Assembly (NCBI GenBank): GCA_008632985.1
Contig: QPGO01000167.1
Coordinates: 62,001 to 126,000 of the forward strand
Length of the DNA stretch: 64,000 nt
Direction of reading: 5' to 3'
Origin: Psammoneis japonica
Lineage: Eukaryota
In this document: in pieces, positions 1 to 64,000 of the stretch
Position numbering within the stretch: position 1 is the stretch's first letter
Layout: the number at the start of each line of letters is the position of its first letter
The notes under the pieces: generated by a model
The model's input: only the letters and a program-made list of their open reading frames with translations
Databases searched by the model: none
What the model was told of the DNA's origin: nothing
Made by a program: the position numbers and the translations under genes

Positions 1-578
1 TTTGATCTGACATGGCTATTGCAACTCTTTCTCTGGACAGAATAGTAGTGGTGAGTTATTCTGACCGCGATCATCGATCGATTCGATCGCTCATCGCTGC
101 GATCGTCTGCTCCGCCGCGCTCGGCTGCGCCGCCGCCCGCCGCCGTTCATAAGCTAATTTTTCGAGTTTTGATGGTACACCTTCACAAGGTTCTTCTTCG
201 TTTTACACACTGGATTTTCAATCTACTAGAGTCTCTGCTACTCGCTTAGTTTTGCACCGCGTTTTCATTGAACTTTATGCTTCAAGCTACAATGGACAAA
301 GATGCGATATTCACGTTGGAAAACAAACATTGTGCTCGAGCAAAGAAATCCACAACACCAACGCGGCAAAAAGAATGGGACGAGTAGCTTTGTTTGGTAG
401 TTATTTTTATAGATGGGAAAACGAAACGCTCTCGTGTGAGATCCCCAACGGCTCTTGTGTCTCATAGCGTCTATTGTGTATTTTGCTCGTGCATTTTGTC
501 TTGTGTCTACGATGATGCGCAACCTTGTGGCTGGCTCATTCTTTTGATTTCTCAAAAAATACCAATGAAAACTGTTTT

Positions 579-2332
579 TTAATACGCATGGTCCGACGAC
601 GGCTCGGTATCAAATTCGGTCGAATGGTGATGTTCACTGGACTGTCGACTCATACGTCGTTCCGTACGCTCTTGACGTTGTCTCTTAAAGGCATTGATAT
701 ATTCTGGATTCACATCATCGCCTTGCAGCGCCAATCCACCGTGATACGACGTGTCCAATCCCACCAATTCATCCAGCGAATCGGAACGAAAGGCACCTCG
801 CCAATTCAAAAAGAAAAAGAACGGAAACATGACTGCCGTGACCCACGCTAAAATAAACAAGATTCCCACCAATTGGGCACCCAACAAGGTCGCATCACTG
901 CTGCCACGACCCCACGAATAACACCATCCAACATGTTTGGACCGTCCATAGGCATCCTCGAGTCTCGAGGGTGACGCCAGAAAACCCACCGCAACCAATC
1001 CCCACAGCCCATTCACCATGTGCACGGGAATCGCATCAACGGCATCATCGAGCCGTACCTTGACGAGCGCCCACGATCCCACGATATACAAATTACCCGC
1101 CACAAACCCCACCAACACGGCCGCCCACGGTTCCAATACACCACAACCACCCGTAATGGCCACAAGACCGGAAAGCGCCCCATTCATGGCGTACTTGACA
1201 TCAAAAATGGGTTCACCCGTTTGACGTTCCAATACAATGAGATTGACAAAGAGGGCGGTCACGCCACCCATGCCACCCGACAGAGCTGTATTGACACCCG
1301 CCAACGATCCGACGGCACCCAATACCTCTCGATTGGGCATGGTCAAAGCGGAACCGACATTGAAGCCGTACCAACCGAACCAAAGCATAAATGTACCGAG
1401 AATCTGTATTTTTAAAAACAAGAGAGTAAAAGAAGAGAGGTATAAAACTGAATGTGAGTGATTGTTAGAAAATGGTTCCTCTTTGAATCTCATAACCAGT
1501 AGCACCACAACTCTAGAGTGCCACCATACATACAACAACAACATTATAATATACATACCTGCAAAGACACAGAATGCCCCTTGATTTCGTTGGGAACTTC
1601 CAAACGCCGTCCTTCATCGTCATGAAACCGTCCCTTGCGAGGTCCCAAAATAATGGTTGCCAAAATCGCGGTAATACCTCCCGTCATGTGTACCACACCG
1701 GAACCGGCAAAATCAATCACACCCGTCCCCCACAGTGGTTCGTAGGCACTGGGACTGAGAAAACCCTCGGTACTCCAAAAGGCCCGTACAATGACGGGAT
1801 AGACAAAGCCCGTCAACAAAATACTATAATACAAGTACGCTGTCATTTTGCATCGTTCCGCTAGAGTACCGGCTACAATCGTGACGGCCGCTGCCGAAAA
1901 GGCGTATTGAAACAACCAAAAGGCATAATCATCCACGTCCATGAGAAAAAAATTGGCATTGCCAATAAAGGTCTTGTCGGTTGATTCCAACGAAGTTCCA
2001 CCGTACGCAAAGGCATATCCCACGGTAAAAAACGCCACGGCCGCACCACAGGCATCCAACAGATTCTTCAACATGGTGTTGCTCACGTTCTTTTTACGGA
2101 CACATCCCGCACACAGCATGGCAAAACCTCCTTGCATAAAGAATACCATGGCGGCAAAAATGACAAAGAGAAAGGAACTGGCAAATTCGAGTGCGGATTC
2201 TTGCAACATGCGATCATAACTACTAGTAGGTGGTATGCTGCGAGCGACACAACGAAGCAATTCATGCACGTCATCCGTCGGTTCCCCCTCGAGGAGACAT
2301 TGTTCATACAAGTCGTCGTTATTGTTGCTCAT
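579..2332 (-). CDS. AMT1: Ammonium transporter (Amt1 family), 2 exons (2332-1559, 1403-579)
   Basis: Motifs FFMQGGFAMLCAG, FQYAF, DFAGSGVVHMTGG, LWFGWYGFNVGS, NGALSGLVAITGGC, DDAVDAIPVH; GT..AG intron 1558-1404 joins the two ORFs in frame. Confidence 0.93.
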
Positions 2333-2879
2333 GATGTAAATGATGTATGCTGTATGTATGCTACTATGCAAGTGTATAGAGAGCAAATCAGATCGAGCTG
2401 TGAATGGCTGTAAACAACAACAACAGCGCACCTGCAGCAACAATACAAAGGATTGTCTGTTTCACCCAATCAAACGTGCCGCTGTAGAAAAAAAAGACGC
2501 GACCACCATCGCTTTGAACTTCCTTTTGCGGCTGACGATCCTGTAGAATGTGGTATGATTTCTACGCTGAGCTTGTAACTTCAAGATGCTTCTGTGGTGG
2601 ACATGGACGGGGAAATATGACGTCATATCCAAAGGGATATGTATACGTGAACAATTATCTAAATTCAATTCTTAGAACAGGTCTGTGCAATTTTATTTAA
2701 CGAAAATCGTCCAGCTGGAAACTGCATGGCTGGTAGTCGTTAAATAAATTATTGATTACTTTCCGAGATGGGCCGGAGTTGCACATGTTGTGACGTTTTT
2801 ACAGATCGGTCGGTGAAGTAAACATAAAAAGTATATATGACTTAGGAAATTTAATTGATTACATCGCCGAGAAACATCA

Positions 2880-4960
2880 CATCGCCGGTGTCTGCATGTG
2901 TTGTGTGTGATGAGAGTCGTCATGGCGCTCGTGGAAAAACAAACTTGTTGCCACAACGTGTCACGACATGTTTTGTTTTTTCTTGGTTTTGTGATCATTG
3001 ATGATGTGGTGTACAATGGGAAGGAACAATCTTTTTGCATGACAGAGACTGATGACATCATGATGTGTGTGTTTGGAAATTGTGTGTGTGGTGGGGGGGC
3101 AACACACCAGAAAGCCACCATCGTTGTTCTGGCACACAGCCCTCTGGGTGTTGTGTGCCTGCTCACCCAAGCACACTGCACAGATGTTTTGGGCAGCTTC
3201 TTGGGAGAAACACAGAGGAGAAAACAAGTCAAAACAGAGAGAGAACACAATTGCTTCAGGCAGCTCGTCTGCTGCCCTGCTGGAACTTTTTGGCTGCAGT
3301 GCTGAAAACTCTGTGACATCAGAGTTTTTGGCAAAAAAATGCACCACATGTCATGCACAAACATTTCTGTGTGTGGTCTCCTTCAAAATTGTTTTGTGCT
3401 TTCTGTTTTGCAAAGGGCCCCAGAGGAGGCTCAGGGAGGCTGTGTGCGCTGCTCTTGTTCTGTGTTTTGCAAGAGCGCGCCTGTGCGGGCAAAGCAGAAA
3501 TGATGTGCTTCAAGGCAGAGGAGTTTTTGAGCATTTTTCAAAATTGCCTCTTTTTCCATTGGCAATCATTTGTGCATTCCTCCTCTCCTGGCACACATTT
3601 GCCCCCACACTCCTGACGTGATTCTTGCACCGCCGCGCCACCTGGCCACATCTCAAGCGAGTTCAGGGCACACCAAAATGACCTGACACAGCAGGAGACA
3701 CAGGTGAAAATGCAAGCAAATGACAACATGTCCACAAAACCTTTGTGTCAGTTGACAGAGCAATGTCTGGTTGGCGCAATGCACACTTTGCTTTTCAGAT
3801 GTTCATTGGATTCTCAGAGTGGTCCTGTCACACTGCTGGCATCATGTGTTGCATCATTGTGAGCCTTTGACTCTCTGGCGCAAACTGCACTTGCATCTCT
3901 GTGCACACACCCCTCCCAAACCACATTGTGTGATGTGGTTTGCCCACTCTGTGGGAGTTCTTGGCACATGCAATCATCTGTGCAATGAACCACCAAGTTG
4001 CTCAGAGTGTTTTTCTGGCATTGCAGCCATTTTGAACAAGATTCCAAAGATGGGCACACATGTCATTTTTTGACATTTTGTTTTTGGTGTCTCCCACACT
4101 GGAGGTGTGGTTGTTGGGATTTTTCATTCTTTGAGCACCACAGCAGCTGTGTCAAAGCATCCTGTTGATTTCCTGTTTTGACTTTTGAAGTCAAAATTCC
4201 TGGCACACTGTTTGGCTGGTGTGATGGGGGTGTGGGTCAATCCAGGACACATGGGTCTAGATGCAACAGCACTTGAAACGCAGACTTCTGCTTGACCCTT
4301 TGACCACCAGGGAAGCAAATCTGTGCCATTTTTCTTTTGTTCAGTGTGATGGCCTCAGACTTGTGAAGTTTTGTTTGGGTCCCCTTCAAGAAGTGCAAAG
4401 TTCTTGCACTCTCTTCTCAAGCTGCTGTTTTGTGATGCCCCTCTGTCCAAAAGTGCCCAACGCTGCACAAACAATGCTTTCAATTCATCCACACCCAAAT
4501 TTTGGTCTGTGTGCTGCACACAGGCCTGTTTCAGCAACTCTTCTGTGCATGAAAGACCTGCAAAATCCTGTCAGTGGCTGCAGCAAAGGTCAAAAGCTGA
4601 GTGCTTGCTTTTGCTGAGTTCTTCACTCATGTTTTGAACATGACAGGCTTGGCAAATGTGGAGAAAGTTGCGGTGCCACAAGAAAGTCAATGACACAATC
4701 AAGCACAATGTGCAGGTGTTCTTTGCAACAGCTCCCACTTCATTGCAGCAGCCATTTGTGTGCACCCTGTGTGGTCATTGTTGGCTGGCCATTGGACCCA
4801 CTGTAGATGCACTCCAGACACAGGTGGAATTTGTGTGACCCTGGGCTCACAGTGTTTGTCATCAAAAAGCAAGTTGCGCAAAGTGTCAACCGTCATGACT
4901 GAAATCGATTCCTTGAGGTCGTGGCCTGTTTTTTCGCGAAGCACTTTCAACTTGAAAGCA
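2880..4960. repeat. TpA-depleted degenerate repeat block A
   Basis: Almost no TA dinucleotides, TG/CA excess; 3330-3600 aligns with 7680-7960 and, inverted, with 18880-19250; boundaries approximate. Confidence 0.7.
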
Positions 4961-5056
4961 CGGGGATAAAGCACGATTTTTGTATGACTCATAACCCCTT
5001 CACATCCGATCACGGCCGGAGACGACTCTACGTAGCTACCGTAGCTGGAGCTCATG

Positions 5057-5115
5057 ACTCGACCGGCATGAAGCAACAATAGATCGACCGGCATGTTGCT
5101 TCATGCCGGTCGAGT
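5057..5115. repeat. Perfect 22-bp inverted repeat with 15-bp spacer
   Basis: actcgaccggcatgaagcaaca (5057-5078) and its reverse complement (5094-5115). Confidence 0.9.
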
Positions 5116-5665
5116 GTCGAGTGCAACATGCAACTCCAAACTGTCGATCGACGATCGACTCGATGCACTATATCATGAACAGCACCGGAAATACCGGAGC
5201 ACCAGTTGATTGGGTCCTTTTTCTCTTCGTTTCGCCAATCATGCTGCCGGTACGAGTTAGATCCTTGTTGAGTGCAGTTTGTGCTGTTACGTTGATTCAT
5301 GCGAGATGCTTTTTCCAACTCAAACCAGTGCGTGCAGCATGCGGGACACCGCGTTCATCGTGGAAAAACAGCATCGCACCTGCGTTGCGGCACGATCTGA
5401 AAGCCCTATGATGCAGACATGACAACGATTTTTGATATTGTCGTCGTGTGCCGTTTGCTTCTGTCTCATAAATGTTGGCGCAGAAGCAGAGCGATTAGCA
5501 TGGACGTTGCTTGTGCCAGGGAAAAAAGCCATCTCTACGAACAGCTTGGAGAAGCATTGTGCCCTCTCATCAATCGGCTATGCTCGGCATTATCTATACT
5601 GCGAAGCTTTGTTAAACAAATACTTATTTTGAGCTGCACTAGAGGTTGAATAAATATGAGCACGT

Positions 5666-6097
5666 TTACTCCTCGAAGACCCATAAGGTGCGAATCCACA
5701 CCACCTTTTCACCTTCGTCATTTTCAACCGGCCTCACACAGCAATAACAGATGCAGCAAACCACAGCGATAATGACGACAAGCACGACAATCAAGGCCCC
5801 TTCTAGAGCAGTCGGCTCGTCGTCGTCCTCGTCTTCATCCTTGATGCGACGACGGAACAAGGAAGCTCGAGTGAAAGGAGGAGAAGGGGCAACTACTGTG
5901 TCTTCAAGGGTTAGTAACTTCTTGGAAAAGTGGCGGACTTTGGGCTTCATGTCCTCCAAGGCGGTTGCGACATTTGCACTTTCAAGTGCAGTCTGAGAGC
6001 GAAGTTTGGTGCACGACGTTGTCGATGTTGTGTTGACGACACCGATCAACAACAACAACATGGCGACGGTGACGACGCTGGGAGAGAAAACTTTCAT
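5666..6097 (-). CDS. Small hypothetical membrane protein (signal peptide plus C-terminal TM helix with Cys cluster)
   Basis: 143-aa ORF, hydrophobic N-terminus, acidic stretch, TM ending VCCICYCC; an intron cannot be excluded. Confidence 0.5.
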   Translation of the reverse strand: MKVFSPSVVTVAMLLLLIGVVNTTSTTSCTKLRSQTALESANVATALEDMKPKVRHFSKKLLTLEDTVVAPSPPFTRASLFRRRIKDEDEDDDEPTALEGALIVVLVVIIAVVCCICYCCVRPVENDEGEKVVWIRTLWVFEE

Positions 6098-6954
6098 GTT
6101 CGTGACACTTGGTCCAACAGATGAAAGCAGATGAGAACCATATATTTTTTCAAGTTTTTGCTTTTTTGTGAGGGAATGTGGAAGAAATTATTTGCTCGCA
6201 AGAAGGGATTGCAGATAGGAGTTCGCATCTGATGAGAACCCATTGGGCTGGGGGCTGGGGTGGCAATCAACAATAAAGGTGATAGTGCTAATAATTTGCC
6301 ACAAACCTATTGTTAAGAGGCATAAATCCTTGCCTACGACTCATCATCTGTGTGCACTGTACACGACCAAGCAATCGCGGATCGCTGTTCCCATCAGAAT
6401 TTATTCAGACGCAGACGGACAACACACCGCACCGCAGCACTGCATGCATGCGCGCGGCGCAGGATGCAACGCGAGCGACGTACAGGGGTCACCGATCTAG
6501 TGTTTATTATTTATTATCCCGGACGATTACTTATTCGTTAGACTTTATTGGCGAAGAAACGTGACAATTGCATTTAGGTAACTTTTATTCGAACATTTAG
6601 TGTGAGTTGAACTTACGTCAATAATGACGTCATAAGGGTCTTTCTGGGTAGGCGTGCGTCGGAACTGCCTGACACCGGCCTCGTTTGGCGTCGAAGGCTT
6701 AATTAAAATAGTAATTGATGATGTCATCAATTTAAGTAGGAAAATGTCCGACGTGTCTTCATGTCTCACGGATTTTATTTATGAAAATAATAAACACTGC
6801 ATTTACGGTCAAATATAGAAATAAAATTATTTGGATTCGTTAGCAATACAATGCTCGTGGAAATAATACGAAAAACAATAAACACTAGATGTGCGCGCTG
6901 CGCGATTTCGATTAGATCAGCGATGCCTGTACATAGACTCTAGCTAGCTAGCGG

Positions 6955-8700
6955 TGGTGTGCATGGGAGGAAGTCTGTCTGACTGTCTGCGCTCTCCAGA
7001 TGTTCTGGCCCAGACAGCTCATAATTTTAGTCAGTTGTGTTGTGCAACAACCATTCTGACTAAATGCTGCATTGCTGCTCGACAACATCACCGTTTTCTT
7101 GCGTCTCCCTCCTGTCCAACCATCAGGGGCTTGACCGACAGCAAAATGATGCTGGGGGTGCTGCTGCAAACTTTTTGTGGTGGGCTCCGGTTTTCTCCAT
7201 TTGTGAAGTGGGGGCACTTTTGTGATTTTGTTGTGGTGAGCCTCCCAGTTTTCTTGATTTCTTGAATCATGAGAGTTCCTCCATGACTCACATGGAGCCA
7301 TGACCCACTTGTTTGCATCATGGCAATGGCACCCACATGACCTTTGTCAACCCGTGCTTGGCATCATGGCCGTCTTTGCCCATCAGTTGGCAGCCTTTGC
7401 TGCATGCAGACTTTGTTGTGGGTTGAAAAATGTGGGCACAAGCTGGTGTGGCAGGCCTGTCACAGAGAGCAGATCTGTCAAATTCAGCGCCATTGTGGCC
7501 AAAAGCAAAGACGCAGTGCGGAAAACCAACGGGGCATTTTGCGGAAGCTCAAGATGGCTGCAAAAGAAGCTGTGCCCCCCCACAACGGCTGGCAAAGTAA
7601 AAAAAAGCTGACATGCTCCAGCTCCAGAGCAGGGCCTTGTGCTGTTAAAGTTTGACATTGACAGTTTTTGAGATGTGCCGTGTGATGCATGATGTCACAC
7701 ACGTGCATTTCTGTGTGTGCTCTCTTCTGCAAAATTGCCTCGTGCTCCCTGTTTTGCAAAGCCGCCAAAGGCCTGTTTTTTTTGCATTGTTGAAAGCAAA
7801 ATTGGCTGGGTGTGTGCTCTGGGATGCACACAAAATGCACCTGGGCAAGCCAGAAATGCTGTGTTTTAAGTGTGAAGGAGCCTGTTCATTCACAAAATTG
7901 CCTCTTTTTCTGATGACAAGCATCCATGTGCTCTTCATTGCCTGACAGTTTTGCTGCAGAGCATGCAAAGCAAACTTGGGGCATGCAACAATGTGACAGA
8001 CATGGAAAACATGACAAGGGGGAGGCTTGGCTCAAGTGCTGCAAACACAGAGATTCTCAACAGATTGTGCAGTTGGCACAGCACACAAACAGATGCTGGA
8101 AAAAAGAGCTGTGCAATTTTTAAGAGTCAAATCTTGTGGCTCTGCTTTCAATTGGCCAAGCAAGACAACAGCGCTGTGGAGCTTCCACTCATTTGATGAG
8201 ATGTGAGCTCTCCATGTGATGCCCTCAGCCTTGCTTTCACAATGAGGTTGTTGCCTTCCCATGAAACCCATTTTCCTGCAGGTTTAAAGAAAAGCCCAGG
8301 GTCTTTCTCCAACAAGGCCTTGCAGGCATTCCCTTTTGCTCCTTGTGATCTCAAAGCAGACCCACGCTGTTTGTTGCAGCTGGCACACAAGAAAGACTGG
8401 TGCAGCCTCCACTGCTCCAGGAGCCCCCTTGGCTCTCAAATCCACTGGCAGCAAAAATGACGGTGTCAAAAAAGCTGTTCGTTTTCTGTTGTCGTGGCGG
8501 CTCTTTGCTCTCTCTCTCTCTCTCTCTCTCTCTCACTTCTGCAGTTTTTGTTGCTGCCACTGCCGCTGTGGTTGTTCTGCTGTTTGCTGGGGAATTTCAG
8601 ATTGCAATGTTGCACACTTTGGTGGGCATCTTTTCTCACCGGGAATTGCACCAGAGAGAACGATTTGAAGACATTCAGGTGAGTCGTGCCTGAGTCCTGA
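6955..8700. repeat. TpA-depleted degenerate repeat block B
   Basis: TA nearly absent; shares core with blocks at 3330 and 18880; (CT)n at 8508-8534; preceded by ctctagctagctag. Confidence 0.7.
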
Positions 8701-8926
8701 ATGTCAAAAACATCATCAATGATGCGAACGCGATCCGCCGCAGATCTTGCTCTTTGTTCTTTGTACTTATTTGTGTTTTGGCTCTTCTATCGCCACTGTG
8801 TGCACAGCACGAATAGGATTTATTGTAGATTGTAGTATCACTCTAACGATCTTCACCTTGATCAGTTGACACACGGTTGTAGAGGCCAACCTTTGTTTTA
8901 TCACCACACACGTGTGGCAAACAAGA

Positions 8927-9370
8927 ATGGGTAAGATTATCCTCAAGAAAACATTCAAGACAGTCTCTCCGGCTCTCCAGAAATGGAATCAATCAGACTT
9001 CAACTGTGTCAGAAACACAAAGACACTTTCTTTCCATGGTCCCATTGGCGAGGATGCGATTGCGGCTATCAACAGGTCACTCGTGAAGAAGGTTGATTGG
9101 CATGAAGCAGCTGGTGCGACTGGTGCGAGACGTTTTGCTTTTCGACCCAGTCATTCTGGCCACTACACTGCAGTTTTTAGCCACGAAACGCAGAAATATC
9201 ACGAGGAAGACGTCCTGTCTTGCGTCATCCAGGAACTGGAAGATTTGGGATGGGACTTTATGTTTGAGTATCAAAGCCGCATGTCTTCTTGGTTTTGTTG
9301 CCACTGCCTTCCGTGTTCCCGCACCGAACGCGTTTGTTTGGTCTTTGATGACCACAGCAGAAAATGTTGA
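8927..9370 (+). CDS. Hypothetical protein (~147 aa)
   Basis: ATG at 8927, globular-looking composition, lies between non-coding flanks; no recognisable family. Confidence 0.5.
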   Translation: MGKIILKKTFKTVSPALQKWNQSDFNCVRNTKTLSFHGPIGEDAIAAINRSLVKKVDWHEAAGATGARRFAFRPSHSGHYTAVFSHETQKYHEEDVLSCVIQELEDLGWDFMFEYQSRMSSWFCCHCLPCSRTERVCLVFDDHSRKC

Positions 9371-9941
9371 TCCCCGCACATGTATGGTGTGTTTGTGTGT
9401 ACTGGTATATCTTTAGTTCTCTGCATGTACTCGTATCAATCACTCCGTTAGTACGGATCGTGAAGCTAATTTCTTAGGAGACAACTTACGTTAACAACTT
9501 TTATAACTCTGTTCACAACATCTGCTACTTTCTTCGGCACCGCTCTTTCCATCTCGGACCTTTCACAGGAGCCCCAATACTTTCTACTACAAAAGACGTG
9601 ACAGTACCTGTTATGACATTGACGAACGCGTTGGAACTATACTCTTGTGGGATTATGCTTTGCCCGTGAGTTTTTTTTTGTAGTCAACCTTAAACCCAAA
9701 ACGGAAGGAGCTTATGTCGGATGATGCGATATTGCACATGCAGCGGTTTACCCCGTTGGAAAGCTCCGGGGCTGAGCTGTTTCCGGTAAATGAAAAAGGG
9801 GCTCGATGAATGATGAAGAGTACTGTATAGGGACCCACGATTGGCGGAGAGTGACTTGAACAAGGCCAATGATTACGCAGTATGAAGCTTAACACGCTGT
9901 CTGAGCCATCCATTCTATAATTGAAGGAATTTTCTCATTCT

Positions 9942-10505
9942 TCATAATGCACCTCCTCGTGCTTTTTCACCATGAGCAATACCAACATCTAAAATTGGCA
10001 GATCCACTCCATCGCGTTCAATTTGATCCAACACGTCTTGGTCAATGCTCCAAATTTCATCCGCTTCTGCGCCATACCCCGGTCCACCACCCAAACTTGG
10101 CACGGGCCGTTGTCCATACCAACCCTCTCCGTACGTTCCGGTAACGCTCGAGTCGTCTGGTTCTTCCGTCGTGGAAAAGCGTGGATCAACAAACAAATCC
10201 GTTTCGACATCGTCCTCGTGTCGGCACAAACCCAAGACGGTCCCATCGGGACGAACGACACACAATCGTGGCGATGATGATTGCAATTCATCATTGCTGT
10301 CTTTGTCGTCACCGCTGTCTACTGAAATGGCAACCAAATCATTTTCTAAATACTTGTCAGACAACAAACCAAGAGAAACAAGTGATGACGTTGTTTTTTC
10401 ATGATGGACGGCGACCCATGCTGCACTAGTTGGAAAAAGTCGTGCATAAATCAGCACAACAACATGTGCAGAAAAGACACATAAGAAGGATCTAAATCGC
10501 ATCAT
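9942..10505 (-). CDS. Hypothetical protein, possibly plastid-targeted
   Basis: 187-aa ORF; signal peptide ending SAA-W (resembles diatom ASAF motif); Gly-rich C-terminal domain GEGWYGQRPVPSLGGGPGYGA. Confidence 0.7.
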   Translation of the reverse strand: MMRFRSFLCVFSAHVVVLIYARLFPTSAAWVAVHHEKTTSSLVSLGLLSDKYLENDLVAISVDSGDDKDSNDELQSSSPRLCVVRPDGTVLGLCRHEDDVETDLFVDPRFSTTEEPDDSSVTGTYGEGWYGQRPVPSLGGGPGYGAEADEIWSIDQDVLDQIERDGVDLPILDVGIAHGEKARGGAL

Positions 10506-10738
10506 GATTGGCGAAACAATGAGAGAAAGGGCGCAACCAATTGGTGTTCGGCAGTTACTCTAATTATTGTTAGTTGCATCATACCGGTACGGTACTCAGG
10601 CTGAAGGCCAAGATTTTTTTGAAATGCGCAATTTCTCCATCCAACAAACATCTTCCTATACGTTTATTAGTATATTTTAAATTCAGAAACCGGATTTAGA
10701 ACACGCAGAAGGAGCTCTCTATCCTTTCTATTTTCACC

Positions 10739-11850
10739 ATGGCGGCTGCTGCTGCTCGTGCTCGTGCTCCAACCCAGTGGGATGCGACGAATGAGTCTAC
10801 TGGCGACATTGCGAGGGAGAAAGTGTCGTTCTTTCGATCGCTGTCGGATGAGGAAATCGCTCTCAGAAGCGCTGGTTCACATTTTGCCAGCATGGAAGAT
10901 CTCTGGGGACATGATGGTCTCCTCCAGTTTGGTTGGGCGAACTTTAATGCCACAACTCCTGCCACTGCGCAGGGAAGGTTGTGCAAATCATGTTACAATC
11001 ATCTTGACCAAGTGATTTGGGGAGCTGATGCTGGCTCAGCCACGATGAACCAACGTGGCAACGCTGTCAGGCTGGACACGTTTGGGGACACTCGTTGTCA
11101 GTCAGCGCACTTGCTTTCGCATGATGAATTGTGCCATGAGGCGCATGGCTTTCTTGCCGAGGCAGCAATCAGGATGAGCTTTGATCAACCAACCACTGCA
11201 GGCAAAAAAACATGGAGTGGTTGATCAATTCGCAATGTGAAACGAATGGGGGCGCTGCGCCAACTGGGGACGACTCACCCCGGCGTGGCTGAAGATTCTT
11301 CTGGCCGGTGTCCAAAACTGGCTGCAACGGCTCATCCCTGAAGAGCCATGCATTCAACAAGGTGCATCCACGTGAACAAGGAATGCACTGTGATGTAGAT
11401 GATCCTTCTGTTTTGATTGTGCCTTTGCCGACCTTGCAGCAGGTTGTGGATTGGGCCACAGACACAACGTCTGCTGCCGAGTGCAATGTTGTGGCAGTCA
11501 CCTTTGGTGACAATTCAACAGACACATCTTCCAACCTTGTGCATGCACTGCAAGAGTGCACACCTGCTGAAATTGAGGCTGGCAGATGTCTCTTGGAGAC
11601 TTTCCTCTTGGGATTGGCTGGTTCACTGAAGATGAAAGCAGTGCAAGAAAGCTTCGTGCAAGATGAACTACAAAGTCGAGCGCTGTCCCGACAGTCAAGC
11701 CTTGTGGACAATGTTTTGGACAAGACAACCACCAGGATTCGTGCTCCTTTTTTGTTGCAAGCAGGTGCAGCCATTCATGTTGCGAAGGGTGGGATGTCAT
11801 TGAGAACATCCTTGCCAGACCCATGGCTGCTGCTGTTGAAAGCAGCGACG
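10739..11850 (+). pseudogene. 5' part of a host gene (possible HNH-like nuclease fold) interrupted by the Gypsy element
   Basis: ORF pieces 10739-11224 and 11308-11850 with AHLL..C, NK, LIVP and PDPWLLLLKAA motifs; frameshift and stop; TA-depleted after ~11000. Confidence 0.6.
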
Positions 11851-12282
11851 TGCAGCATGCCTCGCTGCTGGACAACACGGCGAGACCGTGCACAAGCCTC
11901 TTGCACGTGGCAACGCAGTGTTGTTGACATGCACCTGGGAAGCATGACCACAGGAGGGCGTGGCTCTAAGTCTCAGGCAATTCCAGAAGGATGCCAAGAG
12001 AGCATCCGTGTGAAGCACACTGGCCCGTCGTCTGGCCCACGATGGCAGCGTGATTCCACACGATGACATCACTCGTGCATGGCGCGTGATGGCTTGATTC
12101 GCACGATCCATGATGCAAATGCACGATCGACCCAATGCGATCCAAATGCGAACGAGTGGGGATTTGGCAAGATTCCCTGTTCACACGATCCCATTTTCTC
12201 TGCTCTAAACCAGCTCACAATTTTCACAACGACAAAGTCGTAACACATCTTCTTTTTCAGCGCCTGGCACATGCACAGGGCA
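11851..12282 (+). repeat. Gypsy 5' LTR
   Basis: Starts tgcagcatgcc; colinear with 17725-18156; right end uncertain by 5 bp. Confidence 0.9.
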
Positions 12283-12343
12283 CAGCAACATTGCTCCCGC
12301 GTGTTGTGCGAGGTAACGAAATCTGCAGAAACGAAACTACGAA

Positions 12344-13435
12344 ATGTTGGCAGGACCGACAAATCTTAAAACGACCATGAAGAAGTGGATTGGGCCACCG
12401 ATTCTGTTTGCACGGCCGGAGAAGAAAGAGCTGCAGCAGGGCGAGCACCAGACGTTCAAGCCACGTAACAACCCTGCTGACCCGGACAGTCCAACGCACG
12501 AGATGGGCATTCCGCACCTTTCTGCGGCTGCATGCGAGACACTCCCAATCTTTCTGCGCAACGTGGATCGCGTGCGTGAAGGACAAAACATCGCGACCGG
12601 GCCAGCGAAATTTGCCCTTGTGCGTGACCTGCTGCAGGGTGATGCTCTGACGTCATTTGACAATGCCGCTGACAAGCAGGCATCCCAAACCAACGCTGCG
12701 CACGCAGCATGCGTCGCGAAGCTAAAGGAAAGTGTCTTCCCACACAGGGCGGCACTGTTGCAGAAGCGCTGTCTGAGGCGCTTCATGCGCAAGCCCGCAG
12801 AGGTTTCTGCTCATGACTGCGTCACGAGGGCTGTTGAAATTAACAGCTGTGTCTCTCAGTTTCCACCCGTGACGGAGGATGGAGAAGCACCGGCACCATT
12901 GCCCAATGACGAACTGTGCGACATGTTCGAGCATGGTGTGCCAAACGCATGGCAGAAGTTCATGATGCTGCAGAATTTTGATCCGTTGGCGCATGCTGTC
13001 GCCGAATTTATGCAGTTCTGCGAGCGCACCGAGCAGGTCGAGCTTGCCGCAGGCAACCGCGATCAACATGCTAGGGTCTCATGCAAGCGGGGACGTAGAA
13101 CAGACAATTCTGAGTCGTTGATCACGACCCAACCGAACACCCACGTGAAACGTGTCAAGACTGGACATTCCAGCAATGGAGGCAGCAAGCCCAGTGCAAA
13201 ACCTCGGAATGAGGAAGACGTTGATGCTCTCATCGGATCGAAGGTCAAGGAGTTCTTTGCCAATGCTCAGAAAAAGCACAAGGCACACGAGGAGGAGCTT
13301 GGTCACTTCAGCGACCTCAACTCAAGTGACTCCGAAGACTCGGACACTTGCCGACACGATGCAGGTGGTTTTAATCTCGCGCACGTGTGCGCGGTTGTTA
13401 GACTGTGCAGGTGTGTGCATGTGTGTGAGGTGTGA
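12344..13435 (+). pseudogene. Gypsy gag
   Basis: LLQGDALTSF, VFPHRAALLQKRCLRRFMRKP, VEINSCVSQFPP, GVPNAWQ; no Tyr in 363 aa. Confidence 0.8.
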
Positions 13436-14569
13436 GCAGGACACACGTAGAATTGCTGCTGAGTGATTGACATGCCGTGGATTTTCCGCCGGCACACAAT
13501 CTGCGTGGTCCACATGGAACATAAATTTGTGTTTGTCTCTGAGGCCATCACATGTCATTGATTTTGCTGAGGCCTCCAATGTGTGTGCACACCAATTCAA
13601 AAGTCTGACAGAACACCCCGAAAGAACTCTGGAATCTGGATAAAAAAATTTCCATTTAACGGTGCGAACAGGGTTTCCCCGAAGCGCTTCTCAAAATGTT
13701 CTCAGATTGGATGCAGCAAAACATCTGCCATTGGCAAAACAGAGTCACTGTCGGATGAACAGATCCCGTGTTCTTCGCGCGCAAACAACACGACAACGCA
13801 CAACAACACCATGGCGAGAAACGCGAGCGCCGTCCCCTCATCTACAAGCTGGGAATGCGAGATGCTGACGCGTTCCAGGTCCAGGTGGGACCTCGCACTG
13901 CTGAACTGTGACATCGACAGTTTTTTGAGTCTTGTCGCATGTCGCGCACGTAGATTTCTACATGATTTTTTCGATGTTTTGTGTCATTTTACGGTGCACT
14001 TGTTGAGAGATCCGTCCAACAACTTTTGACATTTTTTGTTGCAGCGCGATTCCACAATGTCTTAAGAATCGCGCAGGGCAGGCGAAGTTGCAAAAACGTC
14101 GAGTGGCAAGAGGCATGATTGCACCACAAACTTGGCCGTTTATTTGATGTTGAAGATGAACGCATCCATTGATTAAATTCTTGCACTACGGAGCTCGCAC
14201 GTAGAATTCTGCAGGCCCAATGTCACACGGAGTCCCACCCAGGGCTGGAACGCGTCTGCTGTTGAAGTGGTTGGACAACATGCATGCGCTGCATTCATGG
14301 GTCAAGTTGGGTTTCTTCTCGCTGCTTGTTGTTGCGTCATTTTACAACGTTTTGACCCACGCCGTGTTCTTTGCTTTGTTGCTTCTGCTCGTGCGCCACC
14401 AACAGCTCTTCCTGCAGGGTGTGGCCAGTTGCGCGGCTGCATCGAACCCAAACGTGCGCGACCAACTGGCCCCACCCCGGCTGACTCATGCATCAGATGA
14501 GTGCACAAATGAACAACTGAATTGCCATCGTACACGTGTTGCAGGCCAATCCCGCAAACGAGTTAAAAA

Positions 14570-17500
14570 GACTCATCTCACTCCAATCTTGTTCACAGCT
14601 GTGAACACTGAACATGGCAAGGGCAAGACTCAAACCATTAAGGCACTGCTAGATAGTGGCGCCAGCAGCACTCTACTCGACAGTCGACACTGTAAACGTC
14701 TGCGAAGCCATTCAACGGCTGAGACAAACTGGACTACGGTAGCAGGCTCGTTCAGTACGTCTAACGACTGTACCGTTAAATTTTGGTTACCAGAATTATC
14801 CGAAACTGCAGAACTTAAACATACCGTCCACGTACACAACGGAAAGTTGGGCAAGTACGATATGATTATTGGACGTGACATTCTGGAGACACAAGGCATT
14901 GATATTGTCTTCTCTAAACAGATGATAGAGTGGCCATTAGTCAATGGAGAAGTACCAATGAGGCACGTAGATGCTACGGTAGAAACCTCCTTCTATCTTC
15001 AAGATCCAGAAGCGTTACCTTCGGAAACCGACCGGATTTCGCGTATTTTAGACGCTAAGTACGCGCCGGCCTGCCTCGAGGACATAACGCGAGGGGCAAT
15101 AGGAATTTCTACAGTTCAATAAAACGACCTTTTGGCACTATTGAAACGCCATGAGTCCTTATTTGATGGGACATTAGGAGAATGGAAGGGAGAACCCTAC
15201 CATATCCAACTCAAGGAGGGTGTAGAACCATACCACGCTCGTCCGTATAAAGTACCTCGTGCGTACGAAGCTACGCTACGTAAAGAAGTAGAACGCCTAG
15301 TACGTATCGGTGTTCTCAAACGCGTTAACCGATCCCAATGGGCAGCTCCATCATTTATCATACCGAAGAAAGATTTAACGGTACGCTTTATTAATGATTT
15401 CAGAGAGCTGAATAAACGGATCAAGCGATTGCCTTATCCGATTCCTCATATCCAAGATATGCTACTTAAGCTCGAAGGCTTTATGTGGGCTACATCACTG
15501 GATTTAAATGTGGGCTGTTATCATGTCCGATTGGACACTGACAGTAAGAAGCTCTGCACGCTCATCTTCCCGTGGGGCAAGTATGAGATGCAGGTGTTGC
15601 CCATGGGATCATGTGATTCGCCAGACATTTTCCAAGAACGCATGTCAGGCTCATTTGAAGATCTGTCGTTCGTTCGAACGCACTCAGATGACCTTCTCGT
15701 CGTGACGAAAGGCACCCATGAAGATCACCTCAACAAACTTGAAGAAGTTTTGTTGAGGGTCCAGAAAGCAGGACTAAAAGTCATGCAACTAAATCTCACT
15801 TCTGTCAAACCCAATTAGAACACTTGGGTTGTCTGGTTGACAGAGACGGAATGTGACCAACACCTGACAAAGTCGACGCCATCAAGCGAATCGCGACCCC
15901 AACCAACAAACGCGACCCATGCTCATTTGTTGGCATGGTGAGCTGCTGCCGCGACACGTGGATTAGACGTTCTGAAGTCTTGGCTCCGCCAACACGACTC
16001 GCAAGCGAGGCTGTTGAGTGGGAGTGGATGTCCGTTGAAGACGAGGCGCTCGAAACCGTTGAACGGGTGACATCGGATGATGTTTTGTTGTCACATCCTG
16101 ATTTTAACAAACCCTTTGAGATGCACGCTGATGCCTCTAAATGTCAATTGGGAGCAGCCACATCCCAAGACAACAAACCCATCACCTTTTGCAGCAGAAA
16201 GCTCAACAGTGCGCAATTAAATTGTGCAACAACGGAGAGAGAATTGCTCGCCATTGTGGAGACGTTGAAAGTGCAATTGCACGTGCTGATCATAAAAATC
16301 TCACGTGCGCAGCATTCAACACCGAGCGCGTTATGCGCTGGTGCTTGACATGCGAAGAATGCGGCCCCGAATTACGCTGTGTCAAGGGTGCCCACAACCC
16401 AGTCGCTGACGCTCTCAGTCGCCTTCGGCCAGCACCCAGCTTGCCTTCCGAGGCCAATCCGGATGTGAAAGACACTCCATTGAGTCGTCCTTTACACGAA
16501 GCTTTTAATGCAGACGCGCAAGATGAGACATCTCTGCCTGTTAGCTTCAAGCGCATTCAAAAAGCACAACAAAAGGACAAGTGCCTGCTCTCACGAGTTG
16601 AGGACTCGTCCGACTGCTCCATTTGCGCGTGTCGTGGGGGAGGGTCATCACGACAGTTGATCTGTCATAAGGACAAAATCGCAGCACCACAGTCATTGCA
16701 GGTTCCGCCAACTGAATGGCACCACAAGACACTGTGTCATCCAGGTGAGACACGCACGGAAATGTCCATTGCCCAGCACTTCTGCTGGCCCAGTGTGAGG
16801 TCTACGGTGCATTTTACGTGCGTTGAGTGCGATCGATGCCAGAAGACAACACGCCGAACGCAGTGTTGTGGGAAGCCACCAGAAAAGGTCGCAGAGATAA
16901 TTCCATGGGAGACTCCATGCACAGATGTGACAGGGCCACACAAAATTCAAAGACGCGGAAAGGACACCTTGCAATTGTGGGCAGTCACAATGATTGACCC
17001 AGCAACCGGGTGGTTTGAGATTAAAGAAGTGTCTGTGAAACGCGCAGACGTCGCAGCAAACGTCGTAGAACAAACTTGGCTGTGCAGACATCCGTGGCCA
17101 ACCCAGGTGGTTTATGACCGTGGGACAGAATTTGTGGCAGAATTTAGCCAGATGATTAAAAATGACTGTGGGATTTTGAAGAAACCCATGAGCAAACGGA
17201 ATCCACAGGCGAATGCCACAGTGGAACGTGCACGCCAGACACTTGGCAACATGGTGCGTTGCTTTTCAGTGCAGGACATGGAACTGGACGAAGATGACCC
17301 ATGGAGTGGCATCCTCTCCGCAGTGGCCTTCGCTGTTGGAGCTGTGGCACATGCGACCACGCGTGCAAGTCCCGCGCAATTGGTCTTCGGACGCGATGCG
17401 GTTTTGTCTGTTGCCCATCATGCCAAGTGGAAGCACACAGAAACCAGAAAGCAGAAGCTTGTCCACTTAAACAACAAGCGTGAAAATCAGAAATGCAAGG

Positions 17501-17690
17501 AGTGTCAATGTGCCGCAGGGCAATTGGTGCTTGTCAAACAGGAACAATCCTCTAAGTGCGGTTCTGACAGCCATGCAGGACCCACCAGAGTTGTCCGTGT
17601 GTGTGACAACAGCACGTTGCATGTCCAGAACGGAGCGCTGACAGATGCGTGCAATCTGCGGCAGATTGTGCCCTGTCACCAGCAAGACAT
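14570..17690 (+). pseudogene. Gypsy pol (protease, RT, RNase H, integrase)
   Basis: LLDSGAS protease; DFRELNKRI and THSDDLL (expected YxDD) in RT; ADASKCQLGA RNase H; HH..LCHPG...C..C and VVYDRGTEF integrase; stops and frameshifts. Confidence 0.92.
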
Positions 17691-17724
17691 CCTGTCACTT
17701 GACGGCCCCAATCATGGGGGAGTG

Positions 17725-18156
17725 TGCAGTGTGCCTCGCTGCTGGACAACACGGCGAGACCGTGCATGAGCCTCTTGTGCGTGGCAACGCAGCATTGTCA
17801 ACACGCACCTGGGAAGCACGACCACAGGAGGGCGTGGCTCCAAGTCTTGGGCAATTCCAGAAGGATGCCAAGAGAGCATCCGTGTGAAGCACACTGGCCC
17901 GTCGTCTGGCCCACGATGGCAGCGTGATTCCACACGATGACATCACTCGTGCATGGCGCGTGATGGCTTGATTCGCACGATCCACAATGCGAACGCACGA
18001 TCGATTTAACACGATCCAAATGCGAATGAATGGGGATTTGGCAAGATTCCCTGTTCACACGATCCCATTTTCTCTGCTCTAAACTAGCTCATAATTTTCA
18101 CAACGACAAAGTCGTAACACATCTTCTTTTTCAGCGCCCAGTGCATGCATGGGGCA
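17725..18156 (+). repeat. Gypsy 3' LTR
   Basis: Starts tgcagtgtgcc directly after the PPT; same length as the 5' LTR. Confidence 0.9.
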
Positions 18157-18162
18157 GACGAG

Positions 18163-18360
18163 ACAAACTGTTCTGCCTTTCATGGGACAAGGCCAATGCT
18201 GGCGTGTCCTCCAAAGGTGGATGATGATGATGATGATGATGGCCCTCCAAACACAGTTCAAGGAATGGAAACAGAGCGACCCCCAGAGTCTTTCATGTCC
18301 GATGCAGTGCAGTGCAGGGGCTTTTCACACGGCCGTTTGGTTTGCGGTTCGCAGTGGTGA
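18163..18360 (+). pseudogene. 3' remainder of the host gene split by the Gypsy element
   Basis: TNCSAFHGTRPMLACPPKVDDDDDDD continues ...LLKAA(T) from 11850 in frame if the element ends at 18161. Confidence 0.55.
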
Positions 18361-21300
18361 CCACTTCATTCACGGTTTGCAGCACAGTGACCAAACTGAA
18401 ATCTGCCTTGTCTTGCCACCGCCCCCTCCTTCCTGGATGGATGATGTGGACATGGTGGTTTCCACCACTGTCACAGGGGACCATCTGTTGCAGCAGCAGT
18501 GGCACCCGCCAGAGAGCTTTTGATCAGAGCCACTGCCACTGCCGTCCACACATGACCTGTTGGTGTGGTGTCTGCAGCATTGTTGCCACAATTTCTCAGC
18601 AACATTGCTGCTGCTGCAGCCATCACCTTCCTTGTCCCACATGCCATTTGTGGCACTGTGGGAATTTCAGCCCACATGCCCCTGTTTCCTTCACACACTC
18701 GCTGTCGTCGTCATCATCTGCACCATCTCCCTCATGATGATGATTGTTGCCTTTGTTGTCAACAAGAAAGAGGTGGTTGGTTTTGCTGCAGCAGTGGGCA
18801 GAGAAAGCAGGAGAGGGAGATGGGGTGCACTCTCCAGATGCAGGCAGAGATCCATTTGACATTGGGCCCACAGAATTTCACGTGCAAGCTCTGCAGCAAA
18901 ATTGTCAGGTGATGAAGGCATTGATGATCACAAACAAAAAAAGATGCAACTCCTCAAAGAACAAACAAACTCATCCATGGTCAAAGTGCACTGTTTCTTG
19001 TTTGCCCAGGAACACTCTCTTCAGACATCATGGAATGCACCTGACTGGCAGGTTTTCATTCTTGTGAACATGCAGAGCAAATGGTCCTTGGCTTTACAAA
19101 ACAGGCAGGGAGTGGCATGATGTGAAACAATTCTGTGGAAGAGCACCCACAGAGACATGTGTGTGTGTGTGTGTGCAACACATGGTGCATGACAAAAAAA
19201 GTTCATGTCACATGTCAGCACTGCAAGCTCCAACCTGGGGCTGGAACATGTCATGGGGCAGCCCACTGCGTTCCTTCCTTCGATCAGAATGAATCAATCT
19301 GGCCAAGGCTGTGGATTGGCCTCATGCTGGAGCTGCTGCAAAGAACACTTTGGCCTGCAATGCCAGCTGCTTTCAGCAAGCCCAACATTTTGATTGACCT
19401 GGTGTGCAGTCTTCTGGGTTCTGTCTGTCCACCTCACTGCTTTTGTCTGCAATCTTGTTGCTGTGTTTGTGTGCAACCCAAACCATTGTGGCAAAAGCAA
19501 AGACATGCCTCAGCTTGGCTCACTCTTTGGAGTTGTCTGGTTTGCACAAATTGTGTTGTGACATCAACAGGTGCTGCCTGTTGCACATCACAAGTTTGAA
19601 GTTCATTGAGAACTTCCAGGTGAACCACAGCCGCCAAAGCAGCCAGGGCAAGTGTGCAGCGAGTGGCACAGCAGCGTTGTGTGGCCAAAGCAAAGATGTG
19701 CTTCAACTTGGCTCACTCTTTGGAGTCATCTGGTTTGCACAAATTGTGTTGTGGCAACAACAAGTGCCTGCAGCAAATCACAAGTTTGAAGTTCATCAGG
19801 AACTTCCAGGTGGACCACAGTGCAAGTGCAGCGATTGGTGCAGGAAGCCTCCTCTTTGCAGAGAGGGCTTCCTTTTGGCGACATCCATTTGAAAATGCGG
19901 AAGAAGCCGAAAGGGCAGTCAAGTGCCCAAAAGAATGCTTGTCATGGATGGCAAATTGCGTTTCTCCCCCTCTGCCTGATCTGGTTCGAGCCCACATTTT
20001 TGAACACTGCACGTCGCTGCCTTGTCCTGCCTTGTTTTTTGAGCCAGGCGATTTGTGCTTGCAGGTCGTTTGGTCTGACGACGATCAGAACCGGATCAGT
20101 TTGGCAGACTCATTTTACATTGCTCGAAAGACAGTGGGTTGAGCTTTTTGTTGATGCAGTTCTTGCCGCATCCCGTTCTCCCGGCACTGGTTGCATTTTT
20201 TCACTGTGGTGGTTCTGTCGTTGTCAAAGTGTGTGCCAGGCAGATGTGTTTTCATCCCAGGTGAGAAACTTTTGGACACATCACGAGGTTTTCTACGTGT
20301 TTCTGCATGAGACGTACATTTGGCACCAAAAATCTTAGTAAAAAACGAGCTCCATGACAGCAAAAACACATTTTTTTCCATGTCTCGAACCACAAACCAC
20401 AATTCGCGCAAACCGAAAATGGCACCATGCCGTCGCCATGAACTCGTCCATTCTTGCACCAATGGATGTTGTGACTGAGAAGGCAAGAATGCCGAGACAG
20501 GTCAACAAGACAACGCTCAATGCGATGATGTGGTTGAAAATTTGATCTTTGTTTTTTGTTGTGCCTTGTGGATGGCCTTTTGACTCATGATGTTTTTGAT
20601 GCCTCTTTCTCTCTTCCTCCGCTTGCGAAGCAGGATTCTCATCAACGCGCTGCTCCATCTGCTTGACACCGGATGCTGACAATGAAGAATGTTTCTGTGA
20701 CACGTTGCTGTGATTCTTGTGATGCATCGTCCGCACTTTGAGTCGTCATGGACGACGCTTTTGGGTCGCGCGACAACATCAGATTTCGCCACCGACAAGA
20801 GAATCGTCATGTGTTCTGTTTTGAGGGTGTGTGAGGATAAAGAATCTCAGATGCAAGTGTGACAGTTTCATTGTTGTAAAGTAGAACAACACCATCAGCG
20901 ACATCTTGGTGTTGCAGCCATTTTGTTTTATTCTAAGATAGAACTGGTCATTTTGAGCGGTGAAATTTTGTCAACATTTCATCTTTAACTCTGCCCAGGC
21001 ATGTCAAATCACACAACAACCAGACACACATTGAACTTTGACGCTGCCATTTCAATCCCATTGTTTTATTCACTCAAGCATCCCACACAGGTCAACAAAT
21101 CAGTCGATCTTTGAAATGGCCGATCGCGCAAAAAAATCACGTGCGAAGTCAGTTCCCCCGATTTTTCTCGCGCAAATGACAGAGTTAGAACACCGTTCTT
21201 TTTTGGTGTGAGCTCTTTGTGCAATGAACAATGCGTGCATTCTTTCAAAGCAGTCAGATTCGGTGAAAGAAACAGTGGAACAGTCTCTCAAATGCACCAG

Positions 21301-21877
21301 AACAACAACAACGAGCAGATGGCTGTCAGCTTCACTCCAAAAAATGCCACTTTCGAGACAGCGCTTTTCTTGCACGCACCCTTCAACCAATGAGAACAAT
21401 GGCTGGCTTTTCAAAATAAACATGTCTGTGGAAAGAAGAAACGAAAAATCGGGGGAAAGTCCAGTCAGATTTGCTCACACAAAAAGCACGGCGACGGAAA
21501 AGGGACAGATGAAACGTCTCACCTCCGTGTGCGCGTTTCTCACCTGGGATGAAAACACATCGGCATGTCATTTTGCACGCCGCTTTAGAAGGATGGGATT
21601 CTAACCTTGCAGCACAATGTGGTCATGTTGAAATGTTCACCGAATCCGCACTGACTCTAGAGAGCAGAAAAGATGATTTCGTAAAATCCCTGCAAGCGAC
21701 TGGCTGTGACTGCCAGCAAAATTCATTCTGCAGCACGCTTTGACAGAAAATGCGACAAAGCATTGACATGTCGCATTGCTGGTGCAGCTTCCGAAGACAC
21801 TCGATTGTGGCCACAGCTTCCTGCAAAACGGGGCTCCTGCGTTGTCGGGATCATCGCGTGAATTCATTGCCAAAAAC
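18360..21877. repeat. TpA-depleted inter-element block with dispersed repeat, tandem repeat and gene relics
   Basis: TA largely absent; 18880-19250 is an inverted relative of 7620-7960; ORF relics at 20115-20810 (-) and 21224-21743 (+). Confidence 0.6.
19487..19821 (+). repeat. Direct repeat, two ~145-bp copies at ~193-bp spacing
   Basis: cttggctcactctttggag..tctggtttgcacaaattgtgttgtg..atcacaagtttgaagttcat..gaacttccaggtg occurs at 19487-19631 and 19680-19821. Confidence 0.85.
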
Positions 21878-22252
21878 TGTCAGCCTGTCTGTGCCTGTCG
21901 TGTGATGGACAGACTGGATGCGGATGATGGCCAGACCATTTAGATGGACGAGCAGATCTCTCTGAGATCTGCTTCTCACTTTCTCATCTACCAGCACTCA
22001 TGTTGTCACAGTCCTGGTGCTTTGGGGAGTCTTTCACACCTCTGTCACTGTCGACCTTCTTCGGCACTCTGTCAGGTTGTGGCCATGTGCTGTGCCACAG
22101 ACCTCTGCGCCAAGCTTTCTGTCTCGATTCATTTGTTTTGTGAGCCGATCGAGCGAGCCTCATCGTCTGATCCAACAACTTTTTGTCTCGCTTTCCCGGC
22201 ATTTTTCACGACCGTAGAAACACACCAGATTTCTGCGCGTGCATGACCAAAA

Positions 22253-24366
22253 ATGGCTCCACCCACTAAAACCATGGCGTCTCCCGACCTTGCAAAAGCC
22301 GCTCCTGCGTCAATTGCAGAGATCTGCTGTGAATTTGAGGCACATGCAACGACACCACATCCACATCAGTGCCTGAGTGCGGTTCGCACAGACTCCACAA
22401 CTGATCTCGATCGATTTTTTGACGATCCAGAGCATGTGCAACCCAAGAACGATTTTGCGGACATGCTTCGCGATTGTTTCATCCATGAAGCATTTCCACC
22501 TTACACAGCTGATCCCATGGATGTAGAATCAATCAAGACGATTGTGGATCAAGCCCTGTTCAGACTTCTTGACCCTCAAAGGCCTCATCCAGTCCGCCTG
22601 ACAACTCTGATCTCATCAAAGATGATCAAGACGAATCTTCAGAACGGCGAACAATCTCTGTTCATCATCACATCTGCCCAACACATGCATGTTGATCCAG
22701 ACATGACATGGAACTGTCGCAATTGGAACGAGTTCTCTCTTGCACCCCACCAGAAGAACCAGCAGCCTCCGTCTTCTTCTCAGAAACCCACAGGACCTGC
22801 TGCATTGACTGTGACTGACTTGGTGACTGCACTCAACACATGCACGTCGAGCCATGCTCCGCCTTCTACAGCTTCTGCTGAGACATCTGGAAGCACCACA
22901 TCTTCCGCAACATCGAAATACCTCTTCAATCCGAACACACTTCCCACAGACGTTCGTGCACGCTACGACCACAAAGAAGACGGAAAAGTTGCTCTTCAGA
23001 GCTCTCTCGTCCCTTGCGACCATGGATTCCGTCACTGTGTTGATGCATCCGATCGCATCATCCTCAACGATGGCACCCTTTTCATCATGAGCTCGACTCC
23101 TGATCAGAAAATGCTGTTCAGAGAACCTCCTGCATGTCATGACGACTCTCCCCCTGGGATGCGAGCATGGCACCAAAATCTCCAACGTCATGCCTTTGAT
23201 TCAGGTTGCTGCATGCATCCCCTGTGGCGTTTTGCTGAGGATCACGGTGGTGAGAAGGGTTTTGAGATCGGCAACGGCAAGGATGATGACTTACCTCAAC
23301 GCATGTACGTCCACTGCAAGGAAGCTCAGAGTTCTCTCCACAAAATCCTCTCCAAGTCGGACATGTTCCCCAAGAATGGCAAGCATCATCGGATTGTTGC
23401 ATCGTGCCACGGCAACGGATGCAAGGCTCTAAAGCAGATCATCTACGAGAATCACCCTGCCTTTGATCATGATGCTGCTGGACTTGTTGATTCCATCCCA
23501 TCCAAGGCAATCAATCTTCAACGGACTGCCACATGTTCTTCAATGATTTCCCACAGCTGCGTGCCTGCATTTTTGACACGGACTCTACGTTGAACGATCC
23601 ACGGGAGATGACTGTCTTTGTCAAGAACACCAAGTGCTCCAAGTTCTTGTCACATGCTGCCAGAGATGAACGGAAGTCTCCAGCCATGCAGAAGAAGCAC
23701 ACGGATGCACAGATTGTCAAGACTCTCTCTGATTTCCTCCGCCAACCGGATGGTCCATCCCTTCCCACTCGCATGACGCAATCCAACCCATGCCGTGCAT
23801 GGAATCGAGCAGATGCTTCTACACGACGCACACCTGCCAATGTCAACTCCACCCAGATCCCTGAGACACCCCTCCGTGAACCAGTTGATGACTCTGCCAC
23901 TGAAGATCCTGGTGCAGAATCTCCACCTCCGGATGCCTTTGACACTCTTTGCGACGAATTGCACGAACTCGAGATCCCATCTGCGGACGAAGATCGAATC
24001 CTTCACCATGCACACTCGGCTTCAGTCTGTGGGCTGAAAGTCACTCCGCATGAAGCCTCCAAGAAACCATGTCTTGTCTGCTCCGGAGAGCATTTGTTTG
24101 ATGACTGTCCAGTCCTGAAGAATGGCCCGTACATCAAGGGCTTCCACATCCGTTTTTGTCAATTCTTAAAATGGGAAGCAGCTGTGCGTGCTTCTGAGTT
24201 CCAAGGACCCCAAGGTTTGCTCCCACCTCATCATGACAATCCTGAAAATCCGCCTCCGTCTGGTGCTCAGCCCTCGGATTTTCAATCGGGCCGTCGCAGC
24301 TGGTTTCGGATCTCCGACGCTGCCCGTCATCTCCTCACCGAGACAAGACCAATGTCAGCGGGATGA
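22253..24366 (+). pseudogene. Copia 1 gag-like region
   Basis: Two overlapping ORFs (frameshift ~23500); zinc knuckle CLVCSGEHLFDDCP. Confidence 0.75.
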
Positions 24367-27300
24367 CCTTGAAAGAGGGACTAACCGTCTCGTCATCTGC
24401 CGCTGCAGTGCCTCTTTCCTCACAGATTGATGTGGATGCCACCCCTTCCACCTCCACGAAGACATCTTTTGACACCAACACGTTGCCCGACGATGACCCT
24501 GCTCCTCAAGAAGCCTCCGTTGATGCTGCTCATGTTCCGGATCCTTTGGAACAGGGGAGGGAAGACCCAGAAACACCGGTTTTTGAGGAACATGTTGATC
24601 TCACCTGTGGTGATGTGGCTGTTGAAGACGGTTTTGCTGCTGTCAATTCTGTTCGTGTTGCTCCGATCGATCCACACCAGGCAAATCACTCACCTGAGCC
24701 GGAACTGCTGCGATCCACTTGTTCTGTCAATGGGGTAAACTTTGCTCCGAATGAACGTTGTGCTCAGTTGGATGCAGGTGCCGATGTTGCGTGTGCAGGC
24801 GAGCGTGACCTCCTCCATCGCTGCCAAGACTTCACTCCATCCCATCCCTGTCCCCTTGCCGTCAACCTGGCCCTTGGCCACCAAGCTGTCCCAGTTGGAT
24901 TCGGCTGTCTTCGCATCCCTGCAGAGAACTCTGATGGCTGTGTTGAGGTCCGTGCATGCCACCACCCACAGATCCAATCTACGTTGGTTGATGAGTGACT
25001 CCTCCTTCGTCAAAATGGTTCTCGTCACACAGATTGCAATGTCGATTGCATTCTCAAGTTCCATGATCTCGGCACCTGCAAGTTTGTTGCACGACACCGA
25101 TTGCGCAAGAGTCAGGATGTTGTCATTCATGGAAAATTGATCAACGGAAAATGTTTCACTCACCCTCTCATTCTCCCGGAATCTAACGACGAACTGGATG
25201 CATCTGTCGAGCGCCTCAAGACTGCTGATCCTTCTTTTGCCGATGAGTGTGAAGCAGTCTCTGCGCACATGATTGAGACTTGTCGCACCCACCAACATGA
25301 AGCTCTTCGTGATGAACGCAAGTTGATCCCCCGTGTCTGTCAAGACATTCCTTTCGAGAAGCATGCTGAGAAGAACATTCCTGTCCAGTCTCTCAAGGCT
25401 GACACGGAACGTCTTTTATGGCATCAGCGACTTGGTCATCCGAGTGATCACTGCCTTTGTCATGCCCATGAACATGTTGATGGCGTCCCCAAGTTTGCCC
25501 ACGGAACTTCTCCTCTCAACACTTGTCCCACATGCACATGAGCCAAGCAGACGAAGGAACCTGCCGGTCCGAACACTGCTCTTGCTGCCACCCAACCATG
25601 CCAAGGCCTTGCGATTGATTTTTCCTTCTCTGGCCTGCGCTCCAAGAACTCGGAGCACACCAAGGACTGTGTTGGATTGAATGGCGAGACTTGTTGGATT
25701 GCTGTTTATGATCATAAAACGAAGCGTCTCCATGGTGCGACTTGTGTCTCCAAGGCAACCCCTTTGAATTGGATTCGCCACTTTCTGGAAGAGCACTCAC
25801 CAAAATGTCCAGACAAACATGCATTTGTGGATCAAGGAGGTGAATCACATCAGAACCCAGAAGTTGCCGACTCTTCGAGGATGACTTTCATTGTGCAATT
25901 CGTCCTGCGGGAAAAGATGCTTCAAATCAGAGTGGCCCAGTGGAATGCAGTCATTTGTCTGTTGCCAATGCCATCCGGGCGATGCCAATCGGTGCCGATT
26001 TGCCCATCAAATTCTGGCCCCATGCTTTTCATCATTTCATTCGAATCAACAACGCTTTGCCATCCCGCGGACAACCTGCTGCTCCGATTGCTCTCGCTGC
26101 TGGTCGGAAGGATGATTTCAAGAACATTCGTGCGTTTGGTTGTCGAGTGTGGGTGCGTGCGTCGAATCACCGCCCAGCGAAATTTCGGTCTGTCTCTCGC
26201 AAGGGAACATTCTCAGGCTGTCTTCCGGACACTGCCAAGAACATTCTTTGGTGTGACACTGAGACATCGCGTGTCAAGCTTGCCAAGCACATTCGCTGCG
26301 ATGAGGGCATGAATGATCTTCCCCACGACTCTCTTCCGCCGAATGTGGTTCACTTGGAACGCACTCAAGATGGCAAGGCTTTGCCTGCCAAGACTGAAGA
26401 AACCACGATGGATGAGCTCCACTTTCATGGGAATCCCTTTGCCAAGACCATCAAGCATGTGATGAAGGGACCATTTGCTGATCCCACATTTGGACTTTCC
26501 TTGGCTGCGGACAATCTCTGTCGGCGAGTGTTTGTCTCTGACACCAAGCGTGGTTCTCCTGCTGCGCGTCTTTTCTCCTCTTCGAAGGCCACCCGTGACA
26601 AGATCAAGGGTGTGTGCATCGCATCGATTGATGATCATCCTGTGTCACGGCAGAGGATGCCATCAAACGTTTTCAGCAAGTCTGTGATTCTGGCAAGACT
26701 CATTTTGAAATTGAATTCGCGCCGGAACGTCGCCTGGACTCTCAAGCCCTACAACGTGCTCTGATGGAACACAACACACATGCACCGAGTCCTGATCCTG
26801 ATGATGAGCATGTTCCGGAAATCACCAACGCCGATGTACGTGCTGTTGCTGCCATCCGCCTGCCCGACATTGATTTCTCCGAAATGGATGATGACGATGT
26901 CCCTCCACCATTCTTTGTTGATTGTGACAATGGTGTGGTCAATGTCTGTGCTGTCTCATCTCACGCTGTTGCTCCAGAGGAACAAGCCTTGGGTGCTTTC
27001 ACCCGCCATTGCCTCAAGAAGTTGGACACGTGGCCTGAATGGCATGCAGGTGAATTCAAACAACTTGACCAGTTCCATGAGTTGGGGATGTTTGGTGCAC
27101 CGATTAAACGACCCAAGGATGCTGTCGCACTTCGTCCACATTGGCAATGTGACCTCAAGCATGATGGCACATGGCACTCTCGACAGTGCTGTGATGGATC
27201 TCCCCGTGCTGCGTCGACACTACATCGACTCTGCTCGACGCACTCATCCTGTGTTGAGCAGCCTGTCCAATGCATGTTTTTTGCCCTTGCTGCGACCATG

Positions 27301-28667
27301 AGCCATCCTGTCTTTGGCAGGGATGCTCGTGATGCCTGTGCACACTCTCCACGACCGTCACACCCCGTGTGTGTTGCCACAGACAAGGCATGTGCAACCT
27401 GGTGCAAGGCTCGGTTTGGTGTTGACTTGGACAGGAGCATGGCACTCCCGATGCAACATGCACTTCAAGGACACCCAGAAGCCGGCGTGCTCTGGGAGAT
27501 GCACATCAACGGCATTTTGTCTGATGTGAATCTGCTTTTTCGCAACACTGCTCATGACAAATGCACCCACTCTGCTGCTTTTGAAGGACACAAGATCTTG
27601 CTCCTCCGTCAGGTTGATGATTTCTCTCTCGCTTGTCCTGAAGAGTCCACTGTGATCAAGATCTGTGACAAGATTGGCAAAGCTCTCCAATTGGAATCGG
27701 AAACCTCTCCGCCGTTCAAGCATCTTGGCATGATTGACGAATTCAATGGTGCAGACATTCATCAATGCAATGACTCCATTGGCATTGCTGTTCACAGCTG
27801 TGCAGATCGGGTTTGTGCCTCGCATGGTTGGTCGACACCGACGGACGAGGAACTTGACGATGACTGCAAGGCTGCGCCACTGCCTGTTGACTCTGTTCGC
27901 GAACTGTGTGATGCCATTGGCCCAGCTGAAGGAACCCCGGAGCATGCGGAACTGCAACAAGCTGCTGGTTTCGGCCACCGAACTCTTCTTGGCGAATTGT
28001 TGCATGCGTGCGTTGTCTGTCGACTGGACACTGGGTGTGCTGTCACTGCTCTATCCAAGTTCTCGACCTGTCCTGCTGTGGTTCACTGTGACGCGCTCAA
28101 AGGAATGTGCAAGTGCCTTCGACGCACTGGACATTGGGAGTTGAACTGCAGGAAGCCCACCCGAGACTCCAAACTGCCCACCTGCCCCTTCGAACGTCTC
28201 ACTCCGGACCCGACCTTACCGTCGTTCCCTTGTCCTGCGTGTGATCATCAACTCGTTGCTTTCTTGGATGCTGCTTGTGGCAATGACCTCCGCAACCATC
28301 ATTCTACGACTGGCTGTGCTTGCATGCCAGCTGGTGCTGCTGTGTCTTTTCAGTGCAAGACCCAATCGGTGGCCGCTGCGAGCTCTACGGAAGCTGAATT
28401 TTGTGCTGCTGGAACTGCTGCCAAGCATGTCCCATGCCTTCGTCACGTTCTACAAGACCCAGGCTTCCCTCAGACGGAGCCCACCCGACTGAGCGATCCC
28501 GTCACATTGAGACTCAGTTTTTTGTGATCCAAGAATGGAAGGAAGCGGGCAAGATTGTCGCGAGACATGTTCCTGGCATTGTCAACCCTGGCGATGACCT
28601 TGCCAAGGCCTTTGGCTGGGTGCCACACGCTCGCCACGCTCGACGCATGATGGGACACCACTGTTGA
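24363..28667 (+). pseudogene. Copia 1 pol
   Basis: QLDAGA protease, LWHQRLGH..C..C, VDQGGE integrase, ALQGHPEAG and RQVDDF in RT, SSTEAEF, RSRHIETQFF, NPGDDLAK RNase H. Confidence 0.9.
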
Positions 28668-29084
28668 TGTTTTTTTCCGCGGTGGCCTCCCTGCTGCGCA
28701 TTGCCCTCTTGTTTGATGGTGCATTGGGCATGGACACTTCTCGTGTCCTGTGTCTGGTCTCTCTATTTTTTCCTCACATCATCCCCATTCTTTGGTTTGA
28801 TCTGCGCTGTTCTCTGTGTTGAGACATTGCAGATCAGGGGAGGGTGTCAGCCCATCTGTGCCTGTCGCATGATGGACAGACTGGATGCGGATGATGGCTG
28901 GACCATTTGGATAGACGAGCAGATCTCTCTGAGATCTGCTTCTCACTTTCTCATCTGCTGGCACTCGTGTTGTCACAGTCCTGGCACTTCAGGGAGTCTT
29001 TCACACCTCTGTCACTGTCGACCTTCGGCATTCTGTCAAAAACCACAATTGTGAAGCATGGGGTCGGCTGTCGGTGCTTGGCCC

Positions 29085-29185
29085 TACTCCAGTAGATAGC
29101 TGGCTAGAAGTGGCTCTAGAGCAGAGCACCGGTAGAGCTCTAGAGTAGAGTGCCGGCACCGGTAGAGAGTAGAGGGCCCTACAGT
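29085..29185. repeat. CTAG/TAGAG-rich low-complexity tract
   Basis: tagatagctggctagaagtggctctagagcagagcaccggtagagctctagagtagag... Confidence 0.7.
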
Positions 29186-29456
29186 GTATTTGAAATCCAA
29201 TTTCTCCATCCAGCAAACAGTTTTATGTATCCGTTTATAAATAGAATCAATTAAAAAAGAATCCTCTGTTAGGAACACGAAAGAAGCTTCTTATTTTTCG
29301 ATGCAAGACTGATGCGATGCGAACATCACCACACGCACGATGATGTCAATCCCAAAAATAAGCACCAAAGAGCAATAGTTTGAGAGGTTGCATGTTGTTT
29401 TTGATCATCAAGCTGCATGCAATTAGTTAGAAAAACGCAAGATTCGATATTCTTCA

Positions 29457-30587
29457 ATGAACGATGAAAATACACAAACGACTGCACCAAGTAATACTGT
29501 TGAAATCAACTTGAATCAACTCGACGGGATTCGCGGCTTTGGTCTCTTTCTCATGTCGGTCGTTGTGCTATTTATCATATATTGTATGGTTTGGGTCTAT
29601 CGACACTACAACTCGAGGATTGTCAAGGCACATCAGCCCATATTTCTATTCACAATCCTGATTGGTTTGTTTCTGTGGACACTCAGCGTGATTCCCGCCA
29701 GCATTGATGACGCAGTTGCGTCGGTGGACGGCTGTACCATTGCTTGCAATGCTCGACTATGGATGGCAGAGTTTGGATTTACAATTTCCTTTGCGGCTCT
29801 CTTTTCAAAGCTCATGAGAGTCAACAAATTGTTTCATAATCCTCAATTCAGAAGAATAACGGTAAAGGTCAAGGACGTGCTGATGCCGTTTTTGGTACTG
29901 GCTTCCATCAATTTTGGTCTCTTGCTGACCTTGTCGTTGGTGGACCCGTTACAGTGGGTCCGAGAACCAATCAACAATGACCCCACGGACACCTATGGCT
30001 ACTGCAAAGAAATGGGAACCGTGGCAAGCATTTGTGTTGCACTGGTTTCCATCGTTAACTTTGTAGCATTGCTACTTTGCGTGTATCAAGCCTACCATGC
30101 TCGAAATATAAGTGAAGAATTCAGCGAGAGCAAATACTTGGCCCTTGGTTTGTACAATTGGCTTCAGCTTGCCATTATATCCATTCCCCTTTTCATTCTG
30201 ATTGATGATGATGCCGATCCTTCGTTAAGCTATTTCTTAGACGTGGCTTTTTCTCTGGCACAAGTCATGTCCATGCTACTCGCTCTGTTTCTGCCAATAT
30301 TTATGAGACAGAGGCAAATGGCACGCAACGAGAATATCAACAATGGTGGCAATGTCCGGATCACTGGGCTTTCCACTCGTGCCACTGCTGGTACGACTCA
30401 AGTATCACACGGATCTCCGCCCGAGAGCGCCGAAAGCAATGGCAGAGTCTCAACGATCTCTACTACGACTGATTCTACCAGATCCAAGGTTGAGACTTTG
30501 GAAAAGACTATTTCAGATTTAGAAAAGGCGAACCGAGATTTGAAACAAACGAATGAAAGATTAACGGAACAACTTCAAGCGTCGTAG
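29457..30587 (+). CDS. Class C (GABA-B-like, 7tm_3) G-protein-coupled receptor
   Basis: IVKAHQPIFL, C..R.W...GF...FAALFSKLMRV, ARNISEEFSESKY; seven hydrophobic segments; C-terminal coiled coil. Confidence 0.88.
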   Translation: MNDENTQTTAPSNTVEINLNQLDGIRGFGLFLMSVVVLFIIYCMVWVYRHYNSRIVKAHQPIFLFTILIGLFLWTLSVIPASIDDAVASVDGCTIACNARLWMAEFGFTISFAALFSKLMRVNKLFHNPQFRRITVKVKDVLMPFLVLASINFGLLLTLSLVDPLQWVREPINNDPTDTYGYCKEMGTVASICVALVSIVNFVALLLCVYQAYHARNISEEFSESKYLALGLYNWLQLAIISIPLFILIDDDADPSLSYFLDVAFSLAQVMSMLLALFLPIFMRQRQMARNENINNGGNVRITGLSTRATAGTTQVSHGSPPESAESNGRVSTISTTTDSTRSKVETLEKTISDLEKANRDLKQTNERLTEQLQAS

Positions 30588-30870
30588 CGTGATACGAGGT
30601 CACCAACATGGGGACGATGGTGTGCATATTATATGAGGAACAACTCAAACAAGGCTGACATGGTTCACACTCACAATGGTTGTGCAAAGAAAGGAGCCAC
30701 GATAACTGGACCGAGATTTGAAGCAAAAGAATGAAACTCTAGCAGAACAGCTTCAACCGTCGGTATAGCGGGATCCGAGGTCACCATCATGGACGAGGAA
30801 AGCAGCTCAAACGCGACCATGATTTCCACAATCACACTGGTTGAGCAAAGAAAGGAGACACAATAATTGT
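30533..30870 (+). repeat. Tandem ~180-bp duplication of the GPCR 3' end
   Basis: ccgagatttgaa..aatgaaa..gaaca.cttcaa..cgaggtcacca.catgg..gcaaagaaaggag at 30533 and again at 30710. Confidence 0.8.
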
Positions 30871-30915
30871 TCCGTACGAGAATGGTGAGAGCTCATGATT
30901 ACCCTGCTCTAGTAG

Positions 30916-32080
30916 CTAGTAGGCACCGGGACAGTCCTTTGGGAAAATGTAATTCCAATGGTATTTGTCACCAATCGGGTGCATCTCACTTTTCTTTGGG
31001 CCGTTGTATTTAAAGTATCCTTGCCACATGCCAGGTTCCAATTTGGCTGTTGTCCTCCCATCTTGGTCACAGTACTTCTTGTCGTTGCAAAGGCATTAAC
31101 TTTGCCTTGTTTATATAGTCATTGAGACGAACATCAAACGGGACATGCGATTTTGGTTTGAGCAGACGAATCAATCGTTGGATACGTTTGGATTCACACG
31201 TAGCATGTGTGTTGAGCGTAAAGGTAGTCTTCCAATAGGGCTGATCAAGAGACAGATTTCGACTTTGATCCGGAGCTAATGGAGAATTGGCAAAGCCAAA
31301 TGCACCTCTGCAAGCGTCTTGAGTAAAGGTTGTGACCGTTGAGTTGGGCAAGGAGGTTGACTGTTGAAAAAGCTAAAATGCTTGCCACCCACAAATAAAA
31401 CGTCCCAATCCAACGGAAGTTGCGGTTTCGTATTAATAATCGTTTGATACAAGCCAGGTGCGCAACTCGCATCATCTTCCAATATCAGATAGCAACAACC
31501 TGGTGAACCGTACTCGTGTTGTTGTCGTCTTGCCAGCTCTTTCCAGAGAAACCAATGAGACATGTAGCAGCCGACGGCTTTTGGGGAATCGTATCGATCA
31601 ATGTCTGCTACAGGACGTGCGAGAGTAGAGAGACGCATTCAATGGTGGTTCGCCGATTAGCTTTGCATAGTTCTCTAGATTTTCTTGCTTGAATCCATCA
31701 ACCGCTGGAAACCACGAAAAGTTGGAGAGGCCCGTGTGATTGTTTCGTTTGGCAACAATCTCTACGGTCGCGCGTTGTAAGGATATGACGTTTGTTTCTA
31801 TCGTCACCGCTGATCTAGCTCGTATTCCTCTACTTGAATACTTTGAAAGTATCGTGTCAACAGAATACTTTTCTAATTGATTCGGGTCCTTTTTTGGAAG
31901 AAACATGCTTGTAAGGTTCAGTGCAGCGAGGGACAAACCACCAATCAACGCAATTTGTAAAGATATTTTGCCAAAGCTCATGATACCGATCCGTCTTTGC
32001 TTATTTCGGTCTTTCGGCGAAAACGTTTCCTTATTTGTATCCATAGCGGTGTGTCCCCGCCGCAACAACATTGTAACCAT
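30916..32080 (-). CDS. Glycosyltransferase family 25-like protein, frameshifted in this sequence
   Basis: N-terminal TM, FPAVDG, GCYMSHWFLW, LILEDDA, DWDVLFVGG spread over several frames; error or pseudogene. Confidence 0.75.
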
Positions 32081-32259
32081 ATGGATATCCTTCTCTCTTT
32101 AAATGATTAATACTTTGGCTATCTACGTATGAAAACGAGGCACGCAACAGAATGAAAAGCTCTGCAAACCGGTTATTCACCCTCTCTCTACTCTCTACCT
32201 CTATTGCATGGCTTTCGCGCGATCGCGATAGGTCTATTATCTTCTATTGTTTTAGGAAC

Positions 32260-32638
32260 NNNNNNNNNNNNNNNNNNNNNNNNNNNNNNNNNNNNNNNNN
32301 NNNNNNNNNNNNNNNNNNNNNNNNNNNNNNNNNNNNNNNNNNNNNNNNNNNNNNNNNNNNNNNNNNNNNNNNNNNNNNNNNNNNNNNNNNNNNNNNNNNN
32401 NNNNNNNNNNNNNNNNNNNNNNNNNNNNNNNNNNNNNNNNNNNNNNNNNNNNNNNNNNNNNNNNNNNNNNNNNNNNNNNNNNNNNNNNNNNNNNNNNNNN
32501 NNNNNNNNNNNNNNNNNNNNNNNNNNNNNNNNNNNNNNNNNNNNNNNNNNNNNNNNNNNNNNNNNNNNNNNNNNNNNNNNNNNNNNNNNNNNNNNNNNNN
32601 NNNNNNNNNNNNNNNNNNNNNNNNNNNNNNNNNNNNNN
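32260..32638. other. Assembly gap (N run)
   Basis: Run of n characters. Confidence 1.
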
Positions 32639-32803
32639 ATCTGTCGCCCTCGGTTCGTTGGCATTTGTGACTACACGACCATACTTTGAGTTTATTATTT
32701 CGTTTTTTTCACACTCTTTGACCTTTCTTTCAGTTGTGAAGGATTGTGCCATCTCCTCCATTTCAGTGATTCACCTACGTAGCAGGGAGCAAATTATTAC
32801 AAG

Positions 32804-34275
32804 ATGGAATCTCTTCAGCAGAATGCTTCCTTCACACTCGGTCTCACTTTAGCTGTTACCGTCGCCACGGCTTTTGTGTCTTCTACCCTCGATCCAACCC
32901 TGCTCCCGCCCCGGGATCCAAATCCCCACCCTACTTGACTACTTTCATCCCCTTTCTTGGCCGAGCCGTCGAAATGGGTCAAGACATTCGAGCCTTCATT
33001 CTAAATACAGTAGTAGTCAATCCGTTCCTATTTTTTCGGCTACAATTGCCGGCAAACACTCGCACTTTTTGGGCCGTTCCGAGGATATTTTGTGGACCTT
33101 TTCTCATCCCCAACTAGACATGATCCCTCTTCATACAGACTTTATGGTCAATGCGGTTGGGATGAGTCGAAAGACTGTGACGTCGATCTATGCAAATCAA
33201 GAATTGGGGAAGAAACTCTTTGGGGGATTTCCGCGATTTCTAATGGCCAAGGAATCGCTAAGCGAACTGGTCAGCTCGGCACAGAAAGTTTTGGAGAGAG
33301 TGGTGGAAGAAAAGGTGGTGGTGGTGTCTGACGACGACTGGATGACCTTGTCGTTGATGGACTTTGTCCGCGAATGCATCTATTTGGCCAGCGTGGAAGC
33401 GGCTATTTCCAAAGAAATGGCCACCAACGAATGTTTGGACTTGTTGATCGCCTTTGATTCCGGTGTTCCCTTGGCCGTAGCAGGCGCTCCTGGTTGGTGT
33501 TTGCCGGGCTTTCTCAAAGCTCGAGAGGAATTGGTTCAACGTCTCGCCTCCATCAAGACCGAATCCGCGTGGCTAGCCGATCGTCGAAAAGCCTATACTG
33601 AAGCGGGATATTCGAAAACAGATATTGCTCGATCCAGCTTGTCACTCTTGTGGGCCGCCAACGGAAACTCGATTCCTTTGGTCTTTTGGGCATTGGCAAA
33701 TACCTTGATGAGTCCCAAGGCGTATGAAGCGGTGAAAAGTGAGGTGGATCAAGCAAAATCAATCAACAGAGTGGATGATCTCGATCAACTGCACAATATC
33801 AAATCCATCTTTTGGGAGACGGCTCGTATTTACTTTGGAGGCTTCAATCCACGTGTCGTAAACAAGACTTTGTCTGGAAGTCCTCGGATCAACAAAATGG
33901 TTCCTACCCAAAGGAACGACGGTCATGCCTTTTACTCGCGTCTTACACATGGACCCGTTTGTCTTTTCCAATCCCACCGAGTTTTGCCATGATCGATTTG
34001 TACCCGATAATGCCCAAGGGAAACCGCCCGTATTCTTGTCCAAGACTGGAAAGCCAGTGGCCGTCTCGCCGTTTGGTGGCGGTGCACACTATTGTCCTGG
34101 ACGAAAGTTTATTGTCTACGAGTTTACGGCCCTAGTGTCGTTATTGATTGAACAAGTGGAAATGAGACTGGTGGAGGGTCAGAAACTGCCACCCATTAAT
34201 GCCACAACAGAAGGAGTCGGGGTCAGTACACCCAAAGGCGATATCAAGATTCAGGTTCGCCGCCGTAAAAAATGA
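32804..34275 (+). CDS. Cytochrome P450, CYP7/CYP8-like, frameshifted in this sequence
   Basis: IPFLGRA, I-helix LLWAANGNSIP, ETAR (ExxR), heme motif FGGGAHYCPGR; frameshifts near 32930, 33000 and 33870. Confidence 0.88.
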
Positions 34276-34569
34276 ATCAACTCGCAAAAGATGATACGTA
34301 ACGATTAGTGTATGTTGCCGCCAGAGGAGCGTTCCTTCAAGTCCTCCACCGTCCTCAAAAAACAAAGCAACACAAAACAATCGGAACTAAGCTACAACAC
34401 ATCTTATCATGATAATATCAATGACGTGCTGGGCTTTAGTAAAGCTGTGCTATAACAAATGAGGACGCATCCTCCGCAACGTCGCCGACAACGTCGTGTT
34501 GCATCATTTTCTAGACACCCAATCGAGCGACATGGCATTTTCTAATTTCACCACGGCAGAGAACGTGAT

Positions 34570-35195
34570 TAGTATAGGGGTGAGAGTCACCCGTAGGGGC
34601 TTTCGAGTCAGAACCGGATGACGAAGAGTCACCGCCCATGGTGCTTTTAGAGGAGGAGCTACTGCGTCGTCAACTGCATGTGCCGGTTATTCGTACGGAT
34701 GCTTGGCAGGATGAGCACCTTCACTTGATAAAGAGGAATTAGAAGCGCCTCCAGACGAGCCACTGTCACCACGTGCATATCGTGCCGGCTTGTGTGAGCC
34801 TTCTTGGCATGCTCCTTGCCTGAGCCTGATGAAGAGTTAGAGGAGCTTCCACCCTCGTCTACCTTTGCATGCTTGCGAGGCTTATTGGCGGGCTTCTTCT
34901 TCTTCTTGACTGCCTTCTTGCGAGGCTTCGATGCCTTCTTGGCGGGCTACTTCTTGCGAGGCTTCTTGCCCTTCTTGTGGTGATGCTTCTTGGCGGGCTT
35001 CTTCTCTTCAGTTTTTTTTCTTCTTCGTAGACCACCACTTCCATGGGTTCTGCAGCAGGCACGGACAAGCCTCGAAGCCCGCCAGTCTTTGTGACAGCAT
35101 CAGGGCTTTCACTGTTGGGAGATTGAGAGCTCCTGCAGAAGCAGAGTGAAAGGCAAGGGAAAGCGCAAAGAGAGTGTAACCACGGAGAGCTTCAT
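34570..35195 (-). CDS. Secreted Lys-rich / Ser-Gly-rich low-complexity protein, frameshifted in this sequence
   Basis: MKLSVVTL..ALSLAFHSASA signal; KKPAKKHHKKGKKPRKK, AKKASKPRKKAVKKKKKPANKPRKHAK, GGSSSNSSSGSGK, GDSSSSGSDSK read across frames. Confidence 0.55.
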
Positions 35196-35675
35196 GATTG
35201 CAAAGAATGTGAATTTGTGAGAAGCTAATGTGAGAAAAATGTGAGACGGGACCAGAATGGAAGATTTCTGACATTTCCGATCCCCTTGTTGGTGTGCGAA
35301 TAGTGACGGCAAAAACGAAAAAGAAAAAGTGCTCCGCCATGGTCATCCTCGTCCGATCTCGAATGTTCTTTCTGTCACCAGGAAAGTCACAAATGTTAAA
35401 TAGTTTTCAAAATTAGAAAATATCAAACTCCCAAAACTATCTGATTGTTAAATGAGAAAACAATTATATATTGCCCTTTTCTACTACAATTAACAACGGG
35501 CGGGTGTGAACAGTATGAGTGATCCGTTTCCTTGCCACTTTTTCAAATCTTTGCAGCTGTCCTCTGAGTCTTGTGGACTCAGAATCAAGAAAGCCTTGTT
35601 TGCTGAAATCGGCCGTTGGAGTGTCAGAATGTGTCAGTCACTGCGTTTTGAATCGCAGTCATTTTTCCATCAAAA

Positions 35676-37390
35676 ATGATGAGACGGCGGTTGTTCTTGT
35701 CGATGCTGTTGGTTGTCAGCATTCAAGGGCCGCCTGTACCAAACAACAATGTTCTCAATCATGATTCGAATTCAACGGAGGACTTTGTCAGATTGGAACG
35801 TTCTCTACAAACGTCAATTTCAATTTTAAATGCCGTGGCATCATCCGAGTACAACAACTTTACGGCTAGCAATGCCGTTGACAAGGACATGACGAGTAAA
35901 TGGAAAAGCCAGTACCGCTATAGCGGCAGTGAATGGATCTATGTTGATTTGGGTACCCCATACCATTTATCAAGGATAATACTTTATTGGGAATCAACAC
36001 TGGATTACAATATTGACGTGTCAAACAACACGATGGATTGGATAATTGTGACGTCCGTGCCACAAGGAGAAGGCGATACTGACGAGATTGATTTGCCAGC
36101 GAACACCTATGCGAGATTTGTTCGCATTCATGGTAGAGGGACGACGACTCCATGGTGCTATTCTCTGTGGGAAATCATTGTCATGACGTACAACTCGAGA
36201 AACACAAGAGCTCTAACAGCAACATCTCCAACAACTCTTCCTCCAACGATCTCCCCCACTACGACAAGGAGTTTTTCAACAGTCTCCCCTACCATCTACT
36301 CAACTACAACGCCCCCAACAACAAACCATCCAATCATACGCAACGTGTTTGGTCCACCGCTTCCCCTCTCTGCAGCACTTTCTTCGACGACAAATCGTCA
36401 CCAAGTAGTGCACAACGTGTTTGGTCCAACCGTTCCGATAATTTACGCCTTTGCTTCTTCCGAAAAGATGCCGCATAGGGCTCTTCACGCCATTGATGGA
36501 AATTCAGACACATATTGGCAAAGCCGACCGAGCAATGACGAATGGATTGTAATAGACTTGGGCGGCAGATATTCCTTGTTTGGCATCACATTGCATTGGC
36601 GGCAACTACCAACCATTCGCGGAAGAAGTTTCGACCTTGAAATCTCGGATGACCCATATGATTGGTACTTGTTGAAATCAATCAAAGGCAGCAGCCTCAA
36701 AACCGATTCTATTCGTGGTTTACCCGGTTGGACGGGTCGTATGTGAGGATACGAGGTCACCGACAACGAGGAAGGTTTAGAGGATTTGCATTGCGGGATA
36801 TTAGTGTGCAAGGAAGCGCCCTTGCTAGTGACGGTGAAGCAGCGCCACGTCTCTTTGGAGATCCGGTTGAACCCGCGACACCAACGCTGAGTCCAACAAA
36901 GGAATTTTCACCCCTCACTCCCACTGGGCCGGAATCCTTTCTTCTGAGACTCTTTTGGAAACCAGGTTACAATTGGCAGCAAGAAACAAGAGAAAGGTTC
37001 TATTGCATGGCGTATTCCTCGTCCGAAGACAGAGTCAAGGTTTTAAAGTGTGACGACCGCTCCATTACCAGATGGGAATTTCTATCCGACCACCAAGAGG
37101 GACAATTGATTCGAATGTACAACAGCAATCAATGCATTGGAGTTAGAGCCAACAGCAACAATTCCATTGCTCTCGGGAGTTGCAGCCGTCTCAAAACAAG
37201 ACAAAGGTGGATAACGGAAGAGCTGAGTGGCTTTATGGGAGAGAAATTTGACCTTCGGCCCATTGACAACCCCCACAGGTGCCTTACACAAGGACATCAT
37301 CCGAAACCTGGGGAAAGGGTGTATCCCGCGTCTTGTGAAATTGCACATCGACACAAGACTGGCTTTTGGAATACGTACGAAAATCCATAA
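35676..37390 (+). CDS. Secreted protein: two F5/8 type C (discoidin) domains, Thr/Pro linker, C-terminal ricin-B-like domain
   Basis: ASS..A.NAVD....KWKS..EWIYVDLG twice, ARFVRI; C-terminal RLFWKPGYNWQQE..CM, QRW, CLT; one frameshift ~36740. Confidence 0.82.
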
Positions 37391-37489
37391 CTTATAGACT
37401 AAAATATAATTTCTCAAAGAAGGACTAATGTTTTGTTGCTTGAACATAGCGGACTTTACAAAACGTTGGGCGACAAAGTGGCTAAGCCC

Positions 37490-37812
37490 TCTAGACTCTT
37501 TAGGCCCTAGAGAGAGCGAGAGAGCTCGCTTGCCCTTTTGCAATATCTTACCTCTGCCGTTGCTAGTACTGTAGTCCTAACTGCTGCTACCTATCCTCGC
37601 TCTACGCTTTACCGTAGAGAATTAGTAGCTACTTCTACTCTCTCTAGAGCTAGCGTGTAGTAGATAGTTCAGTTAGGGGGGTAACGACTAACTCTCTACC
37701 TATCTTGTAGACCCTACCAGTACGCCGCCCGGTAGTCTCTACTACTCTCTAGCTAGAGGGAGGCCCTCTACCCTTTAGCTACTCTCTACTCTACCACTCT
37801 AGAGAGTCTACC
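37490..37812. repeat. CTAG/CTAC/TAGAG-rich low-complexity tract
   Basis: Dense permutations of ctctag, ctact, tagag, agtag. Confidence 0.75.
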
Positions 37813-37998
37813 GCACGATGCGATAGGTCGAAACGGACAACGAACGGACTAACTGTTGGTCTGTCTGTATTTACGTTTCCCTTGACACGCGTCGCAACCG
37901 CCGCGCGCACAACGATCACTTTCGATGAAAATCGAAAAGACACTTTGGTTGCGTTTGCCTTATTTTTCGTCGTGCTACAGTCTTGACAGCGATACAAC

Positions 37999-39121
37999 AT
38001 GCCGTTTGCACAAGTTGGAGGTGTCGGTGATGCCGCTGGTCCACAGGTGAGTCGATGTCGTGCATTGTCACAGAGCGACGGTCGCCATGATGGTGTGTTG
38101 TCGCAACATGCCATTTCTGCGAATGACTTTGAATATATTTGTTATTCAATCTTGAATATTTATATTAAATCGACACTTTTTCGCTCACAAAATCGCTCTC
38201 TTGGATTCTCACTCTCGTGCCCTCTCCCCGATACTCGTACTTGCAGGATTGGTTCAATGCATTGCCCATAATTACACGGTATTGGTTTGGACTGACATGT
38301 GCCTTGACATTATGTGGTAATTTTGGAATCGTTTCCATTTACAAACTGCTTTTTGATTGGTCGTCGATTCGAGAGAACTTTGAGATTTGGCGCTTGGCGT
38401 CGCCGTTCCTGTATGCGGGACCCTTCAAGTTTGAGACTGTGATTAAGGTATATATGCTTGTGAGCTTTAGCAAGCAGTATGAAGCGGGGGGTCCCTTCAA
38501 CACGGGTGCGGGTGGCGGAACGGCGGATTATGCCTTTTCGCTCCTATTTGCCATGGCTGGCACCCTGCTTTCGTACCCGCTGCTTGTTGGCATATTTAGT
38601 ATCCCTCCCATATTCTCCAATACATTGATTTCGTTTGTCCTTTATGTGAGTAAATGAATTATGATTATCCTCGAAGCATGTCGACTGTTGTGGTTTTCTC
38701 ACACACTCAAACAATCGAACTGATTTTCTGCTTTCAGTGCTGGTCCAAGAGAAATCCGACCGCCAATGCCAATATATGGGGAATACCAGTAAAGGCGATT
38801 TACTTTCCTTTTGCTTACTTGGGTCTAAATGTCGTCATGGGCAACCCTTACTTGGATATGCTTCACGGAATGGCGATTGCGCACGTGTTTTACTTTTTGG
38901 TGGACGTACTTCCTGCTGTTCAAGGAAAGACAATTTTGCACACTCCACGCTTTTTGATTGATTTCTTTGGAGTGGGAGAATACACGGCACCTCCGCCTCC
39001 GGTCAATCCCGCATTTCAGCCGAACCGTGGTGGCATACATCAGGCCGGTGGTCAACAGCAACAACCACGGGGTGGTGGACACAACTGGGGTGGAGGAGGA
39101 CAACGGCTTGGGACACAATGA
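37999..39121 (+). CDS. DER1: Derlin (Der1-like ERAD membrane protein), exons 37999-38046, 38247-38645, 38738-39121
   Basis: LPIITRYWF, FEIWRL (WR motif), WSKRNP, G...AHVFYFL, C-terminal HNWGGGGQRLG (SHP box); GT-AG introns keep frame. Confidence 0.92.
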
Positions 39122-39319
39122 GTCGAATAGCATTATTTGGCAATCTAGTGCTAGCGTAGATTTTAATGAGGCTTTGAAAGTGATTAGATTGAACTTTTGA
39201 AGCTTTGTTGGATGCTAATTAGTTTCAGTGAGCGACTGTTTGTTCCACCCGACACATTTGACTATTTTGCAGTAGTAGATTTAAGGAGAATGTGGCCGTT
39301 CAATGCTGGTATCGCTCCA

Positions 39320-41032
39320 TTACTTGTAAGGCTTTGTAATAAATCCTTCCATTGCCAGCTCATGAAGGTGCTCGATCAACTCAGCATGCTTTGGATCATC
39401 ATACAAGTTGTTCTCTTCTCCTTTGTCGTTGACCAAGTCGAACAATTCATTCTTGCTCTCTGCGTACCAGCAATATTTCCATCGGCCTTTACGAACCATG
39501 CGCGCCCCTCCGTGACTATGCCTATAATTCTCACTGATGGCATGCCGCTTCCAACCATCCTCTTCTCCGCGAATTATAGGCATGAGCGTCTTTCCGTCTA
39601 CTTCTTCTGGAATTGGAATGTTGCACAATTCGCACAAAGTTGGGAAGATATCCATTAGCTGGACTGGAGACCATACTGTAGTGTTGACCTCAATCTCTCC
39701 CGGGTATGAAAGGATGAGAGGAACTTTTGCTGAGTCTTCATAGAATGCGTTCTTGAACCAGACACCACGCTCCCCAGCTAGTTCCCCGTGATCCGATAGA
39801 TAAACAATAATTGTGTCGTTACGCAAACCTTTTTGTTCGAGCTTTCTAATCATCCACCCAAAAAGCGCGTCAACATAGGTGATCTGCCCAAAGTATACGG
39901 CGCGGGCAGTCTTGATTTGCTCGTTTGTCATGTTTCCCCACCCGTACTGTTCACGCTCCACCTTTTTTGCGTGGGGAAGGTTCTCAATCATCTGGGGGGT
40001 AACACGTGGTAAATCAGTCACCTCCTTGTACATGTTGTAGTATTCCTCAAGAACGATGAAGGGAAAATGCGGGTTGACGAGCGACAACCCGAGAAGAAAA
40101 GGTTTGCTGCCATCGTATTTGTCAAGCCAGCGCCTTGCTTCTTTTGTAACAACCGCATCCAATATGGGTTTGATTTCATCACCGAACGGCTGTGCCTGTA
40201 TATTGGTTGGCATTTTATTGTGAGTTCATGTGTCATATGGTTGGAATCTTCAAGGCCATGGAAAAAGAAGCACACACCTGCATTGGTTGATTTCCAACCT
40301 TGTTTTTGAGAAGCGTGTATTCCTTGACTCTCTTGAAATGAATATCTTTAAACACTTTATCATTCTCCTTGTCGAAGCCAAGATTGGAATTTGACGTCCC
40401 CCAATGCTCCTTACCCAGCCAGGTAGCAGAATACCCCGCCTAGTGGAATTGGAGGATGCCAATGCATATTGAGAAATTTTATATGGGACTAATGCACACA
40501 AGATACAGCCACAAAGCTCAAACTCTTACCTCGGCAAAGGATCTCGCCAAAGTAACTGGAGTGTCTCGCAACCCATCTATTTTGTGGAATTTGTTGTCAA
40601 ATGCGCCAAGCTTTGAAGGGACTTGTCCTGTTACAAGTGAAGCACTAGTTTTCATCAAGCAAGAAAGACTCATAAGCACAACATAACGGTCTAGAGATAT
40701 CACCCATGCATTAAAACGCGATCTGACGATACTCACCGTGATGGCACACACACGGGATTCTGACAGTAGGCATTTCTGAACACCACGCCCGAGTCAGCAA
40801 GGGCGTCAAACGTAGGGGTTTTGACATGAGGATGCCCAGTGCGTCCCATGAGTCTTCCTGAGTGCTCGTCAGACATGAGAATCAGGACGTTTTTCTTCTT
40901 CTCGGTTTCTTGTGAAGCTGCGAATGAGATCGACGTTAGAAAGACAACAGCCATCGTCAAGAGTGTCAATCCTCTTGAGCAAAGACTAAGCTTCGCATGA
41001 TCGTTTCTCTTTGCATGAAAAGAGAAACGCAT
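39320..41032 (-). CDS. Sulfatase (choline-sulfatase-like), copy 1, intron-containing
   Basis: [21 protein letters not shown] (CxPxR), LGKEHW, NPHFP, YLSDHGE, KVPLI, ELFDL..D..E..NL. Confidence 0.9.
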
Positions 41033-41459
41033 TGTGTATGTCACCTATTAGGAACCTATTTGTACGGTACAAGTACCCGGTGCGAACGTTTTATGAGTTA
41101 TGAGCGTGTTTGTGTCTCATTGTGTCATACTGTACAGTACCGTACAGTACCAACAACTTGAAACTGTCTCTACTACTGTACGTACTGTACGAAGCTACTC
41201 TACTCTACTAGTAGTAAGTAGGTATAGAGAGAGTAGAGAGGACAACAACTGAAACTGTCTCTTATTAGAGGACAAATTTTAATTAACACTACTCAACATT
41301 TATCGTTTTGGAATCGGTTATTGAAAAAATAATAAATAATGTCGCGACAGCCTCAAAATAGAGTCATGCATTCATTGTTACAAGCATCAGAGTTCACTGT
41401 GCTCCACTGGCTTAGAGGGCGTACCTCTGTTGATTGGAATAAAAAATTTCCTTCATTTT

Positions 41460-42610
41460 TCTAATGCTGAAGTGGCACACTGTAAAAAAGTGCCCCCGGA
41501 TGGAAAGAGGTTGCAACGGCCGGTGGCAGTGGAGAGTTTTGGGGGAGCGAGAATGTGGTGTCTTGAGATTTCATGAAGTTGCCGTGCAACTGCAATGCTG
41601 CTTCCAAGGTTGATGGAAATGTGCACCTGGGGCAGTGGTTGTGGAAAATGTGTGTTGTGCACCAGCCAGGTCAGATGCACTGAATGTTGCCAGACATGAT
41701 GCACTCAACAACAATGTGAGAAAGCAGCGTCGGCACACACAGGCCTGTTCCAGCTCCAGGTGCTCCGCGCGGGTTCGATTCCCATCATTTGGAAAATTTG
41801 TGCATTCAGCGCAATTAACTTTTTCCAAATTCGTTTTTTGCCAAATCGAAGGGCAGGTGTACACTTTGCATGTATTTTTGGGTGTACACTCACCTTTCGA
41901 TTTTCGAAACGATCAAAATTGAAGGAGTCAATTGCGCTAAACTGCGCAGAAAATCGGCCTCTCGAGTGATGAAAAGCAGAGCACCTGGAGCTGGAACAGG
42001 CCCACACCACAGTGCCTGACTTGATGCTTGGCCAGCCATTGGCAAGGAATGGTGCTGCCAATGGCCCAAAGTGATTTTGGCAGCCACACCTGGCTGCATG
42101 TGCACATTCATGTCAGCAAATGGCAGTGTTAAAGCAGCCCACCTCTGAATCACATAAACCCATTGTTTGGTGCAGCAAAGCACCTTGTTGTGAACAAGAA
42201 AAAAGTGGCTCTCTTAAAGTGACCATCAGAACCTGCCTTCTTGAGCAGCTCTGGCACTGTTGTCACTCTTTCAGCCCCAGCCATGACAGAGAGCCTTCAA
42301 CTTGCAGAGCTCACCAAATGAAAAGGAAAAAGTGACTTCTGGGTTTGTGGCAGCACCAGACCCAGCTCTTCAAGTCTGGTCTGCTCCAGATCTGCAATTT
42401 CAACAAAACCTTTGTGTGGCAATGCAAACCCAGACCCCCCTCCAGTGTCATTGTGTCTCCATTGATGGACAAGGCTGTGTTTCCTGTTGGGACTGCTGAT
42501 TGCCTTCTGCCATGGCTGGTGGCACAGAAGTCAAAAAGAAAGAGCACGTTGAGCTGTCATGAGTGTGATGGGGAAAGTGTGTCACTTTCGTGTTGCACCC
42601 AACAATGGAC
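41460..42610. repeat. TpA-depleted block D between the tandem duplicates
   Basis: TA largely absent; contains a ~260-bp imperfect palindrome at 41742-42002. Confidence 0.65.
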
Positions 42611-42619
42611 ACAATGGCC

Positions 42620-43135
42620 AATGATTCTTTTGTTCTTTGTGTGAGCAAATGAATTGTGATTGTCCTTGAAGCATGTTGACTGTTGTGGTTTTCTGAGACA
42701 CACGGTCTTCTCGCAAATCGCAAGAAACGAGCTGTTCTTCTGTTTTCAGTGCTGGTCCCAGAGAAATCAGACCACCAATGCCAATGTGTGGGGAACACCA
42801 GTCAAGGCCATTTACTTTCCTTTTGCTTGTTTGGGTCTGAATGTCATCATGGGCAACCCTTGCTTGGACATGCTCTTCGCGGAATGGTGATTGCGCACGT
42901 GTTTTACTTTTTGGTGGACGTTCTTCCTGCGGTTCAAGGAAAGACAATTTTGCACACTCCACGCTTTTTGATTGATTTCTTTGGAGTGGGAGAATACACG
43001 GCACCTCCGCCTCCGGTCAATCCCGCATTTCAGCCGAACCGTGGTGGCATACATCAGGCCGGTGGTCAACAGAAACAGCCACGGGGTGGTGGACACAACT
43101 GGGGTGGAGGAGGACAACGGCTTGGGACACAATGA
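42620..43135 (+). pseudogene. 5'-truncated derlin duplicate
   Basis: Aligns to 38625-39121; lacks exon 1 and most of exon 2; frameshift ~42875; first ~270 bp TA-mutated. Confidence 0.9.
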
Positions 43136-43308
43136 GTAGAAAAGCATTATTTGTCAATCCAGTGCTAGCGTAGATTTTAACGAGGCTTTGAAAGTGATTA
43201 GATTGAACTTTTAAAGCTTTTTTGGATGGCACACAGTTTTGTTCCATGCGACACATTTGACTACACCTTGCGGCAGTAGATTTAGTGAGGTGGCCGGTCA
43301 ATGCTGGT

Positions 43309-45033
43309 TTAGTTCCATTTCCTGTAAGGCTTTGTAAGATATCCTTCCATTGCCAGCTCATGAAGGTGCTCGATCAAACTGGCATGTTGTGGATCATCAT
43401 ACAAGTTGTTCAGTTCTGCTGGGTCGTTTCTCAAGTCGAACAATTCATTTTTGCTCTCTGCGTACCAGCAATATTTCCATTGGCCTTTACGAACCATGCG
43501 CGCCCCTCCGTGACTATGCCTGTAATTCTCGCTGATGGCATGCCGCTTCCAACCATCCTCATCTCCGCGAATTATGGGCATGAGCGACTTTCCGTCTACT
43601 TCTTTTGGAATTGGAATGTTGCATAGGTCACACAAAGTCGGGAAGATATCCATTAACTGGACTGGAGACCATACTGTAGTATTGGCTTCAATCTCTCCCG
43701 GGTACGAAATGATAAGAGGCACTTTTGCTGAGTCTTCATAGAATGCATTCTTGTACCAGACACCACGCTCCCCAGCTAGTTCCCCGTGATCTGATAGATA
43801 AACAATAATTGTGTCGTTGCGCAAACCTTTTTGTTCGAGCTTATCAAGCATCCACGCAAAAAGTGTGTCAGCATAGGTGATCTGCCCGAAGTACACGGCG
43901 CGGGCAATCTTGATTTGGTCATCTGTCATGTTTCCCCATCCGTATCTTCGCGCTCCAACTTTTGTGCAAGGGGAAGGTTCTCAATCATCTCGGGGGTAAC
44001 CCGTGGTAAATCAATCACGTCCTTGTACATGTCATAGTATTGCTCAAGGACGATGAAGGGAAAATGCGGGTTGACGAGCGACAACCCGAGAAGAAAAGGT
44101 TTGCTCCCGTCGTATTTGTCAAGCCAGCGCCGTGCTTCCATTGTAACAACGGCATCCAATATGGGTTTGATTTCATCACCGAACGGCTGTGCCTGTATTG
44201 GTTGGCATTTTATTGTGAGTTCATATATCATATGGTTGGAATCAACAAGCCATGGAAAAAGAAGCACACACCTGCATTGGTTGATTTCCAACCTTCCTTT
44301 TGAGAAGCGTGTATTCCTTGACTCTCTTGAGATGAATATCTTTAAACACTCTATCATTCTCCTTGTCGAAGCCAAGGTTGGTATTTGACGTCCCCCAATG
44401 CTCCTTACCCAGCCAGGTAGCAGAATACCCCGCCTGGTGGAATTGGAGGATGTCAATGCACCATGAGAAGTTATGTGTGCGGATAATGTACACAAGATAC
44501 AAGATACGGCAACTGAGCTCGAACTCTTACCTCGGCGAAGGATCTCGCCAAAGTAACTGGAGTGTCTCGTAACCCATCTACTTTGTGGAAGGTGTTGACA
44601 AACGCGCCTAGCTTTGAAGGAAGTTGTCCTGTCACAAGTGAAGCGCTAGTATTCACCGAGCAAGAAAAACTCGTAAGCACAGCATCATGGTCTAGAGAGA
44701 GCACCCACGTATTGAAGCGCGATCTGGCGATACTCACCGTGATGGCACACACACGGGGTTCTGACAGTAGGCATTTCTGAATACCACGCCCGAGTCAGCA
44801 AGGGCATCAAACGTAGGGGTTTTGACAAGAGGATGTCCAACGCATCCCATGAGTCTTCCTGAGTGCTCGTCAGACATGAGAATCAGAACGTTTTTCTTTT
44901 TCTCGGTTTCTTGTGGAGCTGCGGATGCGGTCGACGCTAGAATGACAACAACCAGAATCAAGATTGTCATTCCTCTTGAGAAAAGACTAAGCTTCTCATG
45001 ATCGTATCTCTTTGCATGAAAAGCGAAACACAT
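43309..45033 (-). CDS. Sulfatase, copy 2 (tandem paralog), frameshift near 43945
   Basis: Colinear with copy 1, same motifs and intron positions; ERE|YGWGNMT broken by a 1-nt indel. Confidence 0.85.
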
Positions 45034-45374
45034 GTGGATGTCAACCAACAAAGCAATACTCTAGGGAAAGGCCGAACGAACGATTTATGAGCGTGTTGCG
45101 TGTTATGTTTGGCTTCGATGCTGATGATTCCGATTAGTGTTTGTCTCGTCTCATGTGTCTACAGATTCAAGACTTTTAATTAATTATTTATTCATAAATA
45201 TATATCAAACAAAAAGTCGTTAAATGACACGAAAGCCACTAACTCTAAGTCATTCTATTTATCTCTAAGTATCAGAGTTCACAATCCTCTAGGGCGTGGA
45301 TGACCTAAATTTTTTTACGTCCTGTTTCAAATGTGACACAAAAATGCATTTGTAGACAATGTCTGCATGCTGTA

Positions 45375-46270
45375 TCGTTTAGTCGTGGCGCCAGAACCCC
45401 GGGTGCGGCACCCAGGTTTTTTTTAATTGTTTTAATAAGGAATTTATTCTTTCGACCAAGAAATTACTGTTTTTAATACGGAACAATAGCCGTTGACAAA
45501 TGACACATGCGTCCGTTGAATCGATAAGATGTCAACACGATATTGTTTACAATCATTTCGGGCCTCATATATGTACTCTTACTTTAATAACCCTGCTTAT
45601 GCACACGAACCACCTGGTGGTCCGTGTGCATTTTTGGGTGCACACGAACCACCTGGTGGTTCGTGTGCACCCTACGCAAAATGCTGCGTAGATTTGTACC
45701 GAATTAAATCTGAATGCCTACATCTGCAGTAGGCTCTACGTGAAAACGCACTCGAAACAGTGTCCACCGAGCCGGCAGTCATGTGCCGGAACGTCGTGAA
45801 AAGTATTTTATGTCTGAGAAAGAGTTCGTCAGGGCCGGCGAACAACACCCCTCTACGATGCGACTGGTATAAAATGTACGTAAATGCACAGGAACCAGCA
45901 TGTGGTTCGTGTGCAAATTAGAGCTCGTGAAAAATAAGCAGGGATAATTGCAGATCAAAATGAGGTTGATATATCCAAAAATGAAAAACCCGGGCGCCAC
46001 GCCCTATTTCTGGTGACAGCTGTATCTCTTGTAGAGTGCACACTTTGCCGTTGGTTTTCTATTGAGAAATCTACAGAACTAAAAAGAGTATAAGAGGGTG
46101 GCGTTATGTTATATCGAAAGAGTGTTGGTAGTGCCGAACAAAGTAGCCGAAAATATTAGTGCTCCGTATGAAAAAATCAATTTCTTGGTCGAATGCATAA
46201 TTTCCGTATTAAAAAAATTAAATAAAAACCCGGGTGCCGCACCCGGGGTTCTGGCGCCACGACTAAACGA
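45375..46270. mobile_element. Non-autonomous TIR element (MITE), ~900 bp
   Basis: ~110-bp terminal inverted repeats starting tcgtttagtcgtggcgccagaaccccgggtgcggcaccc; internal 31-bp palindromes; flanks TA (left) and CA (right). Confidence 0.85.
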
Positions 46271-46466
46271 CAGTGATCATTCTTCCCTTCATCACATCAC
46301 ACGCCGTGAACAGTCATTGTCTTCGCGCGTGCTCACTTTTCGAGTGATTGGGCCGATGCCCAACTTCTGGGACCTGTTCTCCATTTGCAGAATTCATTGT
46401 CCAGAACAGAGAGCCCTGTCTCCAAGAAAGGCATGCACAGCACATGTGTGCAGAGGAGATGCTCGC

Positions 46467-49400
46467 TGACAGGATTTGAACAGGATTTGGGTGCGCACGA
46501 AATGTCGCGCGCTGTTTGGTTTGCCGCGCACAGTTTTGTGTGCTTTAGTTCCGTGCGTTCGCGCGCGATGCAGTTTGCTTTCGAGCCACAAGGCTCACAA
46601 GAACAATGACAGCAGCCCGATTGTGCCGACTTGCACGTCTTTCGGCTCCTGCAACGGTCTCTGAGTGGAGACTCATCTGCTGTTTAGACAGCAGCAAGGA
46701 GTTGTTGTTTGAATTCTTGCCATTTGCCTTCAATTTCTGTCAGGTTGACAGTCTTGCTCATTGTCAACCCATTGAGCAACCGCCGTCGTCGTCGTTGATT
46801 TGCCGACGATGCCATTTCAATTCTGCGTGGATCTCCGCACATGTTCTGCATGCATCAGCAAGTCCACGCGCATTCAATGCCAGGCACTGGCAGGAAGTTA
46901 ACGTCACCATCAAGTCTCCTTGCCGCTGGACATCTGGATTGATTGTGCTGCCTTTCATCGCTGAAGACATGCACTCAACGGTCATGTCCAAGTCTGTCCT
47001 TGATCCTCATCCCTTGATGTGCCCATTCATCGGTTAACGGTCAAGAACCCTGCATGTTCAAGGATCTTCATCGCTGAAGACATGCACATGCACACATCTT
47101 CACTGCCAAGAACTTGCACCCACTCTTCGGACTGCAGTTTTGCCGCCACTCTACAAGCACACCGAGTCCATTGCACCTGATCTGCCCAAGACTGCTGGTG
47201 CTCTGCAATTCTGCTGGGTCCACAAGGACAACTGTGAGAGCAAGCAGCCGTGATTGCAGCCCACGTTGGGGCGAGGGTGTTTTCCCACATTTGTTCGTTC
47301 GTCCACAGTGCCTGACGCCTGCGTCAACTGGCCAGCCTGATCGGGAAATCCAACCGACATAAAATGAGAACGGTTCGGGGGTCTTGTCCACCTCTGGTCA
47401 GCTTGCCTGCAGGGGCTTGCAACCCGCTGCTCCGCTCGCAAGCAACCCAAAGCGCCACTGGCTGCGGGCTCGGATGTGCCAGCACAACTCTACGGACCGG
47501 ATGGGAAGTTCAGCACTTGACAACGAACGGGACAGCACAGCCCGGCGACTTCTGATTTCAAGGCAGTTCAAGATTTCAAGTCAAGTCCATTTCAAGTCAA
47601 GTCTGTTCTCACCCAAGTTTCAAGTCCACCCTTGCTTCCCAACAAGAATTGCTTGTCCTGACACCACTTTTGTCTGCCATGGTTCTCACTCGTCAGCAAC
47701 AAACCGATGGTTTCGAGCACGTTGTTGGAACCGTGCTTGCCCAAGGTGCTGGGAGCCCTCTTCGTTTGGCTTTGGCCCAAGACGGCACGGACTCGCATCA
47801 AGAACTGTTCACGTTCATGCCGTCCCAAATCGACTTGCTTGAGCACGACAACAGCACCAATGTGATCCCTTTGCCCCGCGGTTATGAGAACATGTCAGCA
47901 GCTCTGGTCAGTCTGTGCATTGTCAAAGCACATGAAGGTCTTGACGTTGCCAATGACTCCTCATTGTTCACGCATGACGAGTTCCTTGCCTGCCGCCTCA
48001 GCCCCGACTGCATGTCTTCTGTGTCCGTCGGCAGCTCACCCCTCGCACCTCCGCATGTCACCAACCCGACCAAGGCACGCGACCCGGTGCGAGACTTCAA
48101 GCGAGGCATCAAGCGTGACCCCACCGCTTTCACGGCTCTCAAATCTGACAAGCAGTGGCACACTTGGCACACCTCACTTGTGGCACAAGCCCGTGCCCAA
48201 GACATCGAGTGCATTCTAGACTCGTCGTACAAACCGACCAGCCCCGAAGACAAACTGCTCTTTGCTGAACAGCAAAAGCACATGTTCGCCATCTTCGAAT
48301 GCATCCTTCTCACCGACAAGGGCAAGGCTCTCATTCGCGAAAATGTGGGGTCTTCTGATGCCCAGACCGTCTGCCGCGCCTTGTCTGAGCATGCGCTCAC
48401 CTCCACCCGCGCATCTGTCGAGTCCTCCACCTTGCTCACGTGCCTTGCCACCGCACGTCTTGGTGATGGCACTTGGAAAGGTCTGACCCACGGGTTCATC
48501 CTTCATTGGCAAGATCAGTTGCACAAGTGCGAGGCACTCATCCCGGCCAGCGACCACTTCTCTGAAGGACAGAAGCGCGTCATGCTCGAGAATGCCGCAC
48601 ACCCTGTCGAGGAACTCCGTGCTGTCAAGAACCAAGCTGATCAGCATCACACGCAGAGTGGCAAGAGCCTCACACACGATCAATGCTGTGGCTTGCTCCT
48701 CTCCGTGGTGGCTCAATGCGACAGTGTGTTTCAACCCAAGACAACACCTCGAGCTCCCCGACGTGCCATGTGCGCACACAACGTCCACTCCGAGGAACCG
48801 TCCGACGATGTGTTCTGCAACATTGACAGCGACATTGACGTCCTTCAGGCCAATGCTGCCCACACCCGTGGTCCCAGCCTCACCGGTGACCAATGGAAAC
48901 GTCTCCCTCCCGACCACCAACGGATTTGGGATTCGTTGCCCCATTCCTCCAAGGCGATCATCCTCGAGCATTCTCGTCTGCCTCCCCGCGACCTGCGAGC
49001 CAGCAACTGCCATGAGTCCATTACGGCCAACCTTCATGACCAATGCCTTGGGAGTGACGGTGATGTCAACTTGTCCAACACGACTCCTGCTGACTCTGGT
49101 GACTCCGCTCCAAATGTGGGTGCCACTTCAGATGATCCCATCCTGGCGCACCTCACCAAGCGCAAGCCACTGCCACCCGGTGATCTGCAATGTCTGTTGT
49201 CTCCTAACCAAGCCCCCAACGCCAGTCGACCAGGGCCATCCGCCGCTCCCTCTACCCCGCCAGCTCCTGCCGATGACATGGAACTTAACGGCCGCACTTG
49301 CCGCCGCATTGACAACCACAATGTCATTCACTCTGCCTCTGCTCATCGCTCCACACGCGCTGGTGCTCCAGTCGATCGTGGGGCCAACGGCGGCATTGCT

Positions 49401-52400
49401 GGTGACGACGTTCGCGTCATTGCATGCACCTCTTGCCAAGTCGACGTTCAGGGCATTGACGACCATCAATTGGTGGACATCCCCATTGTCACCGCTGGTG
49501 CCATCATCGAGACCCAGCATGGTCCCGTCATCGCCATCCTCCATCAGCACGCATGCACGGGCAAGGGCAAGACCATTCATTCCTGCGGCCAGCTCGAATG
49601 GCACAAACAGGATGTCAACGATTGCTCTGTCAAGGTGCCCAATGGCTTGCAACGCATTGCCACTCCTGATGGCTGTGTCATCCCCATTGACATCAAGGGC
49701 GGCCTGCCTTGTGTTGCCATGCGACCTCACACTGACGCCGAATGGGACACCCTGCCCCATGTCATCCTCACCGGTGATGACACATGGGATCCTCCCGTCC
49801 TCGATCACTCTGTCACTGACAACGACCAGTGGTGCGACGCGATCTCTGACCCACAGGACGATCCCACTGCCAACCCATTTGACGAATGCGGCAACTGTCG
49901 TCATCGTGTTGTTGTCAACGAGACCATCATGTCCGCTTCCTTGTCTGCCGATCACGCATCCGCCCTCGATGATCACCTCATTCCGAACGACGACGTGTTC
50001 TGCGAGTGTCATCTGCACGCGATTGACCCCAAGGACGACGACGTTCCGCCCCCGGAGCGCACTGTGCAGCCCAAGGACCCCCCCTTCAAGTCTCTTTGGC
50101 CTTGCTTTGGCTTCCCACCTGCCGATGCGGTCCGTCATGCTTTTGACTGCACCACGCAGTGCGTCCGCATGCCCGCCGGTGCACACCTTAGGAAGGCCTG
50201 CAAATCACCCAACCCCGCCCTTAATGTGCACCGCCACAACGAGCCTGTCACCACTGACACCGTTTGTGCCGACACCCCGGCCGTCGACTCTGGTTGCACC
50301 AGCGCCCAACTGTTTGTTGGCACCGAGTCTACCGTCACTGACGTCTGCAGCACCAAGACGGACAAAGAGTTTGTCAACACACTCGAGGATCAGATCCGTG
50401 AGCGTGGTGCCCCATCCAAACTCATCAGCGACCGTGCTCAAGTTGAGATCAGCAACAAGGTGCTCGGGATTCTACGAGCCCTCTTCATCTCCAGCTGGCA
50501 AAGTGAGCCTCACCAGCAACACCAAAACTTTGCCGAGCGTCGACACCAGACCGTGAAGCGCATGGCGAACACTGTCATGGATCGTTTCGGAGACCACGAA
50601 TGGAAAGTGAACGGCAATCCTGAGCTCACTAAGTTCGTCTGCTCTGTCAACAACGACGAATGCGAGGAAGTCCTTGCCTGCAACGACATCATGAATCACA
50701 TTGAGCAAGAAGACGAAGACACTGCTGTTTGGAAATTTCGACGCATCGTGTCACACGAAGGACCTCTGAAGCCTCATGACCCAACCTGGAAAGGCTCAAG
50801 CTACAACATCATGCTTGAATGGGAAAGTGGGGAGATCACGTCCGAGCCTCTTGCCATCATCGCCAAGGACGACCCCGTCACCTGCACCATCCATGCACGA
50901 GAGAACGGACTTCTCGACACTGATGGCTGGAAGCGGTTCTGCACCATCGCGAGGCGCCAGAAGAATCCATTTTGCATGGCCAACCAAGCCAAGCTTCACT
51001 CCTTCCGCACTGCACCTCGCCACAAGTGCGGATGCGAAGTTCCCCGGAACTGCAAACACACCATGTCACCAGACGAACGCAACGGCAACCGCAAATGGGG
51101 AGACGCAACTAATCTCAAGATGGACCAACTCGGGGAATGCGAAGTCTTCCATGACTGCGGGCCCTTCGAGTCTTCCACTCCTCCTGTGGGACACAAGAAG
51201 ATCCGAGTGCACCTGGTGCACGACGTGAAACACGACGGTCGCCACAAGGCATGACTCGTAGCCGATGGGCACCTCACGGATGTGCCCATCGACAGTGTCT
51301 GCTCTGGAGCAGTCTCCCTCCGTGGCCTTCTGCTGATGATTTTCCTGGCCGAACTCAACGAGTTGGAGACATGGGCCACCGACATTGGCAATGCCTGCCT
51401 TGAAGCCACCACCAAGGAGAAGCTCTACATTGCAGCCGGACCCAAATTTGGCAAACTCAAAGGACACATCCTTGTCATCCACAAAGCCCTGTGTGGACTG
51501 CGCAGCTCCGGTCTCCGCTGGCACGAGTGCTTCGCCGACTGCCTGCGAGCTGAAGGCTTCTTCCCCTGCCGCGCCGAACCCGACATTTGGATGCGCAGGA
51601 ACGACGACCACTGTGAACACATTGCCGTTCATGTGGATGACCTCGCCATTGCTGTGAAGGACCCTCAATCTTTCGTCGATGCTCTCACGGAAAAGTGCAA
51701 GTTCAAGCTCAAGGGCACGGGACCCATTGAGTTCCATCTGGGTTGCGACTTTTCCCGGGATCCCGATGGCCTCACCGGATGCTCTGTCATGGGAATGCTC
51801 CACTTCCTCAACAAATTCCCGGCTGATTGGTTCTCTAAGAAGCAAGCCACTGTGGAGACTGTGACCTGCGGGTCTGAATTTGTTGCCGCAAGGACTTGTG
51901 TCGAGCAGATCATCGACCTGCGCATCACCCTGCGCTGCCTTGGCGTCCCTGTCCGTAATGTCAGTTGCATGTTCGGTGACAACAAGTCGGTTGTAGACAG
52001 TGCCACCATCCCGCACTCCAAGTTACACAAGCGACACACCGCACTGTCGTTCCACCGTGTGCGTGAGGCAATTGCCTCTGGTCACCTTGAGCTCCACTTC
52101 ATCGAAGGCTCCCGCAACCCTGCTGACATTCTCAGCAAGCATTGGGGTCACTCCCAAATCTGGGACCTTCTCCGCCCCCTCATGTTCTGGAACTTCATTC
52201 CATCCGAAGTCAAATCTGTTTCTGTGGCTCCTCAAGCAAACTGGGGAGTGACAGGATTTGGACAGGATTCAGGTGCGCGCAAAATGTCGCGCGCTGTTTA
52301 GTTTGCCGCGCACAGTTTTGTGTGCTTTAGTTCCACGCGTTCGCGCGCGATGTAGTTTGCTTTCGAGCCACAAGGCTCACAAGAACAACAACAGCAGCCC

Positions 52401-52524
52401 GATTGTGCTGACTTGCACGTCTTTCGGCTCCTGTGATGGTCTCTGAGCGGAGACTCATCTGCTGTTTAGACAGCAGCAAGGAGTTGTTGTTTGAATTCTT
52501 GCCATTTGCCTTCAATTTCTGTCA
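46467..52524 (+). mobile_element. Ty1/Copia LTR retrotransposon 2 (diatom CoDi-like), internally deleted
   Basis: 276-bp LTRs 46467-46742 and 52249-52524 (TGACAG..CTGTCA), TSD CTCGC/CTTGC, PPT ggggag. Confidence 0.95.
47679..52248 (+). pseudogene. Copia 2 gag-pol
   Basis: FKRGIKRD, VDRGANGG protease, LISDRAQVE and SEPHQQHQNFAERR integrase, KHDGRHKA*LVA, HVDD (expected YVDD), CGSEFVAAR, GDNKSVV, NPADILSK; deletions near 50590 and 51770. Confidence 0.92.
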
Positions 52525-54050
52525 CTTGCCTTTCTTCAGCTCTGCACCTGCTCAGAGGCAGAGACAATGGCACTTTTCTCCCGCGATTTTTTTTGTTCTC
52601 TTTGTGGCAACTCGCTGAACAAATGTCAAACCAAGATGGCCAACAATCAGACAAAAAGAGTTTGATTGCATTTCAGCAATCACCAGGTTCTGCAGCTGGT
52701 GGAAGAAAAACAAACTTCTTGCTTTTCAAGCACATGTGTGGAGGTGTTGTGGGGAAGCAACCCACCTCCGAGCCACACAAAAACTCAGTTGGTGCAGGAG
52801 CAAGCCCAAGCATGCCACTGAGCATCTAATTTGTGATGCTCTTGAAGTGCTCTTCATCTGAGTCCACCTTCTTGAGATGCTCCAAGTTTGTGACTCTCAG
52901 CACCACCAGCTGTGATTTTGTCAAAATGGCAAAAATGCCAGGGGCAAGCATCTCCTGCACCCCCCTTCGACTCAGCAGCTCACCTGCAAATCCAAGAGCT
53001 TGCAGCTTGCTGAGCAACCACCAAGAGAAAAACAGCTTTTGGGTTTAGAGCAGCAGCACCTGGGGGTTCTTCAAGAAATGATGTTGATTTTTGTCCACAA
53101 CAGGGCAACGACACAAGCAGGCTGGCCAGCTTGGATTGCTCCCAGTTCCTCCAAGCAGTGCTCCATCAAGCAGTTGCTCTCCAGTTTGGCACCAAGCAAT
53201 GACTCTCCCAGAACATTTTGCCTTGGTCAGCATCATTTAAATCAAACCCCCAACAAACCAAAATGTTTGCAATGCAAATGATTTTAATTTGCAGGTTTTG
53301 TGGGGACAGAGGGTGTGCACCCTCACATGGGGAAATTGGGTGACTGTTTCACAGTGAAACATGTTTTCCTCATGGGAGGGAGGGGGGTCAGACCCCACAG
53401 CATGAAATTGTTCACATCTGCAATGGTTGACATGTCATCACCACACGCACAACTGGTGCAAGGCATTGTGCAGCACAGAGTTTTTACGTGCAAAAGGGAA
53501 AAACATCACTGTGAAAAAGGTGGCCTCAATCACTGCAACATGTGCTTTGACGTTGTGCACAACTTTCACATTTTGGAAATGACTCAAATGCACCAGGCAC
53601 CAGATCAGATGGCGACATTGCGCGTCACACCCAACATCTGACAAAACTGACAATGACCAATGATGTGCATCTTGGCTTGCTGCACATGTGGCACTGAGTC
53701 ATCCCACAAGTTTCTCTGCAGTGGCCGCGCAATCATGCCCTGCTTGATTGTAGCAGACGTTGGCTCACATGTTCACACGTGTGTGTGCACACACAGCAAA
53801 TGTGCCAGCCAGCCTGAGGTGTGCCATTGCATCATCTGCACAGGCACTGCCCATTCCAGGCTGCCAAGAAAGGTTGAAAATGCAGCTGAGACAACCAAGA
53901 ATTGGACAAAGAAGACAATTGCAGTGGGGCAATCAACAGGTTCTGTCATTGTGCAAAACTTGTTTCAGCTTGACCCCCCTCCATTTATTGGCGACACCCA
54001 AAAAGTGGTGGGTGGATGCACGTACATGCGCATTGCATGTCAGCACACAT
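52525..54050. repeat. TpA-depleted flank right of Copia 2 (unidentified relics)
   Basis: TA largely absent up to ~54050; no identifiable ORF. Confidence 0.55.
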
Positions 54051-54205
54051 GAATCCATTTATTACAAAGGACATTGGTGGTGTAGTTGCAGGGGTTGCAG
54101 TGTGCATAAGCTTTCTCCTCACATTTCAGATAGATCCAGAACTCTGGCATTTCAGCATAGCTCTATCGTTCGTCTAGCATTTATTGTTTTGCATCTTACC
54201 CTCGT

Positions 54206-57200
54206 CTAGTCACTGCAACCTCGAGTTAGAAGACAACACTCGTCACATGCTCCAGAACCCAGATCCCATGGCTCTGTGGAGCATCCTCCTTTCCCAATTC
54301 CCTTTGCACAAACAAAAGGAGCGTGATCCGGACATTGATTCAATTCACTGCGGCAGATATTTACGGTGCACTTGGGGCAGGCGCTAGAGTCATAGTCCTG
54401 CTCTTGTTTGGAAGGACAGTTGGTCAAGGAGCAGCACTCGTCGCACACACTGAATATAATTTCCCACGGTTCTGGAGAGCATCCGCCAATGCTGACTCCC
54501 TTGGAACACAAAAATGGTGCTTCGTTGACTGGGCATAGCTTTGCCATTCCCTCTTGGCAAACATCAATCGAACACGGAGGACACTTGGTTTCGTCGACTT
54601 GGTGTCCAGGTATCCACTTTTTGTTCTCGACACTTTTGCTGCCAGGCTTCTCCTCAATGCAGGAAGACGCTTCGCAACACGAATGACACTGACCGACATC
54701 CGACCATGGAGTGGGAGAGCATCCACCTCTACTCGGTCCCTCGATACAAACAAACGTGTGGTCGTACGTTGGACAGCGGTCCAGAGTAGGATCTTGGCAA
54801 ACATCCTTTGGACAGGGCGGACAAGTTGGGAGATCAGTTTCGACATCTGCGTGACACCCGTCGGGATTGCACGGTCCACAAATGTCGGGATAGTCGACGT
54901 TGGCAACCAGTCTGCATGCGTCCTTTTCCGATGCGCCGAACGACTGCATCACCCACGAAATGCGATCGCGACACGAGTACCCATCGGCGTCAAGGTCCAA
55001 CACAACATCAATGCAGGTATCTGGGCAACCACAATCAGACAAACTCTGTACTTGTTCTGGTCGATGCGTCTTCGTTTTAGCCTCATCGGATTGGTCAGAG
55101 TCAGTCAAGGGAGAGGCTCGGTTTCCGGACGAGTGGCAATGTACCACAGAGTATTTGAGAGAGAGTGACCGTTTCCCCCAGCAGATTCAAATACTGACAA
55201 CGGCAGGGCTGTCGCCATTTCGAGTGCTCGATCAACATGACCTGCAGTCGCCAGAAGTGCGTACTGTAAAACCGACCAACCATCAGCTGCACATGCTTCA
55301 TAGTCCCTACAGCTTTGCTCATATCGGGGATACACTTCTTTAACCCATGAATCATGATCACGTTGTTCCGATACCGACGTCAGTGGAAGGAGCTGGATAC
55401 CAACCGGAAGATAGGGCGCATTACCAAACCACGTTTGGAATTGTGCCATTGTGCTCCACATGACACCCACCACGCTCTCCTTGTACTCGCTGGGGTAAAC
55501 TCGCGTATCCGCACTCTTGAGGCTCCTCACATGCCAGTACCAATCTGCCGATCGCACCTCAGTCGCAGTTAACAAGCGACCTACTTTGTACACGTTATCT
55601 GCAATATCCATCTTCGCCGACTCTTTTTGTTGTCGCCAAATGGAGCGCTAAAACGCAAAGGCAGAAAAGTGAGATTAGAGTCCGCGTCATTGTATTGCAA
55701 CAAACAAGAATTACAGGACAAAAGCACACCTACCATGACCTTGCCATAGAGAGCTACTGCTTCGTAGGATGCAATTGCTTCACTTGACGATTCCTGATTC
55801 TTGCCGTTTAAATATGCCGCCGACGATATGCCACTCGCCCAAGAATTTCCATTGTACCAGTCCTTGTGGCGAAATGGCGGAAAGTAGCCATCATGGCCGA
55901 TGGGTTGGCGATATCTCGAATCAATAGCAATACTTTTTCAAAGAAGGCTTGTCCCCAATCCGGGTCAAAATGCGAAACCACGGCGGCCGCATAAATGTGA
56001 TAACCTTGATGAAAATGGTGGTCATTGTAAAAGCCATTACCAAAATTCAAGCCGGGGTTGGAAAAGGCGGGGCAATTTGGAAAGACATTGCGGCAAATAC
56101 CCGAATCGGAATCAAAGTCACAACCGCAATTCACCAATCCACCCCACGCCGAGTCATAGACAAAGGGAACCGCAGCCGAGCCATTGATCCAAATCTCCAC
56201 ACCACTTCGTAGCCTATCGAGTGCATTGTCAAAGTCAGATTCCGTGGGGAGTGTCACGTTGAAACAGGATGATGGGGACGATGAATCATCGACAAAATGA
56301 AATCGATGTTGGTGTGTGGGTGTTGGGCATAGCTCCAACATTTCATCCGCTACAATCAAGATTCGAGCAAGCTTGGCCAACATCTTTCCAGAAAAGTATG
56401 TGTCGCCAATGCCTTGTTGATAATAGGTGGGTAGCGAAAAGTGAATGTCGTCTTGCAAAGCCTTGGAAATGGCTGGAAAGGACTGAGAAACGGGTGAACG
56501 GGGAGCACGAAAACTAATGGGTGGCAAGTCTTGCGGAATGGTCCACAAAGATCCCTTTACCAAACAAGCGCTGCCCCGTAAAGAAGACTGGCAATATTGA
56601 GATTCGAGAGGAATACCCTCTCCTCTTCCCTGGTGTAGCTGTTCCAAATGATGCGGTAACGCAAACATGAGGAGGTCGGTACCTTGTTGCTGACCTTGTT
56701 GACCCAATCGTCGACGACGATGGAGCGGTTTGAGATTGTCATTATTCGCCGACGCCTTGGCTACTCGACCCGTCATGTCACGTGCATCCCAAAGAAACGT
56801 GATGTTGGCGTCATTGTGATTGTCCACCGAGTACTCGATTGTCGTGTTTGGACCAGGATAAATGTTGGCATGATTTCGTAGCAACTGTCGATAGCTATTC
56901 ATAACTTCTGCATTAGGTCGTCCGTCTCGACAATAAATGGGATTGTGTCCATTGGTACAATTGGCAAGTGGCGTCATGCGCACCGTGAGCGGCAACTCAC
57001 TACTGAACGGCGGCGACTGCTCCAATTCCACAATTTGGATTGTGACTGCCGCCATTCCGGATGGAGGTGGCACACCCACGGGAAGTTCTTGCTGTTGTAC
57101 ATTTTCCATTAAACAAACCAGCCAGACGGGTTCCGAAAAGAATACAAGCCACGTAAAGTCACTATCATAAAAGGACATTTCCAATTCACCTTGAACCAAA

Positions 57201-58328
57201 ACTCGGTCGGTAGTTTTGCAATCCACAACAACATTCCCCGTCGGCAATCATGGGAAGATTGATGCGTTGCAATCTCGGATACAACGGTTGGGAGTATGAT
57301 TGATTGAGAAAAGAGAGTCTTGGGATAGTGTACCGTTGTAAAGGGCATCCTTGGACAATCGTGGATGTCATGGCGTTGGGCAACGACTCGATTCCCTATA
57401 GTCAATTCAAAAGAAGAATTCGGTCAGTATTTAGTGCAAAAGTTCTGCATACAGTCAAAACAATGGAAATACAACGTACCCAAGAGAGTGTGAGACCCAA
57501 GGGTGTCGTCTTGACGACCGAGTATCGCTTGGATACAAAAGTAGACTCCCCGTCCATATATTATCTTTTGCGATTCCCATGGTGAGCCCGTGACTCGGAA
57601 CAAAGTCCAGTTGCATTACGGTTTGAGAAGCTCCGATATGGGTGGGATGCATTCGAATACCGGGTACGGGTCCCACCATGTCCACGACAAAGGGATTGGT
57701 ATAGGCACGTTGAATTGCGGTCGGTTCCTCCGAATACAACAAGATGTTTTCAAACCACGCATTGGTGGGGAGGGATGGCGCATCATCAAGAGTGTGTAGA
57801 CAAGCAGATGCTTCGGGAGATGTTTCGTGTGGACGTTGAAAGGAATATAAACCCAAATCCTCAACGGATCCTTGGTGGAAAAGGGACGTGCGTTTTGGAC
57901 CTTGATGCAAATGGTGGAGAAAGAATATTGTTGTTTTGTGGAAACCATCGCTACCACCAGTGTCGTCGTCGTCGTTGTGTTTGTCTGAAGCAAAAGGAGG
58001 AGTATGTCGAGAAGGGAGCAACGACAAAGATTAGCAATACCAACACTACAAGAATACTGCATTGCTTCCACCTTGATGTCGTTCTCCTCTTGAACCATGA
58101 TGCTCGCCGCTTTCCAAAACAGAAGAATACACGTGGAGGCAATAACTGCTCTTCATCCACTTCCAAATGCGCATCGCTAGACACTCGAGACATGCCGCCA
58201 TTTTCATCATCTTGTTCATGACTGGATGGCTTGTTTGTCACTGGCAATTTCTTTTTGAATGAAGGCAGCAAACTCGAAGATTCACTCGCAGCTGCGTTTT
58301 GCGTTTTCTCGGTCGTGACGAGTGTCAT
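54206..58328 (-). CDS. Endo-1,3(4)-beta-glucanase (GH81) with N-terminal TM anchor and C-terminal Cys-rich repeats, frameshifted in this sequence
   Basis: LPTNAWFEN, DTYFSGKMLAKLAR, FGNGFYNDHHFHQGYHIYAAA, NQESSSEA, GIQLLP; C-terminal CPPC..C..CP...F.C..G...GGCS..PW repeats; at least two introns. Confidence 0.88.
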
Positions 58329-58744
58329 GGTGTTTCTTAAAAAATCGTCTATTGACCTACAAGTCGTTCGGTTACCTCTAGTCAAGAACAAGAAAAAATC
58401 TCTCTTTATTCTTGGTAAATCACGTGTCAATACAAAGGCGGTTTTTGAAATCTCTTGCGATGCATCAATTTCGCTCACGCAACATTGAACGTGTTTGAGA
58501 TCGAGCGGTGTCAAGAAATTGTGATCGCGATCGCGTCGATCTCGTGATGATGATGTGAGGCTGTGAGGAGCGTTTCTAACGCTGACACATTGTGACACGA
58601 TTTCGAAAACTTTAGTTAAGTACATTCCTTCATGACGTCACATGCTTCTGATAAGAAGCACTAACGCCTGAAGCCGCAAAATGCACGATCATGATGCCAT
58701 CATCTGCTGGGGCACTGCTGCCACTGCTAGAGTAGAGAGAGAGA

Positions 58745-59520
58745 GAGAGCAGTCGAGAGAGAGAGAGAGCAGTCGAGGTTCCAGCATCCATGCCAGAGCA
58801 ATTTGAAAATAGTGCACAATGTGACTGGGATAAAATCAGCCCAGATCCCACTCGATTCTTGCAATGTGCCCACCCCTCAAGCGTGCTGGCACTTTTCACT
58901 TTTTTCTGGCTGAGGGGATGCTCCCATGATGGTCTCAAGAACAGGTTTCAAGCAGCACCCCAGCAGCATTTCAACTTGCAAGCAAGCTTCTTGAACTCAA
59001 GCAAAATCTATTTTTCCAAAAAATGTTCTGCAAGACACGACTCTCCTGCTGGCAGTGGAGCCAGCGCAATGCTTGTGTTGGTGGCAGCTGAAGAATGAAG
59101 TTTTTGGGCAAAGTTCTTGGCATTTTTGAAGTTTGCAATCCATGATGGAAAGGGCACCATTCAAATCCTTCCCAGTGATCCAAGATGTGCTGCTTTGCCT
59201 TGTTTTGCCAAGCAGGGTTGTTTGTCTCATTCAGGTTGCCAATCACAAGCCTGACATCCAGCACAACCATTGGAACAAGTGGTTCTTCAGTGGAAACATC
59301 AAAGCACTTGCCTCAATTCTTGATGACCTTGTTGCATTGTTCACATCATTGGCATTGTCCTGCATGACTTGTCAAAGACTGACTCTGTTGAACACAAAAC
59401 CACTGAGGACTCCAGTGAAGCATTGGCATCAATGCTTGGGAAAGACAACGCGAAAGAAGTGTGCACATGCCCAGTTGTTTTCAATTCCAGTTGGCTTCGC
59501 CGAGTTGGGTCTGGAAAAGA
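58745..59520. repeat. TpA-depleted block F
   Basis: Begins after ctagagtagagagag/(GA)n tract; TA nearly absent. Confidence 0.6.
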
Positions 59521-59625
59521 GCGCTGAGTAGAGTCATCTTGCCGGCAGAGACTCTTCCTGCAGATCTCAACAAAGTTGACTGCCGGAGAGAAGAAGAACT
59601 CATTTAACGCAAATGCGATTTTACT

Positions 59626-60732
59626 TTATCTGTTGTTGTTCAACAAGGGTGCACGACGGTCCAGGACGGATTGAATGGCATCATGGCAAGACTTGCAAGC
59701 AAACTCCTTTAACTCATTTAAAATTTCGTAGTCTTTTCGATAGTACTGCGCCAGACATTCTTCTCCTAATTGCGACAGAGGATTGTGACTGTGTGTTTTG
59801 GATGAATGCTTGTAAATAGAAATGTCGCGAGAGAGTTCTGTCGTGGAGACATTGTCTTGTTGCAGCTCGCAGTCGAGTCGATAAACCTGAGCTTGTCGTG
59901 TCGCCAACCCTGACGAATTAAGAAACCCTGTACGATTGTTTATCCAGTGGACAGCATCATCGATTTGTGCATTTAAATCAAACCCGTCCTCCAGCACAAT
60001 CGGCATTATGGCTTGCGCCATGCTCTTCCAGTCATTTCCCAACCAATCTTGAATAGAATATTTGGCATGACCAATGTATTTCACATGCTCTGTAGCGCTT
60101 TGATTTTCCAATCCATCACACAATGCCTCTGCAAGCAAATTCAGATTTCCATTGTACATTTGAAACAGAATTTGTCGCTCCTTGATAGAGTTGTTTTTAC
60201 AATATGCATCTGGGTGGTCTGTTGCGTTGCTGTTTACATTGTCACCAATAGCTTGTCGCACATCACCATTAGGATCACACAGTACCAATAATCTCCAATA
60301 AAACGCAGACACAAAGCGATCAATGGGGTCTCGAATGGTAATCACAATGGACGACGAGTTGTTAATGTCGCCTGTTGCTGCCTCGTGTAGCAGCTCGATG
60401 CATGGTGACGGGTGGCACTTTTGGTACATGCCGCTTATTCGCCACATGCTTTGAATTCGTGATTGAAACGCACCGCCACCAGCCTTTCCAATATGCAGCA
60501 GTGTTACAATGCTTGTATCGAGTCGTAGTGACTCGTAGGGCATTTCGTTTGCAAGCTGCGGTAATGACAATAAGCACGCATCATTGTTCTTGTTGCGTTT
60601 TGACGTTATGCTACGAACTTTCCAAATGCCATCGTTTGCGCTGTGTGTAAAGCGTACCGGCAAATCAGAAATTGCAGTAAACAACCAAACTGCGGATAAA
60701 AGAATCACTGCCAACATTCCTTTTGTCGTCAT
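59626..60732 (-). CDS. Sulfotransferase-like type II membrane protein
   Basis: N-terminal TM; LHIGKAGGG (5'-PAPS-binding-like), IRDPIDRFVSAF (3'-phosphate-binding-like), YYRKDY near the C-terminus; ATG at 60732. Confidence 0.75.
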   Translation of the reverse strand: MTTKGMLAVILLSAVWLFTAISDLPVRFTHSANDGIWKVRSITSKRNKNNDACLLSLPQLANEMPYESLRLDTSIVTLLHIGKAGGGAFQSRIQSMWRISGMYQKCHPSPCIELLHEAATGDINNSSSIVITIRDPIDRFVSAFYWRLLVLCDPNGDVRQAIGDNVNSNATDHPDAYCKNNSIKERQILFQMYNGNLNLLAEALCDGLENQSATEHVKYIGHAKYSIQDWLGNDWKSMAQAIMPIVLEDGFDLNAQIDDAVHWINNRTGFLNSSGLATRQAQVYRLDCELQQDNVSTTELSRDISIYKHSSKTHSHNPLSQLGEECLAQYYRKDYEILNELKEFACKSCHDAIQSVLDRRAPLLNNNR

Positions 60733-60877
60733 GTTGTTGTTGGCCCGCAGAATAAGCAACGCAACAACAGTTTCGATAAACCATTTTGCACGGAAGATAG
60801 ATGGCGAGACGAAATTGGATGCGCGAAGACGCAGATAAGATTTTCCCGCCCAAGCAAGCCACGTGTGTAAAAATTCA

Positions 60878-62869
60878 GGCACGTTCCCACCCCGATAATT
60901 TCGGCCGTAAAATAAATATAATTTCGTTCTACACAAAATTCCTGTAGAAACTCTCGTACAAGAAAAATCGCACGTCTGTTTTCCATCCGCCAATTTACAG
61001 CCGAAATTATCAGCAAATTACGACGACAGGTGTCGGTCGTCGTAAATTCTCTCCCGTAAATATAATTTTCACGGTAAATTCGGCGTTTTGGGAGCTCGAA
61101 CGTGCCACGTCACACAAGCCGCCCATTTTTTTTCTTTCTCCGCTCCGATCGCACAACAACCATGATGGCTGCTGCCATGAACGGACCCGTTCATACCCCC
61201 ACTCGGGCAAAAAATCGAACCACTCAGTGGCTCGCAACTTGCGCAGCGTAAAACTCGCAACTGACACAATGAAGTGGCACCCACACAGATGCAACCTTTT
61301 GACAGAGGCAAAAAGCCATTGTTGTCAATGCATTGTGTTGTTAGCGGCCACTCGTGTGTGGAGCTCGGTTGCCGTCAAATCACCGTCATGGTCATTGTCG
61401 GTGATTTTCTCACCCCGCAGAAACAACCGCAGGGCAGCACCAGAAAAAAATGTCGAACCATTGAGCGGTTCGCCACGTAGACAAGCACCGGGAGCCCCGC
61501 AGAATTGGTGAACCATGAGGTGGTTCGGGAGGACGAGCGTAGAAATGTGCGTGGCAATTTGCACCAGAGGGTCGAATGCAAAATTGAACCAGAAAAATGA
61601 GGCTCACGATGAACAAGACGGCAGCAGTGCGGAGAAGTTTAAGAACATGGCAAACCACTGAAACAAAGCACACATGTTGTCAAACAGATGTTGCTGCATC
61701 GACTGATGCAATGTTGTTGCAGACATCTCATTGTCTTTTACACTTTCACCCATCGTCTGTCGGTTCATTTTTGGCTTGCCGCGAGCCACTTGATGGTTCG
61801 GGGCAGGAATCGCGCATTCGTGATTTCGCGCGGCAAACCACTGCATGGTTCGCGCTGGGAGTGGGGACACACGAACGACCGTCCTGTCTACGAAGGCAAG
61901 AATGTAGAGACAGGTCAATGAGACTACGCTCGATGCGATCAAGCTGTCACAATTTTGATTTTTTGTTGTTGTTGTGGCTTGTGACGACAGTGTCGACCAA
62001 CGGCATTTTTGATGTCTTCGTTTCTCTTGTTCAGATTTCATTGGGATTCTTCACAAACCATGCGTCTGCAGACTTGAGGCTGAATCCTCGCAGCAACACA
62101 TTATGATCTGATGTCACATTGAGGTGGTTCTTTGGTGTGTGCTCAAGGTCACTTGATTGACGGCCAAGAGTCAAGAGTGCAACATTTTGGTCACTTCAAC
62201 AACAACAGGAAGGCTTGTTGTGACAGAATGTGACTGTGAAGAAGGCTGTGTGCTCTTGTTTCATCAATCTTGTCGGAAGTTAGGACAATGATGCCGGTGG
62301 GGGTCAACGTTTTGTGCAACATCGTCGGCATTGTGCCTCACAGTGCCTCACTCTGCTGTCTGGAGGCCTTCTCTGCGACTTGCTCTTTGTCACTTTGCTC
62401 TTTGTTGCTTTGCTCTTTGAAATGGATTTGGGCCAATGGCAAACCGCAAGAGTTGACAATGGTGCCTTTTAGTGCCTCACATTCTGTAGAAATTATGTCC
62501 AGCAGTTTTGCGTGCTGCAGTCTCACTGCGCGCCATTGTTTCGTGCATCTTTCTGATCTCTCTGCAACTCTTGCCAGTGGATTGAATGTTGGGCACATTT
62601 CTTCTGACCTTCACTGGTGTCACCCTGAGTCTTGGGTTGCCGCAGAGCAATCGCAAAATGGACAACGATTGTCACTGACAATGTTGTGGTGTCTCTCTAG
62701 CTGGCAGCTCTAGCCAGTGCTGTGGCGTGTGGCGTCCTCACCGAGCTCGACATGAGATTTTGATCTTTTTTGCCGATCGAATTCGTTCCCAGCCTGATGC
62801 CCGTAAATGCGCAAATTTGGCCAAATTGCATTCATTTTACGGCCGAAATTGTCAGGGTGGGAACGTGCC
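60878..62869. mobile_element. ~2-kb TIR element, possibly PIF/Harbinger-like, no intact transposase
   Basis: 47-bp inverted termini ggcacgttcccacccYgaYaatttcggccgtaaaat..; TCA on both flanks as 3-bp TSD candidate. Confidence 0.65.
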
Positions 62870-64000
62870 TCAGTGTCTCTTGTCACCCCCCGAAACAATC
62901 CGAGCAAGTCATGCAAATTGGACGCTTCTCAGAATGGCTGTGCCTCATTGTCTGCACAAACAAAGAGCTGAGACAAAACATTCGATGCTTCAATGACTGA
63001 CAATGTTGCACCACTTGACAATCTTGGGGAGAATGATGTCCCTGCTGCCTGCTCTTGGGCTTCGTTTGGATGTTCAAGAACACCGGCAACCTCTCTGACC
63101 AAAACTCTTGACTGCGGTGCTTGCCGCTCATGAATGGTCGGGTGCAGTGGACAGAGAGTGCGCAATGTTGCACAGTCTGTCGTTGTCAGAGCAACATGCT
63201 TTGTCTTGTGTTTGTTGTCTTTGTGCTCAACTTTGTTGCCCAACTCTTGACAAACTTGCAAAGTTGAAGACGCAAGAACTCGGCAGCATTTTCAACCACA
63301 GCGATGATCCAACAAGTCCTGGCAGGCCAGCTTTTTTCCTCTTGATTTTTGTCATTGGTGAAGCCAACTCTCACAGCAATGTCTGCAAGTCAAGTTTCTT
63401 GATCTGCCAGCAATCCATTTCTCACATCCTTGTTCAGGGCACTCAGAGAATTGGGCCTCATTTTTCCTGCCCACAAAGCCATGAGGTGAGCAACATTGCC
63501 CACTGAAGTGCCAGTTCAAATTTTCAAGATGAGCTGTTCAAGAACATTTTGTTTGTGGCCTGTCCAGATGCTCATGTCAAGCAAGCTGGGGATGAATCAA
63601 GGCACATGCTGGGCCCACTTCTCAAGCTTTGCAATGGCCACTTTCAATGAGGTTGTAGAGAAAAAGAAGGCCAGCGGCGCACTGTTGGCCATTTTGAGGG
63701 AGTTGAGTTGAAAAAAGGTGTTTCTGATGATGGTCCAGAGTTGATGAGGATTGATGGTTGTTGGGTGAGGTCAGCCTGTGGTGTTTCACAAGCTGAGTCC
63801 ACTGTCTTCAGGCACAAGGAAAATGAGACAATGGGAGGTCTGTTCCATGTGGCTCCAAGGAGAGAGACGTGTGTTGTCAACTTTCCTGTCAAGAACTCCA
63901 AAAGTCAGTCAGAAAATGCTGATGACCCAGTTCCCAGTTTTGTGCAACAGCGCAACAACTGCGCACAAGCTCCAGGGGGGGGGGGGCAGCTGAGAGACCC
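62870..64000. repeat. TpA-depleted block G (continues from inside the TIR element to the window end)
   Basis: TA nearly absent; no identifiable ORF. Confidence 0.55.

Follow-up and report, generated by a model that had tools for sequence, protein, structure and literature searches.

The window, i.e., the whole 64-kb stretch of DNA analyzed here, contains host genes and eight TA-depleted blocks that cover ~34 kb, as called with a two-state HMM run on TA positions. The HMM edges lie within about 0 to 270 bp of the block coordinates given in the initial annotation, and a ninth HMM "block" (32254-32671) was discarded as merely an N gap (32260-32638). The closest matches of the host proteins are diatom proteins (53 to 69% identity), and judging by the names of these homologs, a diatom is the most likely host. 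The blocks consist of transposon DNA, in which older remnants, no longer recognizable, surround three intact LTR elements. In the list, O/E is the observed/expected ratio of a dinucleotide and TSD a target-site duplication.

11851..18156, + strand: Ty3/gypsy LTR retrotransposon; LTRs 11851-12282 and 17725-18156; TSD GACG (4 bp)
21878..29038, + strand: Ty1/copia LTR retrotransposon 1; LTRs 21878-22074 and 28845-29038; TSD AAAAC
46467..52524, + strand: Ty1/copia LTR retrotransposon 2; LTRs 46467-46742 and 52249-52524
2861..4966, no strand: old TA-/CpG-depleted block; 3 TA; O/E TA 0.02, TG 1.78, CA 1.99, CG 0.27
7062..8763, no strand: old TA-/CpG-depleted block; 5 TA; O/E TA 0.05, CG 0.31
10730..11850, no strand: older depleted flank, left of gypsy; sharp left edge at 10730
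18157..21877, no strand: older depleted stretch from gypsy to copia 1; TA O/E 0.02-0.17 (1-kb bins)
41484..42624, no strand: old TA-/CpG-depleted block between the copies of a host tandem duplication
46265..46466, no strand: older depleted block interrupted by the insertion of copia 2, left piece
52525..53985, no strand: right piece of that interrupted block, beyond copia 2
58832..59604, no strand: small old depleted block; 2 TA; O/E TA 0.04, CG 0.26
61076..64000, no strand: depleted block running past the window end; 20 TA; O/E TA 0.11, CG 0.63

The LTRs of the gypsy element are 92.1% identical, and its Pfam matches are RVP, RVT_1, Integrase_H2C2, and rve (protease, reverse transcriptase [RT], and integrase). 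The LTR pairs of copia 1 and copia 2 are 89.8% and 94.2% identical, with matches to SH3_retrovirus and RVT_2 in the former and to RVT_2 in the latter, whose polyprotein frame (47556-52301) contains a single in-frame TGA, at 51252. The TSD of copia 2 (CTCGC/CTTGC) links the flanks 46265-46466 and 52525-53985. The remaining HMM block edges are 10730-14530, 15583-29084, and 46265-53985. No coding remnant was found in block 2861-4966, where the ORFs had no Pfam match above the cut-off; no Pfam match was found in 10730-11850 or 18157-21877, and none above the cut-off in 41484-42624 and 61076-64000.

The blocks contain 193 TA versus 2015±33 (minimum, 1942) expected from 200 mononucleotide shuffles, and the density of TA is 5.7/kb inside versus 45.1/kb outside (Fisher p = 2e-247). 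O/E in the HMM blocks ranges from 0.02 to 0.15 for TA, from 1.53 to 1.78 for TG, and from 1.50 to 1.99 for CA; TA O/E is 0.51 to 0.69 in host stretches. Per kb, the blocks differ from the outside by -39.4 TA, -9.3 CG, +27.0 TG, and +23.0 CA, and the pooled count of the four dinucleotides is 248.2/kb inside and 246.8/kb outside. The gain of TG and CA in the blocks thus matches the loss of TA and CG, and GC content is 0.47 to 0.54 in the blocks and 0.44 to 0.48 outside. Since both products are raised about equally, both strands are affected in the window. Within these 64 kb, TA depletion stays inside foreign or mobile DNA, and the contrast with the remaining sequence is very large. The shuffles, O/E ratios, and Fisher test confirm the TA loss and TG/CA richness described in the initial annotation, and its restriction of conversion to transposon blocks is supported within the window.

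Direction and timing of the TA change

We looked at positions where Tyr is conserved in transposon proteins. In the copia 2 polyprotein, the 27 conserved-Tyr columns (45 homologs) now hold Tyr in 2, Cys in 17, His in 7, and Trp in 1, and the other conserved residue types are each kept at 75 to 100%. None of the four conserved Tyr of the gypsy integrase remains (His 2, Cys 2); its Tyr fraction is 0.002 versus 0.034 in 71 homologs, and the Gag and integrase ORFs have one Tyr each in 373 and 543 aa. The analysis recovered every altered motif pointed out in the initial annotation: the gypsy RT has FVRTHSDD, the gypsy integrase has WHH, and copia, at 51255-52301, has HVDD, KALCGL, and TCGSEF. Likewise, the 587-aa ORF from 26764 (copia 1) lacks Tyr and contains 38 Cys and 35 His; the 1201-aa ORF from 47649 has 3 Tyr. 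The replacement of conserved Tyr by Cys or His bears out the claim that coding capacity was destroyed.

In a codon-threaded comparison of copia 2 with L001, an unmutated metagenome relative, 30 TA of L001 correspond to CA in 12 cases, TG in 9, and TA in only 2, and the remaining 15 dinucleotides are retained at 35 to 67%. As judged from these alignments, the direction of the change is from TA to TG/CA. TA being self-complementary, A-to-G on one strand is indistinguishable from T-to-C on the other, and the inosine route suggested in the initial annotation is a candidate. It is hardly credible that the elements instead evolved a TA-free composition by selection, perhaps as protection from a nuclease directed at TA or UpA: the host genes are TA-poor too (O/E 0.5 to 0.7), but catalytic Tyr residues have been replaced, in-frame stops break reading frames, sister LTRs resolved identical sites differently, and related elements found elsewhere have a normal TA O/E (0.65 for L001 and 0.59 for a second relative, L002).

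The timing is given by the three LTR pairs, all with TSDs, which differ at 47 places: 20 adjacent CA/TG doublets, 9 sites with TA versus TG/CA, 13 CpG-type differences, 5 other transitions, and no transversion. TA-derived events thus make up 29/47, whereas the host tandem duplication shows 91 transversions and 2 doublets in 221 events. Conversion took place in situ, after integration. With the Tyr columns and the L001 comparison, the LTR pairs establish that TA was lost, as had been claimed, through mutation to TG/CA affecting both strands. Dinucleotide states in the pairs are TA/TA 4, CA/TG 20, CG/CG 46, and CG versus TG/CA 13. Taking TG and CA as equally probable products, we estimated from the LTR pairs that ~84% of TA lineage-sites and ~11% of CpG sites were lost since insertion and that ~0.3% of other sites changed. 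By this estimate, the rate at TA is roughly 16 times that at CpG and exceeds the rate at other sites several hundredfold.

An ADAR- or ADAT-like enzyme could also have edited retrotransposon dsRNA or cDNA at UpA/TpA before integration, the changes being fixed by reverse transcription. The three recognizable elements are all LTR retrotransposons, and ADARs are known, also from the Discussion of bioRxiv 10.64898/2026.01.13.699255, to prefer a 5' U. However, the LTRs of one insertion should then agree, yet they differ by 20 CA/TG doublets and 9 TA-versus-TG/CA sites. Flanks linked by a TSD were converted as well, as was host-derived DNA beside a block (11 changes versus 0; see below), and the loss of catalytic Tyr would halt later copying cycles. 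We therefore regard editing before integration as highly improbable.

CpG decay is a second, slower process, seen in the 13 LTR events and in the low CG O/E (0.26 to 0.85). Blocks beyond the intact LTR elements are CpG-poor too (CG O/E 0.26 to 0.43), with 1-kb bins at 0.18 to 0.37 in 18001-20000, 0.24 in 42001-43000, and 0.21 in 53001-54000 (TA O/E 0.09). Conserved Arg of copia 2 became His or Cys in 6/47 columns. CpG decay cannot explain the TA loss, and L002 shows CpG decay alone (CG 0.19, TA 0.59). Diatom transposons are reported to be CpG-methylated through DNMT5a (PMC9998398).

Domain edges and targeting

Two further features bear on how the conversion is targeted:

42625..42880, + strand (Der1-like reading frame): conversion spill-over into host-derived DNA, the 3' exon of a Der1-like gene, here present in duplicate
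14531..15582, + strand: unmutated island in gypsy (protease and N-terminal half of RT), 1,052 bp

The edges of the domains are sharp to within about 50 to 250 bp. Left of gypsy, TA is spaced 5 to 60 bp up to 10729, and then just 5 TA occur until 11850. The right edge of copia 1 depletion is at most 46 bp past the LTR end, with the next TA at 29085; around copia 2, dense TA ends at 46264 (next TA, 46546) and resumes at 53986. HMM block 41484-43136 (O/E TA 0.11, CG 0.43) has its true right edge at about 42880, inside the host duplication. There, comparison of 42625-42880 with its sister 38630-38880 revealed 11 sites where TA of copy 1 is TG/CA in copy 2 and none with the reverse, and TA changes are balanced (15 versus 10) in the remaining ~2.1 kb. 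The 2.4-kb host tandem duplication was thus spared, save ~250 bp adjoining a block, which argues that the trigger is not repeat homology, unlike in fungal RIP. The repeat-associated, RIP-like trigger put forward in the initial annotation also finds no support in the saturation of largely single-copy old blocks or in the other high-copy gypsy copies that retain TA (run X1, contigs of a single sample).

The island contains 75 TA, with O/E of 0.99 for TA, 0.94 for TG, and 1.01 for CA, and about ten of the 11 Tyr of the gypsy ORF, as read off the translation, fall within it. Neither this island nor the low CpG content of blocks outside the intact LTR elements is mentioned in the initial annotation. 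Other gypsy copies have TA where the window has CA/TG in 16/40 of the differences listed, and the reverse was found in 0. Given this untouched island and the TA-bearing copies of the gypsy family, targeting is not uniform.

The surviving TA reveal a bias of the conversion for flanking bases. They lie in ATA/TAT in 30/193 cases versus 110/245 in unmutated TE DNA (p = 1e-10), and by flank there are 13 RTAY and 77 YTAR. The bias yielded no strand-specific rule: a simple model based on the 3' neighbor of the target A fits neither the Cys/His outcomes at Tyr codons nor the balance of product contexts.

The gypsy family occurs in very many copies, with 7,526 X1 contigs matching the stretch, and the island edges are knife-sharp and could reflect a consensus switch. 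It is nevertheless very unlikely that errors of base calling, polishing, or consensus building wrote TG/CA for TA in repeats. An X1 contig (depth, 62.5) spanning 6903-8498, in an old block at single-copy depth, has 0 differences from the window, with the proviso that X1 may be the assembly's own data and the check therefore not independent; X1 contigs on 2861-4966 are at about single-copy depth, parts being repeated. The changes are coherent at the codon level and follow element and TSD boundaries, and we know of no error mode that is TA-specific on both strands.

Proposed mechanism and known systems

We propose that a regionally targeted chromosomal process would convert integrated transposon DNA from TpA to TpG/CpA, near saturation. 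We put at about 80% the probability of this reading: post-integration, domain-targeted TpA conversion of transposon DNA, with CpG decay as a parallel, much slower process. A host enzyme may act on silenced, cytosine-methylated transposon chromatin, as the CpG depletion suggests. The outcome would be irreversible inactivation of the elements by Tyr-to-Cys/His changes within catalytic motifs, in frames that stay open because TAA and TAG vanish.

Adenine deamination to hypoxanthine in DNA at TpA is our tentative candidate for the chemistry, at somewhat less than an even chance, and some other TA-directed lesion or a repair bias would be nearly as plausible. Thymine chemistry within the same in-place domain process appears unlikely: a modified T (e.g., of the hydroxymethyl-uracil type) would mispair with G and yield T-to-C, which on palindromic TA looks the same as A-to-G, with TG and CA rising about equally (+27.0 and +23.0/kb). 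Thymine modification in dinoflagellate DNA prefers TpA. No feature of the window, however, favors thymine chemistry above adenine deamination, and the candidate enzyme put forward in a preprint on Bigelowiella natans is ADAT2-like, by sequence and predicted-fold similarity only (bioRxiv 10.64898/2026.01.13.699255).

It is possible rather than probable that diatoms, perhaps SAR protists broadly, carry a dedicated TpA base-conversion pathway, with a natural DNA adenine deaminase or thymine modifier. Such a pathway would target silenced transposon or viral chromatin, spread over tens to hundreds of bp, and outrun CpG decay more than tenfold. If so, its enzyme would belong to a class so far not known to act on chromosomal double-stranded DNA, and the pathway would be a second kind of mutational genome defense, alongside fungal RIP, and nature's equivalent of the adenine base editors made in the laboratory.

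Fungal RIP, which is triggered by sequence duplication, changes C to T, mostly CpA to TpA. Like the process in the window, it inactivates transposons irreversibly and in place, in one dinucleotide context, and leaks into neighbors; however, RIP creates TpA and lowers GC, whereas in the window TpA is destroyed and GC is up, and RIP mutates both copies along a duplication, whereas the tandem duplication described here was largely spared. APOBEC3 shares a deaminase-style hypermutation that cripples retroelements, but it converts C to U on single-stranded cDNA before integration, with strand-biased G-to-A changes, whereas the window shows TpA changes on both strands after integration. Hyper-editing by ADARs, an animal enzyme family with RNA substrates, has the same A-to-G outcome and 5' U/T preference but cannot account for LTRs that disagree or for a host flank that was converted. 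CpG decay by way of 5-methylcytosine, likewise present in the window, takes CG and leaves TA.

The statement in the initial annotation that no such eukaryotic pathway had been described is outdated, since the same hypermutation was measured in B. natans, a chlorarachniophyte (Rhizaria), according to a 2026 preprint (bioRxiv 10.64898/2026.01.13.699255). It reports de novo TpA-to-TpG/CpA mutation in integrated viral DNA at ~6e-7/site/generation and TpA-poor RT/DDE coding sequences in the genome. The terms "context," "trinucleotide," "flanking," "retrotransposon," and "diatom" are absent from its main text, and we found no literature report of TpA-to-TpG/CpA hypermutation for diatoms. As in the window, the B. 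natans mutations described there are, with few exceptions, A:T-to-G:C transitions that hit TpA on both strands, are limited to foreign-derived regions with a rate contrast on the order of 1000-fold, and spare some lines or regions. The host genes of the window are diatom-like, however, and its targets are LTR retrotransposons and old remnants near saturation (O/E 0.02 to 0.15), whereas those in B. natans are giant-virus and virophage inserts with many TpA left (Rho 0.45); the change was measured there as de novo mutation and read here from LTR pairs as post-insertion change. On these sequence features, the phenomenon in the window appears to be that of B. natans, seen in another lineage and carried to saturation.

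TA-depleted blocks and their content

In 1-kb bins, the blocks named in the initial annotation had TA observed/expected (O/E) ratios of 0.02 to 0.28, with TG and CA at 1.4 to 1.97, and host stretches had TA ratios of ∼0.42 to 1.04. A two-state HMM on TA positions called the following depleted blocks:

2861-4966, depleted block
7062-8763, depleted block
10730-14530, depleted block
15583-29084, depleted block
41484-43136, depleted block
46265-53985, depleted block
58832-59604, depleted block
61076-64000, depleted block

A further HMM "block" was only an assembly gap of 379 N (32260-32638), which a naive scan would mistake for TA-free sequence. The blocks contained 193 TA (5.7 per kb, versus 45.1 per kb outside; Fisher p = 2e-247), while 200 mononucleotide shuffles gave 2015 ± 33. 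Per kb, TA was lower by 39.4 and CG by 9.3 inside than outside, and TG was higher by 27.0 and CA by 23.0. Since the pooled count of TA, TG, CA, and CG was nearly equal inside (248.2 per kb) and outside (246.8 per kb), the missing TA are made up for by additional TG and CA. The loss of TA with an excess of TG/CA claimed in the initial annotation was thus confirmed.

Stop triplets were affected as well, with TAA falling from 9.8 to 2.2 and TAG from 9.7 to 1.4 per kb in the depleted blocks and TGA slightly up. Because TAA and TAG vanish, very long ORFs appear in several frames and on both strands, and converted blocks therefore yield long spurious ORFs. Overlapping ORFs of 303 to 689 aa across 48216-50556 are an example. 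The ORFs singled out earlier were found as described, namely, one of 587 aa from 26764 without Tyr and one of 1201 aa from 47649 with three Tyr.

Self-comparison of the window revealed one host tandem duplication and three LTR pairs, which belong to three intact LTR retrotransposons:

11851-18156, Ty3/gypsy element, target-site duplication GACG
21878-29038, copia 1, target-site duplication AAAAC
46467-52524, copia 2, target-site duplication CTCGC/CTTGC (one CpG-type difference)

Protease, RT, and integrase domains were found in the LTR elements (Pfam). In the old blocks, i.e., those without a recognizable coding remnant, 131 ORFs of at least 70 aa gave no Pfam match above the curated cutoffs and three below, so that conversion in practice conceals transposons from annotation. 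The old stretches are also CpG poor, with CG O/E at 0.26 to 0.43 in HMM blocks wholly outside the intact elements and at 0.18 to 0.37 in several 1-kb bins. The target-site duplications place copia 2 within an older depleted block, the insertion site of copia 1 is 46 bp from the edge of an older depleted block, and depleted DNA borders the gypsy element to its left and right. Their location in or at older TA- and CpG-depleted DNA suggests that the LTR elements were nested by insertion into islands silenced beforehand.

Host genes between the blocks encode an ammonium transporter, a class-C receptor, sulfatases, a GH81 glucanase, and others; an Rfam gathering scan of the window gave no match. 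The best named relatives of the transporter came from Seminavis, Nitzschia, Entomoneis, Odontella, and Trieres (55 to 63% identity), and those of the glucanase came from Cylindrotheca and Pseudo-nitzschia. Seminavis is a diatom according to its taxonomy record, and the other genera are likewise diatoms. On these relatives, the host of the window is most likely a diatom lacking a public proteome, rather than Bigelowiella.

Direction and timing of the change

We aligned the copia 2 polyprotein with the first 45 homologs of 1,800 to 1,950 residues among the 120 listed. At the 27 columns with Tyr in at least 80% of the homologs, copia 2 has Tyr at 2, Cys at 17, His at 7, and Trp at 1, and the remaining conserved residue types were retained at 75 to 100%. 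Of 47 conserved Arg columns, 6 have His or Cys instead, which points to CpG decay. The ORF fragments of copia 1 overlap and have ∼31 to 42% identity to the copia 2 homolog alignment at conserved columns, too distant for a Tyr count. The gypsy integrase, aligned with 71 of the 150 homologs listed, kept none of four conserved Tyr (His at 2, Cys at 2), and Tyr made up 0.2% of its residues, versus 3.4% in the homologs. The protein details listed in the initial annotation, with Cys or His where Tyr is expected, were every one present in the window.

A metagenome scan with the copia RT returned two loci, L001 and L002, both with ordinary TA. In a codon-by-codon threading of L001 (ordinary composition, TA O/E of 0.65) to the copia 2 RT, the 30 TA of L001 corresponded to CA in 12 cases, TG in 9, and TA in 2 in the window, and the other 15 dinucleotides were kept at 35 to 67%. 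Positions 1-1257 of L002 show strong CpG decay (CG O/E of 0.19, TG of 1.66, and CA of 1.56), yet have an ordinary TA of 0.59, so that methylation decay occurs without the TpA process in the L002 host. A viral-contig scan with P0121, a homolog protein, found no relative.

Among the 119 copia homologs listed, partial replacement of Tyr by Cys or His was seen only in P0153, an ENA protein of 735 aa, at 11 of 24 aligned conserved-Tyr columns (Cys at 7, His at 4). These columns are interspersed with retained Tyr, and the protein comes from another public assembly. P0153 looks like a half-converted copy in another genome.

The two LTRs of one insertion are identical at the start. The three LTR pairs of the window now differ by 47 events, comprising 20 adjacent CA/TG doublets, 9 cases of TA versus TG/CA, 13 CpG-type differences, 5 other transitions, and no transversion; in the host duplication, by comparison, 91 of 221 events are transversions, with 2 doublets. 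A CA/TG doublet is what arises when a single ancestral TA is resolved independently in each LTR. An origin from CG is improbable, given that 46 CG/CG pairs remain intact and 13 are half-decayed. Assuming that a TA has about even odds of becoming TG or CA, the 20 discordant sites imply ∼20 concordant ones, and the ancestral TA estimate, including 4 shared TA and 9 half-converted sites, is ∼53 in 905 LTR columns (5.9%). Unmutated transposon DNA brackets this value (7.1% in the island, a normal-TA patch within the gypsy element, and, by our own arithmetic, ∼4% in L001), and most or all of the conversion therefore occurred in the chromosome, after insertion. We estimate from the LTR pairs that ∼84% of TA lineage-sites and ∼11% of CpG sites were lost and ∼0.3% of other sites changed since insertion, i.e., that TA changes at ∼16 times the CpG rate and at several hundred times that of the remaining sites.

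Edges, sequence context, and spared copies

At the right edge of copia 1, there is no TA from 28913 to 29084 and then a TA every 4 to 40 bp, and equally sharp edges were found at 10729/10798, 46264/46546, and 53751/53986. The two copies of the host tandem duplication (38630-41043 and 42625-45043) are 88.8% identical and span a sulfatase/SGSH gene as well as the 3' exon of a Der1-like gene; of the Der1-like gene, the second copy has a truncated fragment only. Copy 2 (42625-45043) adjoins an old block, and within its first 250 bp, 11 TA of copy 1 read TG/CA, with no case of the reverse, which argues that the process spreads a short way into any DNA next to a target. Over the other ∼2.1 kb, the counts in the two directions are balanced (15 and 10), so a long, linked duplication is not the trigger. 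The LTR and flank data contradict all three rival readings, namely, editing of RNA or cDNA before integration, an artifact, and selection.

Compared with host sequence, surviving TA were rarest in RTAY (13 survivors versus 393) and commonest in YTAR (77 versus 226), with ATAT at 0 versus 110 and GTAT at 1 versus 93. Against a reference of unmutated transposon DNA (the island, L001, and L002; 245 TA), ATA/TAT contexts were also scarce among survivors (30/193 versus 110/245; p = 1e-10). No strand-specific flank rule could be derived from product contexts and Tyr-codon outcomes. Differences in composition between transposon and host made the product-context balance (TG versus CA change per tetranucleotide in blocks relative to host) noisy, and it yielded no strand rule. 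Sorted by preceding base, Tyr codons became Cys in 17 cases versus His in 7 overall, with His at 3 of 4 T-preceded sites; on these small numbers, the outcomes do not fit a simple 3'-neighbor model.

Contigs of X1, one of two sequencing runs compared with the window, were free of differences over the old block at 6903-8498, where their depth of 62.5 is that of a single copy, and had a few differences over 2000-4904. The sequence of the old block is thus reproduced by X1 contigs; as X1 may be the assembly's own data, a consensus quirk is excluded only in part. The gypsy family is very abundant, with 7,526 X1 contigs matching the stretch and a summed depth mostly of 1e4 to 1e5 over the element. 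Among the 40 differences listed, 16 had CA or TG in the window and TA in the contig and none the reverse, which argues that TA-bearing copies coexist with the converted one. High-depth contigs of X1 and X2 join 13863 to 14262, omitting 398 bases, a segment that most other copies of the family lack. Over 2000-17600, X2, a run labeled "DNA?", covered some host-gene stretches only (at a very uneven depth of ∼3 to 460), with the old blocks uncovered; over the gypsy element it gave three short pieces (13374-14489), two of which differ from the window at many positions. Such coverage resembles a transcriptome more than genomic DNA.

The island (14531-15582; 1,052 bp of the gypsy element, covering the protease and the N-terminal RT) has 75 TA (O/E of 0.99) and, by our own reading of the translation, about ten Tyr, with saturated surroundings and sharp edges. 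An in-frame stop at 15120 is TAA. The island could result from gene conversion, from a consensus switch in a high-copy family, or from true patchiness.

Proposed mechanism and known systems

The window shows that TpA was converted to TpG/CpA in place, after insertion and within limited domains, and that this conversion inactivates transposons alongside a slower CpG decay. We propose that a host enzyme might be directed to silenced, methylated transposon chromatin. The simplest candidate chemistry would be deamination of adenine to hypoxanthine at TpA. tRNA adenosine deaminases act in a UpA context (U at position 33, target A34), which this chemistry would match. A thymine-side modification at TpA would leave the identical sequence outcome, and we regard it as less likely than adenine deamination. 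Any mechanism is constrained by the independence from duplication, the short-range spreading into flanks, the flanking-base bias, and the spared patches and copies. As diatoms are ecologically dominant and some are genetically tractable, the enzyme question is testable in them. The TpA process is also tied to CpG-decayed, probably methylated domains; according to PMC9998398, a diatom deprived of DNMT5a has lost its DNA methylation and no longer represses its young transposons, and such DNMT5a-dependent methylation fits the CpG decay in the window.

The initial annotation had called the process an analogue of RIP. The likeness holds for the inactivation of transposons by mutation and fails for the repeat trigger: RIP is triggered by duplication, whereas here a 2.4-kb tandem duplication was spared beyond 250 bp, which sets the two apart. 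Nor does the earlier statement that no eukaryotic pathway of this kind has been described stand, since a 2026 preprint (10.64898/2026.01.13.699255) describes TpA hypermutation in mutation-accumulation lines of Bigelowiella natans. As given in its main text, 231 of 302 nuclear single-nucleotide mutations fell within two integrated viral regions, where nearly all were A-to-G or T-to-C and these all on TpA, at ∼6e-7 per site per generation versus 3.5e-10 elsewhere; only some lines were affected. RT and DDE domains were enriched among TpA-poor coding sequences, and an ADAT2-like protein was proposed as a candidate. Diatom, retrotransposon, context, trinucleotide, and flanking are words that do not occur in that main text. 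Beyond the preprint, our literature search found no other report of TpA-directed transposon mutation, diatoms included, so that the process has so far been described for one chlorarachniophyte. In B. natans viral inserts are mutated, whereas in the window ordinary LTR retrotransposons are, and to saturation; the process thus acts on ordinary retrotransposons besides viral inserts. The same signature at saturation in a diatom-like genome suggests that it is not a one-species curiosity. The window is a real and striking case of a process described once, in 2026, and what is new is the lineage and the saturation.

Follow-up and report, generated by a model that had tools for sequence, protein, structure and literature searches.

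How can about 0.9 kb of TA-rich DNA persist within a retrotransposon that has otherwise lost nearly all of its TA dinucleotides? A first-pass annotation of the 64,000-nucleotide stretch of Psammoneis japonica DNA analysed here (hereafter, the window) described an unmutated patch of this size in the saturated pol region of a Gypsy element, and the dinucleotide counts bear out this description. The patch, at positions 14630-15520 (hereafter, the island), contains 72 TA in 891 bp, or 8.08 per 100 bp, vs 51 TA in 4949 bp, or 1.03 per 100 bp, in the flanks of the element, a count that leaves out the nested repeat and the right margin of the island (Table 1). At the flank rate, a count this high or higher in the island has a Poisson probability of 4e-39. 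The peptides and the DNA string quoted in the annotation are all found in the sequence.

The element spans positions 11850-18156, and its pol domains, as identified with Pfam, follow the order protease, reverse transcriptase (RT), RNase H, integrase, as in Ty3/Gypsy-type elements. It aligns over 14496-17682 with 81 relatives of at least 900 amino acids. A Pfam scan of the open frame at the gag position recovered 0 families. The protease match is weak (E 3.7e-4, 21.2 bits vs a cut-off of 20.7, residues 142-232 of the open reading frame 14205-15119), and the D-S-G columns of this domain are invariant in 73 relatives; the score of the integrase core (rve) is below its curated cut-off. The protease frame is separated from the RT by an in-frame TAA, and the RT domain itself is divided, with the initial ~50 codons within the island and the remainder mutated. 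Judging from the tblastn frames, a frameshift near 15776-15784, where other copies have an extra base, precedes the RNase H-like domain, and a second one, near 16288, precedes the integrase domains. At its ends (13864-13891 and 14232-14259), the nested element has 28-nt terminal inverted repeats. The bases next to the two ends of the retrotransposon agree over just 3 positions (GAC), and the surrounding DNA is itself TA-erased.

Table 1. Features of the retrotransposon and the island, in window coordinates.
Feature	Position	Strand	Basis or remark
5' LTR, 433 bp, TA-depleted (3 TA)	11850..12282	+	direct repeat of 17724-18156, 92% identity
Open frame at gag position, TA-depleted	12317..13435	+	open reading frame list
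Nested inverted-repeat element, ~398 bp, MITE-like, TA-depleted (8 TA)	13864..14261	.	
Mutated 5' flank adjoining the island on the left, 3 TA in 368 bp	14262..14629	+	
Aspartic protease domain, within the island	14628..14900	+	Pfam RVP
Island core, 71 TA in 871 bp, zero inferred TA loss	14639..15509	+	
In-frame TAA stop in the island; in relatives Gln 51, Lys 16, Arg 12	15120..15122	+	
Reverse transcriptase domain	15360..15782	+	Pfam RVT_1, E 3.7e-15
Right margin, mosaic of kept and lost TA	15510..15608	+	
RNase H-like domain, mutated	16025..16285	+	Pfam RT_RNaseH_2, E 9.8e-21
Integrase zinc-binding and core domains, mutated	16711..17205	+	Integrase_H2C2, E 8.7e-8; rve, E 2.3e-5
Purine run, polypurine-tract-like, one base 5' of the 3' LTR	17716..17722	+	role suggested by position only
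3' LTR, 433 bp, TA-depleted (5 TA)	17724..18156	+	direct repeat of the 5' LTR

The composition of the flanks reveals what they used to be. The island contains 4.71 TG, 6.17 CA and 6.17 CG per 100 bp, and the flanks 9-12 each of TG and CA, with nearly the same total of pyrimidine-purine steps (25.1 per 100 bp in the island vs 26.0-27.7 in the flanks). Because this total is conserved, the flanks look like island-type sequence in which TA was replaced with TG or CA. The proteins tell the same story. Conserved tyrosines are kept in 5 of 5 cases in the island core and in 0 of 21 in the 3' flank, where 11 have become Cys and 8 His, and 38 of the 73 changed conserved columns in this flank are single TA>TG or TA>CA steps, with 6 of the CG type. 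In the island, 115 of 122 conserved columns are unchanged, and 2 of the 7 changed ones are of the TA type, at 15510 and 15516, both within the right margin. The TA density in the RT part of the island, 8.8 per 100 bp, falls within the range of 78 intact relatives over the matched region (2.0-10.9, median 5.9). The annotation was thus correct that the element was formerly TA-rich.

Segmentation of the window delineates TA-depleted blocks at approximately 2.9-5.0, 7.0-8.8, 10.7-29.1, 41.5-43.1, 46.3-54.1, 58.7-59.7 and 61.1-64.0 kb. In these mutated blocks, the observed to expected ratio is 0.0-0.25 for TA and 1.3-2.0 for TG and CA; between them TA is normal, and the blocks also stop sharply at the normal DNA. 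The island interrupts a depleted block of 18.3 kb (approximately 10.75-29.05 kb) and is the sole cluster of at least 5 closely spaced TA in the ~35 kb of TA-depleted DNA in the window. Leftover TA is flat, at ~1 per 100 bp, from both LTRs to the edges of the island, which speaks against the proposal in the annotation that a mutator front moved inward from the ends of the element.

The two LTRs record when and how the TA was lost. They differ at 34 bases, which make up 21 events over 433 bp: 11 CA-vs-TG doublets, 3 TA vs CA, 5 CG vs TG or CA, 1 CCC vs TTT and 1 other, so that 14 of the 21 are confined to the TA, TG and CA states. Given that the LTRs differ mainly by CA-vs-TG doublets, TA erasure took place after insertion and affected both strands. 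The outcomes at 42 sites, 25 TG and 17 CA, are randomly ordered (21 runs vs 21.2 expected), and the tract-wise action that the annotation also envisaged is not supported, in the sense of single-strand tracts. Thus, a TA-rich Ty3/Gypsy-type copy inserted and was then swept by a TpA-specific mutator that changed TA to TG or CA, with a random choice of strand at every site, and left the residual TA noted above. The process has context preferences, and its outcome is step-like rather than graded.

The edges of the island differ in sharpness. The left edge lies between TA at 14564 and TA at 14639; the protein columns to the left of 14640 are too variable to map it by conservation. The right edge is a mosaic of ~100 bp without a clean break, in which TA is kept at 15505, 15519, 15545 and 15582 and was, as inferred, lost at 15509/10, 15516 and 15524/25; from 15609 onward, every inferred TA site is lost. 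The kept TA at 15519, 15545 and 15582 belong to context classes that are cut to about 0.10, 0.18 and 0.013 of their normal density, respectively, in the mutated DNA. A single tblastn frame, 14496-15782, crosses both edges, and both seams are in frame and free of indels. Being collinear and in frame, the island is a replacement-type segment and not a foreign insertion; the continuous frame across the edges rules out a nested insertion of foreign DNA as its source.

Contigs from four of the five sequencing runs listed for this sequence, a list without RNA runs, allow comparison with other copies of the family: X1, the only sizeable DNA run found, from which 6418 contigs were aligned; X2, a low-coverage run with the same organism label; X3; and X5, a separate metagenome. 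The listed pieces are at most 340 nt long. An X2 contig matches the island at 15198-15360 with 1 mismatch in 163, and X5 contigs match it at 15136-15286 and 15295-15445 with 1 mismatch in 151 each; among the matches listed, X2 and X5 contigs show 10-24 differences from the flanks per 146-215 nt. X1 contigs over 14705-15503, among the matches listed, show 16-28 differences from the island per 171-254 nt, and an X5 contig over 15436-15581 differs from the window at 16 of 146. Because the window carries 24 TA in 15250-15503, such X1 and X5 differences are about what would be expected of a TA-erased copy. The letter of the island at 15014, G, is shared by ~66 of 6365 X1 depth units, a minority of ~1%. 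Among the variant places listed (40 of 302), near-total X1 depth disagrees with the window at 1 island place and at 14 places in the non-nested flanks; 10 of the 14 are neither TA-type nor CG-type, and the contrast between island and flanks is not significant by a hand estimate. Contigs of X1, X2 and X3 join 13863 to 14262, indicating that other copies of the retroelement lack the nested element. Among the contigs listed from the four runs (32 of more than 6500 pieces), none bridges an edge of the island; several short-sided joints at a depth of ~65, such as 14575 to 14944 and 15010 to 15586, resemble the patchy alignment of diverged copies and were set aside. Of the sampled words of 13800-16400, X1 contains 0.54, which, by our own arithmetic, is close to the share occupied by the island and the nested repeat.

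Searches for a reference from the same family found none: a metagenome scan with the RT peptide of the island gave 78 loci, the best with 73-74% protein identity, and in protein searches, the best identity was 72-79%. An exact 28-mer from the island is absent from the viral contig collection, and there is no second copy of the element within the window. For the host sequence, an open reading frame search gave a single P450-family hit and an atlas comparison gave discoidin-like clusters only, neither of which points to a taxon.

Several explanations of the island have to be weighed against these observations. A mosaic cDNA formed before insertion, by template switching between co-packaged mutated and intact RNAs or by partial editing of a transcript, would yield a collinear, in-frame mosaic, and recombinant cDNAs are common in retroelements. 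However, both LTRs derive from a single template, so that the opposite outcomes (CA vs TG) at 11 LTR sites must have arisen after insertion, and changes on both strands are unlike editing of the sense RNA; a mutator acting after insertion would have had to spare the island anyway, so that this origin appears highly improbable. Even harder to credit is the retention of TA by purifying selection on a domesticated protease/RT fragment, or by resistant TA contexts. The protease frame is open from 14205 to 15122, but 59 of the 72 island TA could turn into TG or CA by a synonymous change and yet remain TA, the in-frame stop splits the protease from the RT, and 37 island TA fall into context classes that are nearly wiped out elsewhere (ATAT, ATAC, ATAG, GTAC, ATAA); these silent-change sites and vulnerable contexts refute selection or context as a sufficient cause. 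An artefact, in which no real molecule contains the island between these flanks, whether through a chimeric join, gap filling or polishing with reads from intact copies, has more in its favour. Intact and mutated members of this multi-copy family occur in one read set (6418 X1 contigs); the assembly is scaffolded (379 N at 32260-32638); the X1 word share approximates that of the island plus nested repeat; the 14 listed flank positions lack the window letter in any X1 contig, with the island letter at 15014 present; and bridging contigs are missing at both edges among those listed. Nevertheless, we consider an artefact unlikely. Consensus-based errors (collapse, pooled gap fill, mis-polishing) should give the majority letter at 15014, a simple chimera of two sources would produce one clean switch rather than the series kept, lost, lost, kept, lost, kept, kept at 15505-15582, and both seams are in frame without indels. 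Furthermore, a truly mutated, and hence unique, sequence would be easy to assemble, with little reason for its replacement.

Two further explanations are escape in place and later replacement. Under the former, the island would be part of the original insertion that the mutator never reached, falling in a stable 0.9-kb gap in the targeting signal with borders of less than ~100 bp; the gap might lie in chromatin, in a DNA mark or in access to the DNA. The mosaic right margin, with TA kept in strongly depleted contexts between lost sites, looks like a graded border, the private letter at 15014 and the in-frame stop are as expected of a stretch that aged in place, and mutated blocks elsewhere in the window end sharply too. 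Against this, other copies appear to be mutated over the matching region, so that the sequence itself is not protective, and no second hole exists in ~35 kb of mutated DNA. The island is also most like the intact members, so that targeting guided by homology or small RNAs should strike it first, and no known mechanism keeps a 0.9-kb gap while at least 86% of the neighbouring sites are altered. We regard escape as doubtful, albeit ahead of an artefact. The explanation that we tentatively rank highest is that the island is a later homologous patch copied from an intact family copy. In this scenario, ~0.9 kb, about 14.6-15.6 kb in the window, would have been rewritten by homologous repair from an intact family member, with either a genomic copy (ectopic gene conversion) or a retroelement cDNA as the template; repair of the mismatched patch end may have left the mosaic right margin, and the patch, being young relative to the last round of TA erasure, would still be clean. 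The LTR differences date the erasure after insertion, the island is homologous to, collinear and in frame with both flanks, and gene conversion typically yields tracts of this kind, 0.9 kb long and mosaic at one end. The near-identical short X2 and X5 contigs suggest that donors exist, and the region is not generally immune, given that X1 and X5 contigs there diverge about as a TA-erased copy would. A sole hole in ~35 kb of depleted DNA fits a rare secondary event, and the profile is all-or-none, with flat flanks and a core without TA-type change. The case for a patch has its own difficulties, however. The contigs and search hits include no full-length donor, and no listed contig bridges an edge; flanks that differ by ~10% from intact copies should hinder homologous repair; the in-frame TAA and the minority letter at 15014 imply that the island is not a copy of the majority sequence, and this private letter suits a stretch aged in place equally well; a protected zone, too, would be expected to end in a mosaic margin. 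Among the LTR differences, just 2 events (or 4 bases, including the first two of CCC/TTT) in 433 bp belong to neither the TA nor the CG type, too few for divergence to reveal whether the flanks are older than the island.

The juxtaposition of saturated flanks and a clean 0.9 kb provides a before/after comparison in one molecule and shows the original TA density. If the island arose by conversion, intact copies can serve to restore mutated ones in part, which would weaken the defence and bear on the persistence of transposon families. If the island was spared in place, which we doubt, the mutator would follow a local, heritable DNA or chromatin state with borders of less than ~100 bp; sequence homology or copy number would not guide it, given that no other part of this copy resembles the intact members as closely as the spared stretch does. 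The targeting signal of a eukaryotic DNA adenine-editing defence could in that case be mapped naturally at this locus. An artefact would serve as a warning about mutation maps read from repeat-rich assemblies.

Gene conversion, the process proposed for the patch, operates among retrotransposon copies at dispersed sites, and in yeast, chromosomal Ty elements are also converted from cDNA templates. It swaps an internal stretch on the order of a kilobase collinearly and in frame, possibly with patchy ends, and needs intact donors; in the present case, by contrast, no donor, heteroduplex or event is observed, and the recipient is unfavourably diverged (~10%) from the donors. The erasure itself resembles repeat-induced point mutation (RIP), known from Neurospora and other ascomycetes, where dinucleotide-specific transitions in repeated DNA affect both strands and destroy reading frames; RIP depends on duplicated DNA and takes place during the sexual phase. 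Here, too, repeat DNA was mutated after insertion, by dinucleotide-specific transitions on both strands, with destruction of the reading frames. The chemistry, however, is the opposite: RIP converts CA to TA and enriches TA, whereas here TA is removed and CA and TG are enriched, so that the mutated blocks display the reverse of the RIP-type signature of TA enrichment and CA/TG depletion. Editing of retroviral cDNA by APOBEC3G-type enzymes and hyper-editing of repeat RNA by ADAR precede integration and affect one strand. They share with the present case deaminase-type transitions and a preference for the neighbouring base, and their profiles can show spared stretches; they differ in that here the two LTRs diverged independently and both strands were altered.

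The closest parallel, and the sole relevant match in the literature searched on TpA or A-to-G hypermutation, diatoms and retrotransposon defence, is a preprint by Mettrop et al. (bioRxiv 10.64898/2026.01.13.699255), the main text of which describes hypermutation restricted to TpA in giant-virus and virophage DNA integrated in Bigelowiella natans. According to that text, as in our case, only TA is altered, to TG or CA depending on the strand; the changes do not extend beyond blocks of foreign or silent DNA that have defined limits; and the long-term result is TA depletion with CA and TG enrichment, including in reverse-transcriptase-bearing sequences. The element described here accords with this signature in that TA-type changes dominate, both strands are altered and the neighbouring normal DNA is spared. 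In B. natans, de novo mutations were reported in mutation-accumulation lines at ~6e-7 per site per generation, in two viral insertions in which TA is still plentiful (3.3% and 9.2% of dinucleotides); the same preprint discusses RIP and cites the preference of ADAR for U before the edited A (10.64898/2026.01.13.699255). The present case differs in that the process is deduced from sequence alone, in a different organism and an LTR retrotransposon, and is near saturation. The abstract, Results and Discussion of the preprint make no mention of a hypermutated element with an unmutated hole in it. To date, this one 2026 preprint, on an unrelated alga, is where TpA-specific erasure of foreign DNA has been described, and the island is the new part.

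The TA-rich island at 14630-15520 lies in a Ty3/Gypsy-type LTR element (11850-18156) that is otherwise depleted of TA. The 891 bp of the island contain 72 TA (8.08 per 100 bp), whereas the element's own flanks have 51 TA over 4949 bp (1.03 per 100 bp; Poisson P for the island's excess over the flank rate, 4e-39), in agreement with the first-pass annotation, which had marked such an island inside a saturated Gypsy pol. Pyrimidine-purine steps per 100 bp total 25.1 in the island and a similar 26.0-27.7 in the flanks, and CG is nearly equal (6.2 and 5.2-6.9 per 100 bp, respectively); the difference is essentially TA turned into TG or CA in the flanks. Between the LTRs, Pfam domains follow the Ty3/Gypsy order: a weak retroviral-type protease, RVT_1, an RT-linked RNase H domain and integrase domains. 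The match to 81 relatives of at least 900 residues (14496-17682) is split over three frames (14496-15782, 15764-16291 and 16288-17682), which implies two frameshifts in the 3' part. Contigs of X1 (a sizeable DNA run), X2 (a low-coverage run with the same organism label) and X3 (a further run) link 13863 straight to 14262, so that the nested element is absent from other copies of the retroelement. This nested element is likewise TA-depleted (8 TA), and its summed contig depth is ~10x that of adjacent bins.

Coordinates of the repeats and of the CG- and TA-poor blocks in the window
Feature	Positions	Description
LTRs of the retroelement	11850-12282 and 17724-18156	direct repeats, 433 bp each, 92% identity
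Nested inverted-repeat element	13864-14261	398 bp; 28-nt terminal inverted repeats, 82% complementary
CG- and TA-poor blocks	3001-5000, 7001-8500, 18501-20000, 42001-42500, 52501-54000, 59001-59500, 63001-64000	

Judging from the relatives, the flanks formerly resembled the island. Among 30 columns with Tyr in at least 60% of the relatives, Tyr is retained at 5 of 5 in the island core, a sixth, weaker column (15486) being Trp; the right-margin columns 15516, 15519 and 15582 are Cys, Tyr and Tyr, and none of the 21 columns at 15681-17584 keeps Tyr (11 Cys, 8 His, 1 Phe, 1 Thr). Similarly, among 455 columns with at least 80% conservation, the island has 115 unchanged, 2 with TA-type changes (both at 15510-15516) and 5 with other changes; in the 3' flank, 258 are intact, and changes of TA type are seen at 38, of CG type at 6 and of other kinds at 29. 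The 78 metagenomic relatives show no TA depletion, with whole-locus TA at 0.35-1.07 of expectation, mostly 0.6-0.9. Over the region matching the RT part of the island they contain 2.0-10.9 TA per 100 bp (median 5.9); the island itself has 8.8, and the flank next to it 1.0. The lost Tyr columns, the TA-type changes and these TA-replete relatives thus bear out the earlier proposal that the retroelement was originally TA-rich.

Among its options, the first-pass annotation had envisaged a mutator that advances inward from the ends or works in tracts; the data do not support the former, nor the latter in the sense of single-strand tracts. Leftover TA is flat, at ~1 per 100 bp, between each LTR and the island edges, so there is no inward-moving front. 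Of 42 inferred single-step events in the 3' flank, 25 yielded TG and 17 CA, in 21 runs compared with 21.2 expected, which indicates that the strand was chosen randomly at each site and that long one-strand tracts are absent. The left edge falls within 14564-14639, where protein conservation is too weak for finer mapping. The right edge is mosaic: TA persists at 15505, 15519, 15545 and 15582 but has disappeared in between, at 15509, 15516 and 15524, and from 15609 on every inferred site has been lost. The TA at 15519, 15545 and 15582 belong to classes (four-letter contexts grouped with their reverse complements) whose density in mutated DNA is down to ~0.10, 0.18 and 0.013 of the normal value, respectively; by a hand estimate, their joint survival in saturated DNA is of the order of 1e-4, so this ~100-bp border zone is genuine.

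Between the LTRs, 21 events account for 34 differing bases: 11 CA-vs-TG doublets, 3 TA vs CA, 5 CG vs TG/CA, 1 CCC vs TTT and 1 other. Each doublet goes back to a single ancestral TA, with the two LTRs struck on opposite strands. Because LTRs are identical at insertion, these differences imply that TA loss acted on integrated DNA. In the triple (CCC at 12131-12133 in the 5' LTR, TTT at 18005-18007 in the 3' LTR), three transitions are adjacent, and only the last position is a TA/CA site. Across all depleted blocks (~33.6 kb), leftover TA is chiefly in the TTAA, CTAA, CTAC and GTAA classes, with densities relative to normal DNA of 0.44 for TTAA, 0.33 for CTAA/TTAG and 0.22 for CTAC/GTAG; ATAT (0.00), ATAC/GTAT (0.013), ATAG/CTAT (0.04) and GTAC (0.08) are nearly erased. 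The mutator thus seems to read sequence beyond the TA dinucleotide.

In the whole window, TA is at 0.38 of expectation and TG and CA at ~1.4, and TA is patchy, with blocks at 0.0-0.25 interleaved with blocks at ~0.5-0.8; an 18.3-kb depleted block houses the retroelement. In ~35 kb of depleted DNA of the window, there is no other cluster of at least 5 closely spaced TA. The retroelement has lost TA and retained CG (~0.9), so TA loss appears to saturate well ahead of CG decay. In 7 blocks, CG is also nearly absent (obs/exp 0.0-0.34), with TG/CA up to ~2. A second direct-repeat pair (21878-29026; 182 nt with 91% identity, spaced 6967 bp apart) points to a further LTR element, TA-depleted throughout and hole-free. 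The 37480-37830 intergenic stretch, upstream of an ORF in normal, unmutated DNA, abounds in CTA/TAG and CTCT words (TA obs/exp 1.53; TG and CA 0.5-0.7), and no repeat structure was found in it. A run of 379 N at 32260-32638 indicates that the window derives from a scaffolded assembly.

Contigs of four of the five runs identified (X1, X2, X3 and the separate metagenome X5) were compared with the window, and none of the matches listed, all pieces of at most 340 nt, bridges an island edge. The retroelement family is multi-copy, and X1 differences are mostly transitions (245 of 273 variant places). Island-like sequence is present elsewhere: one X2 contig has a single mismatch over the 163 nt of 15198-15360, as do X5 contigs over the 151 nt each of 15136-15286 and 15295-15445; against the flanks, X2 and X5 contigs show 10-24 differing positions per 146-215 nt. 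In other copies, 16-28 positions per 146-254 nt depart from the island sequence, a number close to its TA count, so that this region is apparently TA-erased in them.

We tentatively favor a homologous patch acquired later, in which an intact family copy, genomic or cDNA, would have served as the template for rewriting the island. Such a patch accounts for the collinearity, size, uniqueness, near-identity to intact sequence, all-or-none core and mosaic end. Escape in place, which we consider somewhat unlikely, would explain the island's private letters as well as its mosaic border but requires an unknown, stable, locus-specific shield over precisely the portion that most resembles the intact family. 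A mosaic formed before insertion is quite improbable given the CA-vs-TG doublets between the LTRs. Hardly any weight falls on selection or sequence context, neither of which is a sufficient cause: 37 island TA are in the most susceptible classes, a silent change is possible at 59 of the 72 TA sites, and an in-frame TAA at 15120 replaces the Gln, Lys or Arg codon of relatives.

An assembly artefact is, in our view, unlikely, and X1 bears on it in two ways. A fraction of 0.54 of the words sampled from 13800-16400 is present in this run, close to what the island and the nested repeat together make up; among the variant places listed, the window's letter is absent from its contigs at at least 14 flank positions; at 15014, the window's G accounts for ~66 of 6365 depth units. 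Thus, X1 seems to lack these flanks as assembled, and may derive from a genome without them, yet carries the island's minority letter, a combination that leaves the artefact some weight. An artefact built from a consensus, however, should have the majority letter at 15014.

The TA-erasing signature agrees with the hypermutation described in the Bigelowiella natans preprint (Mettrop et al., bioRxiv 10.64898/2026.01.13.699255) as TpA-only, both-strand and foreign-DNA-restricted. Of the 302 de novo mutations in that preprint, 231 fell in two viral insertions, every one of these on TA, with a TA mutation rate of ~6e-7 per site per generation; the authors put forward an ADAT2-like deaminase as a candidate. 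RIP, in contrast, is the reverse of the change seen here. New here is an unmutated stretch inside the element, together with the view it gives of the TA-erasing process: a step-like outcome, random strand choice, a context hierarchy and TA loss that outpaces CG decay.

What the first reader, a model, noticed from the sequence alone, without database searches (positions are those of the whole stretch)
21878..29038. Copia 1 LTR pair shows the mutation is post-insertion and strand-symmetric
LTRs are identical at insertion. Aligning 21878-22074 with 28845-29038 by eye gives 11 substitution sites plus one 3-bp indel. Nine sites are TG/CA, TA/TG or TG/TA, for example gccTGtc/gccCAtc, ggcCAga/ggcTGga, ttTAgaTGg/ttTGgaTAg, tcTAcCAg/tcTGcTGg, ggTGcttTGg/ggCActtCAg. 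Three still keep TA in one copy, which fixes the direction. The 5-bp TSD is still perfect, so the element is young and its LTR divergence is mostly this one mutation type. LTR-based dating would be badly inflated.
Basis: seen in the sequence. Interest (0 to 1): 0.85.

Follow-up and report, generated by a model that had tools for sequence, protein, structure and literature searches.

The report
TpA-erasing hypermutation of diatom retrotransposons
In this diatom DNA the transposons, but not the neighbouring genes, have had almost every TA step rewritten to TG or CA after they inserted, a repeat-directed mutation that runs opposite to fungal RIP and that no paper I could search describes.

Summary
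The two LTRs (21878-22074, 28845-29038) differ at 11 sites plus a 3-bp indel: 6 adjacent TG/CA doubles, 3 TA/TG, 1 CA/CG and 1 C/T. All 17 changed bases are transitions, and the AAAAC target-site duplication is intact.

The pattern is not chance: 0 of 200,000 random placements of 17 transitions gave 6 doubles. Two more LTR pairs in the window repeat it; a duplicated host gene does not.

The direction is TA to TG/CA, not CG to TG/CA:
- At 25 conserved tyrosine (TAY) columns, Copia 1 has Cys 15, His 7, Tyr 0, while 33 of 46 Arg columns keep Arg.
- CpG decay predicts about 0.5 discordant doubles; 20 are seen.
- A host paralogue pair shows 14 TA-to-TG/CA changes against 0 the other way where one copy lies in a TA-poor domain.
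- An unrelated 35-locus metagenomic Copia family runs from TA-rich, Tyr-rich copies to TA-free ones.

The loss is confined to repeat domains (55% of the window) and spills 50-260 bp into flanks. It hits sites one by one and on either strand. It inflates LTR divergence about 14-fold.

The enzyme is unknown. The six LTR sites themselves could not be polarised from family copies. I found nothing like this in print.

The parts
21873..21877 (+). 5' copy of the target-site duplication AAAAC
21878..22074 (+). 5' LTR of Copia 1 (TG...CA ends)
   Evidence: contig across the junction
22075..28844 (+). Internal region of Copia 1. It carries gag-pre-integrase, SH3_retrovirus and RVT_2 signals in Copia order and is broken into several frames. 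Tyr is 0-1.1% in its ORFs, and 0 of 25 conserved Tyr columns keep Tyr.
28835..28844 (+). Polypurine tract (caggggaggg) abutting the 3' LTR
   Evidence: read directly
28845..29038 (+). 3' LTR of Copia 1
29039..29043 (+). 3' copy of the target-site duplication AAAAC
20940..29096 (.). TA-poor domain holding Copia 1 and the repeat upstream of it (0.55 TA per 100 bp against 4.78 outside the domains). It ends within about 50 bp of the 3' LTR.
11850..12282 (+). 5' LTR of a Gypsy element. Against its partner it shows 34/34 transitions, 11 TG/CA doubles and 4 TA/CA singles.
   Evidence: Pfam protease, RVT_1 and integrase between the LTRs
17724..18156 (+). 3' LTR of the Gypsy element (target-site duplication not resolved)
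46467..46742 (+). 5' LTR of Copia 2. Against its partner it shows 16/16 transitions, 3 TG/CA doubles and 2 TA singles.
52249..52524 (+). 3' LTR of Copia 2. The target-site duplication reads ctcgc / cttgc, one CpG-to-TpG change.
42625..42880 (.). Start of the second copy of a duplicated host sulfatase segment, lying inside a TA-poor domain. At 14 sites the first copy (38630-38900) has TA where this copy has TG or CA; there are none the other way.
14531..15582 (+). TA-rich island (77 TA) inside the otherwise TA-poor Gypsy element; Tyr is kept here

Best explanation
After integration, transposon and repeat DNA in this diatom undergoes a DNA-level hypermutation specific to the palindromic dinucleotide TpA. 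At each TA, one of the two A:T pairs becomes G:C, giving TG or CA according to which strand was hit. The site is then no longer TpA and stops changing. The process acts site by site, on either strand, until nearly all TA are gone. It is confined to repeat (probably silenced) domains with a spill of about 50-260 bp, and it runs beside a slower, ordinary CpG decay.

The Copia 1 LTR differences are this process caught in two copies that were identical at insertion. Coding capacity is destroyed by missense changes (Tyr to Cys/His, Ile to Thr/Val) rather than by stop codons.

Shown: the spectrum, the direction, the post-insertion timing, the restriction to repeat domains, and the lack of clustering.

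Inferred: that an enzyme tied to silent chromatin does this. My preferred chemistry is base modification at TpA followed by mispairing at replication. That would be either adenine deamination to inosine by a TadA/ADAT-like or other deaminase, or thymine oxidation to 5hmU/5fU by a TET/JBP-type dioxygenase. I cannot separate the two. The confidence given is for the shown part (a real, post-insertion, repeat-restricted TpA-to-TpG/CpA mutation), not for the enzyme.
For: Spectrum. Three LTR pairs cover 903 aligned bp and have 67 mismatched bases, all transitions: 29 TA-type sites (20 TG/CA doubles and 9 TA singles), 13 CG-type bases and 5 others. The host sulfatase duplication has 132 transitions among 223 mismatches and only 2 CA/TG doubles.

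Direction:
- (a) Against 60 aligned homologues, 23 Tyr columns read C14 H5 F3 S1 Y0, and the RT ORF has 0 Tyr in 630 aa against 4.2% in homologues.
- (b) By tblastn of 120 homologues, 25 Tyr columns read C15 H7 F2 S1, while 46 Arg columns read R33 H6 C3 K2 L1 W1.
- (c) The host ammonium transporter keeps 6 of 6 conserved Tyr. Host ORFs have 2.4-5.8% Tyr, and transposon ORFs 0-1.1%, rising to 1.3-3.0% only in the two ORFs that overlap the Gypsy island.
- (d) My arithmetic, 42 counts: 46 shared CpG and 13 CG-type singles give p about 0.12 per copy, hence about 0.5 CpG-derived discordant doubles against 20 seen. The TA model gives p about 0.86-0.92 per element and fits the single-to-double ratios.
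- (e) Host paralogue edge: 14 TA-to-TG/CA against 0 the other way, and 14 against 10 over the rest of the duplication.
- (f) Independent family of 35 metagenome loci, only 64-72% similar to Copia 1 at DNA level. TA odds run from 0.83 to 0.00 with CG nearly constant, and TA odds correlate with Tyr% at r=0.92. In 22 non-reference copies, 62 reference TA sites read TA 334, TG 418, CA 339, CG 12, other 49; 71 reference CG sites read CG 797, TG 199, CA 87, TA 0, other 169.

Domain restriction. The window TA odds ratio is 0.376. TA-poor domains cover 35.3 of 64 kb at 0.33-1.46 TA per 100 bp, against 4.78 elsewhere. There is a sharp edge at the 3' LTR. The metagenome contigs L001, L033 and L008 show the same restriction.

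Non-processive. Runs tests find no clustering of kept and lost TA and no TG/CA strand runs. There is no flanking-base preference: 5' neighbours C8 G8 A7 T6.

Repeat status. Summed contig depth is 1,800-6,500 over the element against 57-73 in the flank.
Against: - The ancestral state at the six LTR doubles was not read directly, because the family-copy letters at those sites were not among the 40 rows shown.
- The simple model expects about 0.5 TA shared by both LTRs and 4 are seen, so some TA are refractory or newly made.
- Among sites where nearly all family contigs differ from this copy, most are CpG-type: 7 sites in the element where the family has CG and the window TG/CA. Only one shows family TA against window CA (25846). 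At 22387-8 all 13 contigs read TG where the window has CA, which independent hits on TA would not predict.
- In the metagenomic family 26% of TG/CA-discordant copy pairs are at CpG-type sites.
- A TA-rich island inside the Gypsy element (14531-15582) is not explained.
- No enzyme, modification or chromatin data exist for this genome, and no whole genome is held.
- The run that confirms the sequence may be the assembly's own.
Confidence: 0.85

Rival explanations
1. Ordinary 5-methylcytosine deamination: the TG/CA-discordant sites were CpG at insertion and were deaminated on opposite strands in the two LTRs.
For: CpG decay does occur here. There are 13 CG-type differences in the three LTR pairs. 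Ten of 46 conserved Arg columns read His, Cys or Trp. At 7 sites in the element the family has CG and this copy TG/CA. In the metagenomic family 26% of TG/CA-discordant pairs sit at CpG-type sites.
Against: 46 CpG are still shared by both LTRs of the three pairs and only 13 are changed in one copy. Independent decay therefore predicts about 0.5 discordant doubles against 20 seen (my arithmetic). It cannot turn 22 of 25 conserved Tyr codons into Cys/His. It cannot empty the elements of TA while CG stays at 4.7-5.3 per 100 bp. At the host paralogue edge the unmutated copy has TA, not CG, at the 14 sites.
Confidence: 0.04
2. Sequencing or assembly artefact: a modified base at TpA in repeats is miscalled strand by strand (TG from one strand, CA from the other), or repeat copies were mixed during assembly and polishing.
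For: A strand-specific miscall at a palindromic site would give exactly TG/CA/TA mixtures. The window has a scaffold gap (32260-32638). The TA-rich island in the Gypsy element could be an assembly chimera. The public run that agrees with the window may be the assembly's own data.
Against: Contigs of depth about 60 that agree with the junctions to within one letter are not what noisy long reads give. The same signature, graded from 3% to 100% loss among copies, is present in 35 contigs of two separate metagenome assemblies of another Copia family. Host genes on the same contigs are untouched. The platforms of these data are not stated in any output.
Confidence: 0.05
3. The process is real but passive. 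TpA in compact, untranscribed chromatin suffers a lesion or replication error that is repaired in genes but not in repeats, so there is no dedicated defence enzyme.
For: The loss is gradual across copies. It is unclustered and random with respect to strand. It follows domains rather than element boundaries, spilling into a host duplicate. These features fit a chromatin-wide rate difference as well as they fit an enzyme.
Against: The size of the effect: about 2.2 hits per TA site against 0.13 per CpG and about 0.006 per other dinucleotide in the LTR pairs (my arithmetic). The purity: all transitions, no AA-to-AG, and no flank preference. I know of no spontaneous lesion with this specificity. 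Single-copy DNA keeps 4.78 TA per 100 bp.
Confidence: 0.2
4. RNA editing before integration: ADAR-like A-to-I hyperediting of transposon transcripts, fixed by reverse transcription.
For: A-to-G preceded by U/T matches the known 5'-neighbour taste of adenosine deaminases (recalled, not from a call). There is a weak excess of TG over CA on the sense strand (15:7; 418:339).
Against: Both LTRs of an element are copied from the same template, so RNA editing cannot make them differ, yet three LTR pairs differ in this way. T-to-C on the sense strand is nearly as common as A-to-G and is interleaved with it. A non-transposon host duplicate is affected where it lies inside a TA-poor domain.
Confidence: 0.02

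Closest known systems
Repeat-induced point mutation (RIP) of ascomycete fungi
   Same: A DNA-level, post-integration, transition-only mutation of repeated DNA. It permanently disables transposons, depends on dinucleotide context, hits both strands and leaks a few hundred bp into flanks.
   Different: The direction is opposite. RIP turns CpA/TpG into TpA and enriches TA; here TpA is erased and TG/CA enriched (TA odds 0.04-0.19 in the elements). RIP creates stop codons; this process removes TAA/TAG and kills by missense. RIP changes come in strand-coordinated runs during a sexual phase; here hits are unclustered and graded. A 2.4-kb two-copy host duplication is spared. All 20 papers listed by one search (139 met its criteria) concern the fungal C-to-T process.
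CpG decay of methylated transposons (5mC deamination)
   Same: It produces TG and CA, is symmetric between strands, is restricted to silenced repeats and inflates LTR ages. It is present here as a second, slower component.
   Different: The substrate is CG, not TA. It cannot explain Tyr-to-Cys/His changes or the loss of TA while CpG is largely kept.
Hyperediting of retroelements by APOBEC (C-to-U on cDNA) or ADAR (A-to-I on dsRNA)
   Same: Enzyme-driven, context-dependent transition clusters that disable retroelements. ADAR gives A-to-G with a 5' U/A preference (recalled).
   Different: Both act before integration and on one strand, so both LTRs would carry the same changes. Here the LTRs differ, both strands are hit and non-transposon DNA in the domain is affected.
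Thymine hydroxylation (5hmU, base J) of repeats in dinoflagellates and kinetoplastids
   Same: It is a repeat-associated modification of T. [quoted passage not shown] Oxidised thymines can mispair with G (recalled).
   Different: That legend reports no sequence motif. No mutational footprint is described in what I saw, and no such base is known to me in diatoms. This is only a mechanistic lead.

Membership tests
Ty1/copia LTR retrotransposon (diatom CoDi-like) | Two direct LTRs ending TG...CA, flanked by a 5-bp target-site duplication | tested here: met
   197/194-bp LTRs, TGTCAG...CTGTCA ends, AAAAC on both sides
Ty1/copia LTR retrotransposon (diatom CoDi-like) | Integrase upstream of reverse transcriptase (Copia order) with an RVT_2-type reverse transcriptase | tested here: met
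   gag_pre-integrs (ORF 24999-25541, E 1.4e-06), then SH3_retrovirus (ORF 25844-26764, E 2.1e-08), then RVT_2 (ORF 26635-28527, E 0.00025, below Pfam's cut-off). phmmer finds diatom RVT_2 proteins at E down to 3e-200.
Fungal RIP | C:G to T:A transitions, chiefly CpA to TpA, enriching TpA in repeats | tested here: not met
   TpA is depleted, not enriched. Tyr codons became Cys/His. The paralogue polarity is 14:0 for loss of TA.
Fungal RIP | Restricted to repeated DNA, with leakage into flanks | tested here: met
   TA-poor domains coincide with transposons and high-depth DNA and spill 50-260 bp. However, a two-copy 2.4-kb host duplication is not affected outside the spill zone.
Fungal RIP | Dependence on a RID-type cytosine methyltransferase homologue and a premeiotic stage | not testable with these tools
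   No genome is held for this window.
5mC deamination at CpG | Ancestral CG at the sites that now read TG or CA | tested here: not met
   Not met for the bulk of sites: about 0.5 doubles expected against 20 seen (arithmetic), the Tyr columns, and TA in the unmutated paralogue. Met for a minority: 13 CG-type differences.
ADAR/APOBEC pre-integration editing | Changes on one strand only and identical in both LTRs | tested here: not met
   The LTRs differ at 29 TA-type sites in three elements, and TG and CA are interleaved.

The most novel reading that the evidence does not exclude
Some diatoms possess a dedicated genome-defence activity that edits A:T pairs to G:C at TpA in silenced repeat chromatin. 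It would be a natural DNA 'adenine base editor' or a thymine-oxidising mutator, and a chemical mirror image of fungal RIP. It disables transposons by missense saturation and reshapes more than half of repeat-rich regions.
Probability: 0.5. Interest if true: 0.95.

Novelty: new variant of a known kind. Interest (0 to 1): 0.88.

Why it matters
Repeat-directed hypermutation is so far known as cytosine deamination (RIP, APOBEC, CpG decay). A process that removes TpA by A:T-to-G:C changes would need a different chemistry and enzyme class, possibly of use as a natural base editor.

It also has practical consequences:
- LTR-identity dating of diatom transposons, as used in recent comparative work (passages seen in 10.1101/2025.10.24.684338), would be inflated about 14-fold in this window.
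- TA-free DNA loses TAA/TAG stops, so it produces long spurious ORFs, for example 1232 aa at 47556-51254 with no Pfam hit.
- Mutated copies fall below family cut-offs (RVT_2 21.2 bits against a 31.6 cut-off), so repeat and gene annotation is distorted.

The same signature in metagenome contigs shows it is not a quirk of one assembly.

Tried and rejected
The direct polarisation of the six doubles therefore failed. No RNA holder was listed.
- I examined 32 of the 40 rows. I left out 8 rows upstream of the element that had low share in X1 or were seen only in X2.
- The search of earlier findings: nothing for this genome or these words; one call failed on word syntax.
- LTR pairs in the metagenome loci: only one LTR-like pair was found (L033), probably from different elements and still TA-rich. 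It gave no replicate of the pair test.
- Flanking-base motif around hit TA: none found. Strand runs and clustering: none found.
- The Gypsy target-site duplication could not be resolved.
- Dinoflagellate origin with hmU was my first guess. It was dropped when the transposon and host proteins matched diatoms.
- Literature: ten searches and passages of six papers gave no description of TpA-to-TpG/CpA mutation of repeats. One search was badly framed and says little. One search failed on syntax.
Full report
**The observation.** The two LTRs of the element at 21878-29038 align over 194 bases. They have 17 mismatched bases, all transitions, and one 3-bp gap. No TA is common to both LTRs, while five CpG are. 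The element has TG...CA ends, a polypurine tract before the 3' LTR and an intact AAAAC duplication on both sides. Seventeen transitions placed at random on the LTR give on average 0.28 TG/CA doubles and never more than 4 in 200,000 trials, so six is not chance.

**What the element and the organism are.** The internal region carries gag-pre-integrase, SH3_retrovirus and RVT_2 signals in Copia order. Its reverse-transcriptase ORF finds 247 relatives, and those that carry names come from the diatoms Nitzschia, Fragilaria and Cylindrotheca (best identity 52%). Host genes in the window are an ammonium transporter, a family-3 GPCR, sulfatases, GH81 and others. The transporter matches diatom proteins at about 63% identity. 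No genome is held for the window.

**The pattern repeats in the window.** A self-comparison found two more LTR pairs and one duplicated host segment.
- The Gypsy pair (433 bp) has 34 of 34 transitions, with 11 TG/CA doubles and 4 TA/CA singles.
- The Copia 2 pair (276 bp) has 16 of 16 transitions, with 3 doubles and 2 TA singles.
- The 2.4-kb sulfatase duplication has 132 transitions among 223 mismatches and only 2 CA/TG doubles.

Together the three pairs have 29 TA-type sites, 13 CG-type bases and 5 other bases in 903 bp.

**Direction of the change.** I could not read the family state at the six LTR doubles, because read laying printed 40 of about 1,600 variant rows and none lay in the LTRs. 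Four other tests all point to TA.
- *Tyrosine codons.* These are TAY. At 23 columns where at least 60% of 60 homologues have Tyr, the element has Cys 14, His 5, Phe 3, Ser 1 and no Tyr. The 630-aa ORF has no Tyr at all, against 4.2% in homologues. Over the whole element, tblastn of 120 homologues gives 25 Tyr columns as Cys 15, His 7, Phe 2, Ser 1. The 46 Arg columns keep Arg 33 times and read His, Cys or Trp 10 times. So CpG decay exists but is much weaker.
- *CpG arithmetic.* 46 shared CpG and 13 single CG-type changes give a per-copy loss near 0.12. That predicts about 0.5 doubly hit, discordant CpG sites, against 20 doubles seen (my arithmetic). The TA model gives per-copy losses of 0.86-0.92 and fits the ratios of singles to doubles. 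It does under-predict the 4 TA still shared by both LTRs.
- *The host paralogue.* The second copy of the sulfatase duplication begins inside a TA-poor domain. Over its first 260 bp or so, 14 sites read TA in the first copy and TG or CA in the second, with none the other way. Over the rest of the duplication the counts are 14 and 10.
- *An independent family.* A Tyr-poor homologue from the protein search led to 35 metagenome loci of one Copia family in two assemblies. This family is only 64-72% similar to Copia 1 at the DNA level. Its copies range from TA odds 0.83 to 0.00 while CpG stays nearly constant. TA odds track Tyr content at r=0.92. I used the seven TA-richest copies as reference. In 22 other non-duplicate copies the 62 reference TA sites read TA 334, TG 418, CA 339, CG 12 and other 49. 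The 71 reference CG sites read CG 797, TG 199, CA 87, TA 0 and other 169.

At the same site different copies carry TG or CA, and outgroup proteins carry Tyr, so the polarity cannot be reversed. To be fair to the rival, 26% of TG/CA-discordant copy pairs in that family sit at CpG-type sites. One of the six Copia 1 doubles could therefore be of that kind.

**Where it acts.** The window's TpA odds ratio is 0.376, CA/TG is 1.41 and CpG is 0.79. The loss is patchy: 35.3 of 64 kb lie in domains with 0.33-1.46 TA per 100 bp, and the rest has 4.78. The domains coincide with the transposons and other repeats. Over 20500-29183 the summed depth of laid contigs is 1,800-10,700, against 57-73 in the single-copy flank (the tool warns that this is not a copy number). 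Host ORFs have 2.4-5.8% Tyr, and the ammonium transporter keeps 6 of 6 conserved Tyr. Transposon ORFs have 0-1.1% Tyr; the two ORFs that overlap the Gypsy island have 1.3% and 3.0%. The edge at the 3' LTR is sharp, with the next TA 47 bp outside it. Elsewhere the domain reaches about 200-260 bp beyond an element. Long metagenome contigs show the same restriction: L001 and L033 are TA-poor only over the element, and L008 has 4 TA in 5.5 kb with normal CpG.

**How it behaves.**
- Hits are single: after one change the site is no longer TpA and rarely changes again (CG at 12 of 1,152 site-copies; no Tyr-to-Arg).
- TG and CA are interleaved, kept and lost TA are not clustered, and flanking bases do not matter.
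- Copies show every degree of loss from 3% to 100%, uncoupled from divergence at other sites. L005 has 1.8% other-site divergence with 38% TA loss, and L006 has 1.4% with 5%.
- From the LTR pairs I estimate about 2.2 hits per TA site, 0.13 per CpG and about 0.006 per other dinucleotide (my arithmetic).
- Because TAA and TAG vanish, the elements are full of long false ORFs (28 of at least 100 aa over Copia 1). Inactivation is by missense changes, not by stop codons.

**Real or artefact.** A strand-specific miscall at a modified palindromic TpA would look the same. Against this, contigs of depth about 60 agree with both junctions to within one letter. The signature also occurs, graded, in two metagenome assemblies of another family, with untouched flanks. 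The platforms are not stated in any output, and the agreeing run may be the assembly's own. I therefore keep 5% for this rival.

**Mechanism.**
- *Shown:* a post-integration, DNA-level, TpA-specific A:T-to-G:C change restricted to repeat domains.
- *Inferred:* an enzyme bound to silent chromatin modifies one base of TpA, either adenine to inosine or thymine to 5hmU/5fU, and replication fixes G:C.

Two leads bear on the enzyme, and neither is evidence. A stramenopile-only deaminase fused to SAM and Tudor arrays was predicted in PMC3239186 (passages). 5-hmU is enriched over repeats in a dinoflagellate, without a motif (PMC11071213, a legend passage). A passive repair gap in heterochromatin remains possible, at about 20%.

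**Known or new.** The process works like RIP in outcome, but RIP's defining chemistry (CpA to TpA) was tested and is not met, because the direction is opposite. Ten full-text searches and passages of six papers showed no description of such a process. The searches on diatom transposons returned no such report, and passage searches for 'deaminat' and 'dinucleotide' in two of the papers (PMC2806351; 10.1101/2025.10.24.684338) found neither word. I did not read whole texts or supplements.

**Consequence for dating.** Jukes-Cantor LTR distance is 0.078 with all sites and 0.0056 without TA-type and CG-type sites, a 14-fold inflation.

**Verdict.** This is a new variant of repeat-directed point mutation with an unknown enzyme. 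Interest is high.

Noticed in passing
window 14531-15582: A TA-rich island (77 TA in about 1,050 bp, Tyr kept, covering protease and RT) with sharp edges inside the otherwise TA-poor Gypsy element. It could be a conversion patch from an unmutated copy, a segment that escapes targeting, or an assembly chimera.
   Followed up: partly
window 38630-41043 and 42625-45043: Tandem duplication of a sulfatase gene segment (2.4 kb, 88.8% identity) with an ordinary mixed substitution spectrum. Only its first 260 bp or so in the second copy carries the TA-loss signature.
   Followed up: yes
window 2844-4991, 6950-8813, 18501-20000, 41886-43136, 52525-54062, 58734-59626, 63001-64000: Blocks poor in both TA and CpG (down to 0-9 CG per 500 bp) and very rich in TG/CA, with no similarity to each other at E 1e-10. 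They are probably older repeats in which both decays have run to completion.
   Followed up: partly
window 47556-51254 (+) and many frames over 21800-29100: Very long ORFs without family hits (1232 aa in Copia 2; 28 ORFs of at least 100 aa on both strands of Copia 1). They arise because TAA and TAG have been erased, and they are a trap for gene prediction.
   Followed up: partly
window 22387-22388: All 13 laid family contigs read TG where this copy reads CA, which independent hits on an ancestral TA would not predict.
   Followed up: no
window 46462-46466 and 52525-52529: The Copia 2 target-site duplication reads ctcgc / cttgc, a single CpG-to-TpG change in the flank.
   Followed up: partly
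L008, L024, L029 (metagenome loci); proteins P0032, P0107, P0305, P0337, P0349, P0369, P0378: Public environmental sequences of diatom-type Copia elements with no or almost no TA / Tyr and excess Cys. Nine of 118 homologues from the first search have at least 20% of conserved Tyr replaced by Cys/His, and 7 of 144 representatives are Tyr-poor and Cys-rich.
   Followed up: partly
window 579-2461 (-): The ammonium transporter gene is read in two overlapping ORFs (579-1613 and 1544-2461), implying an intron or a frame shift.
   Followed up: no
window 32260-32638: A run of 379 N (scaffold gap) just upstream of the cytochrome P450-like ORF (32853-33992).
   Followed up: no
Copia 2 LTR column 87-88; Gypsy LTR start near 11847-11849 / 17721-17723: Adjacent double transitions of AC/GT type, and a three-base stretch differing only by transitions just outside the aligned Gypsy LTR. 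Their origin (GpC or ApT) is unclear.
   Followed up: no

Follow-up and report, generated by a model that had tools for sequence, protein, structure and literature searches.

In a 64,000-nucleotide stretch of nuclear diatom DNA, hereafter the window, one end of a truncated derlin duplicate has been rewritten at its TA dinucleotides: 11 of 13 ancestral TA now read TG or CA. The progenitor gene and the remaining 2.1 kb of the duplicate are spared, which points to targeting by position, namely by a silenced domain together with its edge, rather than by identity of sequence or by duplication. We consider it probable that the pattern was produced by an in-place, TpA-specific transition process directed by position rather than by sequence or duplication, and that the place where it seems to stop is likely the edge of a gene-conversion tract. 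The derlin piece and two other host-derived fragments serve as natural controls: the direction of change can be read from them with no assumption needed and, since identical sequence elsewhere is spared, they narrow the targeting to position or chromatin state.

Host-derived DNA mutated, with its progenitors spared

The duplicated segment and its left neighbour contain the following features.

38623..41043, plus strand: copy A, with the end of a derlin exon, an intron (38646-38737), the intact last derlin exon (38738-39121) and, on the minus strand, a sulfatase gene in convergent orientation (blastn, MAFFT, Pfam)
42619..45043, plus strand: copy B, with a truncated derlin fragment (pseudogene) and a second sulfatase copy (blastn, MAFFT)
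42619..42884, plus strand: hypermutated part of copy B, in which 11/13 ancestral TA and 4/9 CG have become TG or CA (alignment to copy A, orthologue outgroup, contig of read set X1)
42885..43139, plus strand: low-divergence patch, 97.6% identical to 38871-39125 of copy A and covering what is left of the derlin reading frame; probably a tract of gene conversion by copy A
41491..42618, unstranded: block D, a TA- and CG-poor relic (HMM segmentation, TA and CG maps)
41742..42003, unstranded: MITE-like high-copy insertion in block D, with inverted arms at 41737-41768 and 41976-42007 and an interior of normal TA and CG content

Copy B is a tandem duplicate of the 3' part of the derlin gene and of the sulfatase. 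The copy A segment carries the Pfam domains DER1, Sulfatase and SGSH_C, and its derlin intron is skipped, with GT..AG ends, in a spliced-looking contig of run X2. The identity of the two copies is 89.2% according to blastn, and 90.6% over the 2398 aligned columns of the MAFFT alignment. A reading of the sequence alone had called the copy near-identical from about 42900 on, including the sulfatase: this is accurate for the low-divergence patch only, as identity is 86.6% in the stretch between the patch and the sulfatase part, and 90.7% in the sulfatase part itself (159 mismatches in 1708), with pS 0.186 and pN 0.058 in the sulfatase exon. The derlin of copy B is frameshifted by a 2-bp insertion near 42873; a frame of 151 codons, 42680-43135, is still open, few stops being expected anyway in TA-free DNA.

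The first segment of the duplicate, positions 38623-38870 of copy A against 42619-42884 of copy B, has 36 mismatches in 248 columns of the MAFFT alignment. The 13 TA of copy A read in copy B as TG (8), CA (3), TC (1) and TA (1), and no change goes in the reverse direction, the only TA of copy B being the shared one. Converted sites of both strands are interspersed; the last of them is at 42869, with one TA kept before it, at 42813, and the first kept TA after it at 42905, past the end of this segment. In the rest of the duplicate, 14/88 TA of copy A became TG or CA in copy B, and 10/86 TA of copy B did so in copy A; the difference in conversion between the first segment and the rest, 11/13 versus 14/88, has a Fisher p of 1.6e-6. 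CG is lost as well: four of the 9 CG of the first segment read TG or CA in copy B, two are kept and three are otherwise changed, versus 13/92 read as TG or CA in the rest of the duplicate (p=0.04). At TA-containing codons of copy A that copy B has turned into V, T, C and C, an outgroup of 14 diatom derlin orthologues has I, I/F/V/M, Y (H in 2 of them) and Y; judged from these sequences, TA is the ancestral state. The counts that the sequence-only reading had given for TA, the loss of CpG that it had seen in the same stretch, and the polarity that it had drawn from the intact copy are all borne out.

Two more host-derived fragments were found inside TA-depleted blocks, using seeds in the RY alphabet and transition-tolerant alignment.

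4583..4806, minus strand: fragment of a 7tm_3 receptor gene, with its progenitor at 29949-30155, inside the depleted block 2864-4953
62823..62878, minus strand: 56-bp copy of 60869-60924, inside the depleted block 61079-63991

The 12 TA of the receptor fragment (207 bp) have become TG (7), CA (2) and AA (2), with one kept, no change in the reverse direction, and CG lost at 7/7 sites. The 56-bp fragment has 5 TA, of which two became CA, two became TG and one is kept, again with no reverse change. For the three host fragments together, 24 of 30 ancestral TA became TG or CA, 3 are kept and 3 are otherwise changed.

Each of the three mutated fragments duplicates a gene that lies in the window too, as would be the case under a RIP-like process, triggered by duplication, in which the derlin fragment was mutated as a repeat of the intact gene. 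However, the progenitors show no such mutation, TA changes in the remaining 2.1 kb of the 90%-identical derlin duplicate are symmetric between the two copies, and the chemistry is opposite, TpA being destroyed and not created. We thus give this explanation almost no credence, in agreement with the earlier claim that duplication alone is no trigger.

The receptor and 56-bp fragments, lying inside relic blocks, could also be captured pieces, and this lends some weight to transduplication, in which the mobile element that became block D picked up the derlin piece, which was then mutated as part of it, with no need for spreading. But the mutated 250 bp and the unmutated rest of the duplicate are collinear, and a captured fragment would have needed to insert precisely in register. 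The divergence at sites other than TA and CG is also alike on both sides: with TA and CG changes set aside, about 20 of the 36 mismatches of the first segment remain, or about 8% of its 248 bp, versus 9.3% in the rest. The read depth here is that of single-copy DNA (46-65), though contigs cannot count diverged copies. Transduplication is improbable, if not as far-fetched as the RIP-like process.

TA depletion and the LTR retrotransposons

Segmentation of the window by an HMM yields eight blocks, covering 32,394 of the 64,000 bases, in which TA is at 0.02-0.15 of expectation, TG/CA at 1.5-2.0 and CG at 0.26-0.85; in the remainder, TA is at about 0.4-1.0 of expectation. The depleted blocks coincide with three LTR retrotransposons and their relics.

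11850..18138, plus strand: Gypsy-type LTR retrotransposon, LTRs 11850-12264 and 17724-18138, TA-depleted save for an island at about 14.5-15.65 kb
21878..29038, plus strand: Copia-type LTR retrotransposon, LTRs 21878-22074 and 28845-29038, AAAAC on both flanks, TA at 0.03-0.14 of expectation
46467..52524, plus strand: Copia-type LTR retrotransposon, LTRs 46467-46742 and 52249-52524

The loss of TA depends on its neighbours: ATA and TAT are nearly all gone, and CTAA, TTAA and CTAC survive. As nearly all TAA and TAG stops and tyrosine codons disappear, long false reading frames arise, and ordinary repeat and domain searches miss such DNA; homology between the relics of the window is visible only if transitions are tolerated. 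The effect on coding sequence was measured at conserved Tyr positions. For the Copia element 46467-52524 these are 31 codons where Tyr occurs in 80% or more of 8-12 related Copia polyproteins, now read as Cys (19, TGY), His (10, CAY), Phe (1) and Tyr (1), while each of the other conserved residue types is kept at 76-100%. In the Gypsy element, 6/23 conserved Tyr are kept overall, and 6/7 in an internal stretch of about 1.1 kb. Among 244 retroelement proteins of at least 300 residues, best-scoring matches only, no hypermutated relative was found, Tyr being at least 2.3% in all.

The two LTRs of an element give the timing. The three LTR pairs, with 885 aligned bp, have 61 mismatch columns, including 17 doubles of TG versus CA, 9 cases of TA versus TG or CA, 13 of CG versus TG or CA, 5 other transitions and no transversion. 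The 17 doubles imply that the same ancestral TA was resolved independently in the two LTRs, in DNA, after insertion; the absence of transversions and the 5 other transitions imply that ordinary mutation was almost nil meanwhile. One or both LTRs have changed at about 43 ancestral TA, whereas CG accounts for 13 differences and about 52 CG survive per LTR set.

These doubles also bear on a process at the RNA level, in which retroelement transcripts would undergo A-to-I editing before reverse transcription, by an ADAR-like enzyme with a 5' U preference. A-to-G changes after a 5' T do fit the neighbour preference given for ADAR (Mettrop et al., bioRxiv 10.64898/2026.01.13.699255, 2026). However, LTRs derived from one template should match at insertion, which the doubles contradict; host DNA that never passed through RNA, derlin intron as well as exon, is mutated; and changes on both strands are interspersed. 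RNA editing is thus hardly credible as the cause, and we return to mutation of DNA in place.

The process may be recent or still running. Between 41248 and 43230, the independent read set X1 differs from the window at 11 sites, four of them TA/CA and four CG/TG or CG/CA, a share of 8/11 that suggests as much; three additional TA to CA changes among these differences lie within 200 bp to the left of block D. Timing, element class or gene conversion also shape the TA pattern: the MITE-like elements 41742-42003 and 45365-46275, inside or beside depleted DNA, have normal TA, and the internal stretch of the Gypsy element has kept most of its conserved Tyr.

The junction with block D and the apparent stop near 42880

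The mutated part of copy B abuts block D, free of TA and CG, whose read depth is at the single-copy level (46-60) except in its nested high-copy element (about 21000 in the bin 41731-42017). When transitions are tolerated, block D weakly resembles 52754-52916, a stretch next to the Copia element 46467-52524, with a score of 77 where the null maximum is about 50. Comparisons of block D with the sequence upstream of copy A, or of spacer with spacer, gave scores of 36-47 with transitions allowed, inside the shuffled null, and were discarded. Clusters of motifs of the GTAGAG/CTCTAC type at two block edges were considered as boundary elements and rejected: a third cluster lies upstream of derlin, far from the blocks, and promoter-region motifs are the likelier interpretation.

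Proximity to block D had been proposed as the trigger of the mutation. The contact between the two agrees with this, but spreading is not a general property of block edges: to the right of the Copia element 21878-29038, TA reaches or exceeds expectation from 29085 onwards, with 7 in 29044-29143 and 10 in the next 100 bp.

Could the switch near 42890 be an assembly artefact that joins two different loci? A DNA contig of the independent read set X1 spans 41985-42918 with 2 differences, and thus holds block D, the junction at 42619, every converted site and the kept TA at 42905; the mutated fragment beside block D is real regardless. The contigs from the left of copy A (38000-38904) and of copy B (41985-42918) both end at the stretch where the copies are identical, which is covered by one merged contig of about 1.7-fold depth, so that they do not show which left side belongs with which right side. 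The 150 bp identical between the copies are bridged by none of the listed contigs, and the link between left and right of copy B comes from the window assembly, which crosses many high-copy elements, suggesting long reads. An artefact is very unlikely. The merged X1 contig has the letters of copy B at four sites of the patch and those of copy A at six; we read it as collapsed paths of the two copies and draw nothing from it. The contigs of run X2 leave 39435-43165 uncovered, and nothing is drawn from this either; an X2 contig joining 39199 of copy A to 43214 of copy B crosses at a 31-base word common to both, and was treated as an assembly chimera.

The sequence-only reading also held that the mutation spreads about 270 bp and then stops. 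Conversion does end near 42880, and in the patch 0/4 TA sites became TG or CA, where the 11/13 rate predicts 3.4 (P=6e-4). However, this stop is confounded: it falls where a patch begins that has diverged far less than the rest of the duplicate, with 6/255 mismatches versus 159/1708 in the sulfatase part (P=8e-6), and a synonymous divergence of 3 in 60.7 sites (pS 0.049) versus 0.186 in the sulfatase exon (P=0.004). The 270 bp are thus no clean measure of reach. Purifying selection alone is an unlikely cause, given this synonymous divergence and the position of the exon downstream of the frameshift in copy B. Judged from these comparisons, the patch most likely arose by gene conversion from the intact derlin gene. 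Beyond it, 4/15 TA became CA versus 1/11 in the reverse direction, one of the four (43230) being still polymorphic, which hints that the reach extends further; the true reach of the mutation would be at least 250 bp.

The four unconverted TA may also be read at face value, the stop being an intrinsic limit: a spread of about 250-270 bp from block D, or one to two nucleosomes, with a sharp end, the low divergence having some other cause. Sharp edges exist elsewhere in the window: conserved Tyr codons of the Gypsy element persist as far as 15582 but are gone from 15681 onwards (0/16 kept), and TA switches within 47 bp at the 3' end of the Copia element 21878-29038. But the low divergence of the patch, synonymous sites included, is then unexplained, and the conversions past the patch hint at a longer reach. 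We regard an intrinsic limit as unlikely, if the most serious competitor to the edge of a gene-conversion tract.

Proposed mechanism and known systems

The proposed process would act on integrated nuclear DNA, in place, changing TpA to TpG or CpA (A:T to G:C, the TA step being self-complementary) at a rate hundreds of times that of background mutation. By now it would have nearly saturated three LTR retrotransposons and older relics, about half of the window, along with a slower decay of CpG to TpG or CpA. The derlin fragment would have been mutated because it lies against relic block D and not because of its own identity, and a later gene-conversion tract from the intact derlin gene would account for the apparent stop near 42880. 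The data show the conversions themselves, their polarity, their occurrence in DNA after insertion and their local nature. Positional or chromatin targeting is plausible but unproven: chromatin-domain targeting fits the data, and the positional claim draws on one junction with 13 sites and on two short fragments of unclear history. A DNA adenine deaminase, as proposed for the alga Bigelowiella, or a thymine-modifying route would be candidates for the enzyme.

It is tempting to conjecture that diatoms have a position-directed DNA editing defence, which would change TpA to TpG or CpA over silenced retrotransposon domains soon after insertion, leak a few hundred bases past their edge, and share with Bigelowiella a pathway that is old in the SAR supergroup. 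We put this forward tentatively, with rather more doubt than confidence. If true, the sharp tract edges and the ATA/TAT preference are fingerprints of an enzyme yet to be found. TpA-directed hypermutation was first reported in 2026, for viral insertions in one alga; its occurrence at saturation on diatom retrotransposons would add a second major lineage, and one could then regard the process as a general, highly effective defence of marine protist genomes, with a chemistry opposite to that of RIP. A literature search for TpA-specific hypermutation in diatoms found no report.

Fungal RIP changes CpA to TpA, thereby raising TpA, needs duplication and mutates both copies; it can leak into neighbouring DNA, as described in the Leptosphaeria literature. 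The likeness lies in fast, dinucleotide-specific transitions that wreck transposons in the genome, with a possible leak into neighbours; here, in contrast, TpA is lost, the progenitors are spared and most of the 2.4-kb duplicate is untouched. Deamination of 5-methylcytosine would produce the CG losses seen in the same blocks (4/9 in derlin, 7/7 in the receptor fragment), methylation being putative here, but CpG decay does not explain the loss of TA, and the TA process is far ahead in the LTR pairs. In animals, ADAR and APOBEC editing acts on RNA or on reverse-transcription intermediates and leaves both LTRs alike, APOBEC changes being C-to-T. Clusters of deaminase-type transitions in retroelements are common to both, whereas here the LTRs diverged after insertion and DNA other than retroelements is also mutated.

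The closest known system is the TpA-only hypermutation of Bigelowiella natans, a chlorarachniophyte (Rhizaria), for which a preprint describes TpA-specific hypermutation of integrated NCLDV and virophage DNA (10.64898/2026.01.13.699255). According to the same source, the TpA-only signature arises de novo in mutation-accumulation lines, in some lines only; reverse-transcriptase and DDE domains are over-represented among TpA-poor coding sequences; and an ADAT2-like DNA adenine deaminase is the proposed enzyme. As described there, the two systems share changes that are almost exclusively A-to-G and T-to-C, only at TpA and yielding TpG or CpA, a confinement to particular regions of foreign origin, where rates exceed background by orders of magnitude, and a long-term loss of TpA with a gain of CpA and TpG in clustered windows. 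They differ in host, a diatom (Stramenopiles) here, and in evidence, which is comparative here, de novo events having been seen in Bigelowiella. The targets here are LTR retrotransposons and relics near saturation, with TA at 0.02-0.15 versus 0.45 in the Bigelowiella NCLDV region; the depleted blocks also undergo CpG decay, and host-derived DNA is mutated at a block edge. The ATA/TAT preference is a further difference, to the extent that neighbour context is absent from the abstract, Results and Discussion of the preprint. The process reported for Bigelowiella is not constitutive, and unmutated young insertions in mutated blocks likewise suggest episodes here.

Depleted blocks and their retrotransposons

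Between the three LTR retrotransposons of the window, Pfam matches identify derlin, sulfatase, ammonium-transporter, 7tm_3 receptor, GH81 and other gene fragments. The closest derlin proteins show 48-73% identity, and those with an organism given come from diatoms (Nitzschia inconspicua, Bacillariaceae, Epithemia), the other matches being marine records; judging from these relatives, the window is treated as presumed diatom nuclear DNA. Clusters of GTAGAG/CTCTAC/GTACAG-type motifs at 29114-29174, 37600-37804 and 41130-41238, upstream of the receptor, the derlin and the intact sulfatase, are probably promoter-region motifs of Psammoneis japonica. The interval 32260-32638 is made of 379 N (gap or masked), with AT-rich sequence on either side.

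In 1-kb windows, TA falls as low as 0.02-0.15 of expectation, and TG and CA rise to 1.5-2.0. The resulting blocks contain 172 TA in 32,394 bases, versus 1394 in the other half of the window.

Depleted blocks (n = 8), called by two-state segmentation, and retrotransposons within blocks
2864-4953: depleted block
7065-8762: depleted block
10731-14528: depleted block
17163-29079: depleted block
41491-42987: depleted block
46274-53985: depleted block
58836-59604: depleted block
61079-63991: depleted block
11850-18138: Gypsy element, LTRs 11850-12264 and 17724-18138
21878-29038: Copia element
46467-52524: Copia element

Older pieces in the blocks are also CG-poor, and transition-tolerant alignment reveals their kinship with one another and with Gypsy: 3279-3593 matches 7607-7947, the reverse of 18883-19253, and Gypsy 13829-14255; 3653-4024 matches the reverse of 61434-61793; 20455-20811 matches 61868-62222; and 42131-42287, in the TA- and CG-poor relic at 41491-42618 that we call block D, has a weak similarity to 52754-52916. 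Retrotransposons and relics of them thus make up the blocks. Ordinary blastn misses the kinship of relic regions 3236-4024, 7569-7967, 18827-19280, 20455-20811 and 61434-62222. Since CG stands at 0.66-0.85 of expectation in the retrotransposon blocks, where TA is lost, and at 0.26-0.39 in the old relics, where both are lost, the loss of TA is fast and the decay of CG slow.

The two LTRs of one element are identical when inserted. Over 885 aligned bases, the three LTR pairs have 61 differing columns: 17 TG-versus-CA doubles, 9 cases of TA versus TG or CA, 13 of CG versus TG or CA, 5 other transitions and no transversions. Where one LTR has TG and the other CA, each has resolved a single ancestral TA (or CG) on its own, and the doubles stem from TA because CG is still plentiful (5-30 per LTR) and TA nearly gone (1-5). 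Most TA were thus converted to TG or CA during the time in which ordinary mutation gave those 5 transitions and no transversion, by our estimate a few hundred-fold faster per site. The change occurred in DNA, after insertion, and fast; RNA editing before reverse transcription is ruled out, the LTRs of the same element having resolved their TA independently.

An outgroup comparison of the coding sequences agrees. Among 8-12 related Copia polyproteins, Tyr stands in at least 80% at 31 positions; there, Copia 46467-52524 has 19 Cys (TGC/TGT), 10 His (CAC/CAT), 1 Phe and 1 Tyr. Conserved residues of every other type are retained at 76-100%. The 23 conserved Tyr of Gypsy gave 6 kept, 10 Cys and 6 His. 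The target-site duplication of Copia 46467-52524 reads CTCGC on the left (46462-46466) and CTTGC on the right (52525-52529), which is a CG to TG change after insertion. On both strands around 47556-51254, several frames stay open over long distances (minus-strand examples are 48216-49127 and 49128-50204), because TAA and TAG stops are lost in TA-free DNA; a Pfam search with the 1232-codon frame of this region found no match, though relatives align at 43% identity.

A duplicated derlin gene beside a relic

Self-comparison of the window yields one direct duplicate, with 89.2% identity (226 mismatches in 2398 columns aligned by MAFFT).

38623-41043: copy A, intact, with the 3' part of derlin and a sulfatase
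42619-45043: copy B, its tandem duplicate, directly right of block D

A has 13 TA in the first 248 aligned columns, and at these B reads 8 TG, 3 CA, 1 TC and 1 TA; the latter is the sole TA of B in this segment, so that reverse changes number zero. In the remainder of the duplicate, TG or CA stands in B at 14 of the 88 TA of A, and in A at 10 of the 86 TA of B. The contrast between 11/13 and 14/88 has p=1.6e-6, and the counts of the sequence-only reading prove accurate. The loss of CpG that it reported is likewise confirmed: A has 9 CG in the first segment, of which 4 are TG or CA in B, 2 are kept and 3 otherwise changed, against 13/92 converted elsewhere (p=0.04). Since the remainder is near-symmetric and progenitor A is spared, the proposal that duplication alone is not the trigger holds. 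Without the TA and CG changes, about 20 mismatches are left in the 248 columns; this 8% or so is close to the 9.3% of the remainder, and the mutated part is thus of the same age.

The mutated part covers an exon end, the intron 38646-38737 (GT..AG ends, skipped in a spliced-looking contig of run X2) and 130 bases at the start of the last derlin exon. Polarity was to be decided by an outgroup: at codons ATA, ATA, TAC and TAC of A, 14 diatom orthologues have I, I/F/V/M, Y (H in two) and Y, where B has V, T, C and C. Since the orthologues side with A, and the frame of B is broken by a 2-bp insertion near 42873, TA is ancestral and B is the changed copy. A predicted 151-codon frame, B 42680-43135, is open across the frameshift and would join intron-derived and mutated sequence to the conserved derlin C-terminus.

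The switch near 42890 might have been an assembly join between two loci. The stretch is present in one public sample, whose contigs were compared over 38000-46600. One 934-base DNA contig matches 41985-42918 save for 2 differences, therefore placing block D, the junction at 42619, all converted sites and the first kept TA (42905) on one molecule, and the proposed link between the mutated part and the neighbouring relic holds. A 3710-base contig covers A to 38904 without differences. However, the contigs of left A and left B both end where A and B are identical, and what follows lies under one merged contig at about 1.7-fold depth; the pairing of left and right sides therefore comes from the window's assembly.

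The mutation had been said to stop after 270 bp, the copy being near-identical from about 42900 on, sulfatase included. The last converted TA of B is indeed at 42869; 42905, 42995 and 43050 are kept and one further TA is TT, that is 0/4 converted where 3.4 are expected (P=6e-4). However, these sites lie in a patch of low divergence, where B 42885-43139 differs from A 38871-39125 by 6 mismatches in 255 columns (just 4 from A 38875 to 39123), versus 159/1708 in the sulfatase part (P=8e-6), which is hence not near-identical. Because the patch ends on the right at the derlin stop codon, purifying selection was tested as its cause; acting alone, it is an unlikely one, since the sulfatase exon has pS 0.186 (34.5/185 sites) and the patch a synonymous divergence of 3/60.7 sites (P=0.004). 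The simplest reading is a probable later gene conversion from the intact derlin gene into B, which would have wiped out any earlier TA conversions within the patch. Past it (43140-43340), TA became CA at 4/15 sites, with 1/11 in reverse, and one of these CA sites, 43230, is still TA in the read set: a weak hint that the process reached beyond 42880. Since the apparent stop falls at the edge of the patch, the figure of 270 bp is confounded, and the reach is at least 250 bases. The initial observation is confirmed, and its interpretation partly supported.

Over 41248-43230, the read set differs from the window at 11 sites, including 4 TA/CA and 4 CG/TG or CG/CA; three of the differences (41284, 41290, 41413) are extra TA to CA changes, as far as 200 bases to the left of block D. 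This suggests that the process and its edges are still on the move. A 31-base word is common to A (39168-39198) and B (43182-43212), and an X2 contig follows spliced derlin A to 39199, then B 43214-43709, crossing over at this word; most likely, the assembly fused derlin A and sulfatase B transcripts into a chimera.

Other host fragments, edges and escapes

A search in the purine/pyrimidine alphabet, with transition-tolerant alignments, finds further host fragments whose intact progenitors are in the window.

4583-4806: reversed copy of a 7tm_3 receptor gene piece (29949-30155, 207 bases), inside a depleted block
62823-62878: reversed copy of 60869-60924 (56 bases), inside a depleted block
5373-5577: second receptor fragment, about 400 bases outside the block

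The first turned 12 TA into 7 TG, 2 CA and 2 AA, with 1 kept, and lost 7/7 CG; the second turned 5 TA into 2 CA and 2 TG, with 1 kept. Together with derlin, these two have TG or CA at 24/30 ancestral TA, 3 kept (contexts TTAC, TTAC and GTAA), 3 otherwise and no reverse change. The fragment outside the block has 4/8 converted, and 0/5 in reverse. TG and CA outcomes are mixed along the sequence; both strands were therefore hit, in independent events. Surviving TA in blocks, versus normal DNA, number 0 versus 115 for ATAT, 1 versus 97 for GTAT, 2 versus 100 for ATAC and 2 versus 73 for ATAG, with CTAA, TTAA and CTAC over-represented. The oldest fragment, 4583-4806 (71% identity), has 48 transitions among 60 mismatches, and 20 of its 29 A>G or T>C changes fall outside TpA, often at ApT, which is low in old blocks (0.65-0.8). 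This points to other A:T sites going with time, as a secondary target or by a second process.

Sharp edges are also found elsewhere. In Gypsy, 6/7 conserved Tyr are kept over 14856-15582 (codons at 14856, 15060, 15198, 15231, 15519 and 15582), and 0/16 from 15681 to 17584. About 1.1 kb, in 14500-15680, escaped hypermutation, with a sharp edge within the element; the stretch may owe this to gene conversion, with an intact copy as donor, or the tract may have an intrinsic edge there. To the right of the Copia element that ends at 29038, TA has returned to normal by 29085 (7 and 10 per 100 bases, 4.8 and 8.3 expected), so flank spreading is not general; this flank, the receptor gene upstream region, may be guarded by selection or chromatin state.

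Two MITE-like elements have normal TA and CG despite their position within or next to TA-free DNA. The element 41742-42003, with normal interior and 30-base inverted arms (41737-41768/41976-42007), is very high-copy by contig depth, about 21,000 in the bin 41731-42017, versus 46-60 (single-copy) over block D; the other, 45365-46275, has inverted ends 45373-45421/46224-46272. Either the two are exempt, or their insertion postdates the last episode. Segment 41865-41902 of the first resembles 45621-45658 of the second.

Mechanism and comparison with known systems

A TpA-specific transition process acts in place on DNA, locally and fast, and its trigger is neither duplication nor sequence identity. 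The targeted unit may be a silenced domain seeded by retrotransposons, edge DNA included, which would explain why three host fragments were hit and their progenitors spared. Diatom transposons are methylated, as the Phaeodactylum literature has it, and CpG decay at the same places would fit cytosine methylation of such a domain. As to chemistry, adenine at TpA could be deaminated to hypoxanthine or, more speculatively, a thymine modification could mispair with G; both fit a self-complementary target struck on either strand. Adenine deamination at TpA, with an ADAT2-like candidate, is proposed for Bigelowiella natans by Mettrop et al. 2026 (bioRxiv 10.64898/2026.01.13.699255).

Fungal RIP is chemically opposite to the process in the window, which shows neither of its two defining marks: TpA is lost rather than raised, and duplication is not the trigger. 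Going by the listings of full-text literature searches, we found no report of such a TpA process in diatoms; the single near precedent that emerged is Mettrop et al. 2026. There, 231/302 new nuclear single-nucleotide mutations in Bigelowiella mutation-accumulation lines fall in two integrated viral regions, nearly all A-to-G or T-to-C and all at TpA; the rate is about 6e-7 per site per generation, and some lines only are affected. Clustered windows of that genome are TpA-poor and CpA+TpG-rich (10.64898/2026.01.13.699255). Three signature features are found in our window as well: almost exclusively A-to-G/T-to-C changes at TpA, localisation to foreign or integrated DNA at a rate far above that of other DNA, and TpA-poor, CpA+TpG-rich clusters. 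The window differs by its diatom lineage, LTR retrotransposon targets, near saturation, added CpG decay, and neighbouring host DNA being hit. It presents a kind of process described very recently, with host fragments that are unusually clean natural controls.

What the first reader, a model, noticed from the sequence alone, without database searches (positions are those of the whole stretch)
46467..52524. Possible sequence-context preference (5'-TAY) that could fingerprint the enzyme
TA sites surviving in mutated blocks are often YTAR (ctttagtt and gtttagac in both Copia 2 LTRs; ttttaag, ttctaga, ccttagg, cactaag). In the derlin copy YTAY sites went to TG and an RTAR site to CA, which fits a target A followed by a pyrimidine. 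Exceptions exist in the LTR pairs, so this is a tendency judged by eye. Established: TadA edits UACG in tRNA and engineered TadA DNA editors favour TA. Inference: a TadA/ADAT-like deaminase acting on DNA, or deamination of a modified adenine, is a candidate cause.
Basis: inference. Interest (0 to 1): 0.7.

Follow-up and report, generated by a model that had tools for sequence, protein, structure and literature searches.

The report
Flank-dependent TpA hypermutation of retrotransposons
A dead Copia retrotransposon, and half of the surrounding 64 kb, has had about nine in ten of its TA steps rewritten to TG or CA, and both how fast and in which direction a TA is rewritten depend on the neighbouring bases, which gives a measurable signature of the still unknown enzyme behind this genome defence.

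Summary
Observation confirmed and sharpened. 46467-52524 is a 6.06-kb Ty1/Copia element whose TpA o/e is about 0.1; 31 TA survive: 15 YTAR, 15 YTAY/RTAR, 1 RTAY. Across all ten TA-depleted blocks (33.2 kb, 194 survivors), TA survival is about 29% for YTAR, 14% for YTAY/RTAR and 2.4% for RTAY (chi2 75, p 4e-17; block-stratified OR 8.1). A four-rate model gives the dose on an adenine in 5'-TA by its 3' neighbour as T 2.3 > C 1.1 > G 0.7 > A 0.5, so "TAY" is a fair but coarse summary. Direction follows the same rule: polarised one-sided sites went the predicted way 44:13. The survivor-derived rates predict TG at 52 of 87 conserved Tyr codons; 57 were observed. Tyr codons became Cys or His at 89 of 110 conserved positions, so this is mutation, not selection. 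TpA-only A:T>G:C hypermutation of foreign DNA is already described in Bigelowiella natans (2026 preprint), but its main text has no flank analysis. The enzyme cannot be named. The signature fits TadA-derived "YAC" only partly. It does not fit ADAR2 (UAG) or amphioxus ADAT2 (GAA). It equally fits attack on the paired thymine (RTA). No genome was available for a deaminase search.

The parts
46462..46466 (+). left target-site duplication CTCGC
   Evidence: the right copy reads CTTGC (a CpG>TpG difference)
46467..46742 (+). 5' LTR of the Copia element (TG...CA ends)
   Evidence: self-BLAST pair 46467-46742 / 52249-52524, 94.2% over 276 bp; alignment
47556..51254 (+). polyprotein reading frame, first part (gag-PR-INT), ending in an in-frame TGA at 51252-51254
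   Evidence: homologous to 1,850-1,900-aa Copia polyproteins at 36-50% identity; tblastn covers 47679-52289
51255..52301 (+). polyprotein, second part in the same frame; RVT_2 reverse transcriptase domain at about 51288-51782
   Evidence: Pfam PF07727 E 2.8e-15
52249..52524 (+). 3' LTR
52525..52529 (+). right target-site duplication CTTGC
46401..54000 (.). TA-depleted block covering the element plus 1.5 kb of right flank: 38 TA, o/e 0.10; TG o/e 1.62, CA 1.51, CG 0.72
   Evidence: The left edge coincides with the LTR start. 52600-53263 has single-copy read depth.
42625..42885 (+). mutated head of the partial derlin/sulfatase duplicate (polarised TA>TG/CA and CG>TG/CA changes)
   Evidence: The source copy 38630-38875 keeps the TA. 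DER1 Pfam hits at 38169-39121.
41501..43000 (.). TA- and CpG-depleted block (TA o/e 0.11, CG 0.39): a repeat plus its single-copy flank
   Evidence: a contig covers 41985-42918 at depth 60 with 2 differences
10801..14500 (.). TA-depleted block: left part of the Gypsy element 11850-18156 and its upstream flank
16601..29000 (.). TA-depleted block: right part of the Gypsy element, unidentified repeats, and a second Copia element 21878-29038
3001..4900 (.). TA- and CpG-depleted block (TA o/e 0.02, CG 0.17), no recognisable domain
7101..8700 (.). TA- and CpG-depleted block (TA o/e 0.05, CG 0.26)
58801..59600 (.). TA- and CpG-depleted block (TA o/e 0.07, CG 0.25)
61201..64000 (.). TA-depleted block running off the window (TA o/e 0.10, CG 0.60)

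Best explanation
SHOWN. The stretch is a dead Ty1/Copia LTR retrotransposon. Like 33 kb of the 64-kb window, it has been hit in place by a TpA-specific A:T>G:C transition process that turns TA into TG or CA. The two strands of each TA step are hit independently. The rate on a given adenine depends on its 3' neighbour (T 2.3, C 1.1, G 0.7, A 0.5 in cumulative dose units). This explains three things: RTAY is almost extinct, YTAR survives best, and YTAY goes mostly to TG while RTAR goes mostly to CA. The process also reaches 0.7-1.5 kb into single-copy flanks. In the older-looking blocks it is accompanied by CpG decay, which suggests it is aimed at a silenced chromatin domain rather than at sequence homology.

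INFERRED. The agent is an enzyme that deaminates adenine to hypoxanthine in 5'-TA-3' DNA, one strand at a time, preferring an adenine flanked by pyrimidines on both sides (T-A-T/C). It would be the same kind of activity proposed for Bigelowiella natans. The deaminase family is not identified.
For: TA o/e is 0.02-0.15 in ten sharply bounded blocks, with TG/CA o/e 1.5-2.0. Only TA, CG and CA/TG differ from background among all dinucleotides; TC/GA is 1.07 in both.

Polarity:
- In the duplicate, TA sites of the unmutated copy are TG or CA in the other copy.
- Against an unmutated metagenomic relative (L001, TA o/e 0.65), 38 of 55 aligned TA are TG or CA in the window and 3 are still TA.
- At 110 conserved-Tyr codons of three LTR elements, 59 are TG, 30 CA, 10 TA and 11 other.
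- The Copia polyprotein is 0.3% Tyr, 3.9% Cys and 5.2% His. The first 60 of its listed homologues have 2.9-4.4%, 0.5-1.4% and 2.7-4.2%. No homologue among all 360 fetched has under 2.4% Tyr.

Post-insertion, independent hits: the three LTR pairs carry 20 TG-versus-CA double differences.

Flank effect on rate: survival is 29%, 14% and 2.4% for YTAR, YTAY/RTAR and RTAY. CMH OR is 8.1. The four-rate fit beats one rate with chi2 128, p 1e-27, and a TE-only ancestral proxy gives the same order.

Flank effect on direction:
- YTAY Tyr codons split TG 35 : CA 12 (p 0.001), while RTAY split 24:18.
- All polarised one-sided sites split 44:13 (p 5e-5).
- The rule-conform product exceeds the other in 10 of 10 blocks.

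Cross-check: rates fitted on survivors predict TG at 52.1 +/- 4.4 of 87 Tyr sites, and 57 were observed. Log-likelihood is -54.7 with no free parameter, against -56.0 for a fitted constant share.

Reality of the sequence: contigs of a public run reproduce the mutated single-copy stretches 41985-42918 (2 differences), 52500-53290 and 53347-54219 (0 differences).

Precedent: de novo TpA>TpG/CpA mutations were observed in B. natans mutation-accumulation lines (bioRxiv 10.64898/2026.01.13.699255; Results and Discussion read).
Against: - Sequence alone cannot tell whether the adenine or the paired thymine is the chemically altered base. Every statistic here is symmetric under that swap.
- The 3' T preference matches no adenine deaminase whose context I could document: YAC for early ABEs, GAA for BjADAT2, UAG for ADAR2.
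- The additive two-strand model leaves residuals. CTAC/GTAG has 49 survivors against 33 fitted, and CTAG has 7 against 14, so at least one further position matters.
- Base-level rates rest on proxies for the ancestral sequence (the unmutated half of the window, or 5.5 kb of unmutated TE sequence).
- The difference in direction between YTAY and RTAY is not significant on its own (Fisher p 0.12).
- At third-codon/first-codon TA sites, the comparison with L001 gave CA 15: TG 2 regardless of flanks. I attribute this to saturation of synonymous sites, but purifying selection during part of the process is not excluded.
- No deaminase gene could be sought.
Confidence: 0.5

Rival explanations
1. The thymine of TpA is the target. 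A TET/JBP-type dioxygenase or other T-modifying enzyme marks T in TpA within silenced repeats. The modified base (5hmU, 5fU or a derivative) then mispairs with G or is mis-repaired, giving T>C. In this reading the flank rule is 'T preceded by A >> G > C >= T'.
For: In dinoflagellates, TET/JBP homologues make 5hmU. The 5hmU is enriched in repeats and silences transposons, and older work found thymine replaced preferentially in TA and TC (PMC11572971, abstract and passages). All statistics here are strand-symmetric, so they fit equally well. In part of the blocks the process co-localises with CpG decay, another change at a pyrimidine in a YpR step.
Against: TC/GA is untouched (rho 1.07 in both mutated and background sequence), unlike the TA+TC pattern reported for dinoflagellate 5hmU. 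That 5hmU-type bases are mutagenic enough to erase 90% of TA is recalled, not documented here. No TET/JBP gene could be sought.
Confidence: 0.22
2. The flank dependence is not an enzyme fingerprint. It reflects DNA mechanics or repair. A purine between two pyrimidines (Y-A-Y, alternating RYRY context) stacks poorly and flips out more easily, or the lesion is repaired less well there. On this view any TA-directed agent would give the same hierarchy.
For: The favoured class RTAY is the alternating purine-pyrimidine context, and the protected class YTAR is a YY-RR context. ATAT has 0 survivors against 115 sites in background, while TTAA survives best at 30 against 74. The preference matches no documented deaminase motif.
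Against: The hierarchy distinguishes T from C and G from A at +1 (four-rate versus R/Y model, p 9e-10), which is more than a purine/pyrimidine stacking rule predicts. The strict requirement for T at -1 already shows base-specific recognition.
Confidence: 0.15
3. RNA-level A-to-I editing (ADAR- or ADAT-like) of retrotransposon transcripts, fixed by reverse transcription.
For: Editing enzymes favour U before the edited A (preprint Discussion). The three best-studied targets here are retrotransposons.
Against: Single-copy flanks and part of a duplicated host gene are mutated. The LTRs of one element differ by independent TG/CA outcomes, so the hits came after insertion. Both strands are hit about equally at RTAY (24:18). 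Neighbouring outcomes show no strand coordination (runs test P 0.48-0.76).
Confidence: 0.02
4. Selection against TA or UpA (for example nuclease avoidance or codon usage) in an active element lineage, not mutation pressure.
For: At codon position 3/1, TA sites of the outgroup correspond to the synonymous CA in the window 15:2.
Against: 89 of 110 conserved Tyr codons became Cys or His codons, which destroys the proteins. Non-coding LTRs, unidentified repeats and a host-gene duplicate are affected as well.
Confidence: 0.02
5. Sequencing or assembly artefact, such as miscalls at modified bases or a chimeric consensus of repeats.
For: The window is a scaffold with a 379-N gap. An unmutated 0.9-kb island inside a mutated Gypsy element could be an assembly mosaic. 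The public run that confirms the sequence may be the assembly's own data.
Against: Contigs at about 57x word depth reproduce the mutated single-copy stretches with 0-2 differences. The pattern respects element boundaries, the TSD and codon logic. The same signature was seen as real de novo mutations in Illumina-sequenced B. natans lines.
Confidence: 0.03

Closest known systems
TpA hypermutation of integrated viral DNA in Bigelowiella natans (Mettrop et al., bioRxiv 10.64898/2026.01.13.699255; Results and Discussion read)
   Same: Almost exclusively A:T>G:C, only at TpA, giving TpG and CpA on the two strands. Confined to foreign-derived, silent regions. Genome-wide TpA-poor, CpA+TpG-rich clusters enriched in reverse-transcriptase and DDE domains.
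   Different: There it was caught as de novo mutations at partial depletion (rho TpA 0.45 in the NCLDV region). Here it is seen only as an end state near saturation (o/e 0.02-0.15) in LTR retrotransposons, unidentified repeats and their single-copy flanks. The main text of the preprint contains no flank analysis and no mention of CpG ('context', 'flanking', 'trinucleotide' and 'CpG' each occur 0 times). Its supplementary mutation table could not be read. The organism here is unnamed. The nearest named relatives of its elements are diatom proteins at 38-49% identity, which is weak evidence for a diatom.
Repeat-induced point mutation (RIP) of ascomycete fungi
   Same: A dinucleotide-specific transition storm that kills repeated elements, leaks into neighbouring unique sequence and leaves diagnostic dinucleotide indices.
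   Different: RIP makes C:G>T:A, mainly at CpA, and so creates TpA (abstract of PMC2621366 in the listing). Here the direction is the reverse and TpA is destroyed. Dependence on duplication and on a sexual phase is untested here.
TadA / ADAT2-3 tRNA adenosine deaminases and TadA-derived DNA base editors
   Same: Adenine deamination with a pyrimidine (T/U) 5' of the target. Early ABE variants strongly prefer YAC (PMC7056309, passage). TadA's natural UACG site is recalled, not checked.
   Different: Here 3' T is about twice as good as 3' C. Amphioxus ADAT2, the natural enzyme shown to edit DNA, prefers GAA for A and TCG for C (PMC10354150, passages). In eukaryotic tRNA substrates the base after A34 is, from memory, never U. 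No such gene could be looked for.
ADAR hyper-editing of repeat-derived dsRNA
   Same: A>G changes clustered in repeats, with a 5' U favoured.
   Different: ADAR2's hot spot is UAG (PMC10661471, passage), whereas 3' G is a poor context here. ADARs act on RNA and are, from memory, confined to animals. The changes here were made in DNA after insertion and also affect single-copy flanks.
5-hydroxymethyluracil made by TET/JBP homologues in dinoflagellates
   Same: A modification of T that is enriched in repeats, silences transposons and historically prefers T in TpA (PMC11572971).
   Different: It is an epigenetic mark and is not known to erase TpA. It also prefers TpC, which is unchanged here.
APOBEC3-type hypermutation of retroelements (recalled)
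   Same: An enzyme-driven, context-specific transition storm that kills retroelements.
   Different: APOBEC3 deaminates cytosine on minus-strand cDNA, so it is strand-asymmetric and acts before integration. Here an A:T pair is changed, on both strands, after integration.

Membership tests
TpA-targeted A:T>G:C hypermutation of foreign/repeated DNA (B. natans type) | changes are almost only A:T>G:C transitions | tested here: met
   In the mutated head of the duplicate, all 11 changes at TA sites are TA>TG or TA>CA, and 6 further differences are at CpG. 38 of 55 outgroup TA are TG or CA, and none is CG.
TpA-targeted A:T>G:C hypermutation of foreign/repeated DNA (B. natans type) | restricted to the TpA dinucleotide, with products TpG and CpA | tested here: met
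   Strand-pooled rho, mutated versus background: TA 0.10 vs 0.62 and CA/TG 1.60 vs 1.20. All other dinucleotides are within 0.91-1.11 of background, except CG at 0.64.
TpA-targeted A:T>G:C hypermutation of foreign/repeated DNA (B. natans type) | confined to foreign-derived or mobile DNA in sharply bounded regions | tested here: met
   Ten blocks hold three LTR retrotransposons and high-copy repeats (depth 400-160,000 against 57). They also take in up to 1.5 kb of single-copy flank.
TpA-targeted A:T>G:C hypermutation of foreign/repeated DNA (B. natans type) | ongoing de novo mutation at about 1e-7 to 1e-6 per site per generation in some lines | not testable with these tools
   This needs mutation-accumulation or pedigree sequencing. 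The only hint is a set of T>C differences at TA between the window and the run's contigs (41284, 41290, 41413), and these are unpolarised.
Fungal RIP | C:G>T:A at CpA, creating TpA | tested here: not met
   The direction is opposite: TpA is lost and CpA/TpG gained.
TadA/ADAT-type adenine deaminase signature | pyrimidine (T/U) immediately 5' of the target adenine | tested here: met
   Only TA is depleted among NA dinucleotides.
TadA/ADAT-type adenine deaminase signature | C at +1 (UACG in tRNA-Arg, recalled; YAC for early ABEs, PMC7056309) | tested here: inconclusive
   C at +1 is the second-best context (dose 1.13). T is about twice as good (2.30), and G (0.73) is not far below C.
TadA/ADAT-type adenine deaminase signature | an extra CDA-fold (HxE...PCxxC) deaminase gene in the genome | not testable with these tools
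   No whole genome is held. None of the 55 window ORFs scanned against Pfam hit a deaminase family.
ADAR-type dsRNA hyper-editing fixed by retrotransposition | acts on RNA, so only on transcribed or retrotransposed sequence, before integration and on one strand | tested here: not met
   Single-copy flanks and a host-gene duplicate are hit. The LTR pairs carry independent TG/CA outcomes. Both strands are hit (24:18 at RTAY).
TET/JBP thymine hydroxylation as in dinoflagellates | T modified in both TpA and TpC | tested here: not met
   TC/GA rho is 1.07 in both mutated and background sequence. This tests mutation, not the presence of the mark.
Ty1/Copia LTR retrotransposon (the element itself) | paired LTRs with TG..CA ends, 5-bp TSD, and a polyprotein with RVT_2 downstream of integrase | tested here: met
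   The LTRs are 276 bp and 94.2% identical. The TSD is CTCGC/CTTGC. RVT_2 scores E 2.8e-15. Copia polyprotein homologues cover 47679-52289. The element is inactive: one in-frame stop, and 43 of 50 conserved Tyr replaced by Cys or His.

The most novel reading that the evidence does not exclude
A chromatin-targeted DNA-editing defence, in effect a 'reverse RIP', operates in this alga (probably a diatom) as it does in the rhizarian B. natans, and so may be ancient in the SAR supergroup. In this reading an enzyme attacks each strand of TpA steps inside silenced domains with a definable motif (T-A-T > T-A-C > T-A-G > T-A-A). It erases Tyr codons and the TAA and TAG stops, spreads about 1 kb into flanks and works much faster than CpG decay. 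The motif measured here would then serve as the assay read-out for identifying the enzyme, whether a natural double-strand-competent adenine deaminase or a mutagenic thymine modifier.
Probability: 0.35. Interest if true: 0.85.

Novelty: new member of a known kind. Interest (0 to 1): 0.62.

Why it matters
TpA-specific hypermutation of invading DNA has so far been reported once, in a 2026 preprint on one chlorarachniophyte, with no enzyme identified. This window adds several things.
- The same signature appears at near saturation in LTR retrotransposons of another alga.
- The process is quantitative and strand-resolved.
- It yields a four-number flank signature that independent data cross-validate.

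Such a signature is what is needed to compare organisms (is it the same enzyme?), to rank candidate deaminases or T-modifying enzymes by in-vitro preference, and to model how fast an element is inactivated.

There are practical consequences for annotation:
- Hypermutated elements keep long open frames, because TAA and TAG are erased 4.5- to 5.6-fold.
- LTR divergence overestimates insertion age.
- Cys- and His-rich, Tyr-free 'proteins' are a diagnostic of the process.

Tried and rejected
- **Product excess against background at base level.** This was too dependent on the assumed ancestral composition (ATAT loss 251 against ATGT gain 119). I replaced it with purine/pyrimidine-class counts, which transitions cannot change.
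- **Using all TA sites of the outgroup L001 for direction.** Sites spanning codon positions 3/1 gave CA 15: TG 2 whatever the flanks. Synonymous positions are saturated at 67% nucleotide identity, so only conserved Tyr codons were kept for the direction test.
- **Strand-coordinated clusters.** A runs test on Tyr outcomes in three elements found none (P 0.48, 0.76, 0.53).
- **Whether CpG loss follows a TCG rule, as expected for a dual TadA-like deaminase.** It does not. ACG, CCG and TCG are all lost and GCG is not.
- **RNA evidence.** No RNA holder was listed.
- **Organism.** Two Atlas look-ups gave only 'Eukaryota' with mixed algal and plant phyla.
- **Earlier findings of this scan.** Four look-ups found nothing on this genome or phenomenon.
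- **Literature.** Three searches for TpA hypermutation in diatoms or transposons returned only the B. natans preprint as relevant. This covers the held library only.
- **Gaudelli 2017.** Not held under the id I recalled.
- **Tandem repeat at 37.4 kb,** to explain evenly spaced differences: none found.
- **Hypermutated relatives in the protein database.** None of the 360 homologues is Tyr-poor.

Full report
**1. What is at the coordinates**

46467-52524 is a 6,058-bp Ty1/Copia LTR retrotransposon on the + strand.
- It has 276-bp LTRs that are 94.2% identical (46467-46742 and 52249-52524).
- It has a 5-bp target-site duplication, CTCGC/CTTGC.
- Its single polyprotein frame runs 47556-52301, with one in-frame TGA at 51252-51254 and an RVT_2 domain (E 2.8e-15).
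- Its nearest database relatives are 1,850-1,900-aa Copia polyproteins at 36-50% identity. tblastn with 40 of them covers 47679-52289.
- Reads of a public run pile up on it at a summed word depth of 6e4-1.6e5, against about 57 on single-copy flanks. The family is therefore very abundant.

No whole genome is held. The closest named relatives of the window's second Copia element are diatom proteins (Nitzschia inconspicua, Cylindrotheca fusiformis, Fistulifera solaris, Fragilaria crotonensis) at 38-49% identity. Long, nearly intron-free host ORFs also fit a diatom better than B. natans, but that is my inference.

**2. The background phenomenon is real**

Per-kb profiles show blocks where TpA o/e is 0.02-0.15 and TG+CA o/e is 1.5-1.9. 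Segmentation (TA o/e < 0.25 in 400-bp windows) gives ten blocks totalling 33.2 kb with 194 surviving TA.

Among all dinucleotides, only three differ from the unmutated half of the window:

| Dinucleotide | rho, mutated | rho, background |
|---|---|---|
| TA | 0.10 | 0.62 |
| CA/TG | 1.60 | 1.20 |
| CG | 0.64 | 0.99 |

TC/GA is 1.07 in both.

The polarity of the change is shown in three ways.
- **A segmental duplicate.** 38630-41043 and 42625-45043 are 89% identical. The second copy starts inside a mutated block. In its first 260 bp, the TA of the first copy read TG or CA, and CG read TG or CA. The duplicated gene is indeed a derlin (DER1).
- **An unmutated relative.** A metagenomic Copia relative, L001, is 75% identical in protein and has TA o/e 0.65. 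Of 55 aligned TA in L001, the window has TA at 3, TG at 17, CA at 21 and something else at 14.
- **Tyrosine loss.** The polyprotein has 0.3% Tyr, 3.9% Cys and 5.2% His. The first 60 of its listed homologues have 2.9-4.4%, 0.5-1.4% and 2.7-4.2%. In a MAFFT alignment with 40 of the 120 listed homologues, 50 columns have Tyr in at least half of them. There the window has Cys 29, His 14, Tyr 3, Phe 3 and Trp 1.

This is destructive mutation, not selection for TA avoidance.

The three LTR pairs carry 20 sites where one LTR has TG and the other CA. These are independent hits after insertion.

Logan contigs of run X1 reproduce the mutated single-copy stretches 41985-42918 (2 differences), 52500-53290 and 53347-54219 (0 differences). 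A base-calling artefact is therefore unlikely, although that run may be the assembly's own data.

**3. The observation: which TA survive**

In the element, 31 TA remain: 15 YTAR, 10 YTAY, 5 RTAR and 1 RTAY.

Over all blocks (chi2 75.3, 2 df, p 4e-17):

| Flank class | Survivors in blocks | TA in unmutated sequence |
|---|---|---|
| YTAR | 76 | 248 |
| YTAY/RTAR | 107 | 705 |
| RTAY | 11 | 419 |

Every change involved is a transition, so the purine/pyrimidine class of a site and of its flanks cannot change. The number of Y-R steps per flank class is therefore a fixed denominator. The share of these steps that are TA falls as follows:

| Flank class | Background | Mutated | Survival |
|---|---|---|---|
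| YR | 0.145 | 0.042 | 29% |
| YY/RR | 0.179 | 0.025 | 14% |
| RY | 0.223 | 0.005 | 2.4% |

- Unmutated TE sequence (L001, L002 and the Gypsy centre) also has at least as much RTAY as YTAR. The ancestral composition therefore does not explain the bias.
- Trimming 200 bp from the block edges changes nothing.
- A Mantel-Haenszel test across the ten blocks gives OR 8.1 (background 0.59), p 6e-14.

**4. Refinement to single bases**

I modelled each site as two independent adenines, each with a dose that depends on its 3' neighbour.
- With the window background as the ancestral proxy, the fitted doses are A 0.46, G 0.73, C 1.13 and T 2.30.
- With the TE-only proxy the differences are the same: G +0.18, C +0.73 and T +1.71 relative to A.
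- Four rates beat one (chi2 128, p 1e-27) and beat the R/Y model (chi2 42, p 9e-10).

So 'TAY' is right in direction but coarse. TAT is by far the best target and TAA the worst, with TAC and TAG between them. ATAT has 0 survivors (115 sites in background), while TTAA has 30 (74 in background).

The model leaves residuals. CTAC/GTAG has 49 observed against 33 fitted, and 7 of the 10 YTAY survivors in the element are CTAC. At least one more position counts.

If part of the surviving TA are new (made from CA/TG by ordinary C>T), the true preference would be larger than the roughly 3-fold Y/R ratio. In a steady state it would be up to about 8-fold.

**5. Direction**

The rule predicts YTAY>TG, RTAR>CA and either product at RTAY.

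*Duplicate.* YTAY>TG 5 of 5 converted, with one further YTAY surviving; RTAR>CA 1 of 1; RTAY 2 TG and 2 CA; YTAR>TG 1.

*Conserved Tyr codons.* I used three LTR elements, the first 60 of the 120 listed homologues for each, and codons covered by at least 20 homologues with at least 60% Tyr. That gave 110 sites.

| Class | TG | CA | TA | Other |
|---|---|---|---|---|
| YTAY | 35 | 12 | 4 | 5 |
| RTAY | 24 | 18 | 6 | 6 |

YTAY departs from 1:1 (p 0.001) and RTAY does not (p 0.44). The contrast between the two classes alone is not significant (Fisher p 0.12).

*LTR pairs.* At one-sided sites where one LTR keeps TA, taking TA as ancestral, 3 conform and 1 does not.

*Pooled.* All polarised one-sided sites together give 44:13 (p 5e-5).

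*Block composition.* In the YY/RR class the rule-conform product exceeds the other in 10 of 10 blocks (2001:1483, against 1245:1123 in background). If the CpG loss is split evenly between the two products, this corresponds to about 3.7:1.

*By preceding base at Tyr codons.* CA is commonest after A (10 of 18), as expected because the opposite adenine then has a 3' T. After G it is 8 of 24, after C 8 of 35 and after T 4 of 12.

*Cross-validation.* The doses fitted on survivors predict TG at 52.1 +/- 4.4 of 87 Tyr sites, and 57 were observed. Log-likelihood is -54.7 with no free parameter, against -56.0 for a fitted constant share and -60.3 for 1:1. No extra sense/antisense bias is needed. Neighbouring outcomes are not strand-coordinated.

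*Result against the rule.* TA sites of L001 spanning codon positions 3/1 are CA 15: TG 2 in the window, irrespective of flanks. I ascribe this to saturated synonymous sites and the element's C-rich third positions. Selection during an earlier, still active phase is not excluded.

**6. Mechanism**

*Shown.* This is a post-insertion process on DNA. It requires T 5' of the changed A (equivalently, A 3' of the changed T). It hits the two strands independently and is modulated by the next base.

*Shown.* It extends into single-copy sequence next to repeats. The left edge of the block is exactly the 5' LTR, and the right edge lies 1.5 kb beyond the 3' LTR. 52600-53263 and 41985-42918 have single-copy depth.

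*Shown.* The blocks without recognisable genes are also CpG-poor (o/e 0.17-0.39). The LTR elements keep CpG o/e of 0.67-0.85.

*Inferred.* TA conversion is much faster than CpG decay and is aimed at silenced, probably methylated, domains rather than at repeats as such.

*Inferred (about 0.5).* The agent is an adenine deaminase acting on DNA, as proposed for B. natans.

*Equally compatible with every count here (about 0.2).* The agent is an enzyme acting on the thymine of R-T-A. An example would be a TET/JBP-type oxidation like the repeat-associated 5hmU of dinoflagellates, which prefers TA and TC (PMC11572971). However, TC is untouched here.

The flank hierarchy may also partly reflect how easily a purine between two pyrimidines leaves the helix, rather than contacts made by the enzyme.

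**7. Comparison with what is known**

The phenomenon itself is in print as a preprint. In B. natans mutation-accumulation lines, 230 of 231 mutations in two integrated viral regions are A>G or T>C, all at TpA. TpA-poor, CpA+TpG-rich clusters there are enriched in RT and DDE domains, and an ADAT2 homologue is offered as a candidate. Its main text does not analyse flanks or CpG.

Three literature searches found no report for diatoms or for transposons elsewhere, within the held library only.

The documented contexts of adenine deaminases do not match well:
- early TadA-derived editors prefer YAC (PMC7056309);
- amphioxus ADAT2 prefers GAA for A and TCG for C on DNA (PMC10354150);
- the ADAR2 hot spot is UAG (PMC10661471).

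The signature therefore does not yet fingerprint a family. It does give a concrete criterion for testing candidates.

**8. Verdict**

In novelty terms this is a new member of a very recently described kind, with a new quantitative feature.

*Limits:*
- only one 64-kb window was available;
- ancestral states are partly proxied;
- there are 110 Tyr sites and a few dozen other polarised sites;
- no proteome was available.

Noticed in passing
window 14600-15500: An island of about 0.9 kb with TA obs/exp near 1 (21/21, 18/16, 24/20 per 250 bp) sits inside the otherwise TA-depleted Gypsy element 11850-18156 and has sharp edges. It covers the protease/RVT_1 region. It could be a conversion patch from an unmutated copy, a protected tract or an assembly mosaic.
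   Followed up: partly
window 3001-4900, 7101-8700, 18250-20000, 41501-43000, 52525-54000, 58801-59600: Blocks with no recognisable domain are depleted in both TA (o/e 0.02-0.11) and CpG (o/e 0.17-0.39). The three LTR elements keep CpG o/e of 0.67-0.85. The two decays are separable, and TA loss saturates first. CpG loss shows no TCG rule.
   Followed up: partly
window 52525-54000 and 41985-42918: Single-copy sequence (word depth about 57) next to repeats carries the full TA>TG/CA signature. The block at the Copia element starts exactly at the 5' LTR but runs 1.5 kb past the 3' LTR. The right TSD copy has CTTGC where the left has CTCGC.
   Followed up: partly
all mutated blocks: TAA and TAG are 4.5- and 5.6-fold rarer than in unmutated sequence (2.3 and 1.6 against 10.3 and 9.2 per kb, both strands). 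TGA is slightly commoner (22.2 against 18.2). Long ORFs therefore open in all six frames; for example, 161 of the 252 ORFs of 90 or more codons lie mostly in the mutated half. An open frame there is no evidence of a gene.
   Followed up: yes
window 46467-52524: Summed read depth on the Copia element is 6e4-1.6e5 against about 57 on unique sequence, from 11,611 contigs at least 90% alike. Many reads carry loose ends at 50587 and at 51766/51771, which indicates that this copy has internal deletions there.
   Followed up: no
window 41284, 41290, 41413 (also 37426, 37492): The window and the contigs of run X1 differ by T>C exactly at TA steps just outside the 41.5-kb block and in unmutated sequence. 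These may be strain or haplotype polymorphisms from ongoing hypermutation. They are unpolarised and too few to count.
   Followed up: no
L002:1-1257 (metagenome contig): A 64%-identical Copia relative from another sample has CpG o/e 0.19 but normal TA (0.59). L001 has both normal. In other hosts, CpG decay of such elements occurs without TpA hypermutation.
   Followed up: no
window 38630-41043 and 42625-45043: A 2.4-kb tandem segmental duplication (89% identical) carries the 3' half of a derlin gene and a sulfatase/SGSH gene on the opposite strand. Only the first 260 bp or so of the second copy are hypermutated.
   Followed up: partly
window 32260-32638: A scaffold gap of 379 N.
   Followed up: yes
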